64,000 bases of DNA. Origin: a virus. Below, piece by piece: positions 1 to 64,000 of the stretch. Location: the IMG/VR virus record IMGVR_UViG_3300030419_003252, positions 20,544 to 84,543 of that record; one strand, 5' to 3'. How positions within the stretch are numbered: position 1 is the first letter of the stretch; every line of letters starts with the position of its first letter. Made by a program: the position numbers and the translations under genes. The notes beneath the pieces were generated by a model. That model saw nothing but the letters and a program-made list of their open reading frames with translations, did not search any database and was not told where the DNA came from.

Positions 1-1
1 T

Positions 2-1159
2 GCAACAATCGTTGGTACCACTAAAGTTTCAGGTGTGACAGTTACTGGTACTGATGCTTTATTTACTAATGCAACTGCTGCTAATGTTACGGGTACAACT
101 TTAGTTTCTGGAGCTATTGTTTCTGGAGCTGTTGGTCGATATGGAACTTTAACGGGTACTACTGCAACATTTACTCAAACTGCATCTGGTGCAGTTATTA
201 CTGGTGATGCTGGTCAATTTACAGTTTTAACAGGTGGGACAATTGAAGCTAGTACAAAATTATCAGGTACTGTTGTTACTGGTAGTACTTCTATTAGTGC
301 TCCGTTAATTACAGGTGCAACAATTGTTGGTACAACTAAAGTTTCGGGTACAACAGTAACAGGTGCTAGTGGTGCATTTACTTCAGTTACTGGTACAACA
401 GGTGTCTTTACTACACTTGCGTCTGGAGCAATTGTTAGTGGTGATGCTATTCAAGGAACAGTAATAACTGGAGGAACAGTTGTAGGTACCACCCTTGTTT
501 CAGGATTAACAGTCAGTGGTAATACAGGTAAATTTACAGATTTAACAGCTACCAATATTACAGGAACAATTATCACAGGTAGTACCAAAATACTTTCTCC
601 ATTAATTACTGGAGCAACAATTGTAGGTACCACTAAAGTCTCAGGATTAGTCGTTACAGGTGATACAGGTCAATTTACTAATGTTACTGCTCAAGACTTT
701 ACTGTTGAAGATGATTTTATAGTTGCTGATGATGTTACTGTTAGTGGTGATTTAGAAGTTGAAGGAACGATTAGTGGAGTAACAGTTACAGGAACTACTG
801 CTAATTTCATTACAGTTAATGCAGATGATTTAAATGTTTCTGATGATTTAGTTATTTCAGATAAATTAACAGTTACTGGAGAAATAGAAGGTAAAGGTGC
901 AAAAATTAGTGGTTTAATAATCACTGGTAGTACAAAAGTTTTATCACCCCTAATTACGGGAGCTACAGTTGTAGGTACCACCACAGTATCGGGTACAACA
1001 GTCACAGGTACTCATGGTCAATTCACAAATATGACAGCAGCTAATATCACAGGCTCAACATTAATTACTGGTACAACAATCAAAATGAGTGGAGATACAG
1101 TTGCAACTCAAACTTATGCAACAGATAGTTCAATTGTCTTTGCTATAGCTCTTGGATAA
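2..1159 (+). CDS. Tail fibre/spike shaft protein with Gly/Thr-rich beta repeats (5'-truncated by window)
   Basis: Frame open from window start; repeated SG.TITG.T and SPLITGATIVGTTKVSG units; ends in FAIALG, typical of phage fibre subunits. Confidence 0.7.
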   Translation, partial: ATIVGTTKVSGVTVTGTDALFTNATAANVTGTTLVSGAIVSGAVGRYGTLTGTTATFTQTASGAVITGDAGQFTVLTGGTIEASTKLSGTVVTGSTSISAPLITGATIVGTTKVSGTTVTGASGAFTSVTGTTGVFTTLASGAIVSGDAIQGTVITGGTVVGTTLVSGLTVSGNTGKFTDLTATNITGTIITGSTKILSPLITGATIVGTTKVSGLVVTGDTGQFTNVTAQDFTVEDDFIVADDVTVSGDLEVEGTISGVTVTGTTANFITVNADDLNVSDDLVISDKLTVTGEIEGKGAKISGLIITGSTKVLSPLITGATVVGTTTVSGTTVTGTHGQFTNMTAANITGSTLITGTTIKMSGDTVATQTYATDSSIVFAIALG

Positions 1160-1203
1160 GTGAACTTATAATTAAATTATTAGTGCTAAGGTTTTACAAA
1201 TAA

Positions 1204-1584
1204 ATGGCTCGTTTTCAATCGGTTTGCCGAGCAAGTATTTCAAATAATTCTGGCTCACCAACTACAATTATAACTGGGTCAACAAACTCAAGTGGAGTTC
1301 CTGCTACAACTTACGGAGTTATATTAAGTATTCTGGCATCAAATAAAACAGCTAACTCAGCAGATGTCACAGTTAATTTGATTAAGGCAGGTGGTACTGG
1401 AAGTCAAGTTATAAGTTCTTTAATTACTTCTGGAAATGTTCCAAATAAATCTTCTTTAGAATTTATGACGGGAAATAAAATTATTATCGAACCAGGGGAT
1501 TGGATTAAAGCTTACGCAGGAACTGCAAGTGCAATAGATATAACTGTTTCTTACATGCTTAACCCACAAGATACAACTATCTGA
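1204..1584 (+). CDS. Small tail/virion structural protein
   Basis: 126 aa beta-rich; GNKIIIEPGD motif of the small proteins that follow xxIALG-ending fibre genes. Confidence 0.6.
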   Translation: MARFQSVCRASISNNSGSPTTIITGSTNSSGVPATTYGVILSILASNKTANSADVTVNLIKAGGTGSQVISSLITSGNVPNKSSLEFMTGNKIIIEPGDWIKAYAGTASAIDITVSYMLNPQDTTI

Positions 1585-1586
1585 TC

Positions 1587-3545
1587 ATGCCATATATAGG
1601 TAACATTACTTCTGATTTCAGTATTGATACTGGAAATATAACTAATAGGGCAGTCACTGCTACAAAGTTAAGCCCTTCAAGTGTTGGTTCTAATGGTCAA
1701 GTATTAAGTATAGATGGAAGTGGAAATTTACAATGGGGAAATGATGCTAATGCTCCAGAAGGTACAGCTGTTTTATCTACAGGTGAATCAGGAACTACTA
1801 AATATTTAAGAGTAGATGGAGATGGAACTTGTTCTTGGCAGTTAGCAGTTGATGCAACAAAAACAACATTAACAGGAAGTACAGATAATACTATTACAAC
1901 CGTTACAGGTGCAAATGCGATTCAAGGTGAAGCAAACTTAACTTTTGATGGAAGCACTCTAGCTCTTGCTGGCAATATGCAGTTTACTGCTGCTAATGCA
2001 CAAATTGAATTTAATAATGGAGGTCCAAGATTTTGGAGTCCAGCAGCAAATACACTTACTATTCATACTGGTGGTGGATTTGATTCAACAGATTATGAAA
2101 GACTTCGTGTTGATTCAAGTGGAAATGTAGGTATAGGTACAACAAGTCCAACTGCTAGATTAGATGTTCGACGTGGTGATGAAGACGGTAAAATTGCAGA
2201 ATTTCATACAAGTACTGGTTTCGGATTTGAACTAGGTTCAAGTCAAACAGTGGCTTATATTGCATCTGGTAATGCCCAGATATTTCATCTAAAAACTCAT
2301 AATGGTACAAACTCACTAGAACGGTTAACAATTAAATCTGATGGAAAAGTAGGTATTGGTACAACTAGTCCAGAAGATTTATTACATATAAAAAGTGGAA
2401 AAATAAGAATAGAAAATGAAATAGTTTCAAATAACGATTCGACTATTAGTTACGACAATTCAGATTTTCTTATAGATGTAGATCCAAATAATGTTAGAGG
2501 TTCTAGTCAATTCCAAGTTAAAATAGACACGGTAGCTGGCTTAACTATTGATGATAATAGAAGAGTTGGAATAGGTACAACAAGTCCTGATTCATTACTT
2601 CATGTTGAATCAAGTGGTGCTACTTCTACAAGAATATCTGGCAATAGAGGTGATAGTAATAATTTACATATAGCAAATATTGAATTTGAAAATACTTTTG
2701 ATACTCAAGGTGTAATTGCAGAAATCAAAGCTATTACTGGTAGTAGTGGTACTCAAAGTACTAAAGGTCAACTTACTTTCTCTACAGATGATGGATCTAC
2801 ATTTGCAGAACGTTTGCGTATAGATTCAGTTGGAAGAATACTTCTAGGAACTCAAAAATCATTTGGTACTCAAAGTTATTATGATGATATTACTATTAAT
2901 AATAGTGATAGTGATTCTGGAGCTGCAGGTGGAACAGGAATTAGTTTAATTTCTGGTAATAATAGTTGGGGTGCAATATTATTTGGTGATAGTGATGATG
3001 ATGATGTTGGATATATTAAATATGCACATAGTGGCGACTATATGAGGTTTGCTACAGGTACTGGTATTAGATTTAGAATAGATAGTGATGGTGTTAAATT
3101 TAACGGTGAGACAGCAGCAGTTAATGGATTAAACGACTATGAAGAAGGTACATTCACACCAACTTTAAGAGCTTATTTTAATGGTGCTTGGCGAGATAGT
3201 TCTTATACTACAGCTCCTAGTGAAACAGTTGGTTATTTTACAAGAGTTGGAAATCTTGTGTATATCTTTGGAAGATTTGTAGGTTTTGATTTGGATTCTG
3301 ATTCAGATGGTGCTTATGCTGGATTTGGAGGATTACCATTTGATTCGGCATCAGGTACTGGAAAATATCCAATAATTCAAACATTTAATGCTAATTGTTT
3401 TGCTGATGCTGGTATTGGATTTTATATAGGTGCAAGTTCTAAATATGCTTACAGTGCTAGATATGATTCTGATGATGGACATACTACTTGGAGTAGCAGT
3501 AGTGGTAGAGGTTTTTGGTTCTGGGCTACTTATTTTGCTGCTTAA
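1587..3545 (+). CDS. Tail fibre / receptor-binding protein 1
   Basis: MPYIG N-terminus, GNVGIGTTSP repeats, C-terminal LNDYEEGTFTP...YFTRVGNLV tip domain. Confidence 0.8.
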   Translation: MPYIGNITSDFSIDTGNITNRAVTATKLSPSSVGSNGQVLSIDGSGNLQWGNDANAPEGTAVLSTGESGTTKYLRVDGDGTCSWQLAVDATKTTLTGSTDNTITTVTGANAIQGEANLTFDGSTLALAGNMQFTAANAQIEFNNGGPRFWSPAANTLTIHTGGGFDSTDYERLRVDSSGNVGIGTTSPTARLDVRRGDEDGKIAEFHTSTGFGFELGSSQTVAYIASGNAQIFHLKTHNGTNSLERLTIKSDGKVGIGTTSPEDLLHIKSGKIRIENEIVSNNDSTISYDNSDFLIDVDPNNVRGSSQFQVKIDTVAGLTIDDNRRVGIGTTSPDSLLHVESSGATSTRISGNRGDSNNLHIANIEFENTFDTQGVIAEIKAITGSSGTQSTKGQLTFSTDDGSTFAERLRIDSVGRILLGTQKSFGTQSYYDDITINNSDSDSGAAGGTGISLISGNNSWGAILFGDSDDDDVGYIKYAHSGDYMRFATGTGIRFRIDSDGVKFNGETAAVNGLNDYEEGTFTPTLRAYFNGAWRDSSYTTAPSETVGYFTRVGNLVYIFGRFVGFDLDSDSDGAYAGFGGLPFDSASGTGKYPIIQTFNANCFADAGIGFYIGASSKYAYSARYDSDDGHTTWSSSSGRGFWFWATYFAA

Positions 3546-3549
3546 AATC

Positions 3550-3571
3550 CTAAATGTACTACGAATAAAAT
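3550..3571 (+). repeat. 22-bp post-fibre motif copy 1 (CTAAATGTACTACGAATAAAAT)
   Basis: 21/22 identical to copies at 6432, 7717 and 24568(-); starts 4 nt after the stop codon. Confidence 0.9.
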
Positions 3572-3594
3572 ATATGTAATATCAATTAAATAAA

Positions 3595-3933
3595 ATGGCT
3601 GTTGTTTGGAATGTAGTTGCCTTAGATCGTGCTCCTACAGAAGGTTCTCTTGCTGATGTCGTTAAAACTGTACATTGGACTGCTCAAGATTCAGAAACTG
3701 TAGGTTCTGGTGATTCTGCTGTTACTCATACAGGTTCTTCTTATGGTTCTATTTCATTAGGTGCTGCTGATGCTAGTAATTTCACAGCATATGATTCAAT
3801 TACTAAAGACAATGCAGTTGCTTGGGCAAAAGCTGCTCTTGGTTCTGATCAAGTTACAGCCATAGAAACAGGAGTTGCGGCACAGATTACTGAGTCGAAA
3901 ACACCGACCTCTAAAACTGGTGTCCCTTGGTAG
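3595..3933 (+). CDS. Fibre-associated small protein (assembly/chaperone-like)
   Basis: Cyanophage-type family (WNVVALDR...VHW...GVPW) that typically follows fibre genes. Confidence 0.6.
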   Translation: MAVVWNVVALDRAPTEGSLADVVKTVHWTAQDSETVGSGDSAVTHTGSSYGSISLGAADASNFTAYDSITKDNAVAWAKAALGSDQVTAIETGVAAQITESKTPTSKTGVPW

Positions 3934-3969
3934 GATTTGATATATAATTAAAATAGTTTTTAAAGAGTC

Positions 3970-4164
3970 ATGCCTTCCATAGACGAAAGAATCAGTACAT
4001 TAACTGAAGAATTAAAAGGAGCTGTTGAAAAACATAATCAAGCTTTAGAAGTTGTTAATACTGAAAAAGAAAAAGCATTTGGTCTTCAAAAACAGCTTGA
4101 ACTACTAAATGAAATGAAAGCAGAAGAGAATCCAGAAGAAGCAACAGTAACTGAAGTTGTTTAA
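3970..4164 (+). CDS. Small coiled-coil protein
   Basis: 64 aa heptad pattern, in operon context. Confidence 0.6.
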   Translation: MPSIDERISTLTEELKGAVEKHNQALEVVNTEKEKAFGLQKQLELLNEMKAEENPEEATVTEVV

Positions 4165-4220
4165 ATATTCTCGCTAGAGTTAGTCAATTTAGAATAGTTA
4201 AGAGTTAGTGGTATGGAAGC

Positions 4221-4880
4221 TTGTCTTACATTGGACAAAGACCTGTTGTTGGTAGATATACCAAGTTAGATCAGATTAATACTGGTTTTAATGGTAATAC
4301 TGCTACGTTTAATTTAACTGCTGGTAGTCAAGCAGTTTTACCAGGTACAGAGCAAAATTTATTATTGTCGTTAGGTGGTGTAATACAGGAACCAAAAACA
4401 GATTTCACAATTTCTGGTTCACAAATTACTTTTACCACTGCACCTGTTGCTAATACAACATTCTTTTGTGTTGTTTTTGGCGACATGCAATCAATTGGGC
4501 AACCAAGTGATGGCACAGTTATACCAGCTAGTATTGCAAGCACAGGAGATTTTACTTTTCCTGCTGATATTAAATCTGATGGTACTGGAGGAGTTAAAGT
4601 TCCTGTTGGTAATACAGCACAACGACCTTCTAATGCAGCTGGATATATAAGATATAACAGTCAAATATCTAAATTTGAAGGTTATGGATCTAGTTGGGGA
4701 CTATTAGGAGGTGGTGCAACTGGTGGTGGAGCAGATAAAGTTTTCGTAGAAACAAATCAAGATATAACAACGTCTTATACATTGACTACAAATTTTAATG
4801 CAATGACTGCAGGTCCAGTAGACATTGCAGCATCAGCTACTGTCACTGTCCCAGCTGGGGCTTCTTGGGTAATTGTTTAG
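4221..4880 (+). CDS. Tail fibre/baseplate-associated structural protein
   Basis: TTG start, SYIGQRP N-terminus, GVIQEP..DFTISGSQITF, GYIRYN..FEGY and C-terminal W.IV motifs common to marine phage fibre proteins. Confidence 0.7.
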   Translation: MSYIGQRPVVGRYTKLDQINTGFNGNTATFNLTAGSQAVLPGTEQNLLLSLGGVIQEPKTDFTISGSQITFTTAPVANTTFFCVVFGDMQSIGQPSDGTVIPASIASTGDFTFPADIKSDGTGGVKVPVGNTAQRPSNAAGYIRYNSQISKFEGYGSSWGLLGGGATGGGADKVFVETNQDITTSYTLTTNFNAMTAGPVDIAASATVTVPAGASWVIV

Positions 4881-4888
4881 GAGATACT

Positions 4889-6427
4889 ATGGCACTCACA
4901 CTTAACGGAACAACAGGACTTTCAGGTATTGTAGGTAGTGCAGGAACACCAGCATTACAAGGAGGTGATACCAATACTGGTTATTTTTTTGGTACAGATA
5001 CTTTAGGTTTAAGTACAGGTGGTACTCAAAGACTTCAGATTGATTCTAGTGGAAATATAAAACTAGGTTCAGGAGCTACTCAAACGTTAGCTATAAAAGA
5101 TTATGGATATAGTGGAACTTACAAAAATATAATGATTGGAAATCCTGGTTCAAATGTAGGATCAGTAGGTATATGCGTAGATGTTTCAACAATATCTGGA
5201 GGTAATTTTGCAGCTCAACATCAGGCAATATTAGGCAAAAATGGATTTCTTATGCCTAATGAAGCAGGTGATAATTATATTGGAGTATTACGTAGAGATT
5301 CAAGTGCAAATAAACTTTATATTGGTCCAGGTATATCAAGTGGTCTTACAAGTGGTCCTTTAACTCTTGAAACTTCATATGTAGGTATTGGTACAACAGC
5401 TCCTACAGCAGAATTAGAAATTTTTCATGCTACTGATCCAGAAATACATTTAAATATTAATACTCATGGTGATGTAGGAAAAATACTGGGTGATGCAGAT
5501 GGCTTAACATTAACTGGAAACGGAAGTAGCAACCAAATTAGATTTAAAACTAATAATGAGCACCGAATGCGTATAGATTCCAGTGGGAGACTCTTAAAAG
5601 GTGTTCTTAGTTCCGAAGCATCAAGAAGTAATACAAGTACAAGAAATCCACACGTTCAACTTTCAAGTCCTTGGTCTAGTGGATTAGGTAGTACGTCAAT
5701 TACTTGTACAGATGACTATCCAATTCTATTTATTAATAGTAATGCAAATTACGTAGATAATGCTGGAGCAGGTGTAATAACATTTAGTATCAAAGATGGT
5801 GCAGGTAATTATTGCAATACTGCTGAAATAAGATCTCAAATAGATGGTAGTCCAGGTAATGATGATTCCCCTGGAGAATTATCATTTAGAACAACTGCTG
5901 ATGGGTCTTGTCAGCCTACTGAAAGGTTGAAAATCCATAGAAATGGAAATGTTGAAATTAATGATGGTGATTTAATAATAGGAACTGCTGGTCACGGTAT
6001 TGACTTTTCTCAAACTAATTCTTCTGAAACAGGTGTTACCGTTGATGAAGAGGTTTTAGATCATTTTGAAGAAGGAACCTGGACACCAACTCAGCCTACT
6101 GTAGGTTGGTATAGTGGTACAGAAATAGAAGGAAAATACCAACGAGTTGGACATTGGGTTACAGCTAGTTTTATTGTTAGATTTGCGAGTAATGCTAGTG
6201 CTATTGCTGGTTATATAGATGGGCTTCCATATGTTAGTGCTGGAGCTAATACTGAATATAAGTATGGTGGTTCTGTTTCATACACTACTGATAGTAATGT
6301 TAATAGTTTTTTAGTTGAAAATGCTACTGCTCGAATACATTTATATAACGATACTGGTGGGGGTATTCAATTAACTCATTTAGATGATGATTATGTAAGA
6401 GGAACAGTTATATATAGAGTCGCATAG
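4889..6427 (+). CDS. Tail fibre / receptor-binding protein 2
   Basis: ATG at 4889 (MALTLNG) after GGAG; VGIGTT repeat; GIDFS...LDHFEEGTWTP...YQRVGHWV tip domain. Confidence 0.8.
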   Translation: MALTLNGTTGLSGIVGSAGTPALQGGDTNTGYFFGTDTLGLSTGGTQRLQIDSSGNIKLGSGATQTLAIKDYGYSGTYKNIMIGNPGSNVGSVGICVDVSTISGGNFAAQHQAILGKNGFLMPNEAGDNYIGVLRRDSSANKLYIGPGISSGLTSGPLTLETSYVGIGTTAPTAELEIFHATDPEIHLNINTHGDVGKILGDADGLTLTGNGSSNQIRFKTNNEHRMRIDSSGRLLKGVLSSEASRSNTSTRNPHVQLSSPWSSGLGSTSITCTDDYPILFINSNANYVDNAGAGVITFSIKDGAGNYCNTAEIRSQIDGSPGNDDSPGELSFRTTADGSCQPTERLKIHRNGNVEINDGDLIIGTAGHGIDFSQTNSSETGVTVDEEVLDHFEEGTWTPTQPTVGWYSGTEIEGKYQRVGHWVTASFIVRFASNASAIAGYIDGLPYVSAGANTEYKYGGSVSYTTDSNVNSFLVENATARIHLYNDTGGGIQLTHLDDDYVRGTVIYRVA

Positions 6428-6431
6428 TTAT

Positions 6432-6453
6432 CTAAATGTATTACGAATAAAAT
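6432..6453 (+). repeat. 22-bp post-fibre motif copy 2 (CTAAATGTATTACGAATAAAAT)
   Basis: 4 nt after TAG; identity with copy 3 extends over TTATCTAAATGTATTACGAATAAAATGTATTTAAG. Confidence 0.9.
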
Positions 6454-6473
6454 GTATTTAAGGGATTGATATT

Positions 6474-7712
6474 ATGGCACTTAGACTTCGGGGAGCTACA
6501 TCTGGTTATATCGAGTTAAAAGCTCCTGCATCTGCTGGAGATAATACTTTAACTCTGCCAACAAATAACGGAGGTGCTAATCAACTTTTAAAAATAGATG
6601 GTTCAGGAAATTTAAGTTGGCAAGCAAATCTTACTTTTGATGGAACACAATTAAATGTCAAGGGATCAGGAACAGATATTTTAAAGATTGAATCTACTGA
6701 TGCTGGTGCTCAAGGAACAAATTTAATCTTACAGCATAGTCCTGGTGCAGGAAATATGGCTGCTAATGATGTTATTAGTTTGCTTCAATTTAATGGTGTA
6801 GACGATAGCAATAATCCTACTACATACTCTTCAATTCGAGCAGTTGCAACTGATGTTTCTAATAATTCTGAGAAGGGTGATTTAACATTCTTTACTCGTA
6901 ATGGTAGTACTTTTGCTGAATGTATGCGTATAAATTCTAATGGTGATTTAAATCTTGGAAATAATCCAACCAATCAATATGGATATAAATTAAATATACA
7001 AGATAGTGCAATTTTATATGCACAGACTGCATCAAATAATGGAACAGAACTGAAGTTATATTTAGATCACGGAAATACAGTTGCTAATTTTGGAACAGTA
7101 TCAACATCTCATTTAGCATTTGTAACAGCAAACACAGAAAAAGTTCGTATTACATCTGATGGTGATTTAACTATTGATAACGGTGATCTAAAAATAGGAA
7201 CAGCTGGCAAAGGTATTGACTTTAGTATCAATTCTGATGGTTCCAGAGCAGTAACTACTAATGGAAATCTATTTGACGACTATGAAGAAGGGACATTTAA
7301 TGCTCAATTAGGAGGAGCAACTAATCATGGTACACATGAAATAACTGGAGGTGGTACTTATACAAAAATAGGTAGAAAAGTATATATGCAAATATCATTT
7401 CAAAACAGTGATTTAAATGATGGTGCTTCTGGTCAAGTAATAATTAAAAATTTACCATTTACTTTTGTTGATTCAACTGTTAATAGCAGTCATGTTTGTG
7501 CTGGAGTAAGTGCTGATTTTGTTACTACTAATGTTACCTATCCTCATAGTGGAGACATGAACCGATACGTTTGGCAATTAATAGCTTCTGCTGGTCACAT
7601 TAAAGGATATAGAGTTAATGATGGAGGCAGTATGACAGATTGGGATGCTAGTCATTGGGTAGCATCTAGTATGGAACTTAGACTTAATATTAGCTCATTA
7701 ACAGCAACTTAA
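6474..7712 (+). CDS. Tail fibre / receptor-binding protein 3
   Basis: LRGATSGYIELKAP N-terminus; GIDFS...FDDYEEGTF...YTKIGRKV tip domain. Confidence 0.8.
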   Translation: MALRLRGATSGYIELKAPASAGDNTLTLPTNNGGANQLLKIDGSGNLSWQANLTFDGTQLNVKGSGTDILKIESTDAGAQGTNLILQHSPGAGNMAANDVISLLQFNGVDDSNNPTTYSSIRAVATDVSNNSEKGDLTFFTRNGSTFAECMRINSNGDLNLGNNPTNQYGYKLNIQDSAILYAQTASNNGTELKLYLDHGNTVANFGTVSTSHLAFVTANTEKVRITSDGDLTIDNGDLKIGTAGKGIDFSINSDGSRAVTTNGNLFDDYEEGTFNAQLGGATNHGTHEITGGGTYTKIGRKVYMQISFQNSDLNDGASGQVIIKNLPFTFVDSTVNSSHVCAGVSADFVTTNVTYPHSGDMNRYVWQLIASAGHIKGYRVNDGGSMTDWDASHWVASSMELRLNISSLTAT

Positions 7713-7716
7713 TTAT

Positions 7717-7738
7717 CTAAATGTATTACGAATAAAAT
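7717..7738 (+). repeat. 22-bp post-fibre motif copy 3
   Basis: 4 nt after TAA; identical to copy 2. Confidence 0.9.
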
Positions 7739-7758
7739 GTATTTAAGAGACTGAGATT

Positions 7759-9405
7759 ATGGCAACACTTAAAGTCACAAATATAAAGAACGATGGTTTT
7801 GCTGGTGATCAGCTTTATCTTAAATCAGATGGAAAAATTGGTATAGGTACAGCAAGTCCAGGACATAAATTAGTTATTTCTCAAACGAATAGTGGTGGTA
7901 TAGCAGCAATTCATTTACCTGTTGATGAAAGTACAATATTAGGTCCAAATGCAAATACCTATTTAAAAATGGGTGGAAATGTTGTATTAGGAGCGAATGG
8001 TCAAATAGATCTTACAACTTCAGGTGCTTCAAAATTAACAATAAAAAATGATGGAAATGTAGGTATAGGGACAACAAATCCAACTAATTTATTAGAAATC
8101 TCAGGTGGATTAGTTAGATGTCTTGGTACTGCTTCTGCAAGATTTACAGTTAATAATGGCGCAGCAGAAGGCTTTTTTGGATGGAATAGTGGAACGTTAT
8201 ATCTTGGAGGGGCTTCTGCATTATTAAATATAACTGCATCAGGTAGTAACAATATTCAATTAGAGACTAATAGTTCTACAAGGATGACTATTAAATCAGA
8301 TGGAAATATAGAAGTAGGTGGTAATTTAAAAACTAATAATTTACCTGGTAAAAATTTAGTTATTAACGGTGCGATGCAAATCGCTCAAAGAAGTTCATCA
8401 TCTTCAACTATAGGATATCATACTGTTGATAGGTTTCAAATAGGATATGGAGGGCATGATGAAGTTCTTACAGCTAGTCATCATAGTTTAACTTCTTCTG
8501 ATACTGGACCTTGGGAAGAAGGATTTAGAAAATCTTTCCATGTACAGAATGGAAACCAGACAAGTGGTGCTGATGCAGGAGATTACTCTCAAATAATTTA
8601 CAAACCTGAAGGGCAAGATATAAATCGCTCTGGGTGGAATTTTACAGACCCTAATAGTAAGATAACTCTTTCTTATTGGATTAAAGCTAGTGTTGCACAG
8701 AACTACTATGGATTCATAGAAGCAGGTGGTCCAACACGAATATTTGGTTGGGAAACAGGAGCATTAACTGCTAATACTTGGAAAAAAGTAACTGTTACTA
8801 TTCCAGGCTACGCTAGTTTAGCGATTCCTGATACTAGTGGAACTGCCTTCAGCATTGCCTTCATTCCTTATTATGGGACTAATTATACTGCTGCTAGTGG
8901 TCGAGATGTAGGACAATGGTACACAGCCTATAATTATCTTCCTACTAATACATCTACTTGGTGGACTACTAATGATTCAACATTTGAAATAACAGGCGTT
9001 CAGCTTGAAGTTGGATCTATAGCTACAGAGTTTGAACATAGATCGTATGGTGATGAATTAACTAGGTGTCAGAGATATTTTGTTTCTTATGGTAAGACAA
9101 CAGGTTTTCATATTGGAATGGGAACAGCATATAGTGCAAGTGCTTTAAATATTAGTGTTCCTTTACCAGTGCCTATGAGAGCTGACCCGACAGTTGCTAA
9201 AATTGCAAATGGTAGTAGTGAATGGTTACATGCATATGTTGGAGCAACAGGAACAATCAGTGATCCTACTCCACAATTAGGAGAATCTGGAATGAGTGTT
9301 TATCGTGTATATGTTCCTAGTGCTGGAAGTGGTTGGACCGCTGGAGATTCTTTTTGGTGTCAAATACGTCCTGATGCTAGATTGACTTTTAGTGCTGAAT
9401 TATAA
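7759..9405 (+). CDS. Tail fibre protein with carbohydrate-binding-like domain
   Basis: GIGT repeats followed by NLVINGAMQIAQR...TGVQLEVG..AT.FEHRSYGDEL.RCQRY domain typical of marine phage fibres. Confidence 0.8.
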   Translation: MATLKVTNIKNDGFAGDQLYLKSDGKIGIGTASPGHKLVISQTNSGGIAAIHLPVDESTILGPNANTYLKMGGNVVLGANGQIDLTTSGASKLTIKNDGNVGIGTTNPTNLLEISGGLVRCLGTASARFTVNNGAAEGFFGWNSGTLYLGGASALLNITASGSNNIQLETNSSTRMTIKSDGNIEVGGNLKTNNLPGKNLVINGAMQIAQRSSSSSTIGYHTVDRFQIGYGGHDEVLTASHHSLTSSDTGPWEEGFRKSFHVQNGNQTSGADAGDYSQIIYKPEGQDINRSGWNFTDPNSKITLSYWIKASVAQNYYGFIEAGGPTRIFGWETGALTANTWKKVTVTIPGYASLAIPDTSGTAFSIAFIPYYGTNYTAASGRDVGQWYTAYNYLPTNTSTWWTTNDSTFEITGVQLEVGSIATEFEHRSYGDELTRCQRYFVSYGKTTGFHIGMGTAYSASALNISVPLPVPMRADPTVAKIANGSSEWLHAYVGATGTISDPTPQLGESGMSVYRVYVPSAGSGWTAGDSFWCQIRPDARLTFSAEL

Positions 9406-9407
9406 CT

Positions 9408-9569
9408 ATGGCTGATTATAAATTAAACATCACACCTCCTTCTGAGACTGTTAATTCTGTTTTTAGAAAATCAGATAATGTTTGTATTCCTTTTGCAATA
9501 GGAAATAAAGATTATGATGATTATTTAGAATGGGTAGCAGAAGGAAATACTCCTGATCCTGCTGACTGA
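9408..9569 (+). CDS. Small fibre-associated protein (53 aa, not in ORF track)
   Basis: MADYKL...IPF...N.DY..YLEWVAEGNTPDPAD, a family usually found after RCQRY-type fibres. Confidence 0.75.
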   Translation: MADYKLNITPPSETVNSVFRKSDNVCIPFAIGNKDYDDYLEWVAEGNTPDPAD

Positions 9570-9614
9570 TAAGTCTATTTCTCATATAATTAGGACATCA
9601 ATTACTTTTTCATT

Positions 9615-9866
9615 ATGCAAAAAATAATTAATGTACTTTCTATTGCGTCTTTCGTTATATCTGCTTCCGTTGTTGGTGCTGGTGTTTACATATATGCAAA
9701 TAAGGATGCACTCCTAGAAAGTGCTAAAGAAAAAATTATGAAGCAAGTAGGAGCTGCAGCTGTAGGAGAAGCTTTAAAAAATCTTCCAACTCCAGAACTA
9801 CCTAGTATGACTGGTCCTGTTGCACCAAGAAGTGGAAGAAGTGGGCTAGGAGTTCCTCAGTTCTAA
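9615..9866 (+). CDS. Membrane-anchored cyanophage protein
   Basis: N-terminal TM helix (MQKIINVLSIASF...), Pro-rich tail. Confidence 0.75.
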   Translation: MQKIINVLSIASFVISASVVGAGVYIYANKDALLESAKEKIMKQVGAAAVGEALKNLPTPELPSMTGPVAPRSGRSGLGVPQF

Positions 9867-10648
9867 TGCCTGAAATACCAGAAATTGGTATCCATAATAT
9901 TGAAATAAGAACAACAGAAATACCAGATTACGACTCAATTCTTAAGTTAAATCTTCCTAGAACTCCTCCTGTAACTTTAAGTATTGGATCTCCAATTATC
10001 GAGTTACCTGGGTGTGTTGAATATAATTCTGGTAACAAGGAATCTAATCAATTAGTTGATGATGATCCGAGAGGTAATCGAATCTTATGTGATGGTACAG
10101 TTCCTAGTTATGACCCCATAGATTACACACCAGAGAACTTAGTACTCACTAAAGCAGCTGAAGTACCAATGGTTCCATTAGATAATAATGAGATAGCTGA
10201 ACCTATTAATCCAGAATTACCTCAACCATCTCTCCCTGAAATTATTTGTCCCCCAAATGACGCTCCTATAGTCGGTACTAAGGTTGAGGGAAACAAAAAA
10301 ATAAGTGGATATGAATTACAGAATGGTCGTTGTATTACTCTTTACGAAGAAGTTCCAATTATTGAACAAGTAGTTACAGCATTACCTACAGCTGGAGCTG
10401 TAACGACTACTGCATCTATTGCTCTTGTGGCAACGTCATCGGCAGTCCTAGCAAAGCCCCTGGCTGATCTTGTTCTGAAGGCAATAAAGCCTCTGATAAA
10501 GACTTCAATGAAGAAGATTCAGAAACTTCTTGGGAAGAAACCGAGGACTTTGAATCGAGCTGAGATTGTTGCGAATCAGTATCGAGAGAAGAAAGGTCTT
10601 CCTGCTCTGAAGGAACTGAAGAAGAAGAAGAAGAAGGAGAAGAAATAA
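9866..10648 (+). CDS. Cyanophage protein with Cys pairs and C-terminal TM/Lys-rich tail
   Basis: TAATG coupling to previous gene; PIIELPGCVE, ILCDG motifs; hydrophobic segment then poly-Lys. Confidence 0.75.
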   Translation: MPEIPEIGIHNIEIRTTEIPDYDSILKLNLPRTPPVTLSIGSPIIELPGCVEYNSGNKESNQLVDDDPRGNRILCDGTVPSYDPIDYTPENLVLTKAAEVPMVPLDNNEIAEPINPELPQPSLPEIICPPNDAPIVGTKVEGNKKISGYELQNGRCITLYEEVPIIEQVVTALPTAGAVTTTASIALVATSSAVLAKPLADLVLKAIKPLIKTSMKKIQKLLGKKPRTLNRAEIVANQYREKKGLPALKELKKKKKKEKK

Positions 10649-11297
10649 TATGTTGATGTTGTGGAATCACTCCATGAGGATTGGTTACAACAATATCGGC
10701 ACAAATTTGAAATGATGGTGATTTTGGATGAAATGAAACGCCTAACCTTTTTTGCTCGGCACAGTGCTTGAGTCGTGCCATTTCAAAATCCAACCGTTTA
10801 TTAGCCAATAGCTGTTTAGTTAAATCTGTTTGAGTATTAGCTGCTCTCAAACAACCTTCATGGTGACGTTTATCTAATGGTATAGATATGGTTGCACTAA
10901 TACCTAATGAAATATTGTTATTTGCTTTCTGCCCAGTCCTTGTAGGAACGTAATACAAGATAGAGCCTGGATTATTCAGATTACCATCATCATCCGTTGT
11001 CATGTCATAGACAGGCGAATCCCAGTAAGATTCATAAGGATCTTTCCAAGAATTACTTCCTGTCACAAATGGCGTGATATTTAACGTTGGTCCTTGACAC
11101 GAGACTCCATTCCCATACGAATTAGTAACGTATGGTCCTTGGAGGACTTGGATGGCTTGATTTGTAACGCTGCCACTACTATTAGCAACAGGAGCAGCGG
11201 AAGCACTAACGCCACCAACGCTTTCTGCACGTACTGACTGGGGGAATAGTGATACCGCATTGAGCAGAGCCAATAAGATATATTTTACTGACTGAAT
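10416..11297 (-). CDS. Exported cyanophage protein (start codon uncertain)
   Basis: Signal-peptide-like KYILLALLNAVSLFPQSVRA then GGVSA.A.PVANSSGSVTNQA; no ATG at the expected start. Confidence 0.7.
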   Translation of the reverse strand: MQSVKYILLALLNAVSLFPQSVRAESVGGVSASAAPVANSSGSVTNQAIQVLQGPYVTNSYGNGVSCQGPTLNITPFVTGSNSWKDPYESYWDSPVYDMTTDDDGNLNNPGSILYYVPTRTGQKANNNISLGISATISIPLDKRHHEGCLRAANTQTDLTKQLLANKRLDFEMARLKHCAEQKRLGVSFHPKSPSFQICADIVVTNPHGVIPQHQHIISSPSSSSSSVPSEQEDLSSLDTDSQQSQLDSKSSVSSQEVSESSSLKSLSEALLPSEQDQPGALLGLPMTLPQEQ

Positions 11298-11710
11298 GTT
11301 GAAACGGTATCTGTGACTGATGTTATGTCTGTTGTACGAGTTATTATAGTTTGCGACTTCATCCCTGGTTGACTGACAGTTGTTGTTAATTGCCAAGGCA
11401 AATCTGGATTCTTGATTGTAAAATCTGGCATTTGATTTGCATCCAAACTTGTCCACGTTGTAACCACCCCATTAACGGTATTAGATGTCGAACTTGCAGT
11501 AGGAACTAAACTATCTGCACTTGTAGTTATGTTATTTCCTGTAACTACATATTGCCACCCTGTTTGATAATCTATCACGTTAATCGTTTCGCTTACTTTA
11601 CTAGTAGTCTCCGTATGAGATGTCATCGAACCACTTTGAAAATTTGGCGTGACGGGAACAGAAAAAGCAGGGATTGGTGCTAACAATAAAAGCAGTAAAA
11701 GCCGCTTCAT
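11285..11710 (-). CDS. Exported Thr/Ser-rich cyanophage protein
   Basis: Classic signal peptide MKRLLLLLLLAPIPAFS; PVTPNFQSGSMTS. Confidence 0.8.
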   Translation of the reverse strand: MKRLLLLLLLAPIPAFSVPVTPNFQSGSMTSHTETTSKVSETINVIDYQTGWQYVVTGNNITTSADSLVPTASSTSNTVNGVVTTWTSLDANQMPDFTIKNPDLPWQLTTTVSQPGMKSQTIITRTTDITSVTDTVSTFSQ

Positions 11711-11715
11711 GACTG

Positions 11716-12234
11716 CTACTTAACGGTTATTTCACTTACGAATTGGCCTACAGCCGAGGTGTTCGCACCTCCAGCGGTTAGAGTCATGACTCCCGAACTC
11801 AAAATAGTACCTGCGAGGGAACCTGCCACACCGCCCGATTGAGTTGTGGTATTACCAAAAGCTGGCATGTCAGCCACTACACCAGAGGTCACGTCAACAC
11901 CAGTACCGATAGGATTTACGGCATCTCCTGCTGTAAAACTTTCCGAAAAACTGAAAGCAGATCCTGCAGTATTTATGTCATATGTACCAGGGTCAAGAGT
12001 TGCTGCTGCGTTATTACTAGGTGCCAATAATTTTCCAAAATGATCATCACCAGATGCAACTTTGATATTAGATCCAGAAACCGCATAAGTTGAACCGATG
12101 CGTTCAGATGTTGTACTAGCTCCTCCCACGTTTAATTGTGTACTAGTTGATAGACGATGAATCAGGTCTGCACGTACTGAAAGTGGACTAAATATTAATA
12201 TCAAAAATGAAAGTAACTTCCACATTTTAAACAT
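11716..12234 (-). CDS. Exported beta-rich cyanophage protein
   Basis: Signal peptide ending SVRA; Gly/Ser/Thr-rich. Confidence 0.8.
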   Translation of the reverse strand: MFKMWKLLSFLILIFSPLSVRADLIHRLSTSTQLNVGGASTTSERIGSTYAVSGSNIKVASGDDHFGKLLAPSNNAAATLDPGTYDINTAGSAFSFSESFTAGDAVNPIGTGVDVTSGVVADMPAFGNTTTQSGGVAGSLAGTILSSGVMTLTAGGANTSAVGQFVSEITVK

Positions 12235-12257
12235 TTACATTACTTAATTAAAGTCTA

Positions 12258-12713
12258 TCACCTACAAATTGATTCCCTTTCTTGATAATATTTATCCAAT
12301 ATCCAAGAACTACTATTAATTTTATCGTCACCTCCAACGCTCCAAACAAACTCTACTCTTGGATCTAAACCATAACGTTTTAATTCAGGTGTATTATTTG
12401 AACTACGATCTCCACCATTAGCAAAATAAATCTTATTAGTTAATTGAAAACATTTTTGAATTGCTCTACATGCAGAGTTATCTGAATCATCCCAATCTAT
12501 AACAATATTAACCATATCTAAATGACTAATTATATTTGCACGTTCTTTCCAAGTCTGGAAGTATTGTCCTTTTTTATTAACCAACCATTGATCACTATTT
12601 AAACCAACAACTAAACAATCAGATAATTTTTTAGCATTTTCAAAATATTTTATATGTCCACTATGTATAGGATCAAATCCTCCTGTAACAAGAGCAATTG
12701 AATCAAAAAACAT
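12258..12713 (-). CDS. Cytidylyltransferase-like nucleotidyltransferase (TagD/RfaE family)
   Basis: GGFDPIHSGH (HxGH), VVGLNSD, ANGGDR, NSSS motifs. Confidence 0.9.
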   Translation of the reverse strand: MFFDSIALVTGGFDPIHSGHIKYFENAKKLSDCLVVGLNSDQWLVNKKGQYFQTWKERANIISHLDMVNIVIDWDDSDNSACRAIQKCFQLTNKIYFANGGDRSSNNTPELKRYGLDPRVEFVWSVGGDDKINSSSWILDKYYQERESICR

Positions 12714-12740
12714 TGAAGTATTCTTTCTAACTACAATATA

Positions 12741-12881
12741 TTACATTCGTCTAATTTTTTTTACAATTGTCTTTGCTCGATGTAATGCTCGACGGAGCAT
12801 ATTTTCTTTTCTAACGAAGTCGATTGTTATATCTTTCTTTGAGTGATATTGCCAATTAGGAATATAAAGTGGACTGTTCAT
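12741..12881 (-). CDS. Small basic cyanophage protein (46 aa)
   Basis: AAGGAGG SD; PNWQYHSKK motif and basic helix. Confidence 0.65.
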   Translation of the reverse strand: MNSPLYIPNWQYHSKKDITIDFVRKENMLRRALHRAKTIVKKIRRM

Positions 12882-12915
12882 AAGTAAACCTCCTTAGTTA
12901 TGTTCCTCTTTAATT

Positions 12916-13380
12916 TTACATCTGGTACTTAGTTTCCTTACTAGGTGTTTCTGCCTTAATTACTAATGGAGCTTGTTCAATTCTTACAGTTTGTACAGCA
13001 GCAGTTGATGCAGCTTTTGCAATCATTTCTTCCATATCTTTTTTACTAATTTGACCATTATTTTCACCATTCATTTTCATAGTTCCATCGCTTTTTTTAG
13101 ATGCTGTAGTAATATTAAAGGAAGCCAAAACTCCTGTAAATACTGAAGCTATGAATGTTGGATCTATTTTCTGTTGAGGTATTCCTGGGATAGAAACATA
13201 ATTTAATGTTAATATCGCACCCGACCACCCAAGAACTACAATTTTTATCAGTGTAGTAATTGCATTGGCTTGTTCTTCTTTATCATCCAAACCTTCTTTT
13301 AGTTTCTGTAAAGGATTTTTCTTATCAACTTTTTTATCCTTTTTTTCTTCTAGGATTTCCGCATCTTTCTTCTCTGGCAT
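12916..13380 (-). CDS. Two-TM membrane protein (holin-like candidate)
   Basis: Two hydrophobic segments, IDPTFIASVFTGVLASF. Confidence 0.6.
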   Translation of the reverse strand: MPEKKDAEILEEKKDKKVDKKNPLQKLKEGLDDKEEQANAITTLIKIVVLGWSGAILTLNYVSIPGIPQQKIDPTFIASVFTGVLASFNITTASKKSDGTMKMNGENNGQISKKDMEEMIAKAASTAAVQTVRIEQAPLVIKAETPSKETKYQM

Positions 13381-13416
13381 TTGTAATATTTAACTGCTAA
13401 TGATTAGTATAGGATT

Positions 13417-13572
13417 ATGACATTTAATAGACACAAGGATATAACTGTAAACGTGTGCTATGAAGTACACGGAGAAAGAAAATGCATCACACTAAATAAG
13501 TATGATGCATTCAATTTACGTAATTACGTTAATAAAGAAGAAGGTGTTGTTTGGTGGTTTACTGCTATTTAG
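13417..13572 (+). CDS. Hypothetical protein (51 aa)
   Basis: ATG after AGGA, open frame fills the intergenic gap. Confidence 0.45.
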   Translation: MTFNRHKDITVNVCYEVHGERKCITLNKYDAFNLRNYVNKEEGVVWWFTAI

Positions 13573-13738
13573 CTTGCTTTCCTCCAGGGAATAAACCATT
13601 TTTTATAAATACAACTGCTTTATCATCAACAGTATTATCCGTTGAATCAGCAAGTTTAGTTAATAAATCAATAATCAATTGCTTGACTTGAGGAGTATTA
13701 ACAAATTTAAAAAGCAATGGACGAATGAGAGCAATCAT
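13565..13738 (-). CDS. Small conserved cyanophage protein (57 aa)
   Basis: MIALIRPLLF...STDNTVDDKAV.FIKNGLFP; TAAAAT box upstream. Confidence 0.75.
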   Translation of the reverse strand: MIALIRPLLFKFVNTPQVKQLIIDLLTKLADSTDNTVDDKAVVFIKNGLFPGGKQAK

Positions 13739-13763
13739 TTGATCGTTTGAAACTAAATTTATT

Positions 13764-14201
13764 TTACTCAGCCCTATAAAAAAATAAAGTCTTCCATTTA
13801 GGATTTGCTATCCAATTTGGATCTTCATGTGTTTCAAACCACTTTTTCCAAATTCTAAATTGTTTCTCAGATAAAGCAGATTCACAACGTAAATTAATAG
13901 AATCACCAACTGGTATTTCTTTCATCCATTTTCTAATTTGATAGATAACCATTAATTGAGGTTTCATTGCATCTGTTCTACCTTTACCTGTCAAACACGA
14001 ATCCATCGAGCGTCTTCTTCTGTTTTCCTTTCTCATCAACCAATCGTTGATTTGTCTCATACTTTTTCCTATAGCCATGCTTGCCAGCCATATCGTTCCG
14101 TCGTTTGTATATATCCATGGCGTCAGCCTCGCTTTCAAAATATGATCGCCAATACGAGTTATCATCACTTTCTTGGTCCTGGTTGTTCTTAAAGTCATCA
14201 T
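13764..14201 (-). CDS. Hypothetical protein
   Basis: TAATG coupling with upstream gene; globular composition. Confidence 0.65.
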   Translation of the reverse strand: MMTLRTTRTKKVMITRIGDHILKARLTPWIYTNDGTIWLASMAIGKSMRQINDWLMRKENRRRRSMDSCLTGKGRTDAMKPQLMVIYQIRKWMKEIPVGDSINLRCESALSEKQFRIWKKWFETHEDPNWIANPKWKTLFFYRAE

Positions 14202-14473
14202 TAACAGTCATAAATTTTACATTGTTGTAGAAAGGGAATACGTTCACATTCTTCTTTAAATCTAGCGGGTAAATCTAATTGGTTCTGAGTCGATTTCCAT
14301 TTACAATATTGTTCATCTAAAATTTCAGTATATAAGTTTGAGTCCATAAGTTTTTCATCCTTTAATTGTTGTGCTCTTTCTTCAAGTGCTCTTGCACTAT
14401 TTATAGCTATTTCATCGTAAAATGTATCATCAAAACCTAGATAAGGTTTGTTTGGTACTCGATTAATAGTCAT
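14201..14473 (-). CDS. Hypothetical protein
   Basis: Operon context. Confidence 0.6.
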   Translation of the reverse strand: MTINRVPNKPYLGFDDTFYDEIAINSARALEERAQQLKDEKLMDSNLYTEILDEQYCKWKSTQNQLDLPARFKEECERIPFLQQCKIYDC

Positions 14474-14481
14474 AAGAAGTC

Positions 14482-15204
14482 TTATGGTTTTGTAGTTAGA
14501 GGAATTAAAGCATCAGGGAATTTTTCATAAGCTTGACGTTCACGACTCCATGCTGTTTTCCATTCTGTAAGAGAATGTTCATGATCCTCTGCTCCAGTAT
14601 AGTTTGGAGTTGTATCACAAATAATATCGTCTTGAGTTGCTGTTGTTTCTAATATCAATCGGTCATAATCTTCAGTAAGTAAAACAGGAAATGGATCAGC
14701 CATTTCTACTACTACACCTACTGCATAATCAAATGGTGTATTAAGATTACTAGAGACACAAAGTAAGTACTCACCTATGTTTAAAGGATAATATCTTGAG
14801 TCTCCTTTATCTAATCGTCTTGCATCAAAATTATTATATAAATCAGATTGAGCACCCATTACATGACCAATATATGGATTTAATACTTTTCCATCTGATG
14901 TGATTGTTATACTATCATCATCAAAAATTGCTCGGCCTTGAATAGGATTTCTATTTATATCGTAAGCAGAAACATTAAACCATTTTTCCCATCCACCAGC
15001 TTTCGTTAATATTATCCAAGCAGAAGTTTCAATCTTAAATTTAAACCAATGGTTAACTGCCCCTCCACCATATCCACCTGATCTTGGAACATGAGTTCCA
15101 CCAAGTTTACCTGTTAAATAACGAATAGAAGTTTGGTCAAATGTTCCAACTAATAACGGATCTTGAGCAGTTCTTTGGCGTTGTGTGGTCTGGTTGCGAG
15201 CCAT
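14482..15204 (-). CDS. Hypothetical beta-sandwich (possibly virion) protein
   Basis: NHWFKF...GEYLLCVS...YAV pattern resembles PPC-like beta domain. Confidence 0.55.
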   Translation of the reverse strand: MARNQTTQRQRTAQDPLLVGTFDQTSIRYLTGKLGGTHVPRSGGYGGGAVNHWFKFKIETSAWIILTKAGGWEKWFNVSAYDINRNPIQGRAIFDDDSITITSDGKVLNPYIGHVMGAQSDLYNNFDARRLDKGDSRYYPLNIGEYLLCVSSNLNTPFDYAVGVVVEMADPFPVLLTEDYDRLILETTATQDDIICDTTPNYTGAEDHEHSLTEWKTAWSRERQAYEKFPDALIPLTTKP

Positions 15205-15221
15205 TATTGTTTAACACTAGT

Positions 15222-15875
15222 CTATCCCTCATCATAATCGGGGGTATCTTTGACTGTTAAAGGATGTGCAATAGTTTTTTGATATTTTTCTTGAATAATT
15301 TCTTGTTCTCTATTTAATAATTTAGCTTTACTTAGTCTCATTAATTTGGCTGCATCAAATGTTGTAGTAAAAGGTTGAATCTTATCTGGATAGAATTTTC
15401 TATTCCATTTAGATTTCATATGCAAAGGATTTAAACACCAAGGATTGCCACAAATACGAGTAACAAATAAAGAACCTATATCTCCCCATGCACAATGATA
15501 AATAATTTTATGAGCTGTTATATTTTCTGCTTTCTGACAACTATATTGTGAACGATATGAAGGAAAGCAAACTCGATGAGGACCACGCTTCCCTGGAAGA
15601 CTAGCTTCCCAACATTCATTAAAATCTTTTATTTTTATATGACCCCATAAAGTATTAAATTTTGTTTTGTAATCTTTATGCAAGTAATTTAAATCAAATC
15701 CACAGACATTAGATTGGATTTTTACAGCACAGTGATAACACCAATGTTCTTCTTTATCTCGAATTACATGTTGATGAGGACAAGGAAATCCAATGTAATA
15801 TCCATGTTTATCTAATTCTCTATCAGTTAGATTATTTATATTTTCAACATACCTAAAAGAATTAATACTTGACAT
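15222..15875 (-). CDS. Zn-binding HNH/His-Cys-type endonuclease-like protein
   Basis: CPHQH, CYHC, ECWE, AHKIIY, CGNPWCLNPLH. Confidence 0.65.
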   Translation of the reverse strand: MSSINSFRYVENINNLTDRELDKHGYYIGFPCPHQHVIRDKEEHWCYHCAVKIQSNVCGFDLNYLHKDYKTKFNTLWGHIKIKDFNECWEASLPGKRGPHRVCFPSYRSQYSCQKAENITAHKIIYHCAWGDIGSLFVTRICGNPWCLNPLHMKSKWNRKFYPDKIQPFTTTFDAAKLMRLSKAKLLNREQEIIQEKYQKTIAHPLTVKDTPDYDEG

Positions 15876-16191
15876 ACGAAAAATATGTAGGCTTTAATTC
15901 TAATCGGTTATCTTTGTTTCGGTTAGACATTTCATGTTGAACACCATGATTATCAGGGCATTCTTTTGTTCTTAAATAATAAACAATACGATGAGCTTGA
16001 TAAGGTTCATTATCGACAAATACTGTGTAATAACCAGTACTAATATTTCTTTTCCCTGCTGGATCGCCAATTTTATTTCCTGCTTTATTAATTGCCCAGG
16101 CTAGTCCACTAGGATATTTATCGGATAAGATAAACAATTCTTCTAATCTCCAAAGCTTTGGCATTGGTTTGTAATTACGAGACATGCACAA
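15862..16191 (-). CDS. HNH endonuclease (HNH_3-like)
   Basis: GYY.V...Y.AHRIVYYL...V.H...N..DNR. Confidence 0.75.
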   Translation of the reverse strand: MCMSRNYKPMPKLWRLEELFILSDKYPSGLAWAINKAGNKIGDPAGKRNISTGYYTVFVDNEPYQAHRIVYYLRTKECPDNHGVQHEMSNRNKDNRLELKPTYFSYVKY

Positions 16192-16228
16192 AAACCAAGA
16201 ATGAGATTAAAATTTCTTAACTCTAGAG

Positions 16229-16993
16229 CTAGATTACACTTTCATTCTCTCTTTTATAGATCTCCTTAAGTTTTTCTTCATTTTTTTCTGAATATTCATA
16301 GGTTCCTATGTGACCTAAACTAACTTTGGATGCTAAATAACTTTTAAATCCAATATCATTTGCACGTTTTACAAAAGAATAATCTTCGCCTAAAAACATA
16401 TTATCTCTATCTTTATCAATCATTGTTTCAAATATATGGCAATGTGTTTCTCCTTGATAAGACATATTTAAATCTGTATAATGTTCAACCATTTTCTCTA
16501 ATACGTGTCTTTTGATACACATAAATCCTGTTGTAAGAAAACGACTTTCTACAAAATCACCTTCTTCTTTTATTTGTTCTTTTAAAAGTTTTTCAGGAAT
16601 TCTTTCTCTGGGATTAAGATTAGGATATTGATCTATTAACCATTTTTTTATTTTATCGGGACCAGATGCAGATTTTAAAGGTAAACTTTTGGCTGGATAA
16701 AATCCAGTAACAATATCTTTATCTGCTGCTAATAAATAATGTACGTGCTTAGGTTCCCAATAAACATCAGCATCAAGCCAAAAAAGATGAGTCCATTCTT
16801 TTTCTTTTAAAGCAGCTGTAACCATCATTGTTCGTCCTAAAGAAATTAATGAACAATTTCTTAAAGTTTGAACTTCATAATTTATACCGTTTTCATCTGC
16901 ATATGGTATGAAATTTAAAAAACTATGGAAACATTTAGCCATTATGTTTCCGCCATAACAAGGAATTGCAAAACGAACTGTAGGAGGTTCCAT
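16229..16993 (-). CDS. GT-A fold glycosyltransferase
   Basis: FAIPCYGG, FWLDAD (DxD), TGFMCIKR, GEDYSF, LGHIG. Confidence 0.8.
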   Translation of the reverse strand: MEPPTVRFAIPCYGGNIMAKCFHSFLNFIPYADENGINYEVQTLRNCSLISLGRTMMVTAALKEKEWTHLFWLDADVYWEPKHVHYLLAADKDIVTGFYPAKSLPLKSASGPDKIKKWLIDQYPNLNPRERIPEKLLKEQIKEEGDFVESRFLTTGFMCIKRHVLEKMVEHYTDLNMSYQGETHCHIFETMIDKDRDNMFLGEDYSFVKRANDIGFKSYLASKVSLGHIGTYEYSEKNEEKLKEIYKRENESVI

Positions 16994-17075
16994 AAAAATT
17001 ATTATTACTTAATTAGTATAGACAAGAAACCAAGAATGAAAGTGTTATTTAATTTATAGTTAAGAAAAAAATAGG

Positions 17076-17435
17076 TCATTCTGGGTTTTTCTGCACACGC
17101 CCATAGTCATCTTCAATACGTACAATGTCGTTTTCAGAAATTTTTTCCCCAAATTGAACTTCTATAAGAACTAAATCTGTTTCGTCTGCTTTGATACGAT
17201 GCGTTCCCATGACAGGGATATGAATACATTTACCTGTTCTAGCTTTTTGCCATATACCATTTGCAAAAACTTCTCCTACTCCTGATGCAATAATCCAAGT
17301 TTCACTGCGATGCTTATGATACTGAAGACTAAGTTGCTGCCCTTTTTTTACATTAATAATTTTGGCTAGATAGCCAGGTCCTTGAAATAAAGCTTGCCAC
17401 CAACCCCAAGGACGAAAGGTAATCTTTCTAAGCAT
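17076..17435 (-). CDS. Mannose-6-phosphate isomerase type II cupin domain (ManC C-terminal-like)
   Basis: RPWG, LSLQYH.HRSE.W, EVQ.G...E.DIVR.EDDYGR. Confidence 0.9.
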   Translation of the reverse strand: MLRKITFRPWGWWQALFQGPGYLAKIINVKKGQQLSLQYHKHRSETWIIASGVGEVFANGIWQKARTGKCIHIPVMGTHRIKADETDLVLIEVQFGEKISENDIVRIEDDYGRVQKNPE

Positions 17436-18681
17436 TACCTATTTTCCTCTTCTTACGATTTTTTTTCTTAAGTGGAACTTTTTTTACGGAATGATCTACA
17501 CCTTTAATAGCATCTTCAAATATACCTGCAAATTGAGCACCAATAACTTCCCAAGTAAATTGTTTTTCTAAAGCTCTTTCATAACAAAGTTCAGCTGTTG
17601 CTTGTAGTTTTTTCGGATTTTTATATAGTTCATTTAGTATTTCTGTTAAATGATCTGTAGAAGGACAAGGCATTTCCCTACCGAAATTAGTATCAGTATC
17701 TATATGATCACAACGTATAAGTTGACCATAGCCTTCAAAAATTTCTTTACAAGATGTATGTCCTGGTACAACTTGAGCAACTTTACAAGCAGCTTGTTCA
17801 AAATTAACAAGACCCCAACCCTCACCTTTGCAGGTATTCACACCAACATCAGCTGCGTTATAAATCGTATTGAGCATTTCTAATTCAACACTTGGAGGAC
17901 CATCAACATCTGCTGTCAAAATGATTCTGTTATTTGGATCTAATTTATTTCGTTTCATTTCTCGATCAAAGAGATGCATAATATCCCAACCTTGATCCTT
18001 TTTACCCATATGTAAGTACAACTGGGTATTGGGTTTATCTCTTGCAAACTTAGCGAAGGCAGCAATGGTTATATCAATTCGTTTACGGAATTGGTTTCGA
18101 TTACCATTGAAGACAATAAATATATCTTCTTTTATATTTAATTTTTTTCTAGCTTCCGCTTTATCTATAGGAAAGAATTGCCCTGGTGTTACACCATGAG
18201 GAACAACAGCTATTGGTTTTGTAATACCACCTTGAATAAATTCATAAGCACCAAACTGTGTATAAGAAATAACTCCATCCCAATCATTAGCAGTATCAGC
18301 TAAACAACCAATCCAACCATAAGAATCCATTGGTGAATAACCAACAAATTTAAATTTTTTATCTTTATGAAAATCTTGTATACGTCTATATTGTTCATTA
18401 ATGATCCACATATCATTAATGGTAAAAACTAAATCTGGTTTTTCTATTTGAACAATTTCTCGAATTCGATCTTCTCCAAACGGTGCAGTTTGAAATCTAT
18501 TCGATGAAGGATACATCTTATATTTCTTTTGAAAGGGTGTTGGATCACCCCACCAGTTATGGGCTAAGACAACAATATTGAATTGTTTTGCTAGGAAAGG
18601 TAAAACATTTTCTGTTACACGAGCGAATCCAGTTTTTGCAGCTATATCACCACACCATAAAAGCTTTGGTTTTTTTGCCAT
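17428..18681 (-). CDS. GT-B (family 4-like) glycosyltransferase
   Basis: TGFARV, VPHGV, NRNQFRK, YNAADV...EGWGLVNFE (Ex7E). Confidence 0.9.
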   Translation of the reverse strand: MAKKPKLLWCGDIAAKTGFARVTENVLPFLAKQFNIVVLAHNWWGDPTPFQKKYKMYPSSNRFQTAPFGEDRIREIVQIEKPDLVFTINDMWIINEQYRRIQDFHKDKKFKFVGYSPMDSYGWIGCLADTANDWDGVISYTQFGAYEFIQGGITKPIAVVPHGVTPGQFFPIDKAEARKKLNIKEDIFIVFNGNRNQFRKRIDITIAAFAKFARDKPNTQLYLHMGKKDQGWDIMHLFDREMKRNKLDPNNRIILTADVDGPPSVELEMLNTIYNAADVGVNTCKGEGWGLVNFEQAACKVAQVVPGHTSCKEIFEGYGQLIRCDHIDTDTNFGREMPCPSTDHLTEILNELYKNPKKLQATAELCYERALEKQFTWEVIGAQFAGIFEDAIKGVDHSVKKVPLKKKNRKKRKIGNA

Positions 18682-18738
18682 TACAATTCTATTTCTGTAT
18701 TAAATATACATAGATTAGACAGAAATAGTAATAATTAA

Positions 18739-21315
18739 TTACCGATCTTCTCTTTCTTTCTTATCAAGAACTTCACCATATTCTTCTCTCCATTTTTCTT
18801 TATTCAATCCAACTTCAATTAATGAAGGGTAATCTTGATACTTGGGATCAGAGGTACGACAAGCAATGTTCTTAACTCTCATGCCTCTACGATCTTTAAA
18901 TTTATAAACATTTAGTCTTAATTGATGAACACAAACATCCATTAATAGTGTTTCAAATCTGCTACGGCCAAGGATATTACTATTTGATCCTTTAGAAAAT
19001 TCACAATAGCTTGCATAAAGCCACTTATCCCAAGACATATAAACGTTAGATGATCCTGGTTGAGAACTTTTAGCTAAACCAATTGGAGCAGTAGTATCTG
19101 GATCAAATACTAAACAATGATCCATCCAATCCATAATCTGATTTGATTTAAGGATTTGTTCTCGATGATGTTTAGCAAAGAACTTAACTTTATTATTTGT
19201 TTCCATTAGATACTCCCGCATTTCCATCTCGGTCATATCTAATAACCAATTCACCAATCCTGGAAGTAATGAAGCGAAATCACCAAATGGTGTTCCACTG
19301 TCATCCATATCAATTAAGGTGCGTTGTTCAGCTGAACTGCCAGTGAAAGGTCTATCAAAAGGAATAGTAAGACGACGACGTGCAAGCCCAGATGTAGGAT
19401 CTGTCGTTTGTATTGGTTCATTTGCAGTTATCATTACCAACCCATTAAATTTAAACGGCTTTAATGAACCAGATTGAAATTTACGTTCATTCCGAATTAA
19501 ATCACGACCAGTAATTGCTTTTAATACTGAGACTGAACCACCATATCTTTCAACATCATTGAACAAAAGTAATTTCTTTTTATACAAGTTAGCTGTTTCA
19601 AATCTACTCTTTTCTAAGTGATCAAGAGAAGAGATGATAGCGTTTGTATCTCCTACTAATGCATGAGCAAGGTTGGAATAAGTAGACTTACCAGACTTAC
19701 CTGGACCAACAATTTCAACGAATTTCTGTATATCTGAATGACTTAATAGCACAGCACGTAACCATGCTCTAAGGACTTGTACACGTCCCCAGCTACCATC
19801 TTGTACATGTTTTAACCATTTAATAATTGGCTCACAAGAAGCTGAAGGATCATAAGCATATGGCAATTGTTGAGTCATATGCATATCTCTATCAAATGGT
19901 ATTAATTCTTTTGTCTCAACTATTAAAATTCCGTTTGTAAAAAGTAGATGTTCATTACCTTCGTACCAATCATCAAATATGACACTAATTTTTAATTGCT
20001 CTAATACATCATTTACTAAATTCATACTGTACCCATTAGGTAGCAGTTCTTTCTTTAACATCTCTAATCGACCTTTTATTTCACCTCTCATTTCAGTATC
20101 AGAGAGTGCTGTCCATAATCCTTTACTCTCTACCTCATAAAGTAAGAAACAATTTTGTGCTTGACTATATCTTAAATTTCCTTGATAACTCTGAAGTAAA
20201 ACACTTGCAATAATATCGGAAGAAGGATTCCTTGGCTTTTGTTCTCGACCTTTTGAATTAATTCGAGGATTACGAATCACCTTTTTGGTTGGAGCTGGAG
20301 TTGTAACTGGATCGAATTCAGTGAGCATTTTTGATACCTTGTCTAATGTTTCTTCGTCAATTTCACGATTGATTACCTTGTGATCTTCTGAAGGTCGCCA
20401 ACCATTTTGTTTTGCATGATGGAACAATGAACCAAGTGTTCTTGCTCCTCCTTTGTTGAAAGTACGCCAACGATTTTGACATTCACCTTCTTTATATTTT
20501 TCAGACTGTTTAGACCATTGATCCCAATCATCTAATAGAGATTCATCTAATTGATGCAAGGACTGACCAACAGTAATCCAAATATCGTAGTCATCAGCTG
20601 CTTCTGGAGGCATAGCCCACATAGCTTCTGATGCAAGTTGCATGTCTCTTTCGAGAGCAGCTTCAGCATTAATAGCAAAGCTTGGACCTACTATTCTAGT
20701 CGTTTCCTTTGCTGGTACACCTTGTTTTACGTTTTTGTTAATGATGCAATCAAGTAACCATTCAGGAAATTCAGGTAACTTTGAGATCCATTCAAATCCT
20801 TCTTCTGGAGCTGTAAAATATCCATCCGTATCGGGATGTAAACCCATCAAAACTCCTTGATGCTTTTTCCAAAGAATTTCTAGTTTTTCTTTTGCAGTCT
20901 CTGCATGCCAGGTATATTTATTGCGAACAAAGTGTTTATGTTTTTCTCTTGGTAGACGATAGAGCTTTCTTTCCCTACCTTCTTTTCCACTAAGAATAGT
21001 TAATGTTTTAGGTAATGCCTGATCTAATTCTTTATCAGATAAACCTTCAATCAGGTTGTATACACTAGGGCCATCAACATCAACCCATACCAAACCATAA
21101 GGGTGATTAAAAACTGGACCCGATATAAGACCGATGGCTTTGCATCGCCCTGCAAGTATTTCAGCTTCAATTTCATGGAGACTACAAGGATTGTTTTGCC
21201 AACCAGAGATATATGGATCTTTATTGCCTCCTAATGGAGTAAGAGGCCAGTCAGCTGAAATGAATTCAAGTTTTACTTCGCCTGGTCTGATTGATTTTGG
21301 AGTTGAGTTAGTCAT
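18739..21315 (-). CDS. Primase-helicase: bifunctional Prim-Pol + PriCT-2 + D5-like SF3 helicase
   Basis: WVDVDG primase motif, YDIWITVGQSLH...WS..S.KY PriCT-2, Walker A GPGKSGKST, LKAITG.D, RRR. Confidence 0.9.
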   Translation of the reverse strand: MTNSTPKSIRPGEVKLEFISADWPLTPLGGNKDPYISGWQNNPCSLHEIEAEILAGRCKAIGLISGPVFNHPYGLVWVDVDGPSVYNLIEGLSDKELDQALPKTLTILSGKEGRERKLYRLPREKHKHFVRNKYTWHAETAKEKLEILWKKHQGVLMGLHPDTDGYFTAPEEGFEWISKLPEFPEWLLDCIINKNVKQGVPAKETTRIVGPSFAINAEAALERDMQLASEAMWAMPPEAADDYDIWITVGQSLHQLDESLLDDWDQWSKQSEKYKEGECQNRWRTFNKGGARTLGSLFHHAKQNGWRPSEDHKVINREIDEETLDKVSKMLTEFDPVTTPAPTKKVIRNPRINSKGREQKPRNPSSDIIASVLLQSYQGNLRYSQAQNCFLLYEVESKGLWTALSDTEMRGEIKGRLEMLKKELLPNGYSMNLVNDVLEQLKISVIFDDWYEGNEHLLFTNGILIVETKELIPFDRDMHMTQQLPYAYDPSASCEPIIKWLKHVQDGSWGRVQVLRAWLRAVLLSHSDIQKFVEIVGPGKSGKSTYSNLAHALVGDTNAIISSLDHLEKSRFETANLYKKKLLLFNDVERYGGSVSVLKAITGRDLIRNERKFQSGSLKPFKFNGLVMITANEPIQTTDPTSGLARRRLTIPFDRPFTGSSAEQRTLIDMDDSGTPFGDFASLLPGLVNWLLDMTEMEMREYLMETNNKVKFFAKHHREQILKSNQIMDWMDHCLVFDPDTTAPIGLAKSSQPGSSNVYMSWDKWLYASYCEFSKGSNSNILGRSRFETLLMDVCVHQLRLNVYKFKDRRGMRVKNIACRTSDPKYQDYPSLIEVGLNKEKWREEYGEVLDKKEREDR

Positions 21316-21497
21316 GGGATTTGATTAGGTTTGAAGGTTACTTCAAAATGCTTGTCTGGGAAGACCTCTTCACTTAATAGCTTGAATGCGTGAAGATGCA
21401 TAGAAGTTGGCAAATGAAAACAATCCCCTTCCGTCGCATCTTTCATGCGATTTTGAAGGCTATTCATCCACTCACCAACGGAAACGTGTATTTCCAT
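21312..21497 (-). CDS. Hypothetical protein
   Basis: ATGA coupling to primase. Confidence 0.6.
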   Translation of the reverse strand: MEIHVSVGEWMNSLQNRMKDATEGDCFHLPTSMHLHAFKLLSEEVFPDKHFEVTFKPNQIP

Positions 21498-21576
21498 TGG
21501 GGTTATTTTTTTCGTGTTCTTTTATCCTAATCCGAAGAAACCAAAATAAATTGTTCAAAATATTAAGGTTCAATTT

Positions 21577-22431
21577 TTAAATTAGATCAGGATCGTAAAC
21601 ATTACAATTATCAATTTGTTTATAATATTCTTCTACAATTTTTAACCAATCTTTTTGTAGCATATCTAAATAACGTCTTGAAATTTTAAATACTTGAGTT
21701 CTTATAGGAGTTGAAACTAAGACAGCAGCCTGTTGAACTTTTATATTTAAAGTCTGTTGTATAGCTAGATCATAGGCAGCTAATTGTTTACAACATTTTT
21801 TAAATTTCATATGACCACTTAATAAATCTCTCCATTCTTTTGATCCTTTTTCAAATTGTTTAGGCCACTTTCTACTATATGGTTTTACACTTGTTTTTAA
21901 ATCTGCAAGTGTAAGTTTGTTATTAGCAACGCCAATAATATCTGGTGCACCAGCCCAAGCTCTACCTTCTTTATCACAGCCCCAAACACGAGCAACATCA
22001 TCAGCTCCAAGAGTAAATTTATATTTATCTAATACAGGAGATTCAGCCCAAAGAACTTCTGAAAACTGATCAAGTATTGGAGGCATACCACCCCAGTAAT
22101 CCTCATACTCAGTAGGTATTTCAGGTTCTTTATTTCCTTTAAGATATTGTTCCATACCAAAATGGATGGCTGTTCCACGTTCAGCTGCTTTTTCTTTTAC
22201 ACCTGGATTAGCCTTAGACCACATTTCTAATTTTCTTTTATTTGCTTCTGAAGCTGTTTCTGAAATAATTGTTGTTACTGAAGGAGCTGGTCCTGTGAAT
22301 AGTGGAGTTGTATAGTGCCGCTTACCATTAACAGTTATCCGAGCTGCAGTTTTATTTATATCCCGCATTAACGCAGGGTTTATCTCCTGATCTTCTTTAT
22401 CACATTCGAGAATATTAGTTGAACTCATCAA
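21577..22431 (-). CDS. PD-(D/E)XK exonuclease (phage/MGME1-like)
   Basis: PSVTTII, RGTAIH, AGAPD, DLKTS, QLAAY. Confidence 0.85.
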   Translation of the reverse strand: MMSSTNILECDKEDQEINPALMRDINKTAARITVNGKRHYTTPLFTGPAPSVTTIISETASEANKRKLEMWSKANPGVKEKAAERGTAIHFGMEQYLKGNKEPEIPTEYEDYWGGMPPILDQFSEVLWAESPVLDKYKFTLGADDVARVWGCDKEGRAWAGAPDIIGVANNKLTLADLKTSVKPYSRKWPKQFEKGSKEWRDLLSGHMKFKKCCKQLAAYDLAIQQTLNIKVQQAAVLVSTPIRTQVFKISRRYLDMLQKDWLKIVEEYYKQIDNCNVYDPDLI

Positions 22432-22548
22432 GGAGATTAATCTTTGCGTTTACGCTATCGTCCTTGTCAAGTATAGGAGGAAAAATAATATTTTATCTGA
22501 CAAATTTTAGAAATTAGTTATATTCAAAGAGGTAATCATTAGAGCAAA

Positions 22549-23136
22549 ATGACTTTTTGGAATGAATATTTCGAGGAAGTATCACAAAATTTAGCAGGAA
22601 GATCTGGTAGTTTTAAACAAATTTTTAAGTATTTAGATAGTCTTAAATGTAAAGAGGTATTCATTGTAGAGACAGGCTGCTACAGAGAAGAAGACAATTA
22701 TAGTGGTGATGGTTGTTCTACATTATTGTTTGACAATTATGTACAACACAGAGGTGGAAATGTTATATCAATTGATATTAATCCTAAAGCATGTGAGCTT
22801 GCCAGAAGTAATACGAGTAAGCAAGTTGAAGTTATTTGTGGTGACTCAGTAGAAGAACTTGGTTATTTAGAAGGAATGGTAGATTTACTTTACTTAGATT
22901 CATTTAACATCACAGACTGGGGAAATGATTGGGAATCATCTTCACATCATTTAAAAGAATTATTTGCAGCTAAAAATATTATCAAACCAGGAACTTTAAT
23001 TGTTGTAGATGATAATTTAAGAGCAGCAGATGGCAGACTACTAGGGAAAGGTCGCCTAATTGGTGAACTAATGGAAGCATTAGATTTGAAACCTTACATA
23101 GATGAATACCAAATAGGATGGATTTGGAAAGAATAA
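22549..23136 (+). CDS. Class I SAM-dependent methyltransferase
   Basis: IVETG, SIDI, GDS, DLLYLDS, IVVDD. Confidence 0.8.
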   Translation: MTFWNEYFEEVSQNLAGRSGSFKQIFKYLDSLKCKEVFIVETGCYREEDNYSGDGCSTLLFDNYVQHRGGNVISIDINPKACELARSNTSKQVEVICGDSVEELGYLEGMVDLLYLDSFNITDWGNDWESSSHHLKELFAAKNIIKPGTLIVVDDNLRAADGRLLGKGRLIGELMEALDLKPYIDEYQIGWIWKE

Positions 23137-23152
23137 TACTTAAGTATTAATC

Positions 23153-23419
23153 ATGAGCTGGAAAAGCAGTAAAAAAAGAATACGAAAGAATAGAGAAAAA
23201 TTAATAAAGCATAAGAAAACATTATGCTGTAAAGCTTGTGGTTTAGATGATTATCGTGTCTTAGAATTTCATCATCTTGGAGATAAAGAAAACAATATTT
23301 CTCGCATGGTAGGAGTTGGCTACAGCTGGAAAAGTATTGTAAAAGAGATGGATAAATGTATTGCTTTATGTAGTAACTGTCATCGTATTGAACACTGGAC
23401 AGAAGTTGAATCAGCTTGA
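23153..23419 (+). CDS. HNH endonuclease
   Basis: CKAC...LEFHH...KC..LCSNCHRIEH. Confidence 0.85.
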   Translation: MSWKSSKKRIRKNREKLIKHKKTLCCKACGLDDYRVLEFHHLGDKENNISRMVGVGYSWKSIVKEMDKCIALCSNCHRIEHWTEVESA

Positions 23420-23830
23420 TTGAGCTATAGCAGCTTGATGTGGTGAATCAGCTTGGCTAATAAAATTTTCTTTTGAAGGTTGCTTTAATTCTTCAACGCA
23501 TGCATCTTCACATTCTTGATCATTAATATCACATTCAGCAGAACAATTTAAATACTCATCTACTGGATCAGAAGTTGGTGCTGGTTCTAATTTAATTTCA
23601 CCACTTTCTACTTTTTGTACAAATTCCATACGATCAAACCATCCATCTCGCTGTGCTTTACCTGCTTCATTTAAACAGAAGTCTTCCCATAAACCAGTAA
23701 AAAGTCCATGCATTGGATGATCAGGATTATCTCGTCCTGCACATTTGTACATATGATTTTGAAAAATTACTCTACGGTTATTTTCTTCTAACCATTCACG
23801 AGTTCCAAGTTGATCAGCTTTGTTTGTCAT
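23411..23830 (-). CDS. Cyanophage protein with acidic four-Cys C-terminal module
   Basis: GRDNPDHPMHGLFTGLW domain plus DPVDEYLNCSAECDINDQECEDACVEEL. Confidence 0.7.
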   Translation of the reverse strand: MTNKADQLGTREWLEENNRRVIFQNHMYKCAGRDNPDHPMHGLFTGLWEDFCLNEAGKAQRDGWFDRMEFVQKVESGEIKLEPAPTSDPVDEYLNCSAECDINDQECEDACVEELKQPSKENFISQADSPHQAAIAQSS

Positions 23831-24020
23831 TTTCCTCAATAGCTATAAGGGAAGTATAGACGTTTTTAACTGCAGGATTTATATCAAATAAAACTTCATG
23901 TAGTTCTGCTTCAATATATTTAATAAATTCTTGTTGAGTTTTGCCTTTAAAAGGATCATAATCTAAATCTAAATCAACAGAAAAGCTTAAAGTCAAACGA
24001 GGTATTGGAATGGAATCCAT
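23814..24020 (-). CDS. Hypothetical protein
   Basis: Operon context. Confidence 0.6.
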   Translation of the reverse strand: MDSIPIPRLTLSFSVDLDLDYDPFKGKTQQEFIKYIEAELHEVLFDINPAVKNVYTSLIAIEENDKQS

Positions 24021-24064
24021 TTAATTTACTAATGATATATTTACGATAGCAGTCTTTAATTTCT

Positions 24065-24196
24065 ATGGATGGAGCAGTAGATGCTTGGCATAGTTTAAGT
24101 TGGTTTGATGGAGTCGCATTCTCAATCTGGCTTGGTATTTTGTACTATGGCAAATTGAGAATAGATCTCCATTTTGAACGTAAGCGTAAGAAATAA
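24065..24196 (+). CDS. Small single-TM protein (43 aa)
   Basis: MDGAVDAWHSLSWFDGVAFSIWLGILYYGKLRID... Confidence 0.6.
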   Translation: MDGAVDAWHSLSWFDGVAFSIWLGILYYGKLRIDLHFERKRKK

Positions 24197-24505
24197 TTAC
24201 TCAGCTGGTTTCTCAGCAATTAATTTAGCTTTCCACGCATTTTTTACGTCTGTGGTCCAAGCTGCTGTGCAAATGCTTTTTACTTCGTCTGCAATATCAG
24301 TTGTACCATCTGGTTCTTTTGATAAAGGATTATCAACAAGATTATCAGATGCATCAAGAGTACCTGGATCAAGTACAAATCTATGAAATGAACGAGTTAG
24401 TTCAACACCATCTTTTTTGATGACTGTTGCTTTTCTAACTTGTACATGTTTGTATTGTCCTACGACTTCTATTTTGTCGTATTCAATTGTTTCAGTTAAT
24501 GCCAT
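24197..24505 (-). CDS. Fibre-associated small protein
   Basis: MALTETIEYDKIEVV...QVR..T.I..DG.EL.RSFHR...ICTAAWT; family that follows DYEEG-type fibres. Confidence 0.75.
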   Translation of the reverse strand: MALTETIEYDKIEVVGQYKHVQVRKATVIKKDGVELTRSFHRFVLDPGTLDASDNLVDNPLSKEPDGTTDIADEVKSICTAAWTTDVKNAWKAKLIAEKPAE

Positions 24506-24546
24506 TAGGAAAATCCCTCCGAATTAAACAGGTTTAGGCATTCAGT

Positions 24547-24568
24547 ATTTTATTCGTACTACATTTAG
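24547..24568 (-). repeat. 22-bp post-fibre motif copy 4 (CTAAATGTAGTACGAATAAAAT)
   Basis: Inverted relative to copies 1-3; 4 nt after TAG of 24573..27032. Confidence 0.9.
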
Positions 24569-24572
24569 ATAT

Positions 24573-27032
24573 CTAAGCAGCCATATAAGTCGCAGAACCA
24601 TAAAGATAATTATCACCACTACCAGCTGCAAAATCACTTCCTTGAACTTGAGTTGATACAGTACTATTTGTTGCTTGTTTATACCAGTAGATAGTAGTAC
24701 CTCCAGAAATTAATCCCCTAAAATTAGGCATATCAGTATTCCATTCTCTTACAAAAGAAAAAGATAGACCAAATCGAGAGCTACTGTGATCTAAACAAGA
24801 AAAAGGAAGACCAGTTAAAGTAAAATTACCGCTAGGAGAATTAATAGCAGTAGTATAAAATGTCCAAGTAATATTAACTATTCTACCTACTCTTGTAAAA
24901 TGTCCACTAGCTACGACAGTTGCTGACCCTGAAGTTTCAAAATTTGCTACAGGAGTCCAAGTCCCTTCTTCGTAGTGATCTAAAACTTCTCCAGGTGAGG
25001 CATCTGTTGTAGCTCCTGTAGCAGAAGTACCAGTTTGAGCACTAAAGTCAATACCTTTACCAGCAGGTGCTTTTAAATTTCCATCAGTAGTTAGTTCCCA
25101 TGTTCTATTAACACCTGCAGCAGCATCACTCACTTTGAAAGTTTGTCTTCCATTACCAGACTGCACATACATAGCACTGCCAGTGGCATAAAGTCGTCCA
25201 CCAGATGCAGAATCAGAACTATTTACATGAATCGTTCCATCACTTGTTATACGAAATCTTTCACTACTACCAGTAGCAAAACGAAGTTCACTACCTCTTA
25301 TACCAAAACCTGCTAAAGTATCAGCTTCATCATTAGTTGCTTGGAAACCAGCAAGATTACCAATTTCTCCAATACTACCGCTATATAAAATATTTTTATC
25401 TTCTCCACAATGAATATGGAAAAATGCTGAAGGTGCAACCGTTCCATCACCTGTTCCTATAGCAACTCCAGTAGAAGTTATTTCCATTTTTTGAGCAACA
25501 GCTTGTGTTCCTGTGCCAGCAGCAAATCTTAAACTGGTACCTCTAAGTCCTAGATGCGTTATTAAATGACTATCATTAATAGGAACTATACAAGGAACAG
25601 AACCTACTTCTCCTTGATCACCACTATAGACAATATGTTTATCTGTATCAAGTTTTACATGGAATGGAGCTTGTGGACTTGTTGTACCTATACCTACTTT
25701 TCCGTCTGACTTTATATACATACGTGTATTGGAACCAGCACGAAGTAAAAGATTGTCACCATTTGCTCCAACCATTACTCCAGTATCAGTTGTGGTGTTA
25801 TCTCTTATTTGAATCCAGGCATTTGCATCATCAGATTTAAACAGAGCAGTTACGTCTGTACCTGATACTGCTTCAACAGATAATCTATAATCTGGACTTG
25901 TTATACCAATACCTACGTTCCCAGTACTACCTTGTACTGTCATTAATGTTGAATCATTTACCTGTAAAAAAACATCTCTATTAACACTACCCGCATTTAA
26001 TTTTAAATCATTTCCTGTTTTAGAACGTAATTCGTTTAAACATTCAATAGTTCCTTCTACGTCTAATGTTTCACTAGGACTTGTTGTACCTATACCTACC
26101 AGGCCATCTGATGTAATACGAACATGTTCTTCATTGTTAGTAGTGGAATTTGAAGTTGATAATGTTAAATATGTTGTTATTCCATTTACTCCTGAATACA
26201 TTCTTAACCCACCAACAACTCCCACCCCTGCACCAGATGGGTCTTGCTTTTCAAATTCAAAACCACCTATTAATTGATCAGTGTTTAAGCTCGTGTCAGT
26301 ATTTTCTAGGCGTATTACTGCTGTATCTGCTCCTGCTAAATGCAGTAATGTATCTGGACTTGTTGTACCAATACCTACATTTCCAGATTCCCTAATAGTC
26401 ATACGAGTAGAAGGATTACTTCCACTTTCTGACGTACCAAAGAAGATTATTCCATCATCTTTATTAGTAGTATCTAAACCTGAACGAAAACCTAATATTG
26501 TAACTTCATTATCATTCCAAAAACCACTAACACCTCCTAAGAAATCATCATCTCCAGTAGCTGCATTTCCTATTTTGACTTTATATCCCGATGTGTCAGA
26601 TGATTTAAGACGTAGATGCCCATCAGTTATATGTATTTTTTCACTAGGATTTGTTGTACCGATACCTATCTTTCCATCAAATTTTATATGAAAATTTGTT
26701 GCTCCTTTATTTTTTACAGCAAAATATGATTGGTTATTTGAAGCATTAGTAGGATCGTTATCAATAACAAATGCATTAACAGTTCGATCTAGAATTATGT
26801 CACCGTAACCACTATTACCTGTATGCTGGAATCTTACTGTTGTATCTGTTCCACTTGGAGATTTAGTTAAAATTCTTGTACCATTAACAGTTAATAATTC
26901 AGCAGAATTAATTCCTAAAGATATAGTATTAGCTGCTGACAAATACATCCCATTAGCTGGAGCACTGGATGTCCCTGTAAAATTTAATGCTTGAACTAAA
27001 TCACTAATTAATTGGGCTTTTGTTTGTGACAT
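24573..27032 (-). CDS. Tail fibre / receptor-binding protein 4 (displaced into replication arm)
   Basis: Five GIGTTSP-type repeats; GIDFSA...LDHYEEGTWTP...FTRVGRIV tip domain. Confidence 0.8.
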   Translation of the reverse strand: MSQTKAQLISDLVQALNFTGTSSAPANGMYLSAANTISLGINSAELLTVNGTRILTKSPSGTDTTVRFQHTGNSGYGDIILDRTVNAFVIDNDPTNASNNQSYFAVKNKGATNFHIKFDGKIGIGTTNPSEKIHITDGHLRLKSSDTSGYKVKIGNAATGDDDFLGGVSGFWNDNEVTILGFRSGLDTTNKDDGIIFFGTSESGSNPSTRMTIRESGNVGIGTTSPDTLLHLAGADTAVIRLENTDTSLNTDQLIGGFEFEKQDPSGAGVGVVGGLRMYSGVNGITTYLTLSTSNSTTNNEEHVRITSDGLVGIGTTSPSETLDVEGTIECLNELRSKTGNDLKLNAGSVNRDVFLQVNDSTLMTVQGSTGNVGIGITSPDYRLSVEAVSGTDVTALFKSDDANAWIQIRDNTTTDTGVMVGANGDNLLLRAGSNTRMYIKSDGKVGIGTTSPQAPFHVKLDTDKHIVYSGDQGEVGSVPCIVPINDSHLITHLGLRGTSLRFAAGTGTQAVAQKMEITSTGVAIGTGDGTVAPSAFFHIHCGEDKNILYSGSIGEIGNLAGFQATNDEADTLAGFGIRGSELRFATGSSERFRITSDGTIHVNSSDSASGGRLYATGSAMYVQSGNGRQTFKVSDAAAGVNRTWELTTDGNLKAPAGKGIDFSAQTGTSATGATTDASPGEVLDHYEEGTWTPVANFETSGSATVVASGHFTRVGRIVNITWTFYTTAINSPSGNFTLTGLPFSCLDHSSSRFGLSFSFVREWNTDMPNFRGLISGGTTIYWYKQATNSTVSTQVQGSDFAAGSGDNYLYGSATYMAA

Positions 27033-27092
27033 TCTTTCCCACGAATACTGGCGATAGTATTATTTTAACGCCAGCATTTTTAGGAATAACTA

Positions 27093-27359
27093 TTATTTAT
27101 CAATCATTTTTTCAAGAGCATGGACTTGGTTCTGTCTGTAATAAGCCAAGCGTTCCTGGATCAGGTTGTAATAATTGATCGCACCATCAACCATTTCTTG
27201 TGCCTCCATGCTTCCTGCTAAATTTTCATTAGCAAGCATTGCAGCTGTTAAAACAGTAACACCCCATTCAATTTTGCTACCAATTAAAGCCTCCAGAGGA
27301 GTCCCTTCCTGAGTAAACCCAGCGAGCAAATTGTATAGATTAGCTGGATCTTTCTCCAT
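27093..27359 (-). CDS. Hypothetical protein
   Basis: GAGGAG SD before MEKDPAN. Confidence 0.65.
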   Translation of the reverse strand: MEKDPANLYNLLAGFTQEGTPLEALIGSKIEWGVTVLTAAMLANENLAGSMEAQEMVDGAINYYNLIQERLAYYRQNQVHALEKMIDK

Positions 27360-27394
27360 GAACTCCTCTATTCTTTTTTCTATTCTATAAGAAT

Positions 27395-27802
27395 TTATCC
27401 TTCTGTCTTTTGCATCCAGTACCAATAGCAATGCTTCGCATTCTGATGAAACCGTTTTCCTTGAAGTAATTTAAACTTCTTTTCTTCTAGTTCGTGCATT
27501 TTATCTTCGTTATAAGGGAGAGGTTCTCCATTATCACAAAGCATTGCCATCTCTAATTCGTTCAGTTCCATCTGGACTGTGTAGTCTTCAAGGTTATGTT
27601 GATGACAGCACATCCATGTATGGGCATCTTCAAGATTCTTCGGTGGTTGAAGCTTCAGGAAAAAGCTGTCGGGAATGCTCGGATGTTTCCAGTTCCAATT
27701 TGCCATTTCCGTGTGCTCGTCTACGGAGTATTGCGATGGTGGGGTATACGTAAACTCCTTCGGGGAGTCGTTCGTTACTTTTGTTTGCGTTGCGGAGGGC
27801 AT
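27395..27802 (-). CDS. Hypothetical coiled-coil protein (overlaps Gp157 gene)
   Basis: Likely start MPSATQ; fills 27395-27630, which has no other ORF. Confidence 0.55.
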   Translation of the reverse strand: MPSATQTKVTNDSPKEFTYTPPSQYSVDEHTEMANWNWKHPSIPDSFFLKLQPPKNLEDAHTWMCCHQHNLEDYTVQMELNELEMAMLCDNGEPLPYNEDKMHELEEKKFKLLQGKRFHQNAKHCYWYWMQKTEG

Positions 27803-28352
27803 CTTTGTTGGGAATAATTTTGACTTGAGATTTGGTTGAAGTACTTTCGTCAAGCACATCACCTTGTATAGAACGTACCACGGTTTTTGTAGTAGTTACA
27901 ACTTCTGTTTTGGTTAAAAACTTTTGTTGTTGTTCTTGTGTCCAATCTTCAGGATTAGAATCTATTCTGATACTAGAAGTTGATTTCTTACTAAGAAGAA
28001 ATTTATATTTATTCCCAGTTAAACTATTTTTCCCAACAGGTAACATTCGACCTATATATCTAAGTAATCCTTCAAGACGATCTATTTTGTTTTGATAAGA
28101 TTTCTTAGCAGTCTTAAGAAGTTCTTCTTCTTTCTTTACTCTTTCTAAACAATCTTCATTGTTTACAAGATAAGAATAGATCATGTCTACTCTTGCAGAT
28201 TTCTCATTAATCGCTAACTCTAATTCTTCTGTTATCTTCTTTTCCTCTTCAGGAGTTAATAAAGATTTATCAGAAGAAAGTAAAGCTCTTTCATGATTGA
28301 GAACCTGGAGGAGATCCATCTTAGATAGATCCATTGAATTGTTTTGTGTCAT
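27630..28352 (-). CDS. Siphovirus Gp157 / Gam-like protein
   Basis: Long coiled coil EK...D.I.......K.EE..L......N.I.RL, followed by beta segment and NKDALR. Confidence 0.7.
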   Translation of the reverse strand: MTQNNSMDLSKMDLLQVLNHERALLSSDKSLLTPEEEKKITEELELAINEKSARVDMIYSYLVNNEDCLERVKKEEELLKTAKKSYQNKIDRLEGLLRYIGRMLPVGKNSLTGNKYKFLLSKKSTSSIRIDSNPEDWTQEQQQKFLTKTEVVTTTKTVVRSIQGDVLDESTSTKSQVKIIPNKDALRNANKSNERLPEGVYVYPTIAILRRRAHGNGKLELETSEHSRQLFPEASTTEES

Positions 28353-28375
28353 TTAAAAATGGAGTTGAGTTGATT

Positions 28376-28396
28376 AGTTTTACATCATTTCGGATG
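28376..28396 (-). promoter_or_regulatory. Small hairpin + UAAAACU element (family C, copy 1)
   Basis: CATC-CGAAAT-GATG-TAAAACT, covaries with the copy at 31261. Confidence 0.6.
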
Positions 28397-28400
28397 GAGG

Positions 28401-28604
28401 CTACTCCTCAAAGTATTTATTTAAAACTTCCAAGCGATCATGATGAGTAGAAATAATATCTAACTGATCATGAACAGCTGATAAGACATCAGAGTGTTCT
28501 CCAATACCTGTAGGGTTTTTTAAATAAATTTCAACATTAGCTTTGGCTTTTTGTATGTGACCTTCAGCATGTGCTTTGGCTGCATCAATAATTGTTCGTC
28601 TCAT
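28401..28604 (-). CDS. Conserved marine phage protein
   Basis: AHAEG.I.KA.ANVE.YL.NP.GIGEH.D. Confidence 0.75.
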   Translation of the reverse strand: MRRTIIDAAKAHAEGHIQKAKANVEIYLKNPTGIGEHSDVLSAVHDQLDIISTHHDRLEVLNKYFEE

Positions 28605-28694
28605 TCTTAATCATTAGCTACTACTATCTTAATCTTTCTTGCATCGAAATAAATTTTGAAGTAGTCTTCTTAAACATGATTAGATTTGAATTGA

Positions 28695-28862
28695 ATGAAA
28701 AATAAACCAGTACGACATCAAATTAAATCGAGTTGGTACTATCTATTTTGGGCAATCATGACAGCAGCTGTTGTTACTGGCCAGTTATATGTTGGGACTA
28801 GTTATAAAGCAATGTCAAATAGTATTGAAAGATTAATTAATAATGGAATCATTATTAGATAA
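28695..28862 (+). CDS. Small single-TM cyanophage protein (55 aa)
   Basis: QIKS.WYY.FW....AVV.GQLYVG. Confidence 0.65.
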   Translation: MKNKPVRHQIKSSWYYLFWAIMTAAVVTGQLYVGTSYKAMSNSIERLINNGIIIR

Positions 28863-29037
28863 ATAAATCATACTCTTCATCTCTGATTTTTAATTTTGCA
28901 TGTTTCTTAGCTTTCTTATAAATAGATCTGCCAAGTTTATAACTTGCGAAACTAATTGCAGCAATAGTGACAGGATTACCAATAGCAGTAAACACACCTG
29001 CGCCCATTAATGCCAGAGGACCGAACTTGTTAATCAT
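28855..29037 (-). CDS. Small membrane protein
   Basis: Hydrophobic N-half, basic C-half. Confidence 0.5.
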   Translation of the reverse strand: MINKFGPLALMGAGVFTAIGNPVTIAAISFASYKLGRSIYKKAKKHAKLKIRDEEYDLFI

Positions 29038-29084
29038 TAGATGTGATCCTGGATGCATGTAGAATAGAAAAAGAAGGAGGTCTT

Positions 29085-29312
29085 ATGGAAAAAAGTCGTG
29101 AAAACAAGATTGATTTCTTAGAGTATCAAATACCTTTAGAAGACCAATTTGTCTTTGAAAGACTTAAGAGAAGCGTTGAAGGTTCTGAGAATGTAGAAGC
29201 TATAAAAATGATGGCAATCTATTTCGCACAGATTGCCACCCAACGTAATGCAATTATAAAGGGACTAATTAAAGATCTAATTAGCCCCGATAATATAATC
29301 CTTAAATCATAA
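29085..29312 (+). CDS. nblA: NblA-like phycobiliprotein degradation adaptor
   Basis: AAGGAGG SD; IPLEDQF...V....K...R.A...LIK aligns in register with NblA LSLEQQF...V....K...REA...LLK. Confidence 0.6.
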   Translation: MEKSRENKIDFLEYQIPLEDQFVFERLKRSVEGSENVEAIKMMAIYFAQIATQRNAIIKGLIKDLISPDNIILKS

Positions 29313-30329
29313 GGAAGTATCTTCACCAGTAGGAAGTGTTTTAACTTCTACTTCAGTAGTAGTTGTATCATCTTCAGATCCTTTAGGAAGAATACGAAGA
29401 CCTTCTTTAATACCGTAAGCACCACCTAGTTTCTTAGCATCTTGCATTGAATGCTGATTGATATAATCCTGATACCAAGGATCATCAAGCTTGCCCCATA
29501 CTTTAGCTCTATCTTCATCTGGAATAGTCAGACTATGTAGAGATTCAAGTGCAGCTTCTTGAGTGCTGTAATCAGGAACATCAAAGCCTTCGATAGCACA
29601 GATTTCAACGTTATTATTACCTCTCATGTCTGAAGCAAGAGTAGGAATAAAGACTGTTGTTGAATGAAATCTCTCATTAAATTTAAGAGGGACTTCTGTA
29701 CTTAATGCTTTAGATAAACACTTGCTCATTTCTTTTTCAAAGAGACGAACTTTATCTGCCATATCTGTTCCATTTAATCCTTTTAATGTAAGGACAATAG
29801 GAATCTTATGTGCAGGAGTATTATCTGATTTAAGAATGTTAACCAAGTATTTGGTTCTTACACCGTACTTGCGTTTGTACATTTCATTCTTAGATGAGGC
29901 AAGCTCTGATGCAGCTTTATCATCATCGAATTTTGCTTTAACAATAGGATCATCAAAACATCCAATTGTTGTTCTTAATCCAAATGTTTCTTCTACCATT
30001 AAAGGAGAACGCATTAGGATTTGTACTCTTGGTTGAGTAAAGTTTAAACCTTCTTCAACAGAAGTATGTGGTGGCATACCAAAGGTTTGTTTATAGTCCC
30101 AAGCAACAGAGCCTTTATCAAAGTCAGATGCTTCAGCTGTCCAACCGCAAGTATCAAGATCTGATTTACGAATAAACCAACCTCTTTGTTTTGATTTGTT
30201 TAGGGGCTGAATTGTGACAAAAGATTGAAGTCCATCAACAAATTCTTTTTCCTTAAACATAAGGAAAGAATCAATGGATCTTTTAGAAAGAGCAGATTGT
30301 TTCTTAGTAGGACTCATAGAAATAGTCAT
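29307..30329 (-). CDS. Cyanobacterial/cyanophage DUF5895-like protein (possible recombination/ssDNA factor)
   Basis: Q.LN...GWFI, RSPL, N.P.H.IP..L..KG; lies between SSB and Gp157. Confidence 0.5.
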   Translation of the reverse strand: MTISMSPTKKQSALSKRSIDSFLMFKEKEFVDGLQSFVTIQPLNKSKQRGWFIRKSDLDTCGWTAEASDFDKGSVAWDYKQTFGMPPHTSVEEGLNFTQPRVQILMRSPLMVEETFGLRTTIGCFDDPIVKAKFDDDKAASELASSKNEMYKRKYGVRTKYLVNILKSDNTPAHKIPIVLTLKGLNGTDMADKVRLFEKEMSKCLSKALSTEVPLKFNERFHSTTVFIPTLASDMRGNNNVEICAIEGFDVPDYSTQEAALESLHSLTIPDEDRAKVWGKLDDPWYQDYINQHSMQDAKKLGGAYGIKEGLRILPKGSEDDTTTTEVEVKTLPTGEDTSL

Positions 30330-30350
30330 AGAAATAAGCAGGGTTAAAAA

Positions 30351-30390
30351 CTAGGTCTTACACCAGCACTGGTGGGAACTGGATGCCTAG
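30351..30390 (-). promoter_or_regulatory. GUAAG bulged hairpin (family B, copy 1)
   Basis: CTAGG-CAT-CCAG...CTGG-TGTAAGA-CCTAG then U-tract. Confidence 0.75.
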
Positions 30391-30395
30391 AAAAG

Positions 30396-31232
30396 TTAGA
30401 AAGGATCAGTTTCTGATACAGCTTCTACAGGAGTTTCTTGATTCATGATTGGAGATGGATTTGGATTTGGAGCTATACTCCATTCTGGTCCATCAGTTGC
30501 AGGACTGGAATCACTTGTTACAGTTCTCAATTTAGTTGTGTCAGTTTTCTGACTTGCGTTGTTATTAAAAGGTTCTAACTTACTACTGAGAGTTATACCT
30601 TGTTTATCAGCAATTAAAAGTAGACTTGAGAACCGATCTTCTTGAGTAGCTTTATCTTTCCAAGTTTCAGTAACGAGTGATCCTCTTATGGTTGCACCTA
30701 TATTCTTTTTATTTAGGAAGTTCATTATGTGTTCTGCATAATTAATTCCTTTGTACTTATTATTAGTATTATAGTTAGCCTTAAAAGTATAGAAAGCAGG
30801 AGAATCTACCTTATTCCATACAGCTAATCTTTGTTTAGCACTCATAAAACCAGAGGAATGATGTAAACAATCTTTTTCAGTTAAATCATTTACACAACGA
30901 CCAGCAAGAGTAAAGGAATTAAATTCTTCTCCATCATTAAAGCCTTGAGGTACAAGGATTACATTGCCTTGTTGTAACCATTTGTTTTGTACTTTTGTTT
31001 CTTTATTATAAGAAAAGTAAAGTTGTGTACCTTCTACAAAGATCCTATGACCTTTCTTAACAGACTTAAGTTTGTCTTTAGCAGGTCCCCAAATTCTTAA
31101 TTCAAGTTGGGTAGGAACATACTTTCCATATCTAGGAGCAGGGATTTCTATTTGACAGAAAACACCTGGTACTTCTCTGCCTGTTTCTCTTGCATCTTCA
31201 AGAGCAACAGCAGTTAGAGTTGCATAATTCAT
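30396..31232 (-). CDS. ssb: Single-stranded DNA-binding protein with two tandem OB folds
   Basis: OB1 (...IWG....VKKGHRIFVEG), OB2 (NSFTLAGR...G.L..ETW.DK.T...R), acidic tail ETDPF. Confidence 0.75.
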   Translation of the reverse strand: MNYATLTAVALEDARETGREVPGVFCQIEIPAPRYGKYVPTQLELRIWGPAKDKLKSVKKGHRIFVEGTQLYFSYNKETKVQNKWLQQGNVILVPQGFNDGEEFNSFTLAGRCVNDLTEKDCLHHSSGFMSAKQRLAVWNKVDSPAFYTFKANYNTNNKYKGINYAEHIMNFLNKKNIGATIRGSLVTETWKDKATQEDRFSSLLLIADKQGITLSSKLEPFNNNASQKTDTTKLRTVTSDSSPATDGPEWSIAPNPNPSPIMNQETPVEAVSETDPF

Positions 31233-31260
31233 AAGTTGAATTGAACAGTAAGTGAATAAT

Positions 31261-31280
31261 AGTTTAACGTCATTTCGGAC
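31261..31280 (-). promoter_or_regulatory. Small hairpin + UUAAACU element (family C, copy 2)
   Basis: GTC-CGAAAT-GAC-GTTAAACT between polA stop and ssb start. Confidence 0.6.
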
Positions 31281-31285
31281 AAAAG

Positions 31286-33160
31286 TTAATGGGTTTCAGC
31301 CCAGTTTTTACCAAGCTTATAATCCCCTTCAATTTTACATTTAAAATTAAAGAACTCTCCAGCTTGGATAAAGGATTTCATAACCTCTTTATATATAGAT
31401 TCCTTATGTTGTTTTGCACATGTAAGTTGTACTTCGTCATGGATCATTAGCAGTTGTTCCCATCCATCTCCATAAGGTAACTTTAGATTTTGTTGTATAT
31501 TGTTGTGAATGTTTACAACTACTTGTTTCATAATGATTGAACCAGCTGATTGTAATAAAACATTAAGAGCTTTATAGTCTTCTCGACAATAAAGAACACG
31601 ACGATCTAAACCTACTAAGTAACCACGAGTAGCTAAAGTATCTTTAATTTTTTCTCTTAATTTTTTTAGTGCAGGCAAGCTATTCATAAAGTTATCAATC
31701 CTTGTTCTACCAATCTGTTTCAGTTTTTGTTCATTAGTTTCAGAAGAATCAAATATCTTTCCAGCTTTAAGATCTCCGCTTCCATAAAGTATTCCATAAA
31801 GAAGAGTTTTAGCTTTATCTTTTTCATTTACACCAAACTTTTGCATGTTGTATTCATGAATATTTTCAAAGCCAACTTTCTTTGGATTAACAACAATGTC
31901 TGCATATTCACCACCATCCCAGATAGCTAAGTATCCAGCAAGGCAACGAACTTCTAAACCTTTAGCATCAAACCCCATCATTTCCCAATCATATGGGGCA
32001 TGAAATAAACTTCTGCACTCATTACCATAGGGACTTTTAACTTTTGGAACCTGGCTACAGTTGGGATTTCGATGTGAACATCGACCTGTAATTGTTCCAT
32101 TAGTTATAACATCACCATGGATACGACTATTAGAATTGTCTACTAATTTTAGCCAAGCATTATTACCATCAGCTATTTGGCCTAGTCGTTTCTTTAATAA
32201 TTGATACTCAGCTAAGGCTTTAGCTTCTGGGAAATCGAGGTTTTCAAGGACTGTATCGTCAAGTTTTGGATTACCTTTCTCAGTTCTTCCTTCTGGAACC
32301 CATTGGTACTTTGCTTGTAAGCGTTCAATAATTTGTTTACGTGATCCTGGGTTGAAATGTTCATAAGTTATTTTCTCAAATGGAACACCCTTCTGATAAC
32401 CACGCTTTTGATTGTTTACTTTAGGAGTAAAAAATTCAGAGCGTTTTATAGGAGGAAATAATTCAATTAAATGTTTCTCAAGTTTTTCTTTCTTTGCTCT
32501 GAGTACATCCACAAGATCAAGACATCTATCCACATCGAATGGAACTCCTGATCTAATTTGTCTGTTAATTGCTGTAGCAAACTCATGCTCAAGAGATAAG
32601 GCTGCTTGAGAATAGTTCTGTTTAATAATGTGTTGCCACAATTTTTCAGTAACCCGAACATCTTGGATGCAATAGTCGAGCATCTCTTGGGAGTACTCGG
32701 AGAAATCGTTAAACTCAATCTTTTCATCTGAGAGCCTGTAGCCCCAGGACTTGAGTGAGTGAGCACCTTTGTATTTCGGTGGAACTTGCGAATAGAATTC
32801 TTCATCTCTAGCAAATCGAATTTCTTTAGGCCAAATCAAACGACTACAAATAAGCGTGTCAATGATTCGAGCTTTAAAAGTTACTGAAAATAATTTATTT
32901 AAAACAGGTATGTCATAAAAAAGAATGTTGTGACCGATTAAAACATCAGCGGTGTCCAGATGACTAATAGCGTTATCAATAGCATCAGGGCCATAGCTGA
33001 AAGTGTTTCCTGATTGAAGGTCATAAATAACCAAGCAATGGATTTTTGAAACGTCATCATAAAGTCCATCAGACTCTAAATCAAATATAAGCCAAGATTC
33101 ATTTTCTGAATCTGCCGTAGTCTTGAATTGAGAAGTCTTCACGTTTAAGCTTTGGGTCAT
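31286..33160 (-). CDS. polA: DNA polymerase family A, T7-like (3'-5' exo + polymerase)
   Basis: ExoI FDLESDG, GHNILFYD, YCIQDV; TGR; motif A DAKGLE; motif B AKTLLYGILYG; motif C IHDEVQ. Confidence 0.95.
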   Translation of the reverse strand: MTQSLNVKTSQFKTTADSENESWLIFDLESDGLYDDVSKIHCLVIYDLQSGNTFSYGPDAIDNAISHLDTADVLIGHNILFYDIPVLNKLFSVTFKARIIDTLICSRLIWPKEIRFARDEEFYSQVPPKYKGAHSLKSWGYRLSDEKIEFNDFSEYSQEMLDYCIQDVRVTEKLWQHIIKQNYSQAALSLEHEFATAINRQIRSGVPFDVDRCLDLVDVLRAKKEKLEKHLIELFPPIKRSEFFTPKVNNQKRGYQKGVPFEKITYEHFNPGSRKQIIERLQAKYQWVPEGRTEKGNPKLDDTVLENLDFPEAKALAEYQLLKKRLGQIADGNNAWLKLVDNSNSRIHGDVITNGTITGRCSHRNPNCSQVPKVKSPYGNECRSLFHAPYDWEMMGFDAKGLEVRCLAGYLAIWDGGEYADIVVNPKKVGFENIHEYNMQKFGVNEKDKAKTLLYGILYGSGDLKAGKIFDSSETNEQKLKQIGRTRIDNFMNSLPALKKLREKIKDTLATRGYLVGLDRRVLYCREDYKALNVLLQSAGSIIMKQVVVNIHNNIQQNLKLPYGDGWEQLLMIHDEVQLTCAKQHKESIYKEVMKSFIQAGEFFNFKCKIEGDYKLGKNWAETH

Positions 33161-33341
33161 TTTCCTTAATCCAATTCAAGAATTTTTGCATCTGAGTTCG
33201 ATGCGGGTTATGAAAAAGTTTAGAAACATTAGAAGGTGAATCAAGTGGAACTAAACTAAATTTGTCTTTTTCTACTCGTATTCCATACGGAAGTCCCTTC
33301 TTCCAACAGGCAATTACGTAAGACATTGTTGTTTTCTTCAT
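33099..33341 (-). CDS. Hypothetical protein
   Basis: Operon context, overlaps polA start. Confidence 0.55.
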   Translation of the reverse strand: MKKTTMSYVIACWKKGLPYGIRVEKDKFSLVPLDSPSNVSKLFHNPHRTQMQKFLNWIKENDPKLKREDFSIQDYGRFRK

Positions 33342-33385
33342 GGAAGATTTCGCATAAATACTAATACAATTTTTATTAAATTCAA

Positions 33386-33679
33386 CTAACTAATAGCAGT
33401 TGATTTGTGTTCTGCTTTGATTATGGTTGAAAGAGAAACTTGATAAATAGTGGACCATTCCTTACGAGATAGCATATATTTATTTCGTTTTATTAATTCA
33501 GATTGATACTGATTTAATGCTTCTTTTGGACCTGTCCTTATAGTTGTAGTGAGATACCTTTCAATTGTTCTAAACTTTGCTTTACAATCTAAACATTTAC
33601 AATATCTTTTAGTAAATTCTCCACGACCTTCAGTTGTACCAACTCTTGTGTTGGTTGATTTACATTCAGGACATTGCAT
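33386..33679 (-). CDS. Zn-ribbon (NrdR N-terminal/Ogr-like) + HTH transcription factor
   Basis: CPEC...T.V......KR.CKCLDC...F.T.E; C-terminal HTH-like; no ATP-cone. Confidence 0.7.
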   Translation of the reverse strand: MQCPECKSTNTRVGTTEGRGEFTKRYCKCLDCKAKFRTIERYLTTTIRTGPKEALNQYQSELIKRNKYMLSRKEWSTIYQVSLSTIIKAEHKSTAIS

Positions 33680-33782
33680 TTTGATTTGTTAATGAATTGT
33701 TAAATTTGTATTCTTTGTTACAAGCTGAACTACAAAGATCCCTTCTATGGAATACTATTAATTCAGTAACAAAGGCTACCAA

Positions 33783-33926
33783 ATGACTTGTAAATTAACT
33801 TACAGAGGTATCGCCTATATCAAGAAAGATACAGGCAGATACTTGAAAGACACTCCAGCTAATAGAGAAATTCTATTAGATGCAAAGCGATTTGCCGCTA
33901 AGAAGAAGCCTCTTGCGGTTGTTTAG
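33783..33926 (+). CDS. DUF4278-like small protein (47 aa)
   Basis: KLTYRGIAY signature. Confidence 0.65.
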   Translation: MTCKLTYRGIAYIKKDTGRYLKDTPANREILLDAKRFAAKKKPLAVV

Positions 33927-34254
33927 GAACAGGAATTTTATCTAGTTCCAATTGATCAAGTGCATAAAGTATTGTTTGTGCACCTGCAAATCCAAAAGAA
34001 TCACAGATAGCATCCTCCCGTTTTTCTTTCGATTGAAGATAGAAATTCAGGAGGAGTTCTTCTGCTTTCTTGAAATTTAAGCGATCACCTGTTAGTTGTT
34101 CGATATATTCTGCTGGCATTGTTTTAACAATTTGAACAGATATTTCATCTATAACTAAAGGCCAAGTATGTTCTGGAATTAAATCCATTGTTTCTTTGAC
34201 AAGACCGCTATCAATAATTTTCTGTTTAGACATACAAGGTTTACGTAACTTCAC
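33898..34254 (-). CDS. Hypothetical protein
   Basis: Operon context. Confidence 0.6.
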   Translation of the reverse strand: MKLRKPCMSKQKIIDSGLVKETMDLIPEHTWPLVIDEISVQIVKTMPAEYIEQLTGDRLNFKKAEELLLNFYLQSKEKREDAICDSFGFAGAQTILYALDQLELDKIPVPKQPQEASS

Positions 34255-34262
34255 ACTTAAGT

Positions 34263-34625
34263 TTACGCAGGTTGAGTTTGTGCGTCTATAGCATGTTCCA
34301 TTAAACCTTGTTCTTTAAGCTTATCTATCATTTTGCTCATAACGATTGCATGCTTCTGAGTTTGTTTCATGTACCACTGAACACGATCAGCTTCCATGAT
34401 ATGTTCTGAACCATTTGGCTCAACATATTTCCAACTTCCATCAGGTTGAGGATCACCTTGAAGAGCTAAACTTTCACTGTTACGTGTATAACGTAGCTCA
34501 AGATTATGATGATCTTGTAGACCATCTTCTGATACCCAAGTAGCACCTATATGATAACGTTTATCGCTATCACTAAATGCATGGAACTGAGGGATAATTG
34601 CTTTTGCAGCTTGAATAATTTGCAT
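34263..34625 (-). CDS. Hypothetical protein
   Basis: Start MQIIQ downstream of family-B hairpin. Confidence 0.65.
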   Translation of the reverse strand: MQIIQAAKAIIPQFHAFSDSDKRYHIGATWVSEDGLQDHHNLELRYTRNSESLALQGDPQPDGSWKYVEPNGSEHIMEADRVQWYMKQTQKHAIVMSKMIDKLKEQGLMEHAIDAQTQPA

Positions 34626-34669
34626 AGTCGTAATAAAAGTGAACAGAGTTGAATTGTGCATAAAAAGCA

Positions 34670-34700
34670 CACTAGGACTTACACATTAAGATGCCTAGTG
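34670..34700 (-). promoter_or_regulatory. GUAAG bulged hairpin (family B, copy 2)
   Basis: CACTAGG-CATC-TTAAT-GTGTAAGT-CCTAGTG. Confidence 0.75.
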
Positions 34701-34724
34701 AAAGATTTCAAGTAATGTTAATGA

Positions 34725-35207
34725 CTATAAATAACCAGCTAATTCACAACCTGGCTCATCAAAAAACCAAGAGATATTTATGTCTTCAAACTTTTCTCTT
34801 AGAGCAGAACAAATATATTCTGGCGGTCCCCAAGGAGTTTCAAAAGTATAAATTATCTGGTGGTCATCCCAATCTTGAATCTCTATGTCTTTGGTATCAA
34901 GATCCCATTTGATACCCCAGTTATTAATCCTCCAGTTGTACCATCTTTCATCTGGACGACCTGTAGATTTAAATCTAGGAGTACCCCATTTTTCATCAGG
35001 ATCTGGTGGGACTGGAAGCTCACCTTTCTTTGCGATTGGATTATCAGCAGTATCTTTTAGATCTGTTTCTGCTGGGGTATTAAGCCAATCTGGTTCAGGA
35101 ATAATTTGATGAAATGGACGTTCAGATTCAAAGATAGATTTAATTTGTTTTAAATCTTCTGAATTATCAGAGTATATTTCAACTCTGTTATGGCACCAAT
35201 TAGGCAT
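34725..35207 (-). CDS. YubB/DUF1281-type ferredoxin-like domain protein
   Basis: MPNWC.N, WY.W...NWG.KW, F.T.W.PP, EPG..AG. Confidence 0.8.
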   Translation of the reverse strand: MPNWCHNRVEIYSDNSEDLKQIKSIFESERPFHQIIPEPDWLNTPAETDLKDTADNPIAKKGELPVPPDPDEKWGTPRFKSTGRPDERWYNWRINNWGIKWDLDTKDIEIQDWDDHQIIYTFETPWGPPEYICSALREKFEDINISWFFDEPGCELAGYL

Positions 35208-35679
35208 TTACTTTTTCCTCCTTTTCTTGAAGGTCATCGTATTCTTGTCCAGCTTTAGCTGAGACTTCCTCATACTTTTTCCAGTTCTTCTTTAACTCTT
35301 CCTTGGCTTTATCTATATCTTGTTGTAATAAAGCAATGGCACAACATTCATTGATTTGAAGAGTATCTAAATCTTCTGAGACAGAGCCATGTCTATGGAT
35401 CCAATACTCATCACAATAACCTGTAGTTGTATGAAGAGTATCGTGAACATTTAGACCTTTCTCTTTCTCATCTTGAAGAGTGTAAGCAACATCATATCCT
35501 TTATTTTCTAAAGTATATGAAGCAAAATACCAATCATTTATGGTATGAAGTTTCTTAGAAATTTGCTGCTTCCAATCTTTAATTTCAGCAAAGATATTCC
35601 TTCGATCAGAAAGAATTTTCTTAACTTTTGGTTGAGCATCAATCCAGTTGGATCGTTTCATTGAAGTAGATTCTGGCAT
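35200..35679 (-). CDS. Hypothetical coiled-coil protein
   Basis: Start MPESTS; operon context. Confidence 0.6.
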   Translation of the reverse strand: MPESTSMKRSNWIDAQPKVKKILSDRRNIFAEIKDWKQQISKKLHTINDWYFASYTLENKGYDVAYTLQDEKEKGLNVHDTLHTTTGYCDEYWIHRHGSVSEDLDTLQINECCAIALLQQDIDKAKEELKKNWKKYEEVSAKAGQEYDDLQEKEEKVNA

Positions 35680-35683
35680 GAGA

Positions 35684-36634
35684 TTAATTAGATTTGGTTT
35701 GAGATTTTGTTTTATCCTGCTTTGGATGAAGGATAAAATTCTTAGCACGATTAGCTTCTCTTAAAGACTCTTTAAGAATAGATGGATCTCTGCGTAAACA
35801 TTTGATCCATGACTGTAAATAGTTTGCATGATTTCTTGTATCTGAATTAATTTGTAACTCATCTGAAATCAAGAAGGCAGCTAGTTCAGCTACTAATTCT
35901 TCTTCTGCATAACTAGTTAAGCCATATTTTCCTGACATAGGACGCTTTAAACGTTTTTCATGTCCAGTTGAGTGAGCTAATTCATGTGCCCAGGTGGAGT
36001 ACAAGGCATGAGCAGAATGGAACTTCTTACGCTCAGGCATTGTGACTATATCTAAAGAAGGAGTGTAATAAGCCCTTTCACCAGCCCATTGGGTTTCTAA
36101 CCTTTCTTGACGGTGGTATGCAGCGAATAACTTTTCGCATTTTTCCATCCGTTCAGGTTCAGGTCTTGGTTGTTCAGCTTCTCCTTGATGTCTAGCAATA
36201 ACTTCATTTTTATCTTCTCCTTCTATGTCTTTGACATTAAAGATAGGAGAGAAATAAAAGTTGCCAATTCTAGACTCTTTAACCTTTTCACCAAAGGAAT
36301 TTTCTACATCAACTTGATACATTGATGGAACACATATGTAACAAGCCTTTGATCCTTTACGGATACGCCAACCTTTAGATTTAATTTGACCGCCTCCAGC
36401 CCATAAGGGTAGAGGATAACCTCTAGCTATTTGATAGAAGGATAATAATGCAGGATTTTGTCCTGTATAAATGTGATGACTAAGGATGTTTTGTTGTTTA
36501 CCTCCATTAGTACAATCCCATTCTTTTCTCCAAGGTTGTCTACCTGATTCCATTAAGGTAATTAGTTCTTCAACTAATTTTTCTTCTGGAGTAGGTTTAT
36601 TGCCTTTGGATTTTGAGCGAGTTTTTGTTGTCAT
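35684..36634 (-). CDS. ardC: ArdC-like antirestriction protein (ssDNA-binding + zincin domain)
   Basis: PW.K.W, Y.G.N, W....Q....G..IRKG.K, FN, AYY.P..D...MP, HELAH.TGH..RL.R, YA.EELVAE. Confidence 0.9.
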   Translation of the reverse strand: MTTKTRSKSKGNKPTPEEKLVEELITLMESGRQPWRKEWDCTNGGKQQNILSHHIYTGQNPALLSFYQIARGYPLPLWAGGGQIKSKGWRIRKGSKACYICVPSMYQVDVENSFGEKVKESRIGNFYFSPIFNVKDIEGEDKNEVIARHQGEAEQPRPEPERMEKCEKLFAAYHRQERLETQWAGERAYYTPSLDIVTMPERKKFHSAHALYSTWAHELAHSTGHEKRLKRPMSGKYGLTSYAEEELVAELAAFLISDELQINSDTRNHANYLQSWIKCLRRDPSILKESLREANRAKNFILHPKQDKTKSQTKSN

Positions 36635-36833
36635 TTGAATTGAGCTTGATTTGTTTTTGAAGTTTTAATGCGGCAGCTTCTGCATCTGATCGTAGGGGAT
36701 ATAAAGTCCCCCACCAAACAGTTTTGCCATCGTAATACCAAGGTTTAAATTCATAAACTAAACCTTGTATGACAGGTTCAACGCCACATTTATCTGGATA
36801 TAGATCACTAGATCTATAGGCGTGAAATTCCAT
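36597..36833 (-). CDS. Hypothetical protein
   Basis: Operon context. Confidence 0.5.
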   Translation of the reverse strand: MEFHAYRSSDLYPDKCGVEPVIQGLVYEFKPWYYDGKTVWWGTLYPLRSDAEAAALKLQKQIKLNSNDNKNSLKIQRQ

Positions 36834-36836
36834 AGA

Positions 36837-37136
36837 TTAATAATCTTCTGGATAAAGAACCGTTGTATTACACATATCAGGATTCTTAGGATCATTACCA
36901 TAACCTTCAGTAATAACCCAAAGAGTTTTACCTTCGTGTGCTTTCTTATAAACAGAATGGATTCTTCCTCCATTCTTTTGTTCAAGACTTGATTGATTTA
37001 ATTGAGCATCTTCATCACATAAGTCACCCCAATCATTAGTGAAGTGACGTATGAGAAGACGACCAACTATATTTGGAGGTACTGTTCTATCTACTTGAGC
37101 AGTAGAAACTAAAGTACCAAAAGAGTTGTGAATCAT
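36837..37136 (-). CDS. Conserved plasmid/phage small protein
   Basis: RH...DWGDLC.ED...N......G.RI.S.Y....W.ITE...TTVL.P.DY. Confidence 0.75.
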   Translation of the reverse strand: MIHNSFGTLVSTAQVDRTVPPNIVGRLLIRHFTNDWGDLCDEDAQLNQSSLEQKNGGRIHSVYKKAHEGKTLWVITEGYGNDPKNPDMCNTTVLYPEDY

Positions 37137-37315
37137 AGAGAAGGGTTTCGTTGAGCTGCAGTTAAACTTGGATGACCATCATGGGACCAATAGACTTCAG
37201 ATTCATAAATGTCTCTGGCTATGTCCATGCGTTCATCTTCTGTGAGATTGGGATGATCTTCACAGACAATTTCCCAGATGCGTTCTTTCGCTTCCTGGCT
37301 TAGTGGATCACTCAT
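37133..37315 (-). CDS. Hypothetical protein
   Basis: GGAGG SD; C-terminal PSLTAA.RNPSL cyanophage motif. Confidence 0.65.
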   Translation of the reverse strand: MSDPLSQEAKERIWEIVCEDHPNLTEDERMDIARDIYESEVYWSHDGHPSLTAAQRNPSL

Positions 37316-37394
37316 GAGTTACCTCCTAAGTAGTAGTTAATTAACAATAAGATCCCAATGATGGAAGAAGATTCCATGAAAGCTCTTAAAGCAT

Positions 37395-37607
37395 TCATTT
37401 ACCTAAAGCCTGTTTAGATAAGTATTGATTAAATAGATCTGCATCCCATTGGTTTCTAAGTTTGATTGACAAACCTAGATAAGCCATCTTCTCATTACCC
37501 ATAGGAAGGCTATTAGCATGATGGCAAAGATGATCTTCTAACATTTTAAATTCTCGTTCATTCAAAAGGAATAAACGAGTGGAACCATCTTCAAGATTCA
37601 TTAGCAC
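37395..37607 (-). CDS. Hypothetical protein
   Basis: Operon context. Confidence 0.55.
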   Translation of the reverse strand: MLMNLEDGSTRLFLLNEREFKMLEDHLCHHANSLPMGNEKMAYLGLSIKLRNQWDADLFNQYLSKQALGK

Positions 37608-37936
37608 TTCTCCTTATTAATAAGTAATTTGGCATGATATTCTGCAACAGATTTCATACCAGTAAAGAAACTAGAAGCAATATCTTTTTCAGCTGCTAGA
37701 TGTTCTTGGTATTCACGTCGAATTGTTTCATTATCAAAGGCACTGCCTTCAGCATATTTACCAAAGACATCTTTGAATTCATTAACAATTCTAACTTTTC
37801 TATCAGGATCTGATTTCTTCCAGAAATTTAGCAAGGCTGATTCAGATGAACCAGTTCCATACTTTTCAAAACACCAGATAGCAAAAGGCGTGGTGTATTT
37901 TTCGGTGATAGATGTCACCTCATTTGAGTTAGTCAT
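37601..37936 (-). CDS. Hypothetical protein
   Basis: Start MTNSNE downstream of family-B hairpin. Confidence 0.6.
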   Translation of the reverse strand: MTNSNEVTSITEKYTTPFAIWCFEKYGTGSSESALLNFWKKSDPDRKVRIVNEFKDVFGKYAEGSAFDNETIRREYQEHLAAEKDIASSFFTGMKSVAEYHAKLLINKEKC

Positions 37937-37960
37937 AAGCTGAATAAAGTAAATAAAAAC

Positions 37961-37987
37961 TTGGGACTTACACCAAAGGATGCCCAA
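37961..37987 (-). promoter_or_regulatory. GUAAG bulged hairpin (family B, copy 3)
   Basis: TTGGG-CAT-CC-TTT-GG-TGTAAGT-CCCAA then U-tract. Confidence 0.75.
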
Positions 37988-37991
37988 TAGA

Positions 37992-38867
37992 TCAACGATT
38001 CTTGATAATATCTATAATATTTGTTCCATAAATTTCATCTCTTGGGATGATTGGTAACATTGGAGGAGTATTAGGAGACATAAACTTTTTAACTGCTTTA
38101 CCTTTCTTCCAATCGTTAAAGCACTTAATCTGTGAATTCAATTGGATCTGAGCAGCAAAACCACCATTACCTCTTCTTCTGAAAGAAGGATTACTTAATT
38201 GATTCCTAAAGGAAAGAATTGAAGATTCAGCAGGTAGGTTTGCACCAGTAGAAAGAAGAGTAAAGTATTCCATTATTTCTTCTACACGCCATTCATAATC
38301 ATCCGCTATTAGTGAGAATGTTAAAGCCGCACTCTTACTAAAGCATTTGAATTGCTTATGGCATTTAGTTAGAAATGGAAAGAATGTCTCAATAATTTCC
38401 TGTTTCGTATTCCAATATCTAACAATCTTGGCATGGTTAGGACCATTGGCAGATCCCCATCTAACTCTTGGGTTCTCTGTATAAGAGATATACATCTTAA
38501 TTGCTGCAGCTAACGTATTGTGATTTGCTGCACATCCTGAAAGAGTGAGCATATCACCAGCAGTACGAGTTGCACCAATATCAATAACTCCAAAGGTAGA
38601 TGGATCACAGTTAGTACCAAGAAGGATACGAACTGCTTTTCTAGCTTTAACTATGGCTGCCAAACGATGTTGTCCATCTAGCAGATTTCCTTCTGGATCT
38701 AAAGCAATACCTTGATTAGTAATTTTCCAGTCACCCGCTTCAATTGAACGGGTATACATCATTAGTTTTGATGTACGAATCTTACGATTCTTATTGTTAT
38801 TTTGTGTTAAGATTTTTTCTGCCCATTCGGGAGTCATTAACACAACTTCAAAGTGTGGATCAGGCAT
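37992..38867 (-). CDS. ParB-like / DGQHR-domain protein
   Basis: TPE.A..IL..N..NR, W....QGI, LLDGQHRL.AI, ID.G..R. Confidence 0.8.
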   Translation of the reverse strand: MPDPHFEVVLMTPEWAEKILTQNNNKNRKIRTSKLMMYTRSIEAGDWKITNQGIALDPEGNLLDGQHRLAAIVKARKAVRILLGTNCDPSTFGVIDIGATRTAGDMLTLSGCAANHNTLAAAIKMYISYTENPRVRWGSANGPNHAKIVRYWNTKQEIIETFFPFLTKCHKQFKCFSKSAALTFSLIADDYEWRVEEIMEYFTLLSTGANLPAESSILSFRNQLSNPSFRRRGNGGFAAQIQLNSQIKCFNDWKKGKAVKKFMSPNTPPMLPIIPRDEIYGTNIIDIIKNR

Positions 38868-38887
38868 GATTTGAATTGCGATTGAAT

Positions 38888-38925
38888 GTAATAAACAGTT
38901 TAAAGTCTTGCTTATTACTGGACTC
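38888..38925 (-). promoter_or_regulatory. H-type pseudoknot candidate (family C, copy 3)
   Basis: GAGTC/GACTT stem; loop GTAATAAGCA complementary to downstream TGTTTATTAC after TAAAC. Confidence 0.55.
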
Positions 38926-38930
38926 GTAAC

Positions 38931-39134
38931 TTAAAAGATTTTAATGTTACGTTTAGACACGCCTGTTCCGTCTAGTGCAATAGATGCACGAACACCAGAC
39001 TTTCTACCATTCAGTGTTAGACGCAGCGGTCCAAGTTTCAATGACTTGGACGCTGATTGCGGTCCTCTTTCTGTGACATTAACTCCGAAGATTGTTTTAT
39101 CGAAGTTGATGAAGGATCGTTTCCTTTTTGCCAT
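38931..39134 (-). CDS. DUF4236-like basic protein
   Basis: KSLKLGPLRL.L...SG...SI...GTG.S. Confidence 0.65.
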   Translation of the reverse strand: MAKRKRSFINFDKTIFGVNVTERGPQSASKSLKLGPLRLTLNGRKSGVRASIALDGTGVSKRNIKIF

Positions 39135-39349
39135 TGAGTTTTAGTTGATTTGGTTTTAATAGTGTAGCTCCGAGGCCGCCACTGTGGATCATTGTACTCG
39201 TTCACTTTTAACCTTCTGATGTGTTTGAGTTTAAGATTTAAGTTACAAAAGAATTCTGTATTCTTTTTACATAACGAGACTAAATGTTCCATTTCGACTA
39301 ATTCAATTAAGCAAGTAAGTTCTTCCTGATTTAAATTAGTCATAAAGAT

Positions 39350-39613
39350 TTAATCCTCAATGTTACCTTGTATCCTTGGACCAAATGTACGATCTATATG
39401 TTTATAAATCACACGATCTACATGTTGATGACGAAGCCCATTTGTTTCATCTTGAACTTCAAGAAAAACACGATCAGCTTCTTCTAAGGAGTTACAAGGA
39501 ATATAGCCTCGCCTAATTTCGTAAACGTTGATTCTCCAAGGACCTTTATCTTCTTTACTGTTTTGATACCAATTACTTAGGTAATCATGCTCATACCAGG
39601 TACTATCTTTCAT
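39350..39613 (-). CDS. Hypothetical protein
   Basis: Operon context. Confidence 0.55.
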   Translation of the reverse strand: MKDSTWYEHDYLSNWYQNSKEDKGPWRINVYEIRRGYIPCNSLEEADRVFLEVQDETNGLRHQHVDRVIYKHIDRTFGPRIQGNIED

Positions 39614-39698
39614 AATGGATGATTAGGATGTGAATTATTAATAAGTAGTCTTATTAATAAATAACAAATGAAAATAGAACATGCAACGAAAATGTAAC

Positions 39699-39926
39699 TC
39701 ATAGTTTTAATTGATTATCAAAAGCCATAGTAGATACATTTCCAGTTGCTTTACCTTTAACCCAATAAATCCATTGAGACATTCCTCTATCTACTTTTAC
39801 AATTTTGTAGGGTTTACCATGAATAAGGCTTGAGCCTTGATTGGTTGTTGCTGTAACAATGTCACCTACTTTAAACTTAGGTGCATCATCGGTGATGCCT
39901 ATACCTTTTAATTCAGTATTATCCAT
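39699..39926 (-). CDS. SH3/KOW-like small protein
   Basis: KFKVGD.V...G..YKI..V. Confidence 0.6.
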   Translation of the reverse strand: MDNTELKGIGITDDAPKFKVGDIVTATTNQGSSLIHGKPYKIVKVDRGMSQWIYWVKGKATGNVSTMAFDNQLKL

Positions 39927-40351
39927 TAGCTATGCACCGCAAGATGTTCTTTCGATGCTTTGCTATGCATTTCATCTAAGGTAATAGGTGGTTCACCAAC
40001 TAAACCCAATTCTTCATCAGTTGGATCAGGCCATGGGTCCCATTCCTTTTTAATCGCTTCAGTTATTACTTCATCACGATCCATTGAGAATGTAAGAACT
40101 CCAAGGTCTTCTAAGTATTCAGAAGCTCGATCTTCATCTTGTTGAGTACAATATTTGAGCGCATTATTTATACGTTCTACATCAGCATCATTCTTTTGCT
40201 TTTGCCATACATGATCAGTAAGGAGCAAAGCTTCTCTAAAGTATTCATCCTTTAGGTCAGGATCTGGAATGCCATGTGAAATAGTCGTTAACTTTTTAGA
40301 TAACGCTATACATAATTCTTTCCAGGCAGATTCAGATGTAAGTGATGTCAT
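39926..40351 (-). CDS. Hypothetical acidic protein
   Basis: C-terminal GEPPITLDEMH..A...H cyanophage motif. Confidence 0.65.
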   Translation of the reverse strand: MTSLTSESAWKELCIALSKKLTTISHGIPDPDLKDEYFREALLLTDHVWQKQKNDADVERINNALKYCTQQDEDRASEYLEDLGVLTFSMDRDEVITEAIKKEWDPWPDPTDEELGLVGEPPITLDEMHSKASKEHLAVHS

Positions 40352-40406
40352 AGGTAGGTAATAGAAATTACTTGGTTGTGGCTGTTAATCGGGGGTGTGG
40401 GGGAGA

Positions 40407-40553
40407 TTATTTACTCCCCTTTAATACACCCCATTTAATTCCTTTGCTTGAAAAATCTTTCCATTCTTTACGAATGTAATCAATTGCTACAAGTGTTAGA
40501 ACAATAATAGCTGTGATGATGTGTTCATCAATCAGAGTTTTCTTAGACATCAT
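40407..40553 (-). CDS. Small single-TM protein (48 aa)
   Basis: ATGA coupling; hydrophobic IITAIIVLTLVAI. Confidence 0.5.
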   Translation of the reverse strand: MMSKKTLIDEHIITAIIVLTLVAIDYIRKEWKDFSSKGIKWGVLKGSK

Positions 40554-40717
40554 GAGTTGCTCGGATAACGAGTACCAAAATTAATACCAATCCATTCTTG
40601 AATAGCTTGAGAACTAAGCTGTTCAATAGGAATATGATCATGCTTAGAGATAATCTCTAATTTGTCGTGGATTTCTTTTGGTACGACTACATTTTCGATC
40701 TTTAAATAATGATTCAT
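40550..40717 (-). CDS. Ribbon-helix-helix DNA-binding protein (55 aa, not in track)
   Basis: NVVVP-KEIHDKLEIISKHD-HIPIEQLSSQAIQEWI beta-alpha-alpha pattern; ATGA coupling at both ends. Confidence 0.6.
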   Translation of the reverse strand: MNHYLKIENVVVPKEIHDKLEIISKHDHIPIEQLSSQAIQEWIGINFGTRYPSNS

Positions 40718-41073
40718 GTCCAGTCTGAAGGTTCAGTCTCATACATCTCATCATTATTTTGCATCCAGTCAGGCAACATGTCATCTGTTACCTCTTGGTT
40801 GAAGTAACAATTCGTTTGCTCTGCTTGGATTTTCATTCGTTCCTCATATTTGTCTGCTTCATGGTCAAGAATGTCCATGTTGGCATCGACAAGGAACTGG
40901 GGATCTTCCTTACCTTTATTGGAATAACAAACATAATCCTCAAGGTTATGTTCTGGGAAATCAATCTTATAGTTATCAAGATTCTTTACACCAGGAGGAA
41001 GTGGTTCTTGCCAATACCAATCTTTTGGTTTCGGATGATCAGTGTGATACTCATCATCATGATTAATAGTCAT
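40714..41073 (-). CDS. Highly acidic hypothetical protein
   Basis: D/E-rich; ATGA coupling. Confidence 0.6.
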   Translation of the reverse strand: MTINHDDEYHTDHPKPKDWYWQEPLPPGVKNLDNYKIDFPEHNLEDYVCYSNKGKEDPQFLVDANMDILDHEADKYEERMKIQAEQTNCYFNQEVTDDMLPDWMQNNDEMYETEPSDWT

Positions 41074-41207
41074 AAGTTCTCCTGTTGGTTTTTAAGCCAC
41101 TTAAAGTAAGTGCTTCTTGTAGCACCTGCTTTCCCATACTTAAGGATAGAATCCTTTTTGCTGGAATTCGGCTTGCGAATCTTTGAAGCTTTCTTTGGAC
41201 GTGGCAT
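41070..41207 (-). CDS. Small basic protein (45 aa)
   Basis: MPRPKKASKIRK...; follows family-B hairpin. Confidence 0.55.
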   Translation of the reverse strand: MPRPKKASKIRKPNSSKKDSILKYGKAGATRSTYFKWLKNQQENL

Positions 41208-41220
41208 GTTTAAACAGCTC

Positions 41221-41257
41221 GACTGGGACTTACGCAAGATTAACTTGCAGCCCAGTC
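41221..41257 (-). promoter_or_regulatory. GUAAG bulged hairpin (family B, copy 4)
   Basis: GACTGGG-CT-GCAAG-TTAAT-CTTGC-GTAAGT-CCCAGTC. Confidence 0.8.
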
Positions 41258-41318
41258 TTTCTAAAGTTTATAGAGAATAATTACAGGTAAAATGGGTATA
41301 TAGATTTGTATAAAACGT

Positions 41319-42116
41319 GTGTTACTTCAGAGACTTGCAGGAACGACTCAAGGGATGAGTCCTATTACTAGTCTTAGAGATAGAAGATTAGTACCAAACA
41401 AATTTAGATATGTTCAGGACTTAATCCTTCCTGAAGCAGGAGGCACACGTTTAAGTAAGACAATCAATACACCAGAAGGTCCAATGATTGTTTCCATAGA
41501 TCATCATCAATCTATGGGTCTTGATCGAGGTATTCCTGAAGGTATAGCTTCAGATCTTCAAGACGTGTTTAGAAGAGATAGACATGCTTTAGTTACTGCT
41601 AATCAACCTTTGCTTAATGAAATTCAAGCTAAAGGTACAGGGGTTTCTGGTTTAGGAACTCTATCTTTTGGTTGGGACACAGAAGCAATGGGTCGTCAAG
41701 GATATGACCATTTACATGCACCTAGAAAGGGCATGGGTGCAGGTACAAGTCGAGGCTTATTAAACCAAGTTAAAGAGGTTTATCAAGATGACTTAATACC
41801 ACAAATGGTTGCAATGAATCCTGGTCAAACCATACTTCTAAGTAATGAACCAACCAGTTTACAAAGAGCTTCTCTTTACCAAAGAGCAGGTTTAATGGGA
41901 GGATTAGATCCAATTGGTATGCAGTATTCAATGGTGCAACCAACTGGTCAAATACAACCTATTCAACTCTTTGGAGGTCATTTACCTACTGCGATGACTA
42001 TTCCAGCAGCACAAGATATGGTACGTAAAGCCAAGCTATACAGTGAAGTTCCAGGACAAGAGGCTAAAGTCAAGAGCTTATATCAGAGAGCTGCTGCTTT
42101 AGGTTGGACTCCTTGA
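41319..42116 (+). CDS. Orphan + strand protein, possible GNAT-like acetyltransferase
   Basis: TAAAAT box upstream; RKGMG.G and LYQRAG segments resemble GNAT motifs A/B. Confidence 0.5.
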   Translation: MLLQRLAGTTQGMSPITSLRDRRLVPNKFRYVQDLILPEAGGTRLSKTINTPEGPMIVSIDHHQSMGLDRGIPEGIASDLQDVFRRDRHALVTANQPLLNEIQAKGTGVSGLGTLSFGWDTEAMGRQGYDHLHAPRKGMGAGTSRGLLNQVKEVYQDDLIPQMVAMNPGQTILLSNEPTSLQRASLYQRAGLMGGLDPIGMQYSMVQPTGQIQPIQLFGGHLPTAMTIPAAQDMVRKAKLYSEVPGQEAKVKSLYQRAAALGWTP

Positions 42117-42556
42117 ACTTGAGGCATAGATAAACTTGTTACTGTTACATACATCATCTCTGGTAGTTTCTCTGGATAAAAGTCTGCTAATACAGGACAT
42201 AACCAGATGAAACTCTCTTCTGGTTGTAGGAAGTCTTCTAACTGTAGGTAATCAAGACAATGATAAATAGATCCACCAAGTTCATCTTTAGGTAGATGAC
42301 ACTTGAGTCTTAAATCATAATCTGTTTCGTATTCTTCAGTAGAGAATTCAACTTTGATCAATCCATCTTGAATCTTCTTAATATGTTCTTCACCATACTT
42401 CTGTTTAAGTAAGGCATTTACTAGCTTTGTTGCTGAGTGCAATAGTGGTTCATCTTCTATGCAACTTCCATTAGGAAACTCATAGTCGAAGCACCAAAGT
42501 TTCTGGTCATCTTGTCCTAATTGATTCTGGATGTAATGACAGGTGATTGTAAACAT
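42083..42556 (-). CDS. Hypothetical protein (WLCPVL..F....P...YV family)
   Basis: W.FD......DEP and C-terminal WLCP motif. Confidence 0.65.
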   Translation of the reverse strand: MFTITCHYIQNQLGQDDQKLWCFDYEFPNGSCIEDEPLLHSATKLVNALLKQKYGEEHIKKIQDGLIKVEFSTEEYETDYDLRLKCHLPKDELGGSIYHCLDYLQLEDFLQPEESFIWLCPVLADFYPEKLPEMMYVTVTSLSMPQVQGVQPKAAAL

Positions 42557-42578
42557 AGAGTTGAGTTGAGGTTAATAA

Positions 42579-42660
42579 TGGGACTTACATAGATGTTATG
42601 GTTATGCAGACCTATGTTCTCTTGGCCCCTTAATTCCAAGAGAAATACATCTATTGCCCA
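42579..42660 (-). promoter_or_regulatory. GUAAG bulged hairpin with branched insertion (family B, copy 5)
   Basis: TGGG-CA-ATAGATGT[TTCTCTTGG/CCAAGAGAA arm]ACATCTAT-GTAAGT-CCCA. Confidence 0.75.
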
Positions 42661-42676
42661 GCTTCGCTGCTAGACG

Positions 42677-42937
42677 TTACTCTTTCCCATTGGTGATGGG
42701 TGCAGCGGTGGGGGTTTGGGGTACTAGAGATAAACGATTTTGACCGTGGCGAGAGACTCGTCCACTATCAAATTTCACTTCGTAATACCAATGAACACGT
42801 CCAACTTTATTGGCCTGTGGTATAGCTTTAAGGACTTTCCCATAGTCCACTCGTGGTCCAGATGCTGTTCCACCTGTTCCTACTTTGACTACGGGATCTC
42901 CGAGCTTAAACTTTTGGCCAACTGTTGGATTTGTCAT
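42677..42937 (-). CDS. SH3/KOW-like small protein
   Basis: KFKLGD.V...G.V.......YEVKFD. Confidence 0.6.
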   Translation of the reverse strand: MTNPTVGQKFKLGDPVVKVGTGGTASGPRVDYGKVLKAIPQANKVGRVHWYYEVKFDSGRVSRHGQNRLSLVPQTPTAAPITNGKE

Positions 42938-43140
42938 TGATTGGGTTTCCTTCTCTTAATCTTTTTAATCAAGACCTTGGATTTGTCAAGCTTTGGTAGT
43001 CGTTCACCTTTTGGAAAGGTAAACTCCAAATTCTGGACAATTCCATCATGATAAGTCTTCTTAATAGAAAAGTATACACGATCATCTGTAGTAATTACAG
43101 TGACGTGATCAGGAGAAGTAATATCAATTTGTTCCTTCAT
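42934..43140 (-). CDS. Hypothetical protein
   Basis: Operon context. Confidence 0.55.
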   Translation of the reverse strand: MKEQIDITSPDHVTVITTDDRVYFSIKKTYHDGIVQNLEFTFPKGERLPKLDKSKVLIKKIKRRKPNQ

Positions 43141-43315
43141 CTTCTAGTATTGTTGGAATTTGATTGAGACTTGAGCCGTCCCAATCGTGGTCTTCCAGGT
43201 ACTCAAGCCTTGCAGCATCGAGTGCCTTGTTGAGCTTGTACTCTTCATAAGCTTGTTCAGCTAGTTCGTCACGCTCTTCTTTTCGCTGACGATCATATTC
43301 ACTCATAGTTGACAT
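43124..43315 (-). CDS. Hypothetical acidic protein
   Basis: Start MSTMSE after TTCAAATC leader. Confidence 0.6.
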   Translation of the reverse strand: MSTMSEYDRQRKEERDELAEQAYEEYKLNKALDAARLEYLEDHDWDGSSLNQIPTILEDEGTN

Positions 43316-43334
43316 GATTTGAATAGAAATAGGG

Positions 43335-43517
43335 TTAATAGCCAAGCTTGTCACAAAGAACTCTAAACTTGTCAGGGTTCTTTGCGATGTAGTTTGGGTT
43401 ATCACAATCACGTTGCAATACGAAACGCATTGAAGTGAGTGATGATAGGGGTAATATAACTGCTACTGAAAGCATAAAGATGCAAGCAGTCATAAAAATT
43501 TTAGTGTGATTTTCCAT
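43335..43517 (-). CDS. Small membrane/exported protein with Cys pair
   Basis: N-terminal TM, C...C. Confidence 0.55.
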   Translation of the reverse strand: MENHTKIFMTACIFMLSVAVILPLSSLTSMRFVLQRDCDNPNYIAKNPDKFRVLCDKLGY

Positions 43518-43584
43518 AGGATTAAATCAACAATAGAGGGAAAGAATCCCTCAGTCTGCCCCCGAAGGAGCAGAGGGAGAGAAT

Positions 43585-43839
43585 CTAGATGTGCTCTTCA
43601 AATATGCCATCAACCATGGATTGATAGTAGTAATTCTGCATTTCGGATTTCATATCCAAGAGTCTTGTTGTTGGAGGTAACTCTTTCGAGTCAATCCTCC
43701 TCCAAGTCTTAGAGAAATCACTGAAGAACTCAAGGTGTAACCAGAGTTGTTCAAATTTAGAATTAGGCTGCTTATCAATATTCCAGAAGACACGTTGATC
43801 TTCTTGGGGTTGGTAATAGCAGGATGTGAAGTGTTCCAT
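43585..43839 (-). CDS. Hypothetical protein
   Basis: Start MEHFTS directly after upstream stop. Confidence 0.55.
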   Translation of the reverse strand: MEHFTSCYYQPQEDQRVFWNIDKQPNSKFEQLWLHLEFFSDFSKTWRRIDSKELPPTTRLLDMKSEMQNYYYQSMVDGIFEEHI

Positions 43840-43840
43840 C

Positions 43841-44227
43841 TTAGAAAAGGATGCCCCAGATGAATACAACAGCGGCAAGCACAAGTGCAAAGTCACGCTC
43901 TTGTCTTAAATCATCAATTGTTTTGGCATCCTCAGCCTGTATTACACAAGCTTCATCAATGATGTCGGCTTTCAAGGATTTCTCAGTGATCTCCTGGATA
44001 GGTTCTACTGATACTTCCTTAGCTTTAGACACCTTGGGAGCTTGTATTTTCACAGGCTCTACAATCTTCTTAACTGCTTCTAACTCTTTGAGCTGTTGCT
44101 CTAGAGGAGTAGCAATTGCAAGTTGAGCTTGAAGGTCTTCCTTAGCTTGAGCAATTTCTGCTTCAATAGGATGAACAGCATGTTTTGCAACAGGGTTGTT
44201 CTTACGACTTCTAGTTCTTCGTGCCAT
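43841..44227 (-). CDS. Tail-anchored coiled-coil membrane protein
   Basis: Start MARRTR; coiled coil; C-terminal TM FALVLAAVVFIWGILF. Confidence 0.7.
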   Translation of the reverse strand: MARRTRSRKNNPVAKHAVHPIEAEIAQAKEDLQAQLAIATPLEQQLKELEAVKKIVEPVKIQAPKVSKAKEVSVEPIQEITEKSLKADIIDEACVIQAEDAKTIDDLRQERDFALVLAAVVFIWGILF

Positions 44228-44258
44228 AGGAATTGAATTGTAGTTGAGTAGTGTGGTC

Positions 44259-44334
44259 GGACTAGTTCCACTAATTAAAGTCCAATACGAGGGAGGGGAG
44301 TTGAACCCCTCCAAAGATGCCTACATCTCTCGGT
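44259..44334 (-). ncRNA. tRNA-mimic junction element U1 (family A)
   Basis: (AC)CGAG-[AGATG TAGG CATCT]-GGAGGGG TTCAACT CCCCTCC-CTCG-TATT-GGACT...TGGAA..AGTCC. Confidence 0.75.
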
Positions 44335-44758
44335 TAGCCATTGATACGCCAACATTGCCAGCGCAATCAGTAGCTATTGTTCCACCAGAAGCTTTCGCCT
44401 CTGCTGTCGCTTCAGCTAATTCACGTAGTTCTCTACTGATCTTTCCAAGACCATTATCGACTGAACGTGAAGAGGTGACAACAACCTGATACCTACCACG
44501 AGGTTCTCCAGTATTCTTGTCAGTCCAAGTGTTGTAGGAGTTACGTGTCGTTAAGGCAATGTTATCGCCTTTGTTGAAACGTTCGGAGATCTTCTTACCA
44601 TCGCCATTGAAAGCAATGACAGGTTGAGCGGATTCTCCGTCTCTAGAACCCATTGGGATGACACGGAATTCAGTGATGGCTACACCATCCTTTGGATAAC
44701 GTGTGGTGATGTCGGTCACGATGCGACCTACAAGAGTACCTTGGTTGAATACAGACAT
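44321..44758 (-). CDS. ssb: Early single-OB SSB-like protein lacking acidic tail
   Basis: NQ.TLVGRI..D...RY...G.A...F......F.........KG......YNTW.DK.TG..R. Confidence 0.75.
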   Translation of the reverse strand: MSVFNQGTLVGRIVTDITTRYPKDGVAITEFRVIPMGSRDGESAQPVIAFNGDGKKISERFNKGDNIALTTRNSYNTWTDKNTGEPRGRYQVVVTSSRSVDNGLGKISRELRELAEATAEAKASGGTIATDCAGNVGVSMANREM

Positions 44759-44781
44759 GAGCTGATTTGAATTGTGTGGCT

Positions 44782-44856
44782 GGACTAGTTCCACTGGTTA
44801 GAGTCCAATACCAAGCCAGGAGATTTGATCTCCCAGCATCACGCTTATGACTTGGT
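44782..44856 (-). ncRNA. tRNA-mimic junction element U2
   Basis: ACCAAG-[TCAT AAGC GTGA]-CTGGGAG ATCAAAT CTCCTGG-CTTGGT-ATT-GGACT...AGTCC. Confidence 0.75.
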
Positions 44857-45036
44857 TGGGTATCCAAAATCATCACAGAAGTTGAGATGATTCTGGTGTA
44901 AGTGTTCAGGCCAATCATGTGTAAGGCACTGATGAGCAGTAGCCTTATCAATTAGATGACCAATCACAGAGGGAATGCCTATAAAGAAAGCTGCCGTAGC
45001 AGCTACTGATAGAACAGCTTTATAAGGGGTAGGCAT
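44845..45036 (-). CDS. Small early membrane protein
   Basis: TM followed by QC.THDWP...H..H..FC cyanophage motif. Confidence 0.65.
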   Translation of the reverse strand: MPTPYKAVLSVAATAAFFIGIPSVIGHLIDKATAHQCLTHDWPEHLHQNHLNFCDDFGYPTKS

Positions 45037-45047
45037 GGTTAAAAAAA

Positions 45048-45110
45048 ACTACTCTCAGCGAGTAGTAATACCGAGGGAGGGGAATCGAACCCCTCCTTCA
45101 CCTTCTCGGT
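45048..45110 (-). ncRNA. tRNA-mimic junction element U3
   Basis: ACCGAG-AAGGTGAA-GGAGGGG TTCGATT CCCCTCC-CTCGGT-ATT-ACTACT CGCTGAG AGTAGT. Confidence 0.8.
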
Positions 45111-45274
45111 TAGTGAATCAACTTTGGATCAGATACAAGATTAGTGATCCATGCATCCCATTCCTCTGGGGAGAAATTATCTGCAACGATCTTTGGAAAA
45201 TCTTGTGCAATGAGTCCAAGATCCTTAAGGATTCTTGTGTCATGTTTAAATCTACGTTGATTTGAGTTAGCCAT
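45110..45274 (-). CDS. Small early protein (54 aa)
   Basis: Start MANSNQ after U4. Confidence 0.55.
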   Translation of the reverse strand: MANSNQRRFKHDTRILKDLGLIAQDFPKIVADNFSPEEWDAWITNLVSDPKLIH

Positions 45275-45286
45275 TGAGCTGAATAA

Positions 45287-45353
45287 ACCATCCTCAGTGG
45301 ATGGCAATGGATAAGGGAGGGATTGCACCTCCCACTAGCCTTACGCTTTATCC
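45287..45353 (-). ncRNA. tRNA-mimic junction element U4
   Basis: GGATAA-[AGC GTAAG GCT]-GGGAGG TGCAATC CCTCCC-TTATCC-ATT-GCCATC CACTGAG GATGGT. Confidence 0.8.
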
Positions 45354-45517
45354 TCTTCCTTAGCAGCAGGAAGTTGTGGTTCCGTGTAGATCATCTGGGC
45401 GATGCCTCTACGGAGATCTCTAGTAGCAGTTCTAATTTGCTTAGGGTTTTCAATGACATCACCTGTCATATGGAATCCTTTAGCAACTATGCTCTGTACT
45501 TTAGATAAGATCTTCAT
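45341..45517 (-). CDS. Small early protein (58 aa, not in track)
   Basis: MKILSKVQ...EEDKA; stop lies in the U4 small-arm loop. Confidence 0.6.
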   Translation of the reverse strand: MKILSKVQSIVAKGFHMTGDVIENPKQIRTATRDLRRGIAQMIYTEPQLPAAKEEDKA

Positions 45518-45527
45518 TGGTTTAATG

Positions 45528-45593
45528 ACTACTCTCAGTGAGTAGTAATGGCTATTGGGGGAGTTGCACCCCCCATGCCCCTAACGGGATAGC
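45528..45593 (-). ncRNA. tRNA-mimic junction element U5
   Basis: GCTAT-[CCC GTTAG GGG]-GGGGG TGCAACT CCCCC-A-ATAGC-CATT-ACTACT CACTGAG AGTAGT. Confidence 0.75.
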
Positions 45594-45796
45594 TTTAGGC
45601 GTATGCCTACGTCACATTTCTCTGCATATGCCCGTGTTGAAAAATCACCACTGAGCATTGCAATACGAGCGTTAACTTCGCCTAAGAAGGCAGCAGTACT
45701 GATATTAGAAATATCAGCTGAGTTAACGATGACGTTAAAACCGTTCAATAGGTTTCCAGCTGCTTGCCAGCATCTGTTCCAGAAGAGATCGGTCAT
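45581..45796 (-). CDS. Small early protein
   Basis: GGAG SD; stop in U5 small-arm loop. Confidence 0.6.
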   Translation of the reverse strand: MTDLFWNRCWQAAGNLLNGFNVIVNSADISNISTAAFLGEVNARIAMLSGDFSTRAYAEKCDVGIRLKLSR

Positions 45797-45821
45797 TGTT
45801 TGGATAACTCCAAAGGTGTGG

Positions 45822-45887
45822 TACCTATCTCCACGGGAGGTAAGACTGAGGGAAGGGAGTTGAACCCCTCCTTAAAACCCACTCAGT
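45822..45887 (-). ncRNA. tRNA-mimic junction element U6
   Basis: ACTGAG-TGGGTTTTAA-GGAGGGG TTCAACT CCCTTCC-CTCAGT-CT-TACCT...TGGAG..AGGTA. Confidence 0.75.
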
Positions 45888-46017
45888 TAGTTGGTACATA
45901 TGAATGCCATGAGCCGCTGTAATGATGAGTAGCAAAGGCCATTCCTATGCAGAAGACTGCAAATGGAATTGGATGCTCGTCAATCATGTAAGCGAAAGCT
46001 GCAAAGATGCGATTCAT
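45883..46017 (-). CDS. First early gene, small hydrophobic protein (44 aa)
   Basis: AGGAG SD; MNRIFAAFAY...; stop inside U6 acceptor-like strand. Confidence 0.55.
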   Translation of the reverse strand: MNRIFAAFAYMIDEHPIPFAVFCIGMAFATHHYSGSWHSYVPTN

Positions 46018-46051
46018 TTAAGTAACTCCTTGAGTTGAAGTGAACAAAAGC

Positions 46052-46083
46052 CTGGGCTTACAACTGCTTACGCAGAACGCCAG
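46052..46083 (-). promoter_or_regulatory. GUAAG bulged hairpin (family B, copy 6, divergent)
   Basis: CTGG-CGTT-CTGC GTAA GCAG-TTGTAAGC-CCAG. Confidence 0.55.
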
Positions 46084-46146
46084 AGTTATTACAGTTCTAT
46101 ATAACGTTTGTCAGGCGACGATTCTCTCCCCAATTTCGGGCGCAAC

Positions 46147-46188
46147 TGTGGAAAAACTCAGGGATTTTGTGGAAAAACCTGTGGAATT
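46147..46188. promoter_or_regulatory. Cluster of cyanobacterial-type DnaA boxes (TTTTCCACA on - strand)
   Basis: TGTGGAAAA at 46147 and 46168, TGTGGAATT at 46180, all same orientation. Confidence 0.55.
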
Positions 46189-46287
46189 CAGAGGAGAATG
46201 TCTGTGAAACGGAACATTCGACTCGGCGCGTTCTCTTCGCCGAAATCGGCGGCGTTCACCACGTCTCGTCGGTGAGAATGTATAAGT

Positions 46288-46312
46288 AGGGGGCTTCGCC
46301 CTTTCTTTTTTT
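46288..46312 (+). terminator. Intrinsic terminator candidate
   Basis: AGGGGGC-TTC-GCCCTTT hairpin followed by CTTTTTTT. Confidence 0.55.
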
Positions 46313-46505
46313 CTATGCGGGTTTATATTCAGGAGGCTGTTGGGAGACTACTCAGATAATTTTTCACCCTATTTGAGGTATACACGGCCCAATTTTTTGA
46401 ACAAAAAGTCTAATTTTGTAGCGAAATTCCCCAATTAGCCCAAGAATGGGGCCAAAAAGTGCGGATGCTAAATATTACTTAACCTAAATATTACTAATCG
46501 TTGAC

Positions 46506-46715
46506 TTATACAAGTACGTTCTTATATTTACCTGCAGCTTTTACAGCTTTACGGAAAGCTTCTTCATCTGGAACTTCAAATGCGAGTTCTCTTTTAGCAG
46601 AATTGATAAAATCTTTAACGGTAAGGTCATCTTCACCACCAACGGACATTTCCAAAGCCTTATCCTTTATGGCTTCCATCGCCTCCACTCTCTTCATTCG
46701 TGTATTAGCGTCCAT
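46506..46715 (-). CDS. Hypothetical protein
   Basis: Helical 69 aa ORF with normal composition. Confidence 0.6.
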   Translation of the reverse strand: MDANTRMKRVEAMEAIKDKALEMSVGGEDDLTVKDFINSAKRELAFEVPDEEAFRKAVKAAGKYKNVLV

Positions 46716-46816
46716 AAATCTATTGATTTGTCTTATCTACTAATAATAATCGCACTATTTTTTAGATTTGTGAAGAATAGAATGATTACAAGGAAAATAT
46801 TGGATAAGAAGCTGAT

Positions 46817-49528
46817 ATGGCTGTCTCACCTGCAGATTTTTACGCATATAGCCAAGCGACGGGTACACCAGTGCCTCAAGATAAGAGATCTCAAGCATTA
46901 TTAGCACCAGCAGTCTTTCAATGGCGTAAATCACAACTTCAACGTGCAGAAAATGAAGGAAATGTTGTAGATACCGTAGGAAAAGTAGCATTAGGAGCAG
47001 GAGCCTTGGCAGGAGGTGGATTTGGTGCTCGTCGTTTAGTTCGAGCATTACGATCTTCACCTCAAACTGCTCAAAAAGTTGCGGATACAGTTACAGATGA
47101 AGCTGCAGTTAGAAATGCTGCAGCAGGAGTGATAGATACTAGAAATCGTTCTGGAACAGTTGATTTAAGTCAGAAGAAACAAAGCTTAGATAATTTAGTA
47201 GCAGAGCAAGCCTTGGATGCAGGTCAATCTTCATCCGACCAGTTAGATCAAATAGCTGAAAGTGCATTACAAAGAGATACTGATTCTATTAAATATGGCA
47301 AGGCACAAGTTTTACAAGAAGAAATAAGAGATGCTCAGATCCGTGAAACAAAACCTGGCTTTACTCCAGACTATACAAAGAAAGGACTTACTCAAGCAGA
47401 TCTTGATGTACTTAATCAAACACAAGTAGGAAAAGTTTTACAGTCAGAAAGATATGGAGGAGAACTATCACCTCAAGGTGATATTGAAATACGTACACGT
47501 TCAGGTAGTGAAGGTTTAAGTGCAGCTAGTACTTCTGCTGTATATACAACTGATTCCTTAAAAGCAAGACCTGGTATTACAGGACAAGAAATTAGAGATC
47601 GTACTCTTGCAGCAGCTAAGTTTGATCGTGGTAGTACAGAACAAAATTTGTTATTAAATCCAAATGTAGCAACAGAAGACGTTAGAGATTTATTAACAAC
47701 AACTTATGTTGAAACTCCAAGAGGTGGTTACATTAATCCTACGGATGAAGTTATAGGTGGTGCAAGAGCATCTATGACAGAGGTAGATAATTTAGTTGAT
47801 GATGCTCTTATAGGATCTTCTACACCTGAAAATTTAGAAGCACAAATGAGTTCTGCAGGGTTCTTAGATGAGTTTATAGATAAAGATATGGATGGAAGTC
47901 GAGGAGTTGTAGGTACAGGCGGTCCTTTACGTGAAACTAAATCTTATGTTGAAAGAATACGAGGTAAAGGAACAACAAATGTACCTGGACAAGTTGAATT
48001 AGTTGATTCTCCAGGAACTATTGGTTCTACAAGACAAGAACGTCAATTAGATGAAGTTATATCAACTCGCTCTGATGCAGGAGAAGTAGGTACAGGTGTT
48101 TTATTTAAAGATGATCCAGAAATATCTGTTTTAGATACAATTACTGATAAGCCTAGAACAACAAAACAGACTGATGTACTTGATAGACAATTAACTTTAG
48201 AAGGTAGTGCAAAGAGAGATTTATCTGCTTGGGCAAATGATCCACGCTATTTAAATGAATATGGAGAAGTTGATCCTAAGAAGATTCCTCTTCGTGAAAG
48301 ATTACAAGCTCCATTAATTTCAAATGATGTAAATATTGAAGGTAGTAAGAAAGTAGGAAATATTGAGTCGGTAGCTCCTGAACAAGCTTTCACATTAGGT
48401 CAGCAAGCTGATGGATCAAATATTAGTATTATTCAAGGTACACAAAAAGATCCTAATAGATTAATTGTTGTTAGAAATCAAAGAGGTCAAGGTGGAAAAC
48501 CTATTACCCAACAAATATGGGATATGCCAGAGGCAGATAATCTTTTAACTTTCAATCAAACTATAGAGTCAGGTTCTGATGTTCTTAATACACAACCATA
48601 TATGTTTGGGGTGGTTGAAAGAGATCCTAGAACAGGGCAAGAATATCTTGGTACAAGAGCGAAAAGAGGTCCTTTATTACAACGTGTGACTAATACTAGA
48701 GGTCAAACTGAATTAAGACCTACGCAAGTTAGTCGTAGTGACTTAAAGAATATAGCTGATCAAGCCTCAACTAGATGGGAAGCACCTGGAGTTAAACAAG
48801 CATGGATGGAAGCGAATGCTCCTGAAGCAGTTGATCCAAGAACAAAAGCTTTTGTCGAAAAGCCTTATCATAAGAATACATTTATTGCTCAACAACTTAA
48901 GCAACAATTAGCACAAGGCAAAGTTGTTAAAAAAGCAGATATTCCTATTGTTAAGACAAAACCTATGCTTACTGGAGATGGGCGTGTTCTTCCTGGACAA
49001 AATATTGCAATAGGTCCTGCAGGTCCAGAGAAGACGACAAGAGTTGGACAAATTGATTTACCAGTATTAGACGATACTAGAAGTGGAGCTGCTGATCGTT
49101 TTGTTCAAGATTTAATGCGAACAAGTGGTGATTCAGAATTTAGAGGTAGACCACTTCCAGAAGGTCCAAACTTAAGAGCACGAAAAAAATTAGTTGATTG
49201 GGAAGCAGATAAAGTTGTTGTTCCTGGTGTTACTAGAGAGACAAAAGGATTAGGAGGTATTGATCCTATGCAATTAGAAGATGCAGCTTCTTCTGAGAAT
49301 GTTGCATACTTTACTCCTCGATTAGAAAGTAAACCTCCACAACAGAAACCTGATACTTTACCTTCACAACGTAAGGAGTTATGGGATGTAGGTAATCCTG
49401 CACCTCCTAGAGTTGCTTCACAAGATAGTATTGATGATTTAAATTTAAAGGTAGATAATTTAGCTAACTCGTTATTAAATCAAAGTGCTAAATCTGCACG
49501 TAGAGCTGGCAAAAGGAGGGGACGCTAA
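46817..49528 (+). CDS. Large putative internal virion (ejection) protein
   Basis: 903 aa; N-terminal Gly/Ala-rich hydrophobic segment; heads the + strand virion arm. Confidence 0.55.
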   Translation: MAVSPADFYAYSQATGTPVPQDKRSQALLAPAVFQWRKSQLQRAENEGNVVDTVGKVALGAGALAGGGFGARRLVRALRSSPQTAQKVADTVTDEAAVRNAAAGVIDTRNRSGTVDLSQKKQSLDNLVAEQALDAGQSSSDQLDQIAESALQRDTDSIKYGKAQVLQEEIRDAQIRETKPGFTPDYTKKGLTQADLDVLNQTQVGKVLQSERYGGELSPQGDIEIRTRSGSEGLSAASTSAVYTTDSLKARPGITGQEIRDRTLAAAKFDRGSTEQNLLLNPNVATEDVRDLLTTTYVETPRGGYINPTDEVIGGARASMTEVDNLVDDALIGSSTPENLEAQMSSAGFLDEFIDKDMDGSRGVVGTGGPLRETKSYVERIRGKGTTNVPGQVELVDSPGTIGSTRQERQLDEVISTRSDAGEVGTGVLFKDDPEISVLDTITDKPRTTKQTDVLDRQLTLEGSAKRDLSAWANDPRYLNEYGEVDPKKIPLRERLQAPLISNDVNIEGSKKVGNIESVAPEQAFTLGQQADGSNISIIQGTQKDPNRLIVVRNQRGQGGKPITQQIWDMPEADNLLTFNQTIESGSDVLNTQPYMFGVVERDPRTGQEYLGTRAKRGPLLQRVTNTRGQTELRPTQVSRSDLKNIADQASTRWEAPGVKQAWMEANAPEAVDPRTKAFVEKPYHKNTFIAQQLKQQLAQGKVVKKADIPIVKTKPMLTGDGRVLPGQNIAIGPAGPEKTTRVGQIDLPVLDDTRSGAADRFVQDLMRTSGDSEFRGRPLPEGPNLRARKKLVDWEADKVVVPGVTRETKGLGGIDPMQLEDAASSENVAYFTPRLESKPPQQKPDTLPSQRKELWDVGNPAPPRVASQDSIDDLNLKVDNLANSLLNQSAKSARRAGKRRGR

Positions 49529-49749
49529 TGGCTGAAAAAAAGAAAAGTAAAAAGAAGTGGATAGGAGATGCCATTAGTCGCCCTGGTGCTTTTACAGCGA
49601 AAGCGAAAAAGAAGGGTATTACTTCTGCACAGCTTCAAGAAAACGTTTTAGCCAACCCAGATGACTATGACGAAAAAACGGTGAAGCAAGCCAACTTACG
49701 TAAAACCCTAGTAAGTTTAAATAAGAATAAAAAGTCTAAAAAAGAATGA
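49528..49749 (+). CDS. Small basic conserved phage protein
   Basis: KWI..AI.RPGAFT.KAKK.G...QANL.KTL. Confidence 0.7.
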   Translation: MAEKKKSKKKWIGDAISRPGAFTAKAKKKGITSAQLQENVLANPDDYDEKTVKQANLRKTLVSLNKNKKSKKE

Positions 49750-50393
49750 AAGATTCCAGACTTGATTTAGGACGCTATATCAGTAATCCCTTTAATAGAA
49801 GGGGACAGATGCCTAAGCGTTTAGATTTTGATGATCTGTTTTCTTCAAAAGCTAGAGAAGGAGAATATCCTTGGAACCCTTCAAGATTTGGAACCAAAGA
49901 TTTATTAAAGCGATCACAAACTCGCAAAATGAATTTAAACCCTGATTTGAATTTTGTTGGGAACTCACCATTCTTTGATGAAAATCCTGAAAAAATAAAT
50001 TCTGATTATGAATTATTTGAAGGTCTTGGCAGATTTAATCGACCATTTGATTATGACTTTGATGAAGGTAGACCATTAACAAAACAACGTCCACAACAAC
50101 AACCAGACTTTAATCCTATGTGGAAAGAGGCTTATGATTTTAGTCCAACTTTAAGTCCTGAAAAATCTTCTAAGAACCCAATGCCTCGCATGCGCAACCC
50201 TGATCCAAATGGATACCTCATGCGTGTAGCTGAAGCAGATGTTGAAAATGAATTTGAAGGTAATAAATCTGTTGCTCAATTACTTAGCAAAGCAGGTGGA
50301 AGAGTTAATCAAGTTGCTAAAGAACAAGAAGAAGCACAAGGTAAAAAATCAATTGATGAAGCAAAGGATAGTCCAGATAAAATAGATAAATAA
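49746..50393 (+). CDS. Hypothetical virion-arm protein
   Basis: ATGA coupling. Confidence 0.65.
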   Translation: MKDSRLDLGRYISNPFNRRGQMPKRLDFDDLFSSKAREGEYPWNPSRFGTKDLLKRSQTRKMNLNPDLNFVGNSPFFDENPEKINSDYELFEGLGRFNRPFDYDFDEGRPLTKQRPQQQPDFNPMWKEAYDFSPTLSPEKSSKNPMPRMRNPDPNGYLMRVAEADVENEFEGNKSVAQLLSKAGGRVNQVAKEQEEAQGKKSIDEAKDSPDKIDK

Positions 50394-50408
50394 TCGGAGA
50401 GAATACTT

Positions 50409-50975
50409 GTGGCGTGGGGACAAGCATTAAAATTAGCTGGTAGAGGTGCTCTCAGATCTATGAGAGATCCAATTGGTAGAGAGTTAGTAAGACAATCAAT
50501 TCCTGGCGCAGTTTTAAATGCAGGAGCTACAACATTATTTACAGGTAATCCATTACTAGGACTAGCTTCTGGAGGATTAGATTTTGCAGGAAGTGCAGGA
50601 ATGTCAAGAGGAATGCATCACTTAGGCGTAAAACATAAGTTACCTTGGTTAGTAGGAAGCACAGATAAAGTCACAAATCAAGTTACAGGAAAAGTTAGAG
50701 ACATGTATACTCCAAGCGTTGTTCAAAATATTGGAATATATGGAACAAGTTTCGGAGCACCAATGGCTGTAGAAGGTATGTTTATGAATCGTCAACCTGG
50801 TGCTATGCAACTAGCAGGACAAGGAGGATCTATTAATCAACAAGTTGGACAAAGACAAGCAATTAATAATTTACGTAGCGAACAGTTAGCAAGAAATACA
50901 ATGTATCAAACTGGTGGTTTACCTTATCGAGTTACTCATCAGTATGCCGATGACATCGTGAGAGGGATTACTTAA
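50409..50975 (+). CDS. Gly-rich putative internal virion protein
   Basis: Gly-rich hydrophobic segments. Confidence 0.55.
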   Translation: MAWGQALKLAGRGALRSMRDPIGRELVRQSIPGAVLNAGATTLFTGNPLLGLASGGLDFAGSAGMSRGMHHLGVKHKLPWLVGSTDKVTNQVTGKVRDMYTPSVVQNIGIYGTSFGAPMAVEGMFMNRQPGAMQLAGQGGSINQQVGQRQAINNLRSEQLARNTMYQTGGLPYRVTHQYADDIVRGIT

Positions 50976-51958
50976 TGAACCCTATTAAGTATTTACAATC
51001 TTTAGGTGATTCTTATAAGCAAGGATTTCAAGCAGCCAATATTCGGATGCTTAAAAAGGGTGATAGGACTCATGGAATATTACCTGTTCAAAAAAGAACT
51101 AGAGAATTTTATAGATACTTAGGAGAAGATGTACCTGCATTTGAACATCCAATGCCAGGTGGTCAACCAGCTAAAAAATATGAAGCTTCTAAAGGAATAA
51201 AAGTAACAGAACCAGTTAAATATGCAGGTGCTTTAGGAGCACGTTTATTAACTGATCTTTCAGAAGATGCCACTCGTCATTTGTATTGGAGGCATAACCA
51301 TCCAATGGCAATTGCTGATCGTATTTCAGATGCAGTTGTTGGAGATCGTTTATATAAGGCTGGTTATACTCCTACCCAAAGAGCAGCGATTACCTTGGCT
51401 GGTATTGGAGCACCTACCGCTGCTTCTCTTGGAGTATGGGATATTACAAATCCAGGAGAACAATTTAGACCAAAAGGTTATGCACAAAGCTATGCAGATG
51501 TAGGTTCAGAAGATCGTAGAAAAACTGGACAACCTGGATTAGAAACTGTAGAACGTATGGTCTTAGGTAGACGTGGTAGACCATTAAAATATGAAACAGC
51601 TAAAGCAGAAATTCCTAATTTAACTCCACAAAAATATAGTCAATTTATGCGTGACTATTACCAAAATAAAGGACTAACTGGTTTAGGTTTAGTGAAAGGA
51701 ACAATGGAAAATATTGAAGGTCATCCTGAATTAAGGATCATAGGATTCCCTGTTGGCCTACAAGCCGCTGGAGCATTAGCTGGAGGCACAACTGCTATTC
51801 GTGCTGCTTTACCTAAAGGAGGAAGTCCTAGAGCACGTATGGTTATGGCTGCTGGTGCTTTAGGTGCAGGTGGTGGTATGGCTGCAGGTAAGTTAACTAA
51901 CATGGCGATTGCAGCTGCTAACAGACCTACCTATCCTTCAACATACAATTATCAATAG
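50975..51958 (+). CDS. Putative internal virion protein with glycine-zipper C-terminus
   Basis: AAGALAGG and AAGALGAGGGMAAG segments. Confidence 0.55.
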   Translation: MNPIKYLQSLGDSYKQGFQAANIRMLKKGDRTHGILPVQKRTREFYRYLGEDVPAFEHPMPGGQPAKKYEASKGIKVTEPVKYAGALGARLLTDLSEDATRHLYWRHNHPMAIADRISDAVVGDRLYKAGYTPTQRAAITLAGIGAPTAASLGVWDITNPGEQFRPKGYAQSYADVGSEDRRKTGQPGLETVERMVLGRRGRPLKYETAKAEIPNLTPQKYSQFMRDYYQNKGLTGLGLVKGTMENIEGHPELRIIGFPVGLQAAGALAGGTTAIRAALPKGGSPRARMVMAAGALGAGGGMAAGKLTNMAIAAANRPTYPSTYNYQ

Positions 51959-52007
51959 ATATGTACACTGATAAAATAAATATATTAGATCAGAAATGAA
52001 AAATTAA

Positions 52008-52715
52008 ATGGGCATATATTCTGACTATTGGAGTGGAGCATCTTTAAGGCAGCCTACAGTTGTGCAAAACACTGGAGGGACACCAGATCCATTTACATAT
52101 CAGATGTTAATGGGTGGAGTAAATAAACCAAATCAATGGATTAATCAAGGACTTGCAGGATTTTTTCCAAAGACAGCAAATGTAAGAGGATTATCTGGAT
52201 TAGCTCCAGGTATGCAAGGACCTGTTACTAAAGCTGCCTTAATGAAAGGTGGTATGAATGTTGCTCGATTAGGTGGTAGAAGAATTCCAATTCTTGCAGG
52301 TGGTATTCAAGCTTTGAGTGGTGATCCTATTGGAGGAATTGGTACTGCAGGTGGTGGAATAATAGGAGGAATGTTAGGAGCACCTCTAGGACCTGTTGGT
52401 GTTGCGGCAGGTTCAATTATTGGTTCATCTATTGGTTCTGGTCTTGCTAAAGGTACAGCTAATACTGTAGGCGGTATTGTAGGCATTAATCCTAATGATC
52501 CTTTAAGTGGTCCTGATTGGAATATTGGTCCATTTGCTGTAACACCTTATGCAAAAACTAAGAAGAGAACTAGAAGAGGAATTGAATTAGCTAGAATGCA
52601 AATGCCTTTATACGATGAAATTGAAGATAAAAGAAATGAACGTCTAATGCAAAGAGATATGCTCCAACAACGTGCTCAGTTGGTCAGCAATATTCTTACT
52701 TCATCACCATATTGA
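52008..52715 (+). CDS. Glycine-zipper putative internal virion protein
   Basis: GxxxG array GGIGTAGGGIIGGMLGAPLGPVGVAAGSIIGSSIG. Confidence 0.6.
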   Translation: MGIYSDYWSGASLRQPTVVQNTGGTPDPFTYQMLMGGVNKPNQWINQGLAGFFPKTANVRGLSGLAPGMQGPVTKAALMKGGMNVARLGGRRIPILAGGIQALSGDPIGGIGTAGGGIIGGMLGAPLGPVGVAAGSIIGSSIGSGLAKGTANTVGGIVGINPNDPLSGPDWNIGPFAVTPYAKTKKRTRRGIELARMQMPLYDEIEDKRNERLMQRDMLQQRAQLVSNILTSSPY

Positions 52716-52725
52716 GGACATAATA

Positions 52726-53490
52726 ATGAGCGAACAAAAGTTAGTTAATCCTAAAGGCAATTGGTTCCAAAGATTTGCAAAAGAATGGGGTAAAACTAAT
52801 ATGCTTCAAAAGATGGGTCTACAACATGATCCTAATCAAAAGCATTTTGGAATAAATCCTTTAATGGCGAATCCTATTACTGCAGGTATAGGAATAACTT
52901 CATGGGCTTTACAAAAAGCAAATAGAGATCATACAGGTACAGATACTGTAGTTGAAGATGGGATACTTAAAGCGAAAGATAGACCAGGTAATTTGATGAG
53001 AGGAATAACAGGAACAGCTGATTTTGTTGGAGATTTAACTGGACAATCATGGGATTTTGATAGACAAGGACAATGGTTTGGAAATCAAGGAAAAGCAGAA
53101 GAAGGAAAAATAGGAAGTCTTGCACCTAATTATGAAATAATTGGAGGTCAAGTTCAAGCTAAAAAAAATACACAATTAAAACCAGGAGAAAACGAAGGAG
53201 GTGAATTAATGTCGGAAAGTGATATAGAAGACGAGGAAAGAGAAGACTTTGATAAATGGCAGGAGAAATTAAAAGAAACAGAAGCGGCTGGTAATCGTTT
53301 AGCTGATAGAAACTTAATTAGGAAAAATATTGCAGCTCTTCCTGCATTAATGGCAGCTGGTAATTTAGGTGTTGCTGATGCTGCTAGACATCATTCAGAA
53401 CAGACTGTAAAGGCAATGGCTCATATCCCACAATTACAATTAGCTTCTATGTCTTATCAGCCAATGATCAATTATTCATTAGGTCGATAA
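52726..53490 (+). CDS. Hypothetical virion-arm protein
   Basis: GAGG SD before MSEQKL. Confidence 0.6.
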   Translation: MSEQKLVNPKGNWFQRFAKEWGKTNMLQKMGLQHDPNQKHFGINPLMANPITAGIGITSWALQKANRDHTGTDTVVEDGILKAKDRPGNLMRGITGTADFVGDLTGQSWDFDRQGQWFGNQGKAEEGKIGSLAPNYEIIGGQVQAKKNTQLKPGENEGGELMSESDIEDEEREDFDKWQEKLKETEAAGNRLADRNLIRKNIAALPALMAAGNLGVADAARHHSEQTVKAMAHIPQLQLASMSYQPMINYSLGR

Positions 53491-53562
53491 CTTTAGGTTT
53501 AAAGGTACTAAACTAGATAGGAGTATTAGCTGACCCATTAATACTTATGAAACAGGGTACAT

Positions 53563-54132
53563 ATGAGATTTCTAACCAATCTTTTTGGAGGACAGAATGA
53601 CAATAAAAAGTCTAAAAGTGACTCCTCTGGTAATGGAGGTGGGTTTGGTGGGTTATTGGGAGGCCAGGGAGGAGGGGATATGTGGGGTGCAATAGGTAGT
53701 TCTTTAATTAGCGGAATATTTGCTGGTCGAGCTGCTTCTCAGCAAGCAAATGCTCAGATGCGCATGACAGAAGCGCAAGATAGAAGATTTAATAATATGA
53801 TCCTCGAAAATCGAGGGATAGGTAAGTTAAAAATTGCGAATGCATTGTGGCAGGATTGGGCCAATGATCGCATGCAAAATAATAATTTAGAAAGACAAAA
53901 AGATGCTGCATTGTTTGAAGCTAAAACATTAGCTCCTTGGCAAAATGCTGCTGAAGTTGATCGAGCGGAACGACTGACAAACTTTGCTTTAAGTGAAGAT
54001 GCAACAGAACAAAGACGACGACAAAATGTTGCGCAGCTTGGTGCTAATCTATTAAATAAACGTGCAACTATGGCAGGATTATTTGGTGAAACTTATATGG
54101 ATCAAAGAGATTATCAAAGAGCGAGGACTTAA
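53563..54132 (+). CDS. DNA-pilot/ejection-like protein
   Basis: Gly-rich N-terminus, AIGSSLISGIFAG hydrophobic segment, Q/A/N-rich helical remainder. Confidence 0.55.
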   Translation: MRFLTNLFGGQNDNKKSKSDSSGNGGGFGGLLGGQGGGDMWGAIGSSLISGIFAGRAASQQANAQMRMTEAQDRRFNNMILENRGIGKLKIANALWQDWANDRMQNNNLERQKDAALFEAKTLAPWQNAAEVDRAERLTNFALSEDATEQRRRQNVAQLGANLLNKRATMAGLFGETYMDQRDYQRART

Positions 54133-54134
54133 TT

Positions 54135-55193
54135 ATGGGCGGTACTAGAGTAACTTACAATCCACCACCACCACCTCCAAAGGATGATTTTCCTGAAAAA
54201 TATTTAGCGTATCAACAAAAGAAAGATGAAGATCGTGATTATGTAGATTGGACTAAACAATTACAAAAGTATCAAACTCAGAAGAGTCAACAAGCAAGTG
54301 GTAGAGCAGGTTGGCAAGATTTTAAAACAGGAATTCAGAATCAACTTGGTCAAAATTTATTAACTTATGAAGGAGCTAGAAAAGCATTAACAGATTATGC
54401 AAGTAAATATAATTTAGCTGGGGGCTTACAGGGACCTGGTGCTGACCCTCGTAAGAATTGGGAACGTTATCAAACTGATGGTCCTGAAGGTGGATTTACG
54501 GAATTACCTGATTATCAAACACCTGATAGTTGGAAAGATTGGAGTGTTCAAGGTGCATTAACGGAGTTACACAACAAGTATGCTGGTGCATCTGTTGATG
54601 ATCCGTCAACACCTGATATTGATGAAAGTTTAGGTATTAGAGGTACACGATTTAAAGCAGGTGTGAATCAGCTTTATAAAGAACTTTTAGGTCAAGATGC
54701 GACTGCAGATCAATTAAGCACTGCAATGTCGAATTATAAACTAGGAGTTAATGCTGATATTGATTCACTTAGAACATCAATAATATCAAGTAAAGATTAT
54801 AAAGATAAATTCCAGAAGAGTTATTTAGAAAATTATTATGATAGTGAATTTGGTGAAGCATTAAAAGATGCTGAAGGTAAATCTACTAAACAACGTACTT
54901 GGAAATTTAATAAGAATTTATTACCTAAATATGCTGAAGGTTTAGGAGGTAAAACAGGTATAACAACTCCTGAATTTACAGATACGTTTACAGGAACTCC
55001 AAGTGAAATTAAGGAACAAATTCAAAATGTCAGAGATACTCGTAAATTCTTATATAGTGCTGGGCTAACAAATCTTCAAGGAGATATTGATAAAGAAACT
55101 CAGAAACTTAAGAACGAAGGTGGTAGAGAAATTGCAAGAATTGGTAAAGAAGGAGATATTTATCAAAGTGTAGTAGGTGCTTTTAATTTCTAA
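54135..55193 (+). CDS. Hypothetical virion-arm protein
   Basis: MGG...PPPPP N-terminus typical of small head/tail proteins. Confidence 0.6.
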   Translation: MGGTRVTYNPPPPPPKDDFPEKYLAYQQKKDEDRDYVDWTKQLQKYQTQKSQQASGRAGWQDFKTGIQNQLGQNLLTYEGARKALTDYASKYNLAGGLQGPGADPRKNWERYQTDGPEGGFTELPDYQTPDSWKDWSVQGALTELHNKYAGASVDDPSTPDIDESLGIRGTRFKAGVNQLYKELLGQDATADQLSTAMSNYKLGVNADIDSLRTSIISSKDYKDKFQKSYLENYYDSEFGEALKDAEGKSTKQRTWKFNKNLLPKYAEGLGGKTGITTPEFTDTFTGTPSEIKEQIQNVRDTRKFLYSAGLTNLQGDIDKETQKLKNEGGREIARIGKEGDIYQSVVGAFNF

Positions 55194-55243
55194 AAGTATC
55201 CTTGCTATAATTATTTCAGTATTTAATCTCGCAGAGGAAAAGC

Positions 55244-55432
55244 ATGTCCGATGATCTATTAACTCAACCAGAAGGACAAACTGGTGGCGATGATTATTTT
55301 GATATTTATAAATTTGAGAATCTCCTTTCTCGTTTAGAAGCTTCAAAAGGTCGTCAACAACGTCAGAAATCTTTAGAAGGTCGCCGTGATACATTCGCAG
55401 CTGGTCTTTCTAACATGATGAGCAATTTCTAA
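55244..55432 (+). CDS. Small virion-arm protein
   Basis: GAGG SD; D-YFDI..F motif shared with next ORF (DWFDL..Y). Confidence 0.65.
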   Translation: MSDDLLTQPEGQTGGDDYFDIYKFENLLSRLEASKGRQQRQKSLEGRRDTFAAGLSNMMSNF

Positions 55433-55454
55433 ATTCTCTTAGTTTATTTTCGTC

Positions 55455-55709
55455 ATGGCTACTGGTAACACTGTCCCTACAGGACAAACTGATGTCGATG
55501 ATTGGTTTGACCTGGATAAGTATAGAGAAGCTGCTGGAGTAGCCTACGAATTTTCCAAAAAGAAAATGGAGGCTGCTGGTGAAGAAGATAGAAAAACTAT
55601 CGGTGAAAAAGGTACCCAACAAAGAACCTCTGCAAAACAAGAGCAGGAATTCCGTCAAAAAGACGAAGAGAGAGACTACAAGCAGGCGCAACGAGCTTAT
55701 AGATATTGA
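55455..55709 (+). CDS. Small virion-arm protein
   Basis: Charged helical protein. Confidence 0.65.
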   Translation: MATGNTVPTGQTDVDDWFDLDKYREAAGVAYEFSKKKMEAAGEEDRKTIGEKGTQQRTSAKQEQEFRQKDEERDYKQAQRAYRY

Positions 55710-56196
55710 GCTATTTGATGCATGGGTTGATAATTTAGATTCATCAACTCAAGAGTCTTTTTGTTCTTTTTCTTCCGATAATTATTCAGTCATCGAAATA
55801 TATTTATATTCCCGATTCCTTGGTTATCGGGGATCTATTACTGCGTGTGATCTTTGGATAAAAAATAACTATAAAAAACCAGATCATCGTCAAAAGCTTT
55901 TATTTGAAATAGATGAGATGCAAGAAGATATTCGTAAATTAAGAGCTGATGTAGAAACAGGTTTAGTTAAACGTGATGCAGGGGTTGCACGTATTGCTTC
56001 TATGCAAAAAGAAGTACGTGGTCATATAGATCAAGTTGATAAATTTACAAATACTAAAGATAGAAAAGGATTATTAATGGCTGGTGCAGATCGAGCTATT
56101 AGAGAATTAATGTTTATTTTTAAAGACGATCCAATTGAAATACCTTTAGAAGAAGCAACTATGAGTGTCTGGGCAAGAATGCAGTTAGAAGAGTAA
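55579..56196 (+). CDS. Possible terminase small subunit (start uncertain)
   Basis: HTH-like N-part plus helical hairpin; ~2 kb upstream of terL; function inferred from position only. Confidence 0.35.
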   Translation: MKKIEKLSVKKVPNKEPLQNKSRNSVKKTKRETTSRRNELIDIELFDAWVDNLDSSTQESFCSFSSDNYSVIEIYLYSRFLGYRGSITACDLWIKNNYKKPDHRQKLLFEIDEMQEDIRKLRADVETGLVKRDAGVARIASMQKEVRGHIDQVDKFTNTKDRKGLLMAGADRAIRELMFIFKDDPIEIPLEEATMSVWARMQLEE

Positions 56197-56235
56197 TAGA
56201 AGTAAAATAGATTATATAAAAATTAGAAGCAAAAA

Positions 56236-57123
56236 ATGGGTGCTAATAAAGAACCAAAAGCTATGCAAGCTGCTGTAGATCAATTAGAAGCTGCGAAGCG
56301 ATCTAGAGAAGAACGTGCAGGAGCTAATAAACGTAGAGATGCTCAACCTTCTTCTCAAGGACCAAAGACATTTGATGCATTAATTTCTGGCTTACAAGCT
56401 GCAGCAAGAAATAGAAAAGAGCAACAAGCAGCAGAGAGAAGACCATTAAGTGAACCTGCTCCTGTCGGTGCTCCTCCTCCTAGAGATGATTATTTTAGTC
56501 CAGATCGTTTTGCAGCTATGGGTGGAGATTTAAATGCATTAGCGGAAATGCGAAACAAAGTAAAAGGTGGAATCACCCCATCAGGTTGGACACCAGATGC
56601 TCCTAGTCCTACTCCTGCTAGAAATGATTATTTTGATAGAGATCGTTTTGCAGCTATGGGTGGAGATCTAAATAAATTAGATGAAATTAGAGGTAATCCT
56701 CGGACACCAGATGCTCCTAGTCCTACTCCTGCTAGAAATGATTATTTTGATAGAGATCGTTTTAATGAAATGCGAGAAAGAATTGAAGAAAGACGAGCAG
56801 GCAGAAGAAAATCTTTAGATGAAAGAAGAAAATCTTTGGATGAAAGAAGAAGAAGACAAGAAGAATTTAAGAGAGAATTGATAAGAAGAAGAAGAGGTAT
56901 TGATTTTGGTCCTGGAAGAGGTCGTCGTATAGAAGGTCGTCCTGTAGATAGAAATATAGTAAGAGGTCGATATGAAGACCAAATGAATACAGGAGTTTCA
57001 CCATTTGGAGGTTCTTTAGGAGATGGCGATTTTATAAATCCTGAAGATGCTAAAAGAGGTCAACAATATTTAGATTTTATGAAACGAATAATGCGTCAGA
57101 AACAAGGTCAATTCGATAGATAA
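56236..57123 (+). CDS. Low-complexity Arg-rich protein with internal repeats
   Basis: DYF..DRFAAMGGDLN and TPDAPSPTPARNDYFDRDRF repeats. Confidence 0.65.
   Translation: MGANKEPKAMQAAVDQLEAAKRSREERAGANKRRDAQPSSQGPKTFDALISGLQAAARNRKEQQAAERRPLSEPAPVGAPPPRDDYFSPDRFAAMGGDLNALAEMRNKVKGGITPSGWTPDAPSPTPARNDYFDRDRFAAMGGDLNKLDEIRGNPRTPDAPSPTPARNDYFDRDRFNEMRERIEERRAGRRKSLDERRKSLDERRRRQEEFKRELIRRRRGIDFGPGRGRRIEGRPVDRNIVRGRYEDQMNTGVSPFGGSLGDGDFINPEDAKRGQQYLDFMKRIMRQKQGQFDR
56588..56763 (+). repeat. Exact 62-bp direct repeat (56588-56649 / 56702-56763)
   Basis: Identical nucleotide copies. Confidence 0.9.
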
Positions 57124-57175
57124 GAAAAGAATAACTAAGCTAAAATAGTTTTATATAAAATTGATGTGTTAGAAA

Positions 57176-57820
57176 ATGGGTGGCGTAGTAAAAGCAGTAA
57201 CTAAACCATTAGCAGGTGCATTTAATTTTGTCACTAAAGCGACAGGTTTAGGTAAAGCAAGTGACTGGAAAGAGAAAAGTAGTACATTTAAAGATCCTAA
57301 TCGTCTTGCATATCAATGGGATGTAGTAAACCAACATCAAGATTCAGCAGCAAGAGGTGATCTATCTAAAGCTAGAGGTGGCTTTACAGGACAAACTACT
57401 GATTATGCTACTTTAGCTCGAGACGCTAGAGCTGCTACTGATGCAACAGGATCACAGGCACAAAAAGAAGCTTTAAATAGAGCTAAAAATAGAAGAGCAG
57501 CACTACAGAGAGAAATGGAAGAAAAACGAAGTGCTATAGCTGGAATGAGAGCTGACGCTAGAGCACAACTAGAAAAAGATATGAGAGATAATGTTGTAGA
57601 TAGAATTCAAGGTGAAACTGCTGAAAGTAGAGCGAAAAGAATGAGAGAAAGAGTTCAAAAAGAAAGAGATATGAATATTTTTGGTAGTAGATCAGATATA
57701 AAAATGCCAGGCGATCCAGGATATGGTGAGATGCAAGAAGAGGAAGAGAAGTTTAAAAAGCCAGCTTATAGAGAATTTTTAGAAAGAATAGCTGCTGCTA
57801 AGAAAGGAGACTTCGGTTAA
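57176..57820 (+). CDS. Charged helical virion-arm protein
   Basis: MGGVVKAV N-terminus; C-terminus resembles that of the preceding ORF (Y..F..RI....G.F). Confidence 0.65.
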   Translation: MGGVVKAVTKPLAGAFNFVTKATGLGKASDWKEKSSTFKDPNRLAYQWDVVNQHQDSAARGDLSKARGGFTGQTTDYATLARDARAATDATGSQAQKEALNRAKNRRAALQREMEEKRSAIAGMRADARAQLEKDMRDNVVDRIQGETAESRAKRMRERVQKERDMNIFGSRSDIKMPGDPGYGEMQEEEEKFKKPAYREFLERIAAAKKGDFG

Positions 57821-57984
57821 TGGCTAAAGGTAAAATGCCACCTCAATTAGTAGAGTATTTTAAAAAAAAGAATGCTAAAAAAAATGATGGCACAGAGATG
57901 GATGACAAAGAAAAACGTAAAGCTGCTTTAGAAAAAGCTCGTAAATATCAAGAGCAAAAAAAAAATAAGCCAAAAGAAAAGTAA
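57820..57984 (+). CDS. Small Lys-rich protein (54 aa)
   Basis: TAATG coupling; GKMPPQL..YFKKK. Confidence 0.65.
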   Translation: MAKGKMPPQLVEYFKKKNAKKNDGTEMDDKEKRKAALEKARKYQEQKKNKPKEK

Positions 57985-58041
57985 TTCAGATTGCGGATGT
58001 AATCATTAGTTATTATTAAAGTAATACTTTGATGATTTGTC

Positions 58042-59568
58042 GTGCCTTCTTATACCCATCTTGCTTATAGACGTAATGCGAAGGCTGCAGCACGTAATCA
58101 ACAAATAAAAAAACCTAAAAATTTAGAATCTTTAGAACGAGCAAGAGAAGATTTTGGATTCTTTTGTGATTATGTAGCTGATAAACCTCCTGCATATCAT
58201 CACAAAGAGTGGAATAGAAATTTTATAACAAATGAAAATAGTAGTTGTTTAATAAAAATTGCTGGACCAAATGTAGATCTTCTTGCTCCTCGTGGTTCTG
58301 CAAAATCAACTGTTCTTGGTTTATTAACTGCGTGGGCTATTGGAATTCATACACAAGCTGGTAAACCATTACAAGTTCTTTATCTTTCTTATACTGTTGA
58401 TATTGCACGATCTAAATCTGCAACTATTAAACGAATTATTGAAAGTAAACGATACCAAGAAGTCTTTCCTAAAGTACGTCTACTTAAAAATGTAACTAGT
58501 AATGAATATTGGTCTATTGATCATAAATTTGCAGGAATAGATACCACTGGTGAAGAACAATTTACGCTTTGTGCTGCTGGATTAAAAGGGTCTGTGACTT
58601 CTAAACGTTCTCATCTAGTTATGATTGATGACGCTATAAAATCAGCTGCTGATATCGCCAATCCTGATATTCGTAAAACAATGCAGGAAAATTGGAATGC
58701 AGTTATCGCTCCGACTATGTTTGAAGGGGGTCGGGCTATTTGTCTTGGGACTCGTTTTAGGCATGACGATATTCATTCCACCACCTTTAACGAACAAAAT
58801 AATTGGACTCAAATTGTACTCTCCGCTATACAAAATGATCCTATAACAGGTGAAGAGAAATCTTATTGGCCTGAGATGTGGTCGTTAGATTATTTAAAAG
58901 AAAAGAAACGTCAATCACCAATTGCTTTTTCTTTTCAATACATGAATAAAGTCGTTCGACAAAATGAATTATCACTTGCACCTGAACTGATTGTTAAAGC
59001 AGAAATATCAACTGAATTTGATACGTTAGGAGTAGGAGTTGATTTATCAGCAGGTATTCGAGAAAAGAATGATTACACCGTTATGGTTCTTGGAGGAAGA
59101 ATTGAAGATCGAATACACATTATTGATTACAGACGAATACGAGTTATGGGTAATTTAGAAAAATTAGATGCTCTAAAAGAATTACTTAATGACTGGTCAA
59201 TCATTGGAATTGATCAAAATAAAATTTATTACCCAACTCATTCCACATGCGACATTTGGTCTGAAGCTGTTCAATATCAAGCATCTTTAGAAGCTGACTT
59301 TAAACGTATTTGTTTGCAAAATGAAAATTTATATAATCTAATTTGGCATCCAGTTAAAGGTTTTAGAGGAGATAAGTTAGCTAGATTCCGTGGAATTATG
59401 GGCATGTTTGAAGATAGAAAAATTATATTTAACCGCTATCGAAACTTTACAAATATGTTTGAAGAATTAACTAACTTTGGTGTTAGTGGACATGATGATT
59501 GTGTAGATGCTCTTGTTTGGTTAGTTACTGGACTAATGAAAAAAGGTTCACTTCAATTAGACTTTTGA
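58042..59568 (+). CDS. terL: Terminase large subunit
   Basis: Walker A PRGSAKST, Walker B MIDD, GTR coupling motif, nuclease GVDLS...DYT...HDDCVDA. Confidence 0.95.
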   Translation: MPSYTHLAYRRNAKAAARNQQIKKPKNLESLERAREDFGFFCDYVADKPPAYHHKEWNRNFITNENSSCLIKIAGPNVDLLAPRGSAKSTVLGLLTAWAIGIHTQAGKPLQVLYLSYTVDIARSKSATIKRIIESKRYQEVFPKVRLLKNVTSNEYWSIDHKFAGIDTTGEEQFTLCAAGLKGSVTSKRSHLVMIDDAIKSAADIANPDIRKTMQENWNAVIAPTMFEGGRAICLGTRFRHDDIHSTTFNEQNNWTQIVLSAIQNDPITGEEKSYWPEMWSLDYLKEKKRQSPIAFSFQYMNKVVRQNELSLAPELIVKAEISTEFDTLGVGVDLSAGIREKNDYTVMVLGGRIEDRIHIIDYRRIRVMGNLEKLDALKELLNDWSIIGIDQNKIYYPTHSTCDIWSEAVQYQASLEADFKRICLQNENLYNLIWHPVKGFRGDKLARFRGIMGMFEDRKIIFNRYRNFTNMFEELTNFGVSGHDDCVDALVWLVTGLMKKGSLQLDF

Positions 59569-59596
59569 TTTAGAATAAAGAAAAAGAGTTAGTCCA

Positions 59597-59890
59597 GTGG
59601 GACCCGATTATCTGACACTTTTATTAACTGCTGTTATCTCTTCTATTACAGGAGGAGGATGGATAGCAAGTAAAGTTTTAGATAGACATCGAGAACGATT
59701 AAAAGACTCTATTCAAAATTTAGAAAATCAAAGAATGCGTATCAATGCATTGGAGGAACATGTGAATAGAATGCCTTTGGAATATGTTTTAAAAGTTGAT
59801 TTTGTTCGGGAACTACAAGATATGAACGATCACTTTAGAGCAATTCATAATAAGCTTGATAAGCTAATGGAAAAGCTTATAGAAAAATGA
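59597..59890 (+). CDS. N-terminal TM + coiled-coil protein (holin/XhlA-like candidate)
   Basis: TM, then LE.....PLEYVLK.DF...I..KLDKL. Confidence 0.55.
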   Translation: MGPDYLTLLLTAVISSITGGGWIASKVLDRHRERLKDSIQNLENQRMRINALEEHVNRMPLEYVLKVDFVRELQDMNDHFRAIHNKLDKLMEKLIEK

Positions 59891-60069
59891 CTTACATACT
59901 GGAATTAGAAGATAATGCTTTTGGCGATTTATGTATTAGTTTTCCACCAGAAATAACAGATGAATTGCAATGGGAAAGAGGAGATCATTTAGAGTGGGAC
60001 ATTAAAGGTATAGGAATCATTTTGACTAAATTAAATGATCCCAAAGGTTATAAAGTACAGGAAGAGTAA
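59887..60069 (+). CDS. AbrB/MazE-like DNA-binding protein
   Basis: GDL.I.FP.EI...L.W..GD.LEW. Confidence 0.7.
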   Translation: MTYILELEDNAFGDLCISFPPEITDELQWERGDHLEWDIKGIGIILTKLNDPKGYKVQEE

Positions 60070-60095
60070 AATAAAAATATAGATTTTTTAACAAA

Positions 60096-60653
60096 ATGGC
60101 AAGTACTCGGTATTACGGAGAACAAAACGTGCCTGGTGCTCCTGGTCAAAGCTTTGTTCCTAATATGAATACAACAGGTGCTCCTGTTGGATATACACCA
60201 CAATTTACTGGTTCTATAGGATATGGAGATCCTATGCAACAAGCAGGAAATGCATCAACATTTTATGGTGGACCACAATTAGGAAACATGGCAGGAATAA
60301 GTTTTGATATTGGTGAAGGACATAAAGGTGCTAGTAGAGGAGCAAAAATGTATAACAAGACAAGAAATAATCCAAATACAAATGAAGTAGAGATGATAAA
60401 AAATATGTTAGGTGGACCACAACTTCCTCAAGCAATGCAAACAGGTGGAACAATGCCAGGTCAACCAGGAAATATGGCTTTTGAAGTAGCAGGTGGGAAT
60501 TTTTTAGATCCTCGTACTTGGATGAGTGGAGAAGCAGATAAACAAATTGATGCTGCTAGACAAGGTAAATATCAAGGTTCTGGAAAAGAAGGATTAACAG
60601 ATCAACTTTTAAAAAGAAATAGCGACATTCAAAATATGATTAATCAAATGTAA
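60096..60653 (+). CDS. Low-complexity Gly/Pro/Gln protein
   Basis: TAAAAT box upstream; GGPQL repeats. Confidence 0.6.
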   Translation: MASTRYYGEQNVPGAPGQSFVPNMNTTGAPVGYTPQFTGSIGYGDPMQQAGNASTFYGGPQLGNMAGISFDIGEGHKGASRGAKMYNKTRNNPNTNEVEMIKNMLGGPQLPQAMQTGGTMPGQPGNMAFEVAGGNFLDPRTWMSGEADKQIDAARQGKYQGSGKEGLTDQLLKRNSDIQNMINQM

Positions 60654-60657
60654 TTCC

Positions 60658-60804
60658 ATGAAAACAAAAAAGCTTATTAAACAAGCTATAAAAAATAAAA
60701 AGCTATTTTCACAAGAAGAATTACTTTACTTTAAAAAGTGGTTATATCTTAAGAAACAAGCGAAAGCTGCTAAAATCATTAAAAGGAAAGGGGTAAAAGA
60801 TTAA
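60658..60804 (+). CDS. Small basic cyanophage protein (48 aa)
   Basis: KKLIK.A....LFS.EEL.YFK.WL; TAATG coupling to portal. Confidence 0.65.
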   Translation: MKTKKLIKQAIKNKKLFSQEELLYFKKWLYLKKQAKAAKIIKRKGVKD

Positions 60805-63146
60805 TGGCTACCGACGCTAAGGCCCGTCTTAAAGAAATTATTGATTCTTATCTTGAAAGAGATGGAGGAGGAGGAATTGATACTGGTATCGTAGCGTCAC
60901 ATTTAGCACAAATGAGACTCTTTGGTATTAGACAAGGAGTTGAATTTTTTCCTGCTCAAGACAATTTTGGTAATCAAAGAAAAGATTATATTGATCGAAT
61001 TATTAAATATAATCAACTTGATTCAAGATTAGATTCAATTTGGGATTATTTTTTATGTGATGGTCAAGGATTATTTTATATAAGACCAACACAAAATAAT
61101 TATCGTTTATATTTCTTCCGTAAACACGAATATCGTAGTTATTACAATGTAGATGGAGAATTAGATGAAGTTGTAATTATCTATAGTTATAAAAAAAGAA
61201 GAGGATTAGGAGGAGAACAACCTATAGCTGATTCTTCTTTAACAGGTCAAGATCCACATAGTAAACATGGTAAAAAACATTACATTCGGATTTCAATTAA
61301 AAGAAAAGAAATAGTTGAAACACATTCAGAACATGAAATAAAATTTGAAGCTCCCTATCCATCTATGCCAGGGAAAACAAAAGAGTTAAAAAATACTTTA
61401 GGTTTTATTCCTTGTGTAGAAATTTTCAATAATCCAAAAGGTTTTTCTTCTGAAGGTTCTGGAGAATTTGATGCTTTAGCTAATCACATCTGTACTCATG
61501 ATGAGATTATGCAAACCATGAGAAAGAACGTTACTTTCTTTGGTAATCCAACTTTATTATCGTCAAGACCTAAAACTGATTTAGTAGAAGCAGGTGGGGA
61601 AGCAAGTGTTCAACGTCCCTCTATTGCAGCTAATTCAGGATTCGTTGGACTGGGACCTTTAAGTGCTTCCCGCTATAAATCTGATCCTGTGTCTCGTGGT
61701 GTAGATGGTCAAATACGAGTACCTAGAATTATTGCAAATCTAGAACCAAATGATCGTGTAGGTTATATCGTTCCTGATGCAATCACTGGAGATCAAAATG
61801 CATTTTCTCGTCAATATCGAGAAGAAATACGTACAGCTTTAGGTGGTGTTGATGAGTTATCTATATCAGCTGGAGTAACAGCTACTGAATATAAATCATT
61901 ATTTGGACGAGTTGCAGCTACATCTAAAAAGAAAGCAAAAGCTATTTACGATTATGGTCTTTGCCGTTGTTTAGAATTAATTATTTTCCAAGAAGAAAAG
62001 TTATTTAAAGAAACTCTTGCAGCCGCTGCTGGACTAGAAAAACCAATTGAATTACCTGATGGTGCAAGTGAAGAAGATAATTATGCTTATGAACAAGCTC
62101 AAGCAATGTTTGACCAACAAGTTAAAAATTTAATGATGGCTTGTTTGCAAACTGAGCAAATACCTCCAGGTGTTATTGGTTTAATTCCTGATGGTGATGT
62201 AACAATCCAATGGAGATGGATGGGGCCAGTTTATGAGGACTCAACTCAAGACGTATTAAATAATTCAATTGTTGTAAGAAACCTACAAGAATTAGGGGTA
62301 GATAGCATAGAAGCACTGAAATATCTCTTTCCGTCCAAGACGGATGAGGAAAGAGCAGCAATGCTTTCGGGGTTCCCATTCAGAATGGTGAACGAATTGC
62401 AGGGTGCATACTCTCAATTTGCCAAATTAGTGGGGGGAATGATGCAGACTCCTCACCCACAGTCACCCGACTTACCTATGGCAGCAGATCCACGCCTAGA
62501 TCTGACACCATATCTGTATCGAACACTCGAGGCGTTACAAAAGGAGATGAGTTATGCAGGACGCTACCGTCCAATCGACCCAACCGACGAGCCAAGCACC
62601 AGCAGCCGTCGCACCGAACAGCTACGTGGCGGCAGCTCCAGCAGCTCCACAGGCGGTTCCACAGGCACCAGCCCCATATCAAGTGGGTACGAGCTTCCCT
62701 CAAGCCGTTCCACAGGCGGTCCCCAGTTACCAATCAGCCCCTACTCAGTACGCCCCCCAATCCCAGACTCCATCTTCGGAGGCGGGCAATCCATGGGAGT
62801 CGGCGTTCAACAAGGTGGTAGGGGTCCTGAGCGCACCAGTCCAATCCCCGTTCCAGGGTCAACAGTCGCAGATACCGACTCAGTATTCCCAGGCCAACTA
62901 CGGACAACCCAGCGTCCAGGCTACGCCACAATCGGCTCCGCAGACTTGGCAACCCAGCCAGACATCATCGCCCAACTATTCCCAAACCTCTTCGACTCCT
63001 TCTCAAGAGCGGCTCGCAGAGATAGCCCAGGAAGTGGGGATGAGCAACGACAGCAGGGTAGTGATCGACGCGTTCGGGATAGAGGCTCCAGCGATACTAA
63101 ACCAGTACGCAGTAAATCTAGAAGGAATGCTCGACAACGCAGTTGA
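60804..63146 (+). CDS. Portal protein with long low-complexity C-terminal extension
   Basis: Follows terL; N.LGFIP.VEI.N, helical stem and W..P features typical of portals. Confidence 0.7.
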   Translation: MATDAKARLKEIIDSYLERDGGGGIDTGIVASHLAQMRLFGIRQGVEFFPAQDNFGNQRKDYIDRIIKYNQLDSRLDSIWDYFLCDGQGLFYIRPTQNNYRLYFFRKHEYRSYYNVDGELDEVVIIYSYKKRRGLGGEQPIADSSLTGQDPHSKHGKKHYIRISIKRKEIVETHSEHEIKFEAPYPSMPGKTKELKNTLGFIPCVEIFNNPKGFSSEGSGEFDALANHICTHDEIMQTMRKNVTFFGNPTLLSSRPKTDLVEAGGEASVQRPSIAANSGFVGLGPLSASRYKSDPVSRGVDGQIRVPRIIANLEPNDRVGYIVPDAITGDQNAFSRQYREEIRTALGGVDELSISAGVTATEYKSLFGRVAATSKKKAKAIYDYGLCRCLELIIFQEEKLFKETLAAAAGLEKPIELPDGASEEDNYAYEQAQAMFDQQVKNLMMACLQTEQIPPGVIGLIPDGDVTIQWRWMGPVYEDSTQDVLNNSIVVRNLQELGVDSIEALKYLFPSKTDEERAAMLSGFPFRMVNELQGAYSQFAKLVGGMMQTPHPQSPDLPMAADPRLDLTPYLYRTLEALQKEMSYAGRYRPIDPTDEPSTSSRRTEQLRGGSSSSSTGGSTGTSPISSGYELPSSRSTGGPQLPISPYSVRPPIPDSIFGGGQSMGVGVQQGGRGPERTSPIPVPGSTVADTDSVFPGQLRTTQRPGYATIGSADLATQPDIIAQLFPNLFDSFSRAARRDSPGSGDEQRQQGSDRRVRDRGSSDTKPVRSKSRRNARQRS

Positions 63147-63540
63147 GTGGGGAAATAGAGCAGCTGAAAATATTAAAGGTTTTGCAAATTTTGCTGTTCA
63201 GGAACATCAAGAGAATTTAGCTTATAACGAAATTCTTACAAATCCTGACGTTCTTAGTGATTACACTTTGAAGTTCTTCGGTCCAGAAGGCCCTCATCCT
63301 GTATATGAGAACACAGCTCAGTTAGAGACAAGAGGTTATCCAACACAACCTGTTCAAGGTCAGCAAGTTGGACAACAGACTCAAATGCCAGCTCCTCCAG
63401 CTGCTGCTGCTCCACAGCAACCAGAAAATTTCTGGGGTAGCTTCAATGAGCAAATGGCAAGAGATCCACAGAATGCTTGGAAGATTCTTAACCAAGCACA
63501 GCCAGGAACCGTACAAAATAAACTCTTTGTAATGGAGTAA
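62554..63540 (+). CDS. Capsid scaffolding protein (probable)
   Basis: AAGGAG SD 7 nt upstream; P/A/Q/S-rich disordered N-half, helical C-half; follows portal. Confidence 0.6.
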   Translation: MQDATVQSTQPTSQAPAAVAPNSYVAAAPAAPQAVPQAPAPYQVGTSFPQAVPQAVPSYQSAPTQYAPQSQTPSSEAGNPWESAFNKVVGVLSAPVQSPFQGQQSQIPTQYSQANYGQPSVQATPQSAPQTWQPSQTSSPNYSQTSSTPSQERLAEIAQEVGMSNDSRVVIDAFGIEAPAILNQYAVNLEGMLDNAVEWGNRAAENIKGFANFAVQEHQENLAYNEILTNPDVLSDYTLKFFGPEGPHPVYENTAQLETRGYPTQPVQGQQVGQQTQMPAPPAAAAPQQPENFWGSFNEQMARDPQNAWKILNQAQPGTVQNKLFVME

Positions 63541-63544
63541 AGAT

Positions 63545-64000
63545 ATGAATCCTGCCTATTACAGATATGGCATCCCTACTCTCGGCGGCGCAGTCGTCGG
63601 AGGAGTAGGTGCTGCTCAAGATGGCGGTGATTTTGGAAATGTTCTTGGCGGTACTCTCCTTGGTGCTGGCATAGGTGCTGGTGCTGCAGGAGCCGCAAGA
63701 TCATTTGATGTTGCTGGCCCAGCTGCTGAAAGGATTGCTGGAAAGGTTTCAAAAGTAGGAAAAGGTGGAAGACAAAGTTCTCAAGATTTTCTTAACCGAC
63801 AAATCGCACAACTTTTAAATCAAACACCTGACTCTGAAATACGTAAAGCTGCTTTAATTCAAGCAGGTAGAGGCAGCAAAGCTGTATTTAATCCTTTAAT
63901 TGCAACTAGTGCAGGAGACGTTTCTGGGCTAGGAGCAACAGCTTTAGGAATGGGAGCAATGCTTCCTGCAGGGGCAATAGCTGGAGGTGTTGCTTCTATG
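63545..64000 (+). CDS. Gly/Ala-rich protein (3'-truncated by window)
   Basis: Open from ATG 63545 to window end; glycine-zipper segments. Confidence 0.6.
   Translation, partial: MNPAYYRYGIPTLGGAVVGGVGAAQDGGDFGNVLGGTLLGAGIGAGAAGAARSFDVAGPAAERIAGKVSKVGKGGRQSSQDFLNRQIAQLLNQTPDSEIRKAALIQAGRGSKAVFNPLIATSAGDVSGLGATALGMGAMLPAGAIAGGVASM

Follow-up and report, generated by a model that had tools for sequence, protein, structure and literature searches.

A 22-bp box repeated at tail-fibre gene junctions of an S-EIV1-like cyanophage genome: a candidate promoter or leader element and 3' border of exchanged fibre modules

Four tail-fibre genes in the window (the whole 64,000-nucleotide stretch analysed here, positions 20,544 to 84,543 of IMG/VR record IMGVR_UViG_3300030419_003252) are each followed, 4 nt beyond the stop codon, by an exact copy of the same 22-bp box, CTAAATGTAnTACGAATAAAAT. 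On balance we favour the view that this box is a promoter or leader element of the fibre modules that also provides a 3' homology anchor for their exchange, in the manner of the PeSL cassettes discussed below; if it is a promoter, its terminal (A)TAAAAT would most likely be the -10 element. Judging from comparisons with related phages, the fibre tips have clearly been swapped among them by what looks like ordinary recombination with no dedicated switch, and the box appears to mark the 3' edge of the replaced segment; we infer that crossovers occur at the box itself.

The genome is 100% complete by CheckV, and appears to be that of a marine cyanophage of the S-EIV1-like lineage. No near-identical DNA was found in other phages, and the closest isolate by TerL is S-EIV1 (80% amino acid identity), whose first 40 kb contain neither the box nor the EEGT hinge described below. 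An exact match search of the whole 84,543-bp genome finds the four copies (0.03 expected by chance; four were reached in 0 of 100 shuffles) and no fifth at up to four mismatches, the next best sites having 5–6. The box has A or T at 17 of its 21 fixed positions and is not palindromic beyond GTAnTAC. Three of the copies are direct repeats and the fourth is inverted; the placement and orientations reported in the initial annotation are confirmed for all four. The fibre genes, their neighbours and the box copies are as follows (window coordinates):

1587..3545, plus strand: fibre gene F1; 652-aa product beginning MPYIGN.., with EEGT at residue 519 (nt 3141-3152) and a 130-aa tip
3550..3571, plus strand: box copy 1; 4 nt past the end of F1, 23 nt ahead of DUF7936
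3595..3933, plus strand: DUF7936 / phrog_7802 gene, 112 aa; downstream partner of box copy 1
4221..4880, plus strand: phrog_18673 gene (tail fibre N-terminal part), 219 aa; conserved fibre-module gene that overlaps the F2 start
4865..6427, plus strand: fibre gene F2; 520-aa product counted from TTG, with EEGT at residue 402 (nt 6068-6079) and a 115-aa tip
6432..6453, plus strand: box copy 2; 4 nt past the end of F2, 20 nt ahead of F3
6474..7712, plus strand: fibre gene F3; 412-aa product beginning MALRLRG.., with EEGT at residue 271 (nt 7284-7295) and a 138-aa tip
7717..7738, plus strand: box copy 3; 4 nt past the end of F3, 20 nt ahead of F5
7759..9405, plus strand: fibre gene F5, 548 aa, N-terminus MATLKVTN..; non-EEGT tip ending ..SAEL; no box behind it
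9408..9569, plus strand: small ORF, 53 aa, starting 2 nt past the F5 stop and containing YLEWVAEGNTP
24197..24505, minus strand: phrog_6228 gene, 102 aa; downstream partner of box copy 4
24547..24568, minus strand: box copy 4; 4 nt past the end of F4, 41 nt ahead of the phrog_6228 gene
24573..27032, minus strand: fibre gene F4, located in the replication arm; 819-aa product with EEGT at residue 688 (nt 24960-24971) and a 128-aa tip that ends in ATYMAA

The true start of F2 is probably the ATG of MALTLNG at 4889 rather than the TTG of the ORF. F1–F4 all match PHROG tail-fibre families or a family shared with them. Each has a hinge of the D(Y/H)(Y/F)EEGT type (the four are NDYEEGTF, DHFEEGTW, DDYEEGTF and DHYEEGTW) 119–142 residues from its C-terminus, and beyond it the tips are only 19–30% identical in pairwise comparison, which agrees with the high divergence noted initially; F5 was correctly described as lacking both hinge and box. 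In the relatives small ORFs like the one behind F5 sit behind other non-EEGT tips. The tip domain consists of the hinge followed by about 115–150 aa with a YTKIGR.V ... GLPF ... TY pattern; in an alignment of 42 tips (the four in the window and 38 others) E9, E10, G11, G37 and P64 are invariant and L5, Y8, Y33, V40 and Y137 are at least 90% conserved. No Pfam family passes its curated cut-off with any of the four EEGT fibre proteins; a weak profile match (E 1.4e-4) leads to the last 120 aa of a tailspike of solved structure (6f7d/6f7k). Tips with this LDDYEEGTW hinge form an unnamed and very common family of receptor tips, found in T7-like, T4-like and S-EIV1-like cyanophages, usually adjoining phrog_6228; T7-like P-GSP1, T4-like P-TIM68 and the present phage all have an EEGT-tip fibre together with phrog_6228, and the phrog_6228 homologue comes after a large ORF in 68 of 70 IMG/VR loci.

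Relatives were fetched from IMG/VR with the 219-aa phrog_18673 gene as query, and they bear out the suggestion that tips move between fibres and phages. In the tip identity matrix, tips that cluster at 56–95% amino acid identity are found on as many as four N-terminal types, whereas the tips of genes sharing an N-terminus are only 18–34% identical. Cluster A (56–95%) has members on N-types F4, F3, F3, F1 and F2, cluster B (69%) on F2 and F3, and cluster C (80%) on F2 and F5; best tip matches of 40% identity or more exist for 14 fibres, and for 9 of these the match is on another N-type. The reassortment is also visible in the DNA: window 24547-25075, which is the F4 tip plus its box, is 88.7–89.8% identical in DNA to the 3' end of F3-like genes in relatives L005 and L003, and window 5958-6479 is 79.4% identical to L004. 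Weaker support comes from contigs of two other studies, which join window 6007 (GIDF of F2) to 7270/7272 (LFDDYEEGT of F3). A diversity-generating retroelement was considered as a source of tip variation and ruled out, since a search of the genome for reverse transcriptase (PF00078) gave no matches.

The initial annotation held that the box is anchored to the upstream stop and that it goes with DYEEGT tips; neither statement survives comparison with the relatives. With boxes counted at four or fewer mismatches in the IMG/VR relatives plus the window, the upstream stop-to-box gap is -4, 3, 4, 5, 15–23, 56 or 164 nt, whereas the box lies 23 nt before DUF7936 in 7/7 cases, 20 nt before F3-like genes in 6/6, 20 nt before F5-like genes in 6/6 and 41 nt before phrog_6228 in 5/6, always on the coding strand of the downstream gene. 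An exact scan of metagenomes gave 40 copies, 34 of them in fibre context; these counts are not independent events, since the sequences share ancestry and several of the loci are also present as IMG/VR contigs (L228, L255). All 31 copies with a downstream start in the locus have it at 20 nt (24 copies), 23 nt (3) or 41 nt (4). On the other side, the distance from the preceding stop runs from -4 to 59 nt and equals 4 nt in only 6 of the 32 copies with an upstream ORF; 20 of these 32 follow EEG[TS]-hinge fibres, and the other 12 follow other fibres (10) or small ORFs (2). The remaining six of the 40 were set aside as chance or unrelated occurrences, the DNA around them having no tblastx similarity to the genome; by a rough estimate a database of that size should contain a few such AT-rich 20-mers by chance. 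A degenerate scan of IMG/VR gave nothing new beyond the related loci, with mostly chance AT-rich sites among the matches listed. The box thus belongs to the front of the downstream gene and not to the upstream stop. The genes that follow it had been called unrelated to each other. This is true of DUF7936 and the phrog_6228 protein, which show no similarity to one another, but F3 and F5 are both fibres, and the 46-nt spacers upstream of them are near-identical.

That shared spacer (the F2–F3 and F3–F5 junctions have the whole of it in common), and the homology of the four tips evident in the invariant residues, are what one might expect if the box were a passive, functionless leftover from a fibre gene having been duplicated in tandem along with its 3' flank. 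We give this reading little credence: the box is exact where the tips have diverged to 19–30% identity, and many relatives retain it, with mosaic variants, at four junctions. Moreover, the distant relative L136, an unrelated lineage in this respect, has its own, different exact 22-nt repeat at the same two junctions, 4–5 nt past the stop and 33 nt before the ATG. With L136 having its own repeat at equivalent junctions, the junction boxes are lineage-specific, yet uniform inside one genome.

The fixed spacing to the next start codon fits the initial suggestion that the 3' TAAAAT is a -10 box of the next gene. Under the reading we favour, the box would be the conserved stretch lying furthest 5' in the upstream control region of whichever gene comes after a fibre gene, the four genes so equipped being F3, F5, DUF7936 and the phrog_6228 gene. 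The leader of copy 4 contains a 5-bp hairpin with GGAG in its loop that covaries over 60 loci, and therefore the transcript must begin upstream of the hairpin, near the box. In the wider family a TATAAAC box stands in place of the AATAAAAT of the 22-bp box. A simple sigma-70 scan called only copy 1 among the three plus-strand copies (TTAAAA-18-TAAAAT, 9/12), and promoter-like sites in the region are fewer than in shuffles. Other late genes have a different, CTATAATTA-like box, so the 22-bp box would be a second promoter class. As a counterpoint, exact identity at 21 positions exceeds what a host-type -10 element needs. No sigma-70 region 2 protein (PF04542) that could explain a long specific promoter was found in the genome; the search for a phage RNA polymerase (PF00940) was likewise empty, but its control was positive in no genome, which makes it uninformative. 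There is no terminator-like hairpin at the box in this genome; some relatives keep a small AGAC..GTCT hairpin before it.

The sparse support from the sigma-70 scan for a full promoter makes it conceivable, though we consider it rather unlikely, that the box acts in RNA instead, serving a polycistronic mRNA of the fibre genes as an AU-rich translational enhancer, a standby site or a processing site. Its composition, its location on the coding strand in every case and its constant distance of 20–41 nt from the start codon would suit such a role, but such elements rarely need 21 invariant positions, and the TATAAAC at the equivalent place in the wider family looks more like a -10 element.

As for exchange, each fibre would consist of a conserved N-terminal virion anchor of about 45–60 aa followed by a replaceable shaft and tip, sometimes with a small accessory ORF, and these distal modules would be exchanged between related co-infecting phages through ordinary homologous recombination. 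Left crossovers would fall in the N-terminal anchor, in repeated GIGTTSP-type shaft boxes or in the GxGIDFS / LDDYEEGTW hinge region, and right crossovers in the junction box as well as in the conserved gene that follows it. With the same box at every junction, any distal module could be placed before any of the four downstream genes with their expression kept. The conserved DNA initially proposed on both sides of each tip is not seen on the left, where the exact identity common to the four hinges is only 8 nt and synonymous sites vary. On the right, homology between the window and its relatives resumes -19 to +2 nt from the 5' edge of the box in all 17 HSPs that run into the downstream genes, these edges being BLAST-derived and approximate. 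Such breakpoints could reflect selection for an intact control region rather than a crossover site.

The same clustering of breakpoints could also arise if the box were a recombination hot spot, recognised by a phage nuclease (for example a free-standing HNH enzyme) whose breaks stimulate exchange of fibre modules; the 22-bp length, exact identity within the genome, asymmetry and lineage specificity of the box would suit a recognition site. The genome does have one HNH domain gene (genome 10537-10653, E 1.1e-9), but it is about 14 kb from the nearest box copy and nothing ties it to the box; a fixed distance to downstream start codons is not expected of a nuclease site, and four self-cuts would need a protection that was not identified, so we regard this as very unlikely. 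Searches of the genome for GIY-YIG nucleases and for the single-strand annealing proteins ERF, RecT and YqaJ were all empty. We also think it unlikely that the box and its equivalents such as the L136 repeat are active, portable recombination adaptors with promoter-like features that are secondary. The box would then stay identical at all fibre junctions of a genome because exchange starts there, by a phage function not yet recognised, and any distal module with its accessory ORF could be plugged in before any of the four downstream genes, exchange between the two opposite-strand fibre loci (the arrangement seen in contig L254, below) included.

The initial annotation proposed that receptor tips are swapped by homologous or site-specific recombination and held shufflon-like inversion to be geometrically possible. 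Four exact copies, one of them inverted, speak for a dedicated site-specific system with the box as crossover site. As a means of tip swapping such a system is already largely refuted, and we judge it extremely improbable. Tyrosine (PF00589) and serine (PF00239) recombinases, which the annotation suggested seeking in the rest of the genome, gave 0 matches at E<=1 in the complete genome, with controls positive in 14 (PF00589) and 13 (PF00239) of 14 genomes. Because the box sits after the stop codons, neither inversion nor exchange there could alter a fibre protein; inversion would merely trade the downstream neighbours. Most of the copies are direct repeats, the box is nearly devoid of palindromy, and one orientation is common to the window and the two relatives with both loci. 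A 2.25-kb metagenome contig, L254, does join an F4-type left flank and fibre, via the box, to DUF7936, but it is a single short contig whose junction may be explained by a different genome layout; its fibre has no close relative in IMG/VR. The junction in L254 is the one that exchange between copies 1 and 4 would give. No strand-changing joint at a box copy was present among 15 of 130 joints listed from assembled Logan contigs of four runs, assembled contigs being prone to drop rare variants. In the probable source run contig pieces begin at the repeat (6433 and 7718), the usual outcome where an assembler breaks at repeats; in three other runs contig depth is lower over the tips than over the N-termini, although contig depth cannot rank gene parts.

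Invertible systems such as the Mu G and P1 C segments (Gin/Cin) and the shufflons (Rci) need a site-specific recombinase, and their crossover sites lie inside the coding region at the border of its constant and variable parts. The present phage resembles them in having several alternative fibre C-termini in one genome and one inverted repeat copy, but it has neither such a recombinase nor in-gene crossover sites. The modular exchange of distal fibre parts is another parallel. Tetart et al. in 1998 reportedly described distal fibre exchange at short conserved motifs, the 'His boxes' of T-even gp37/gp38, and Sandmeier in 1994 is said to have described modular exchange of distal tail-fibre parts. 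There as here, a conserved N-terminal part carries a variable receptor-binding end, the same adhesin module occurs on different backbones, and conserved boxes lie at module borders. Here, in contrast, the right border is intergenic and common to four different downstream genes, and the left box, the LDDYEEGTW hinge, is conserved far more as protein than as DNA. Trojet et al. 2011 (PMC3157838) give a further example of modular fibre exchange at short conserved motifs. Tail-fibre tips set host range, and in the little-studied S-EIV1-like marine cyanophages the constant and exchanged parts of five fibre genes, with their borders, are now documented. Host-recognition modules common to distant phage families are described in Alteromonas phages by Gonzalez-Serrano et al. 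2023 (PMC10579305); these too place a fibre and a small downstream partner in unrelated phage backbones, though the proteins differ from ours and no chaperone function has been shown for phrog_6228.

The nearest likeness is to the PeSLs (promoter-early stem-loop cassettes) of T4-type phages. As characterised by Arbiol et al. 2010 (PMC2839356) and Comeau et al. 2014 (PMC4122927), these cassettes combine a strong sigma-70-like promoter with a terminator stem-loop, lie in hyperplastic early-gene regions of T4-like myoviruses and have had their activity tested. On that description both PeSLs and the box are short intergenic sequences repeated inside one genome, both border stretches in which close relatives differ, and both are proposed to be regulatory signals as well as points of homologous exchange between otherwise unrelated sequences. 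The box differs in its 22-bp length, in having no stem-loop in this genome and no sequence in common with the PeSLs, in its activity being putative, and in its confinement to the tail-fibre junctions of an S-EIV1-like cyanophage lineage. If it is confirmed as a promoter that insulates the downstream genes from any insertion ahead of them, the PeSL principle would extend beyond T4-type phages to structural modules, and the box would be a natural landmark for reading fibre mosaics in metagenomes.

The window contains four exact copies of the 22-bp sequence CTAAATGTAnTACGAATAAAAT, against a chance expectation of 0.03, and no further copy was found at ≤4 mismatches in the whole 84,543-bp genome, a single viral contig of which the window covers bases 20544–84543. 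Each copy of this "junction box" follows a large ORF (F1 to F4, listed below), and all of these ORFs hit tail-fibre families of PHROG or a family in common with those. Their hinge peptides (NDYEEGTF, DHFEEGTW, DDYEEGTF and DHYEEGTW, respectively) lie 119–142 residues from the C-terminus, and the tips are 19–30% identical in pairwise comparisons. The initial annotation had described four copies, each 4 nt past the stop of a hinge-bearing fibre gene, and a fifth fibre gene (F5) with neither box nor hinge, and in the window this is confirmed.

Fibre genes and junction boxes (window coordinates)
1587-3545, + strand: F1, large ORF, box starts 4 nt past its stop
3550, + strand: box copy 1, exact pattern match
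4865-6427, + strand: F2, large ORF, box starts 4 nt past its stop
6432, + strand: box copy 2, exact pattern match
6474-7712, + strand: F3, large ORF, box starts 4 nt past its stop
7717, + strand: box copy 3, exact pattern match
7759-9405, + strand: F5, fibre gene without hinge and without box
24547-24568, - strand: box copy 4, exact pattern match
24573-27032, - strand: F4, large ORF, box starts 4 nt past its stop

Relatives were collected by an exact box scan of IMG/VR, through homologues of the conserved gene at window 4221–4880 and of two small downstream genes, and by an exact 21-mer scan across metagenome contigs. Counted over the window and the IMG/VR relatives with the box accepted at 0–4 mismatches, the distance from box to downstream start is 23 nt for DUF7936 (7/7), 20 nt for F3-like genes (6/6), 20 nt for F5-like genes (6/6) and 41 nt for phrog_6228 (5/6); the relatives are all metagenome contigs, many of them short, some duplicated (L228 and L255 repeat IMG/VR contigs) and all akin, so that these and the following counts are of non-independent events. 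The metagenome scan gave 40 copies, 34 at fibre junctions and six in unrelated DNA, and wherever the locus includes a downstream start (31 copies) the spacing is one of the same three: 20 nt (15 F3-like and 9 F5-like), 23 nt (three) or 41 nt (four). The gap from the upstream stop to the box is -4, 0, 4–7, 15–25 or 59 nt in the metagenome set, being 4 nt in only 6 of 32 copies, and reaches 164 nt among the IMG/VR relatives; the gene upstream of those 32 copies is a hinge fibre in 20 cases, a fibre with another tip in 10 and a small ORF in two. Because the downstream spacing is fixed and the upstream gap and gene vary, the 4-nt gap in the window is a property of one common version of the junction and not of the box, and the earlier view that the box is anchored to the upstream stop has to be given up. 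The box is a 5' element of four particular genes, each directly behind a fibre gene. No copy was seen in front of portal, capsid and other late genes; several of these carry a CTATAATTA-like box instead, which differs from the junction box and probably represents the usual promoter type of the structural arm.

CTATAATTA-like boxes, 25-35 nt before start codons
Window: before genes starting at 1204, 3970, 9615 and 55244
Genome: before genes starting at 3927 and 19837

The tips of 17 complete hinge-bearing fibres, from the window and contigs of eight relatives, were compared with the N-terminal anchor classes (N-types) that carry them. A cluster of ATYMAA-type tips (56–95% identity) is found on N-types F4 (in the window), F3 (two contigs), F1 and F2, VIYRVA-type tips (69%) on F2 (in the window) and F3, and SYKVA-type tips (80%) on F2 and F5; fibres that share an N-terminus often have tips that are merely 18–34% identical. 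Fourteen fibres have a best tip match of at least 40% identity, and in nine of these it lies on a different N-type. At the DNA level, window 24547–25075 is 88.7–89.8% identical to the 3' ends of F3-like genes in two relatives (L005 and L003), a match that runs from some 100 nt ahead of the hinge through hinge, tip, stop and box and breaks off exactly at the 3' end of the box; a third relative (L004) has an F3-like gene whose 3' end matches window 5958–6479 at 79.4%. In contigs of two further studies, window 6007 (F2 GIDF) is linked to 7270/7272 (F3 LFDDYEEGT) by 37–39 other letters, which is weak but independent support. The tip reassortment proposed initially stands; a congruence of tips with N-termini, which the initial annotation had named as refuting it, is not seen.

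Between the window and its relatives DNA is conserved only through the first 45–60 codons of each fibre gene, and homology resumes between -19 and +2 nt of the 5' edge of the box in 17/17 HSPs that run into downstream genes (HSP edges are those of BLAST and approximate). Since homology stops early in each fibre gene and resumes at the box, the replaceable unit is shaft plus tip, at times with a small ORF. The tip is a sub-module within it, whose left border is near the GxGIDFS box and the hinge. Within the genome the hinge is kept as protein and not as DNA; synonymous sites vary, and since the hinge DNA common to all four genes is limited to GAAGAAGG, exchange at the hinge between paralogues inside one genome is unlikely. 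Homologous genes of co-infecting relatives have ample homology for exchange on both sides.

Borders and other features of the fibre genes (window coordinates unless stated)
About 1748, 5036-5056, 6620-6645, 7800-8096 and 26905: ends of N-anchor HSPs
2120-2150, 8052-8082, 25675-25706 and 26356-26386: GIGTTSP-type shaft repeats
9408-9569; L144 4703-4921; L138 about 7503-7750: small ORFs behind hinge-less tips

At several places in F1, F5 and F4, GIGTTSP-type stretches of about 30 nt match fibre genes of relatives at 93–97%, and these are candidate internal crossover boxes. Where a hinge-less tip has ..AEL or ..EIS at its end, a small ORF with the pattern Y(L/Q)xWVxxGN(T/M) starts 2–13 nt past the stop; it is probably a tip-specific assembly factor, and the exchangeable cassette of this class would therefore be tip plus ORF.

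A shufflon-like inversion, which the original proposal held geometrically possible, is very improbable as the source of tip swapping. Phage_integrase, Resolvase and RVT_1 have no match in the whole genome (CheckV 100% complete); the box lies beyond the stop codon in all four cases, so recombination between copies could alter only which gene comes next and would leave every fibre protein as it is; copies 1 to 3 are direct repeats of one another; and in the two relatives that contain both fibre loci, these are oriented and spaced relative to each other as in the window. Switches of the shufflon or Gin/Cin kind are rejected: a site-specific recombinase and crossover sites placed so as to change the protein, both defining for them, were looked for and not found. 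In one 2250-bp metagenome contig (L254), the box links the upstream flank and fibre of an F4-type locus to DUF7936; the left end of the contig is 82.9% identical to window 27097–26923 and the right end 85.9% to 3550–3790. Such a junction would result from an exchange between copies 1 and 4. This single short contig indicates that the box can acquire new combinations of left and right neighbours.

Of 70 IMG/VR loci that extend far enough upstream, 68 have a large ORF ahead of the phrog_6228 homologue, and in 38 of the 68 this ORF has an EEG[TS] hinge 90–190 residues from its end. The pair of hinge fibre and phrog_6228 is also present in the T7-like Prochlorococcus phage P-GSP1 (L223) and the T4-like P-TIM68 (L224); from these GenBank genomes and IMG/VR loci L143–L222, the LDDYEEGTW-hinge tip with phrog_6228 is a unit common to T7-like, T4-like and S-EIV1-like cyanophages. 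On its own, the peptide pattern DDYEEGTW occurs in at least 600 IMG/VR stretches (550 of them confirmed relatives). No Pfam family covering the LDDYEEGTW tip was found, and the word DYEEGT is absent from the open-access texts searched. In the 68 loci of one survey (L174 and L320 among them), phrog_6228 is followed by a gene of 60–85 aa (mostly 66 aa, MATPQELYDE..) and then DUF7936, so that phrog_6228 and DUF7936 are neighbours in one operon there; they stand behind different fibres in the genome studied here. The family with this order is probably podoviral.

The wider-family spacer is a conserved sequence that differs from that of the window, running from the stop through a small AGAC..GTCT hairpin, TATAAAC and GCCTAAACCTG to a 5-bp hairpin, which is preceded by invariant TAAACCTGTTT and has the Shine-Dalgarno GGAG in its loop, 10–12 nt before the phrog_6228 start. 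Compensatory substitutions (UA/CG/AU and others) affect all five pairs of this leader hairpin across 60 loci, and the hairpin may be a translational control element. When spacers are aligned from the conserved leader, AATAAAAT of the box occupies the position of TATAAAC; some close relatives retain the small hairpin, with ATAAATGTAGTACGAATAAAAT after it. The alignment thus puts an A/T box resembling a -10 element at a fixed place ahead of a structured leader, as would be expected of a promoter.

Leader hairpin and second lineage's repeat
Window 24512-24525, - strand: leader hairpin, also upstream of phrog_6228 homologues in L143-L220
L136 9513-9534: 22-nt repeat, F2-F3 junction
L136 10461-10482: 22-nt repeat, F3-F5 junction

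We observe the repeat, its fixed downstream spacing, the reassortment and the breakpoints; we infer that the box has promoter activity and that crossover occurs inside it. On our reading it would control, as a promoter or another upstream element, the gene that comes after each fibre gene; its identity at all junctions would also let it anchor the right-hand side of modular exchange by homology. In a plain sigma-70 scan copy 1 alone is supported, and 21 box positions are fixed, more than a -10 needs, which leaves two other explanations: a role of the box at the RNA level, which we regard as rather unlikely, and a nuclease or recombination hot spot, which is very improbable. For the latter, the genome has a single gene with an HNH endonuclease domain (PF01844, E 1.1e-9). 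That gene (genome 10432–10800, about 122 aa) is free-standing and far from the terminase, and lies about 10.1 kb ahead of the point where the window starts.

At the F2–F3 and F3–F5 junctions of a distant relative (L136) stands a different repeat of 22 nt, AGCCCGCAATGGCTTAAAACTA (a small hairpin plus TAAAAC), likewise exact, 4–5 nt past the stop and 33 nt before the ATG. Junction boxes therefore differ between lineages and are uniform within one genome, which points to a lineage-specific recognition factor, homogenisation by recombination, or both. By its large terminase the studied genome is close to Synechococcus phage S-EIV1 alone (80% identity), and the gene order (primase, glycosyltransferase, family A polymerase, SSB) is like that of S-EIV1. 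F1, F2, F3 and F5 are placed at the end of the structural arm; F4, on the opposite strand within the replication arm, has the polymerase on one side and the exonuclease and primase on the other. Since neither box nor hinge is present in the first 40 kb of S-EIV1, the box is a feature of a marine sub-lineage known from metagenomes only.

Classical fibre mosaics have conserved linkers, and the junction box fits that picture. The nearest described concept is the PeSL cassettes of T4-type phages, repeated promoter/terminator units at which unrelated segments are exchanged (PMC2839356, PMC4122927). Unlike PeSLs as described there, the box, whose activity is putative, is without a stem-loop and belongs to a structural module, in a phage lineage unrelated to theirs; like them, it is repeated and stands at a segment border.
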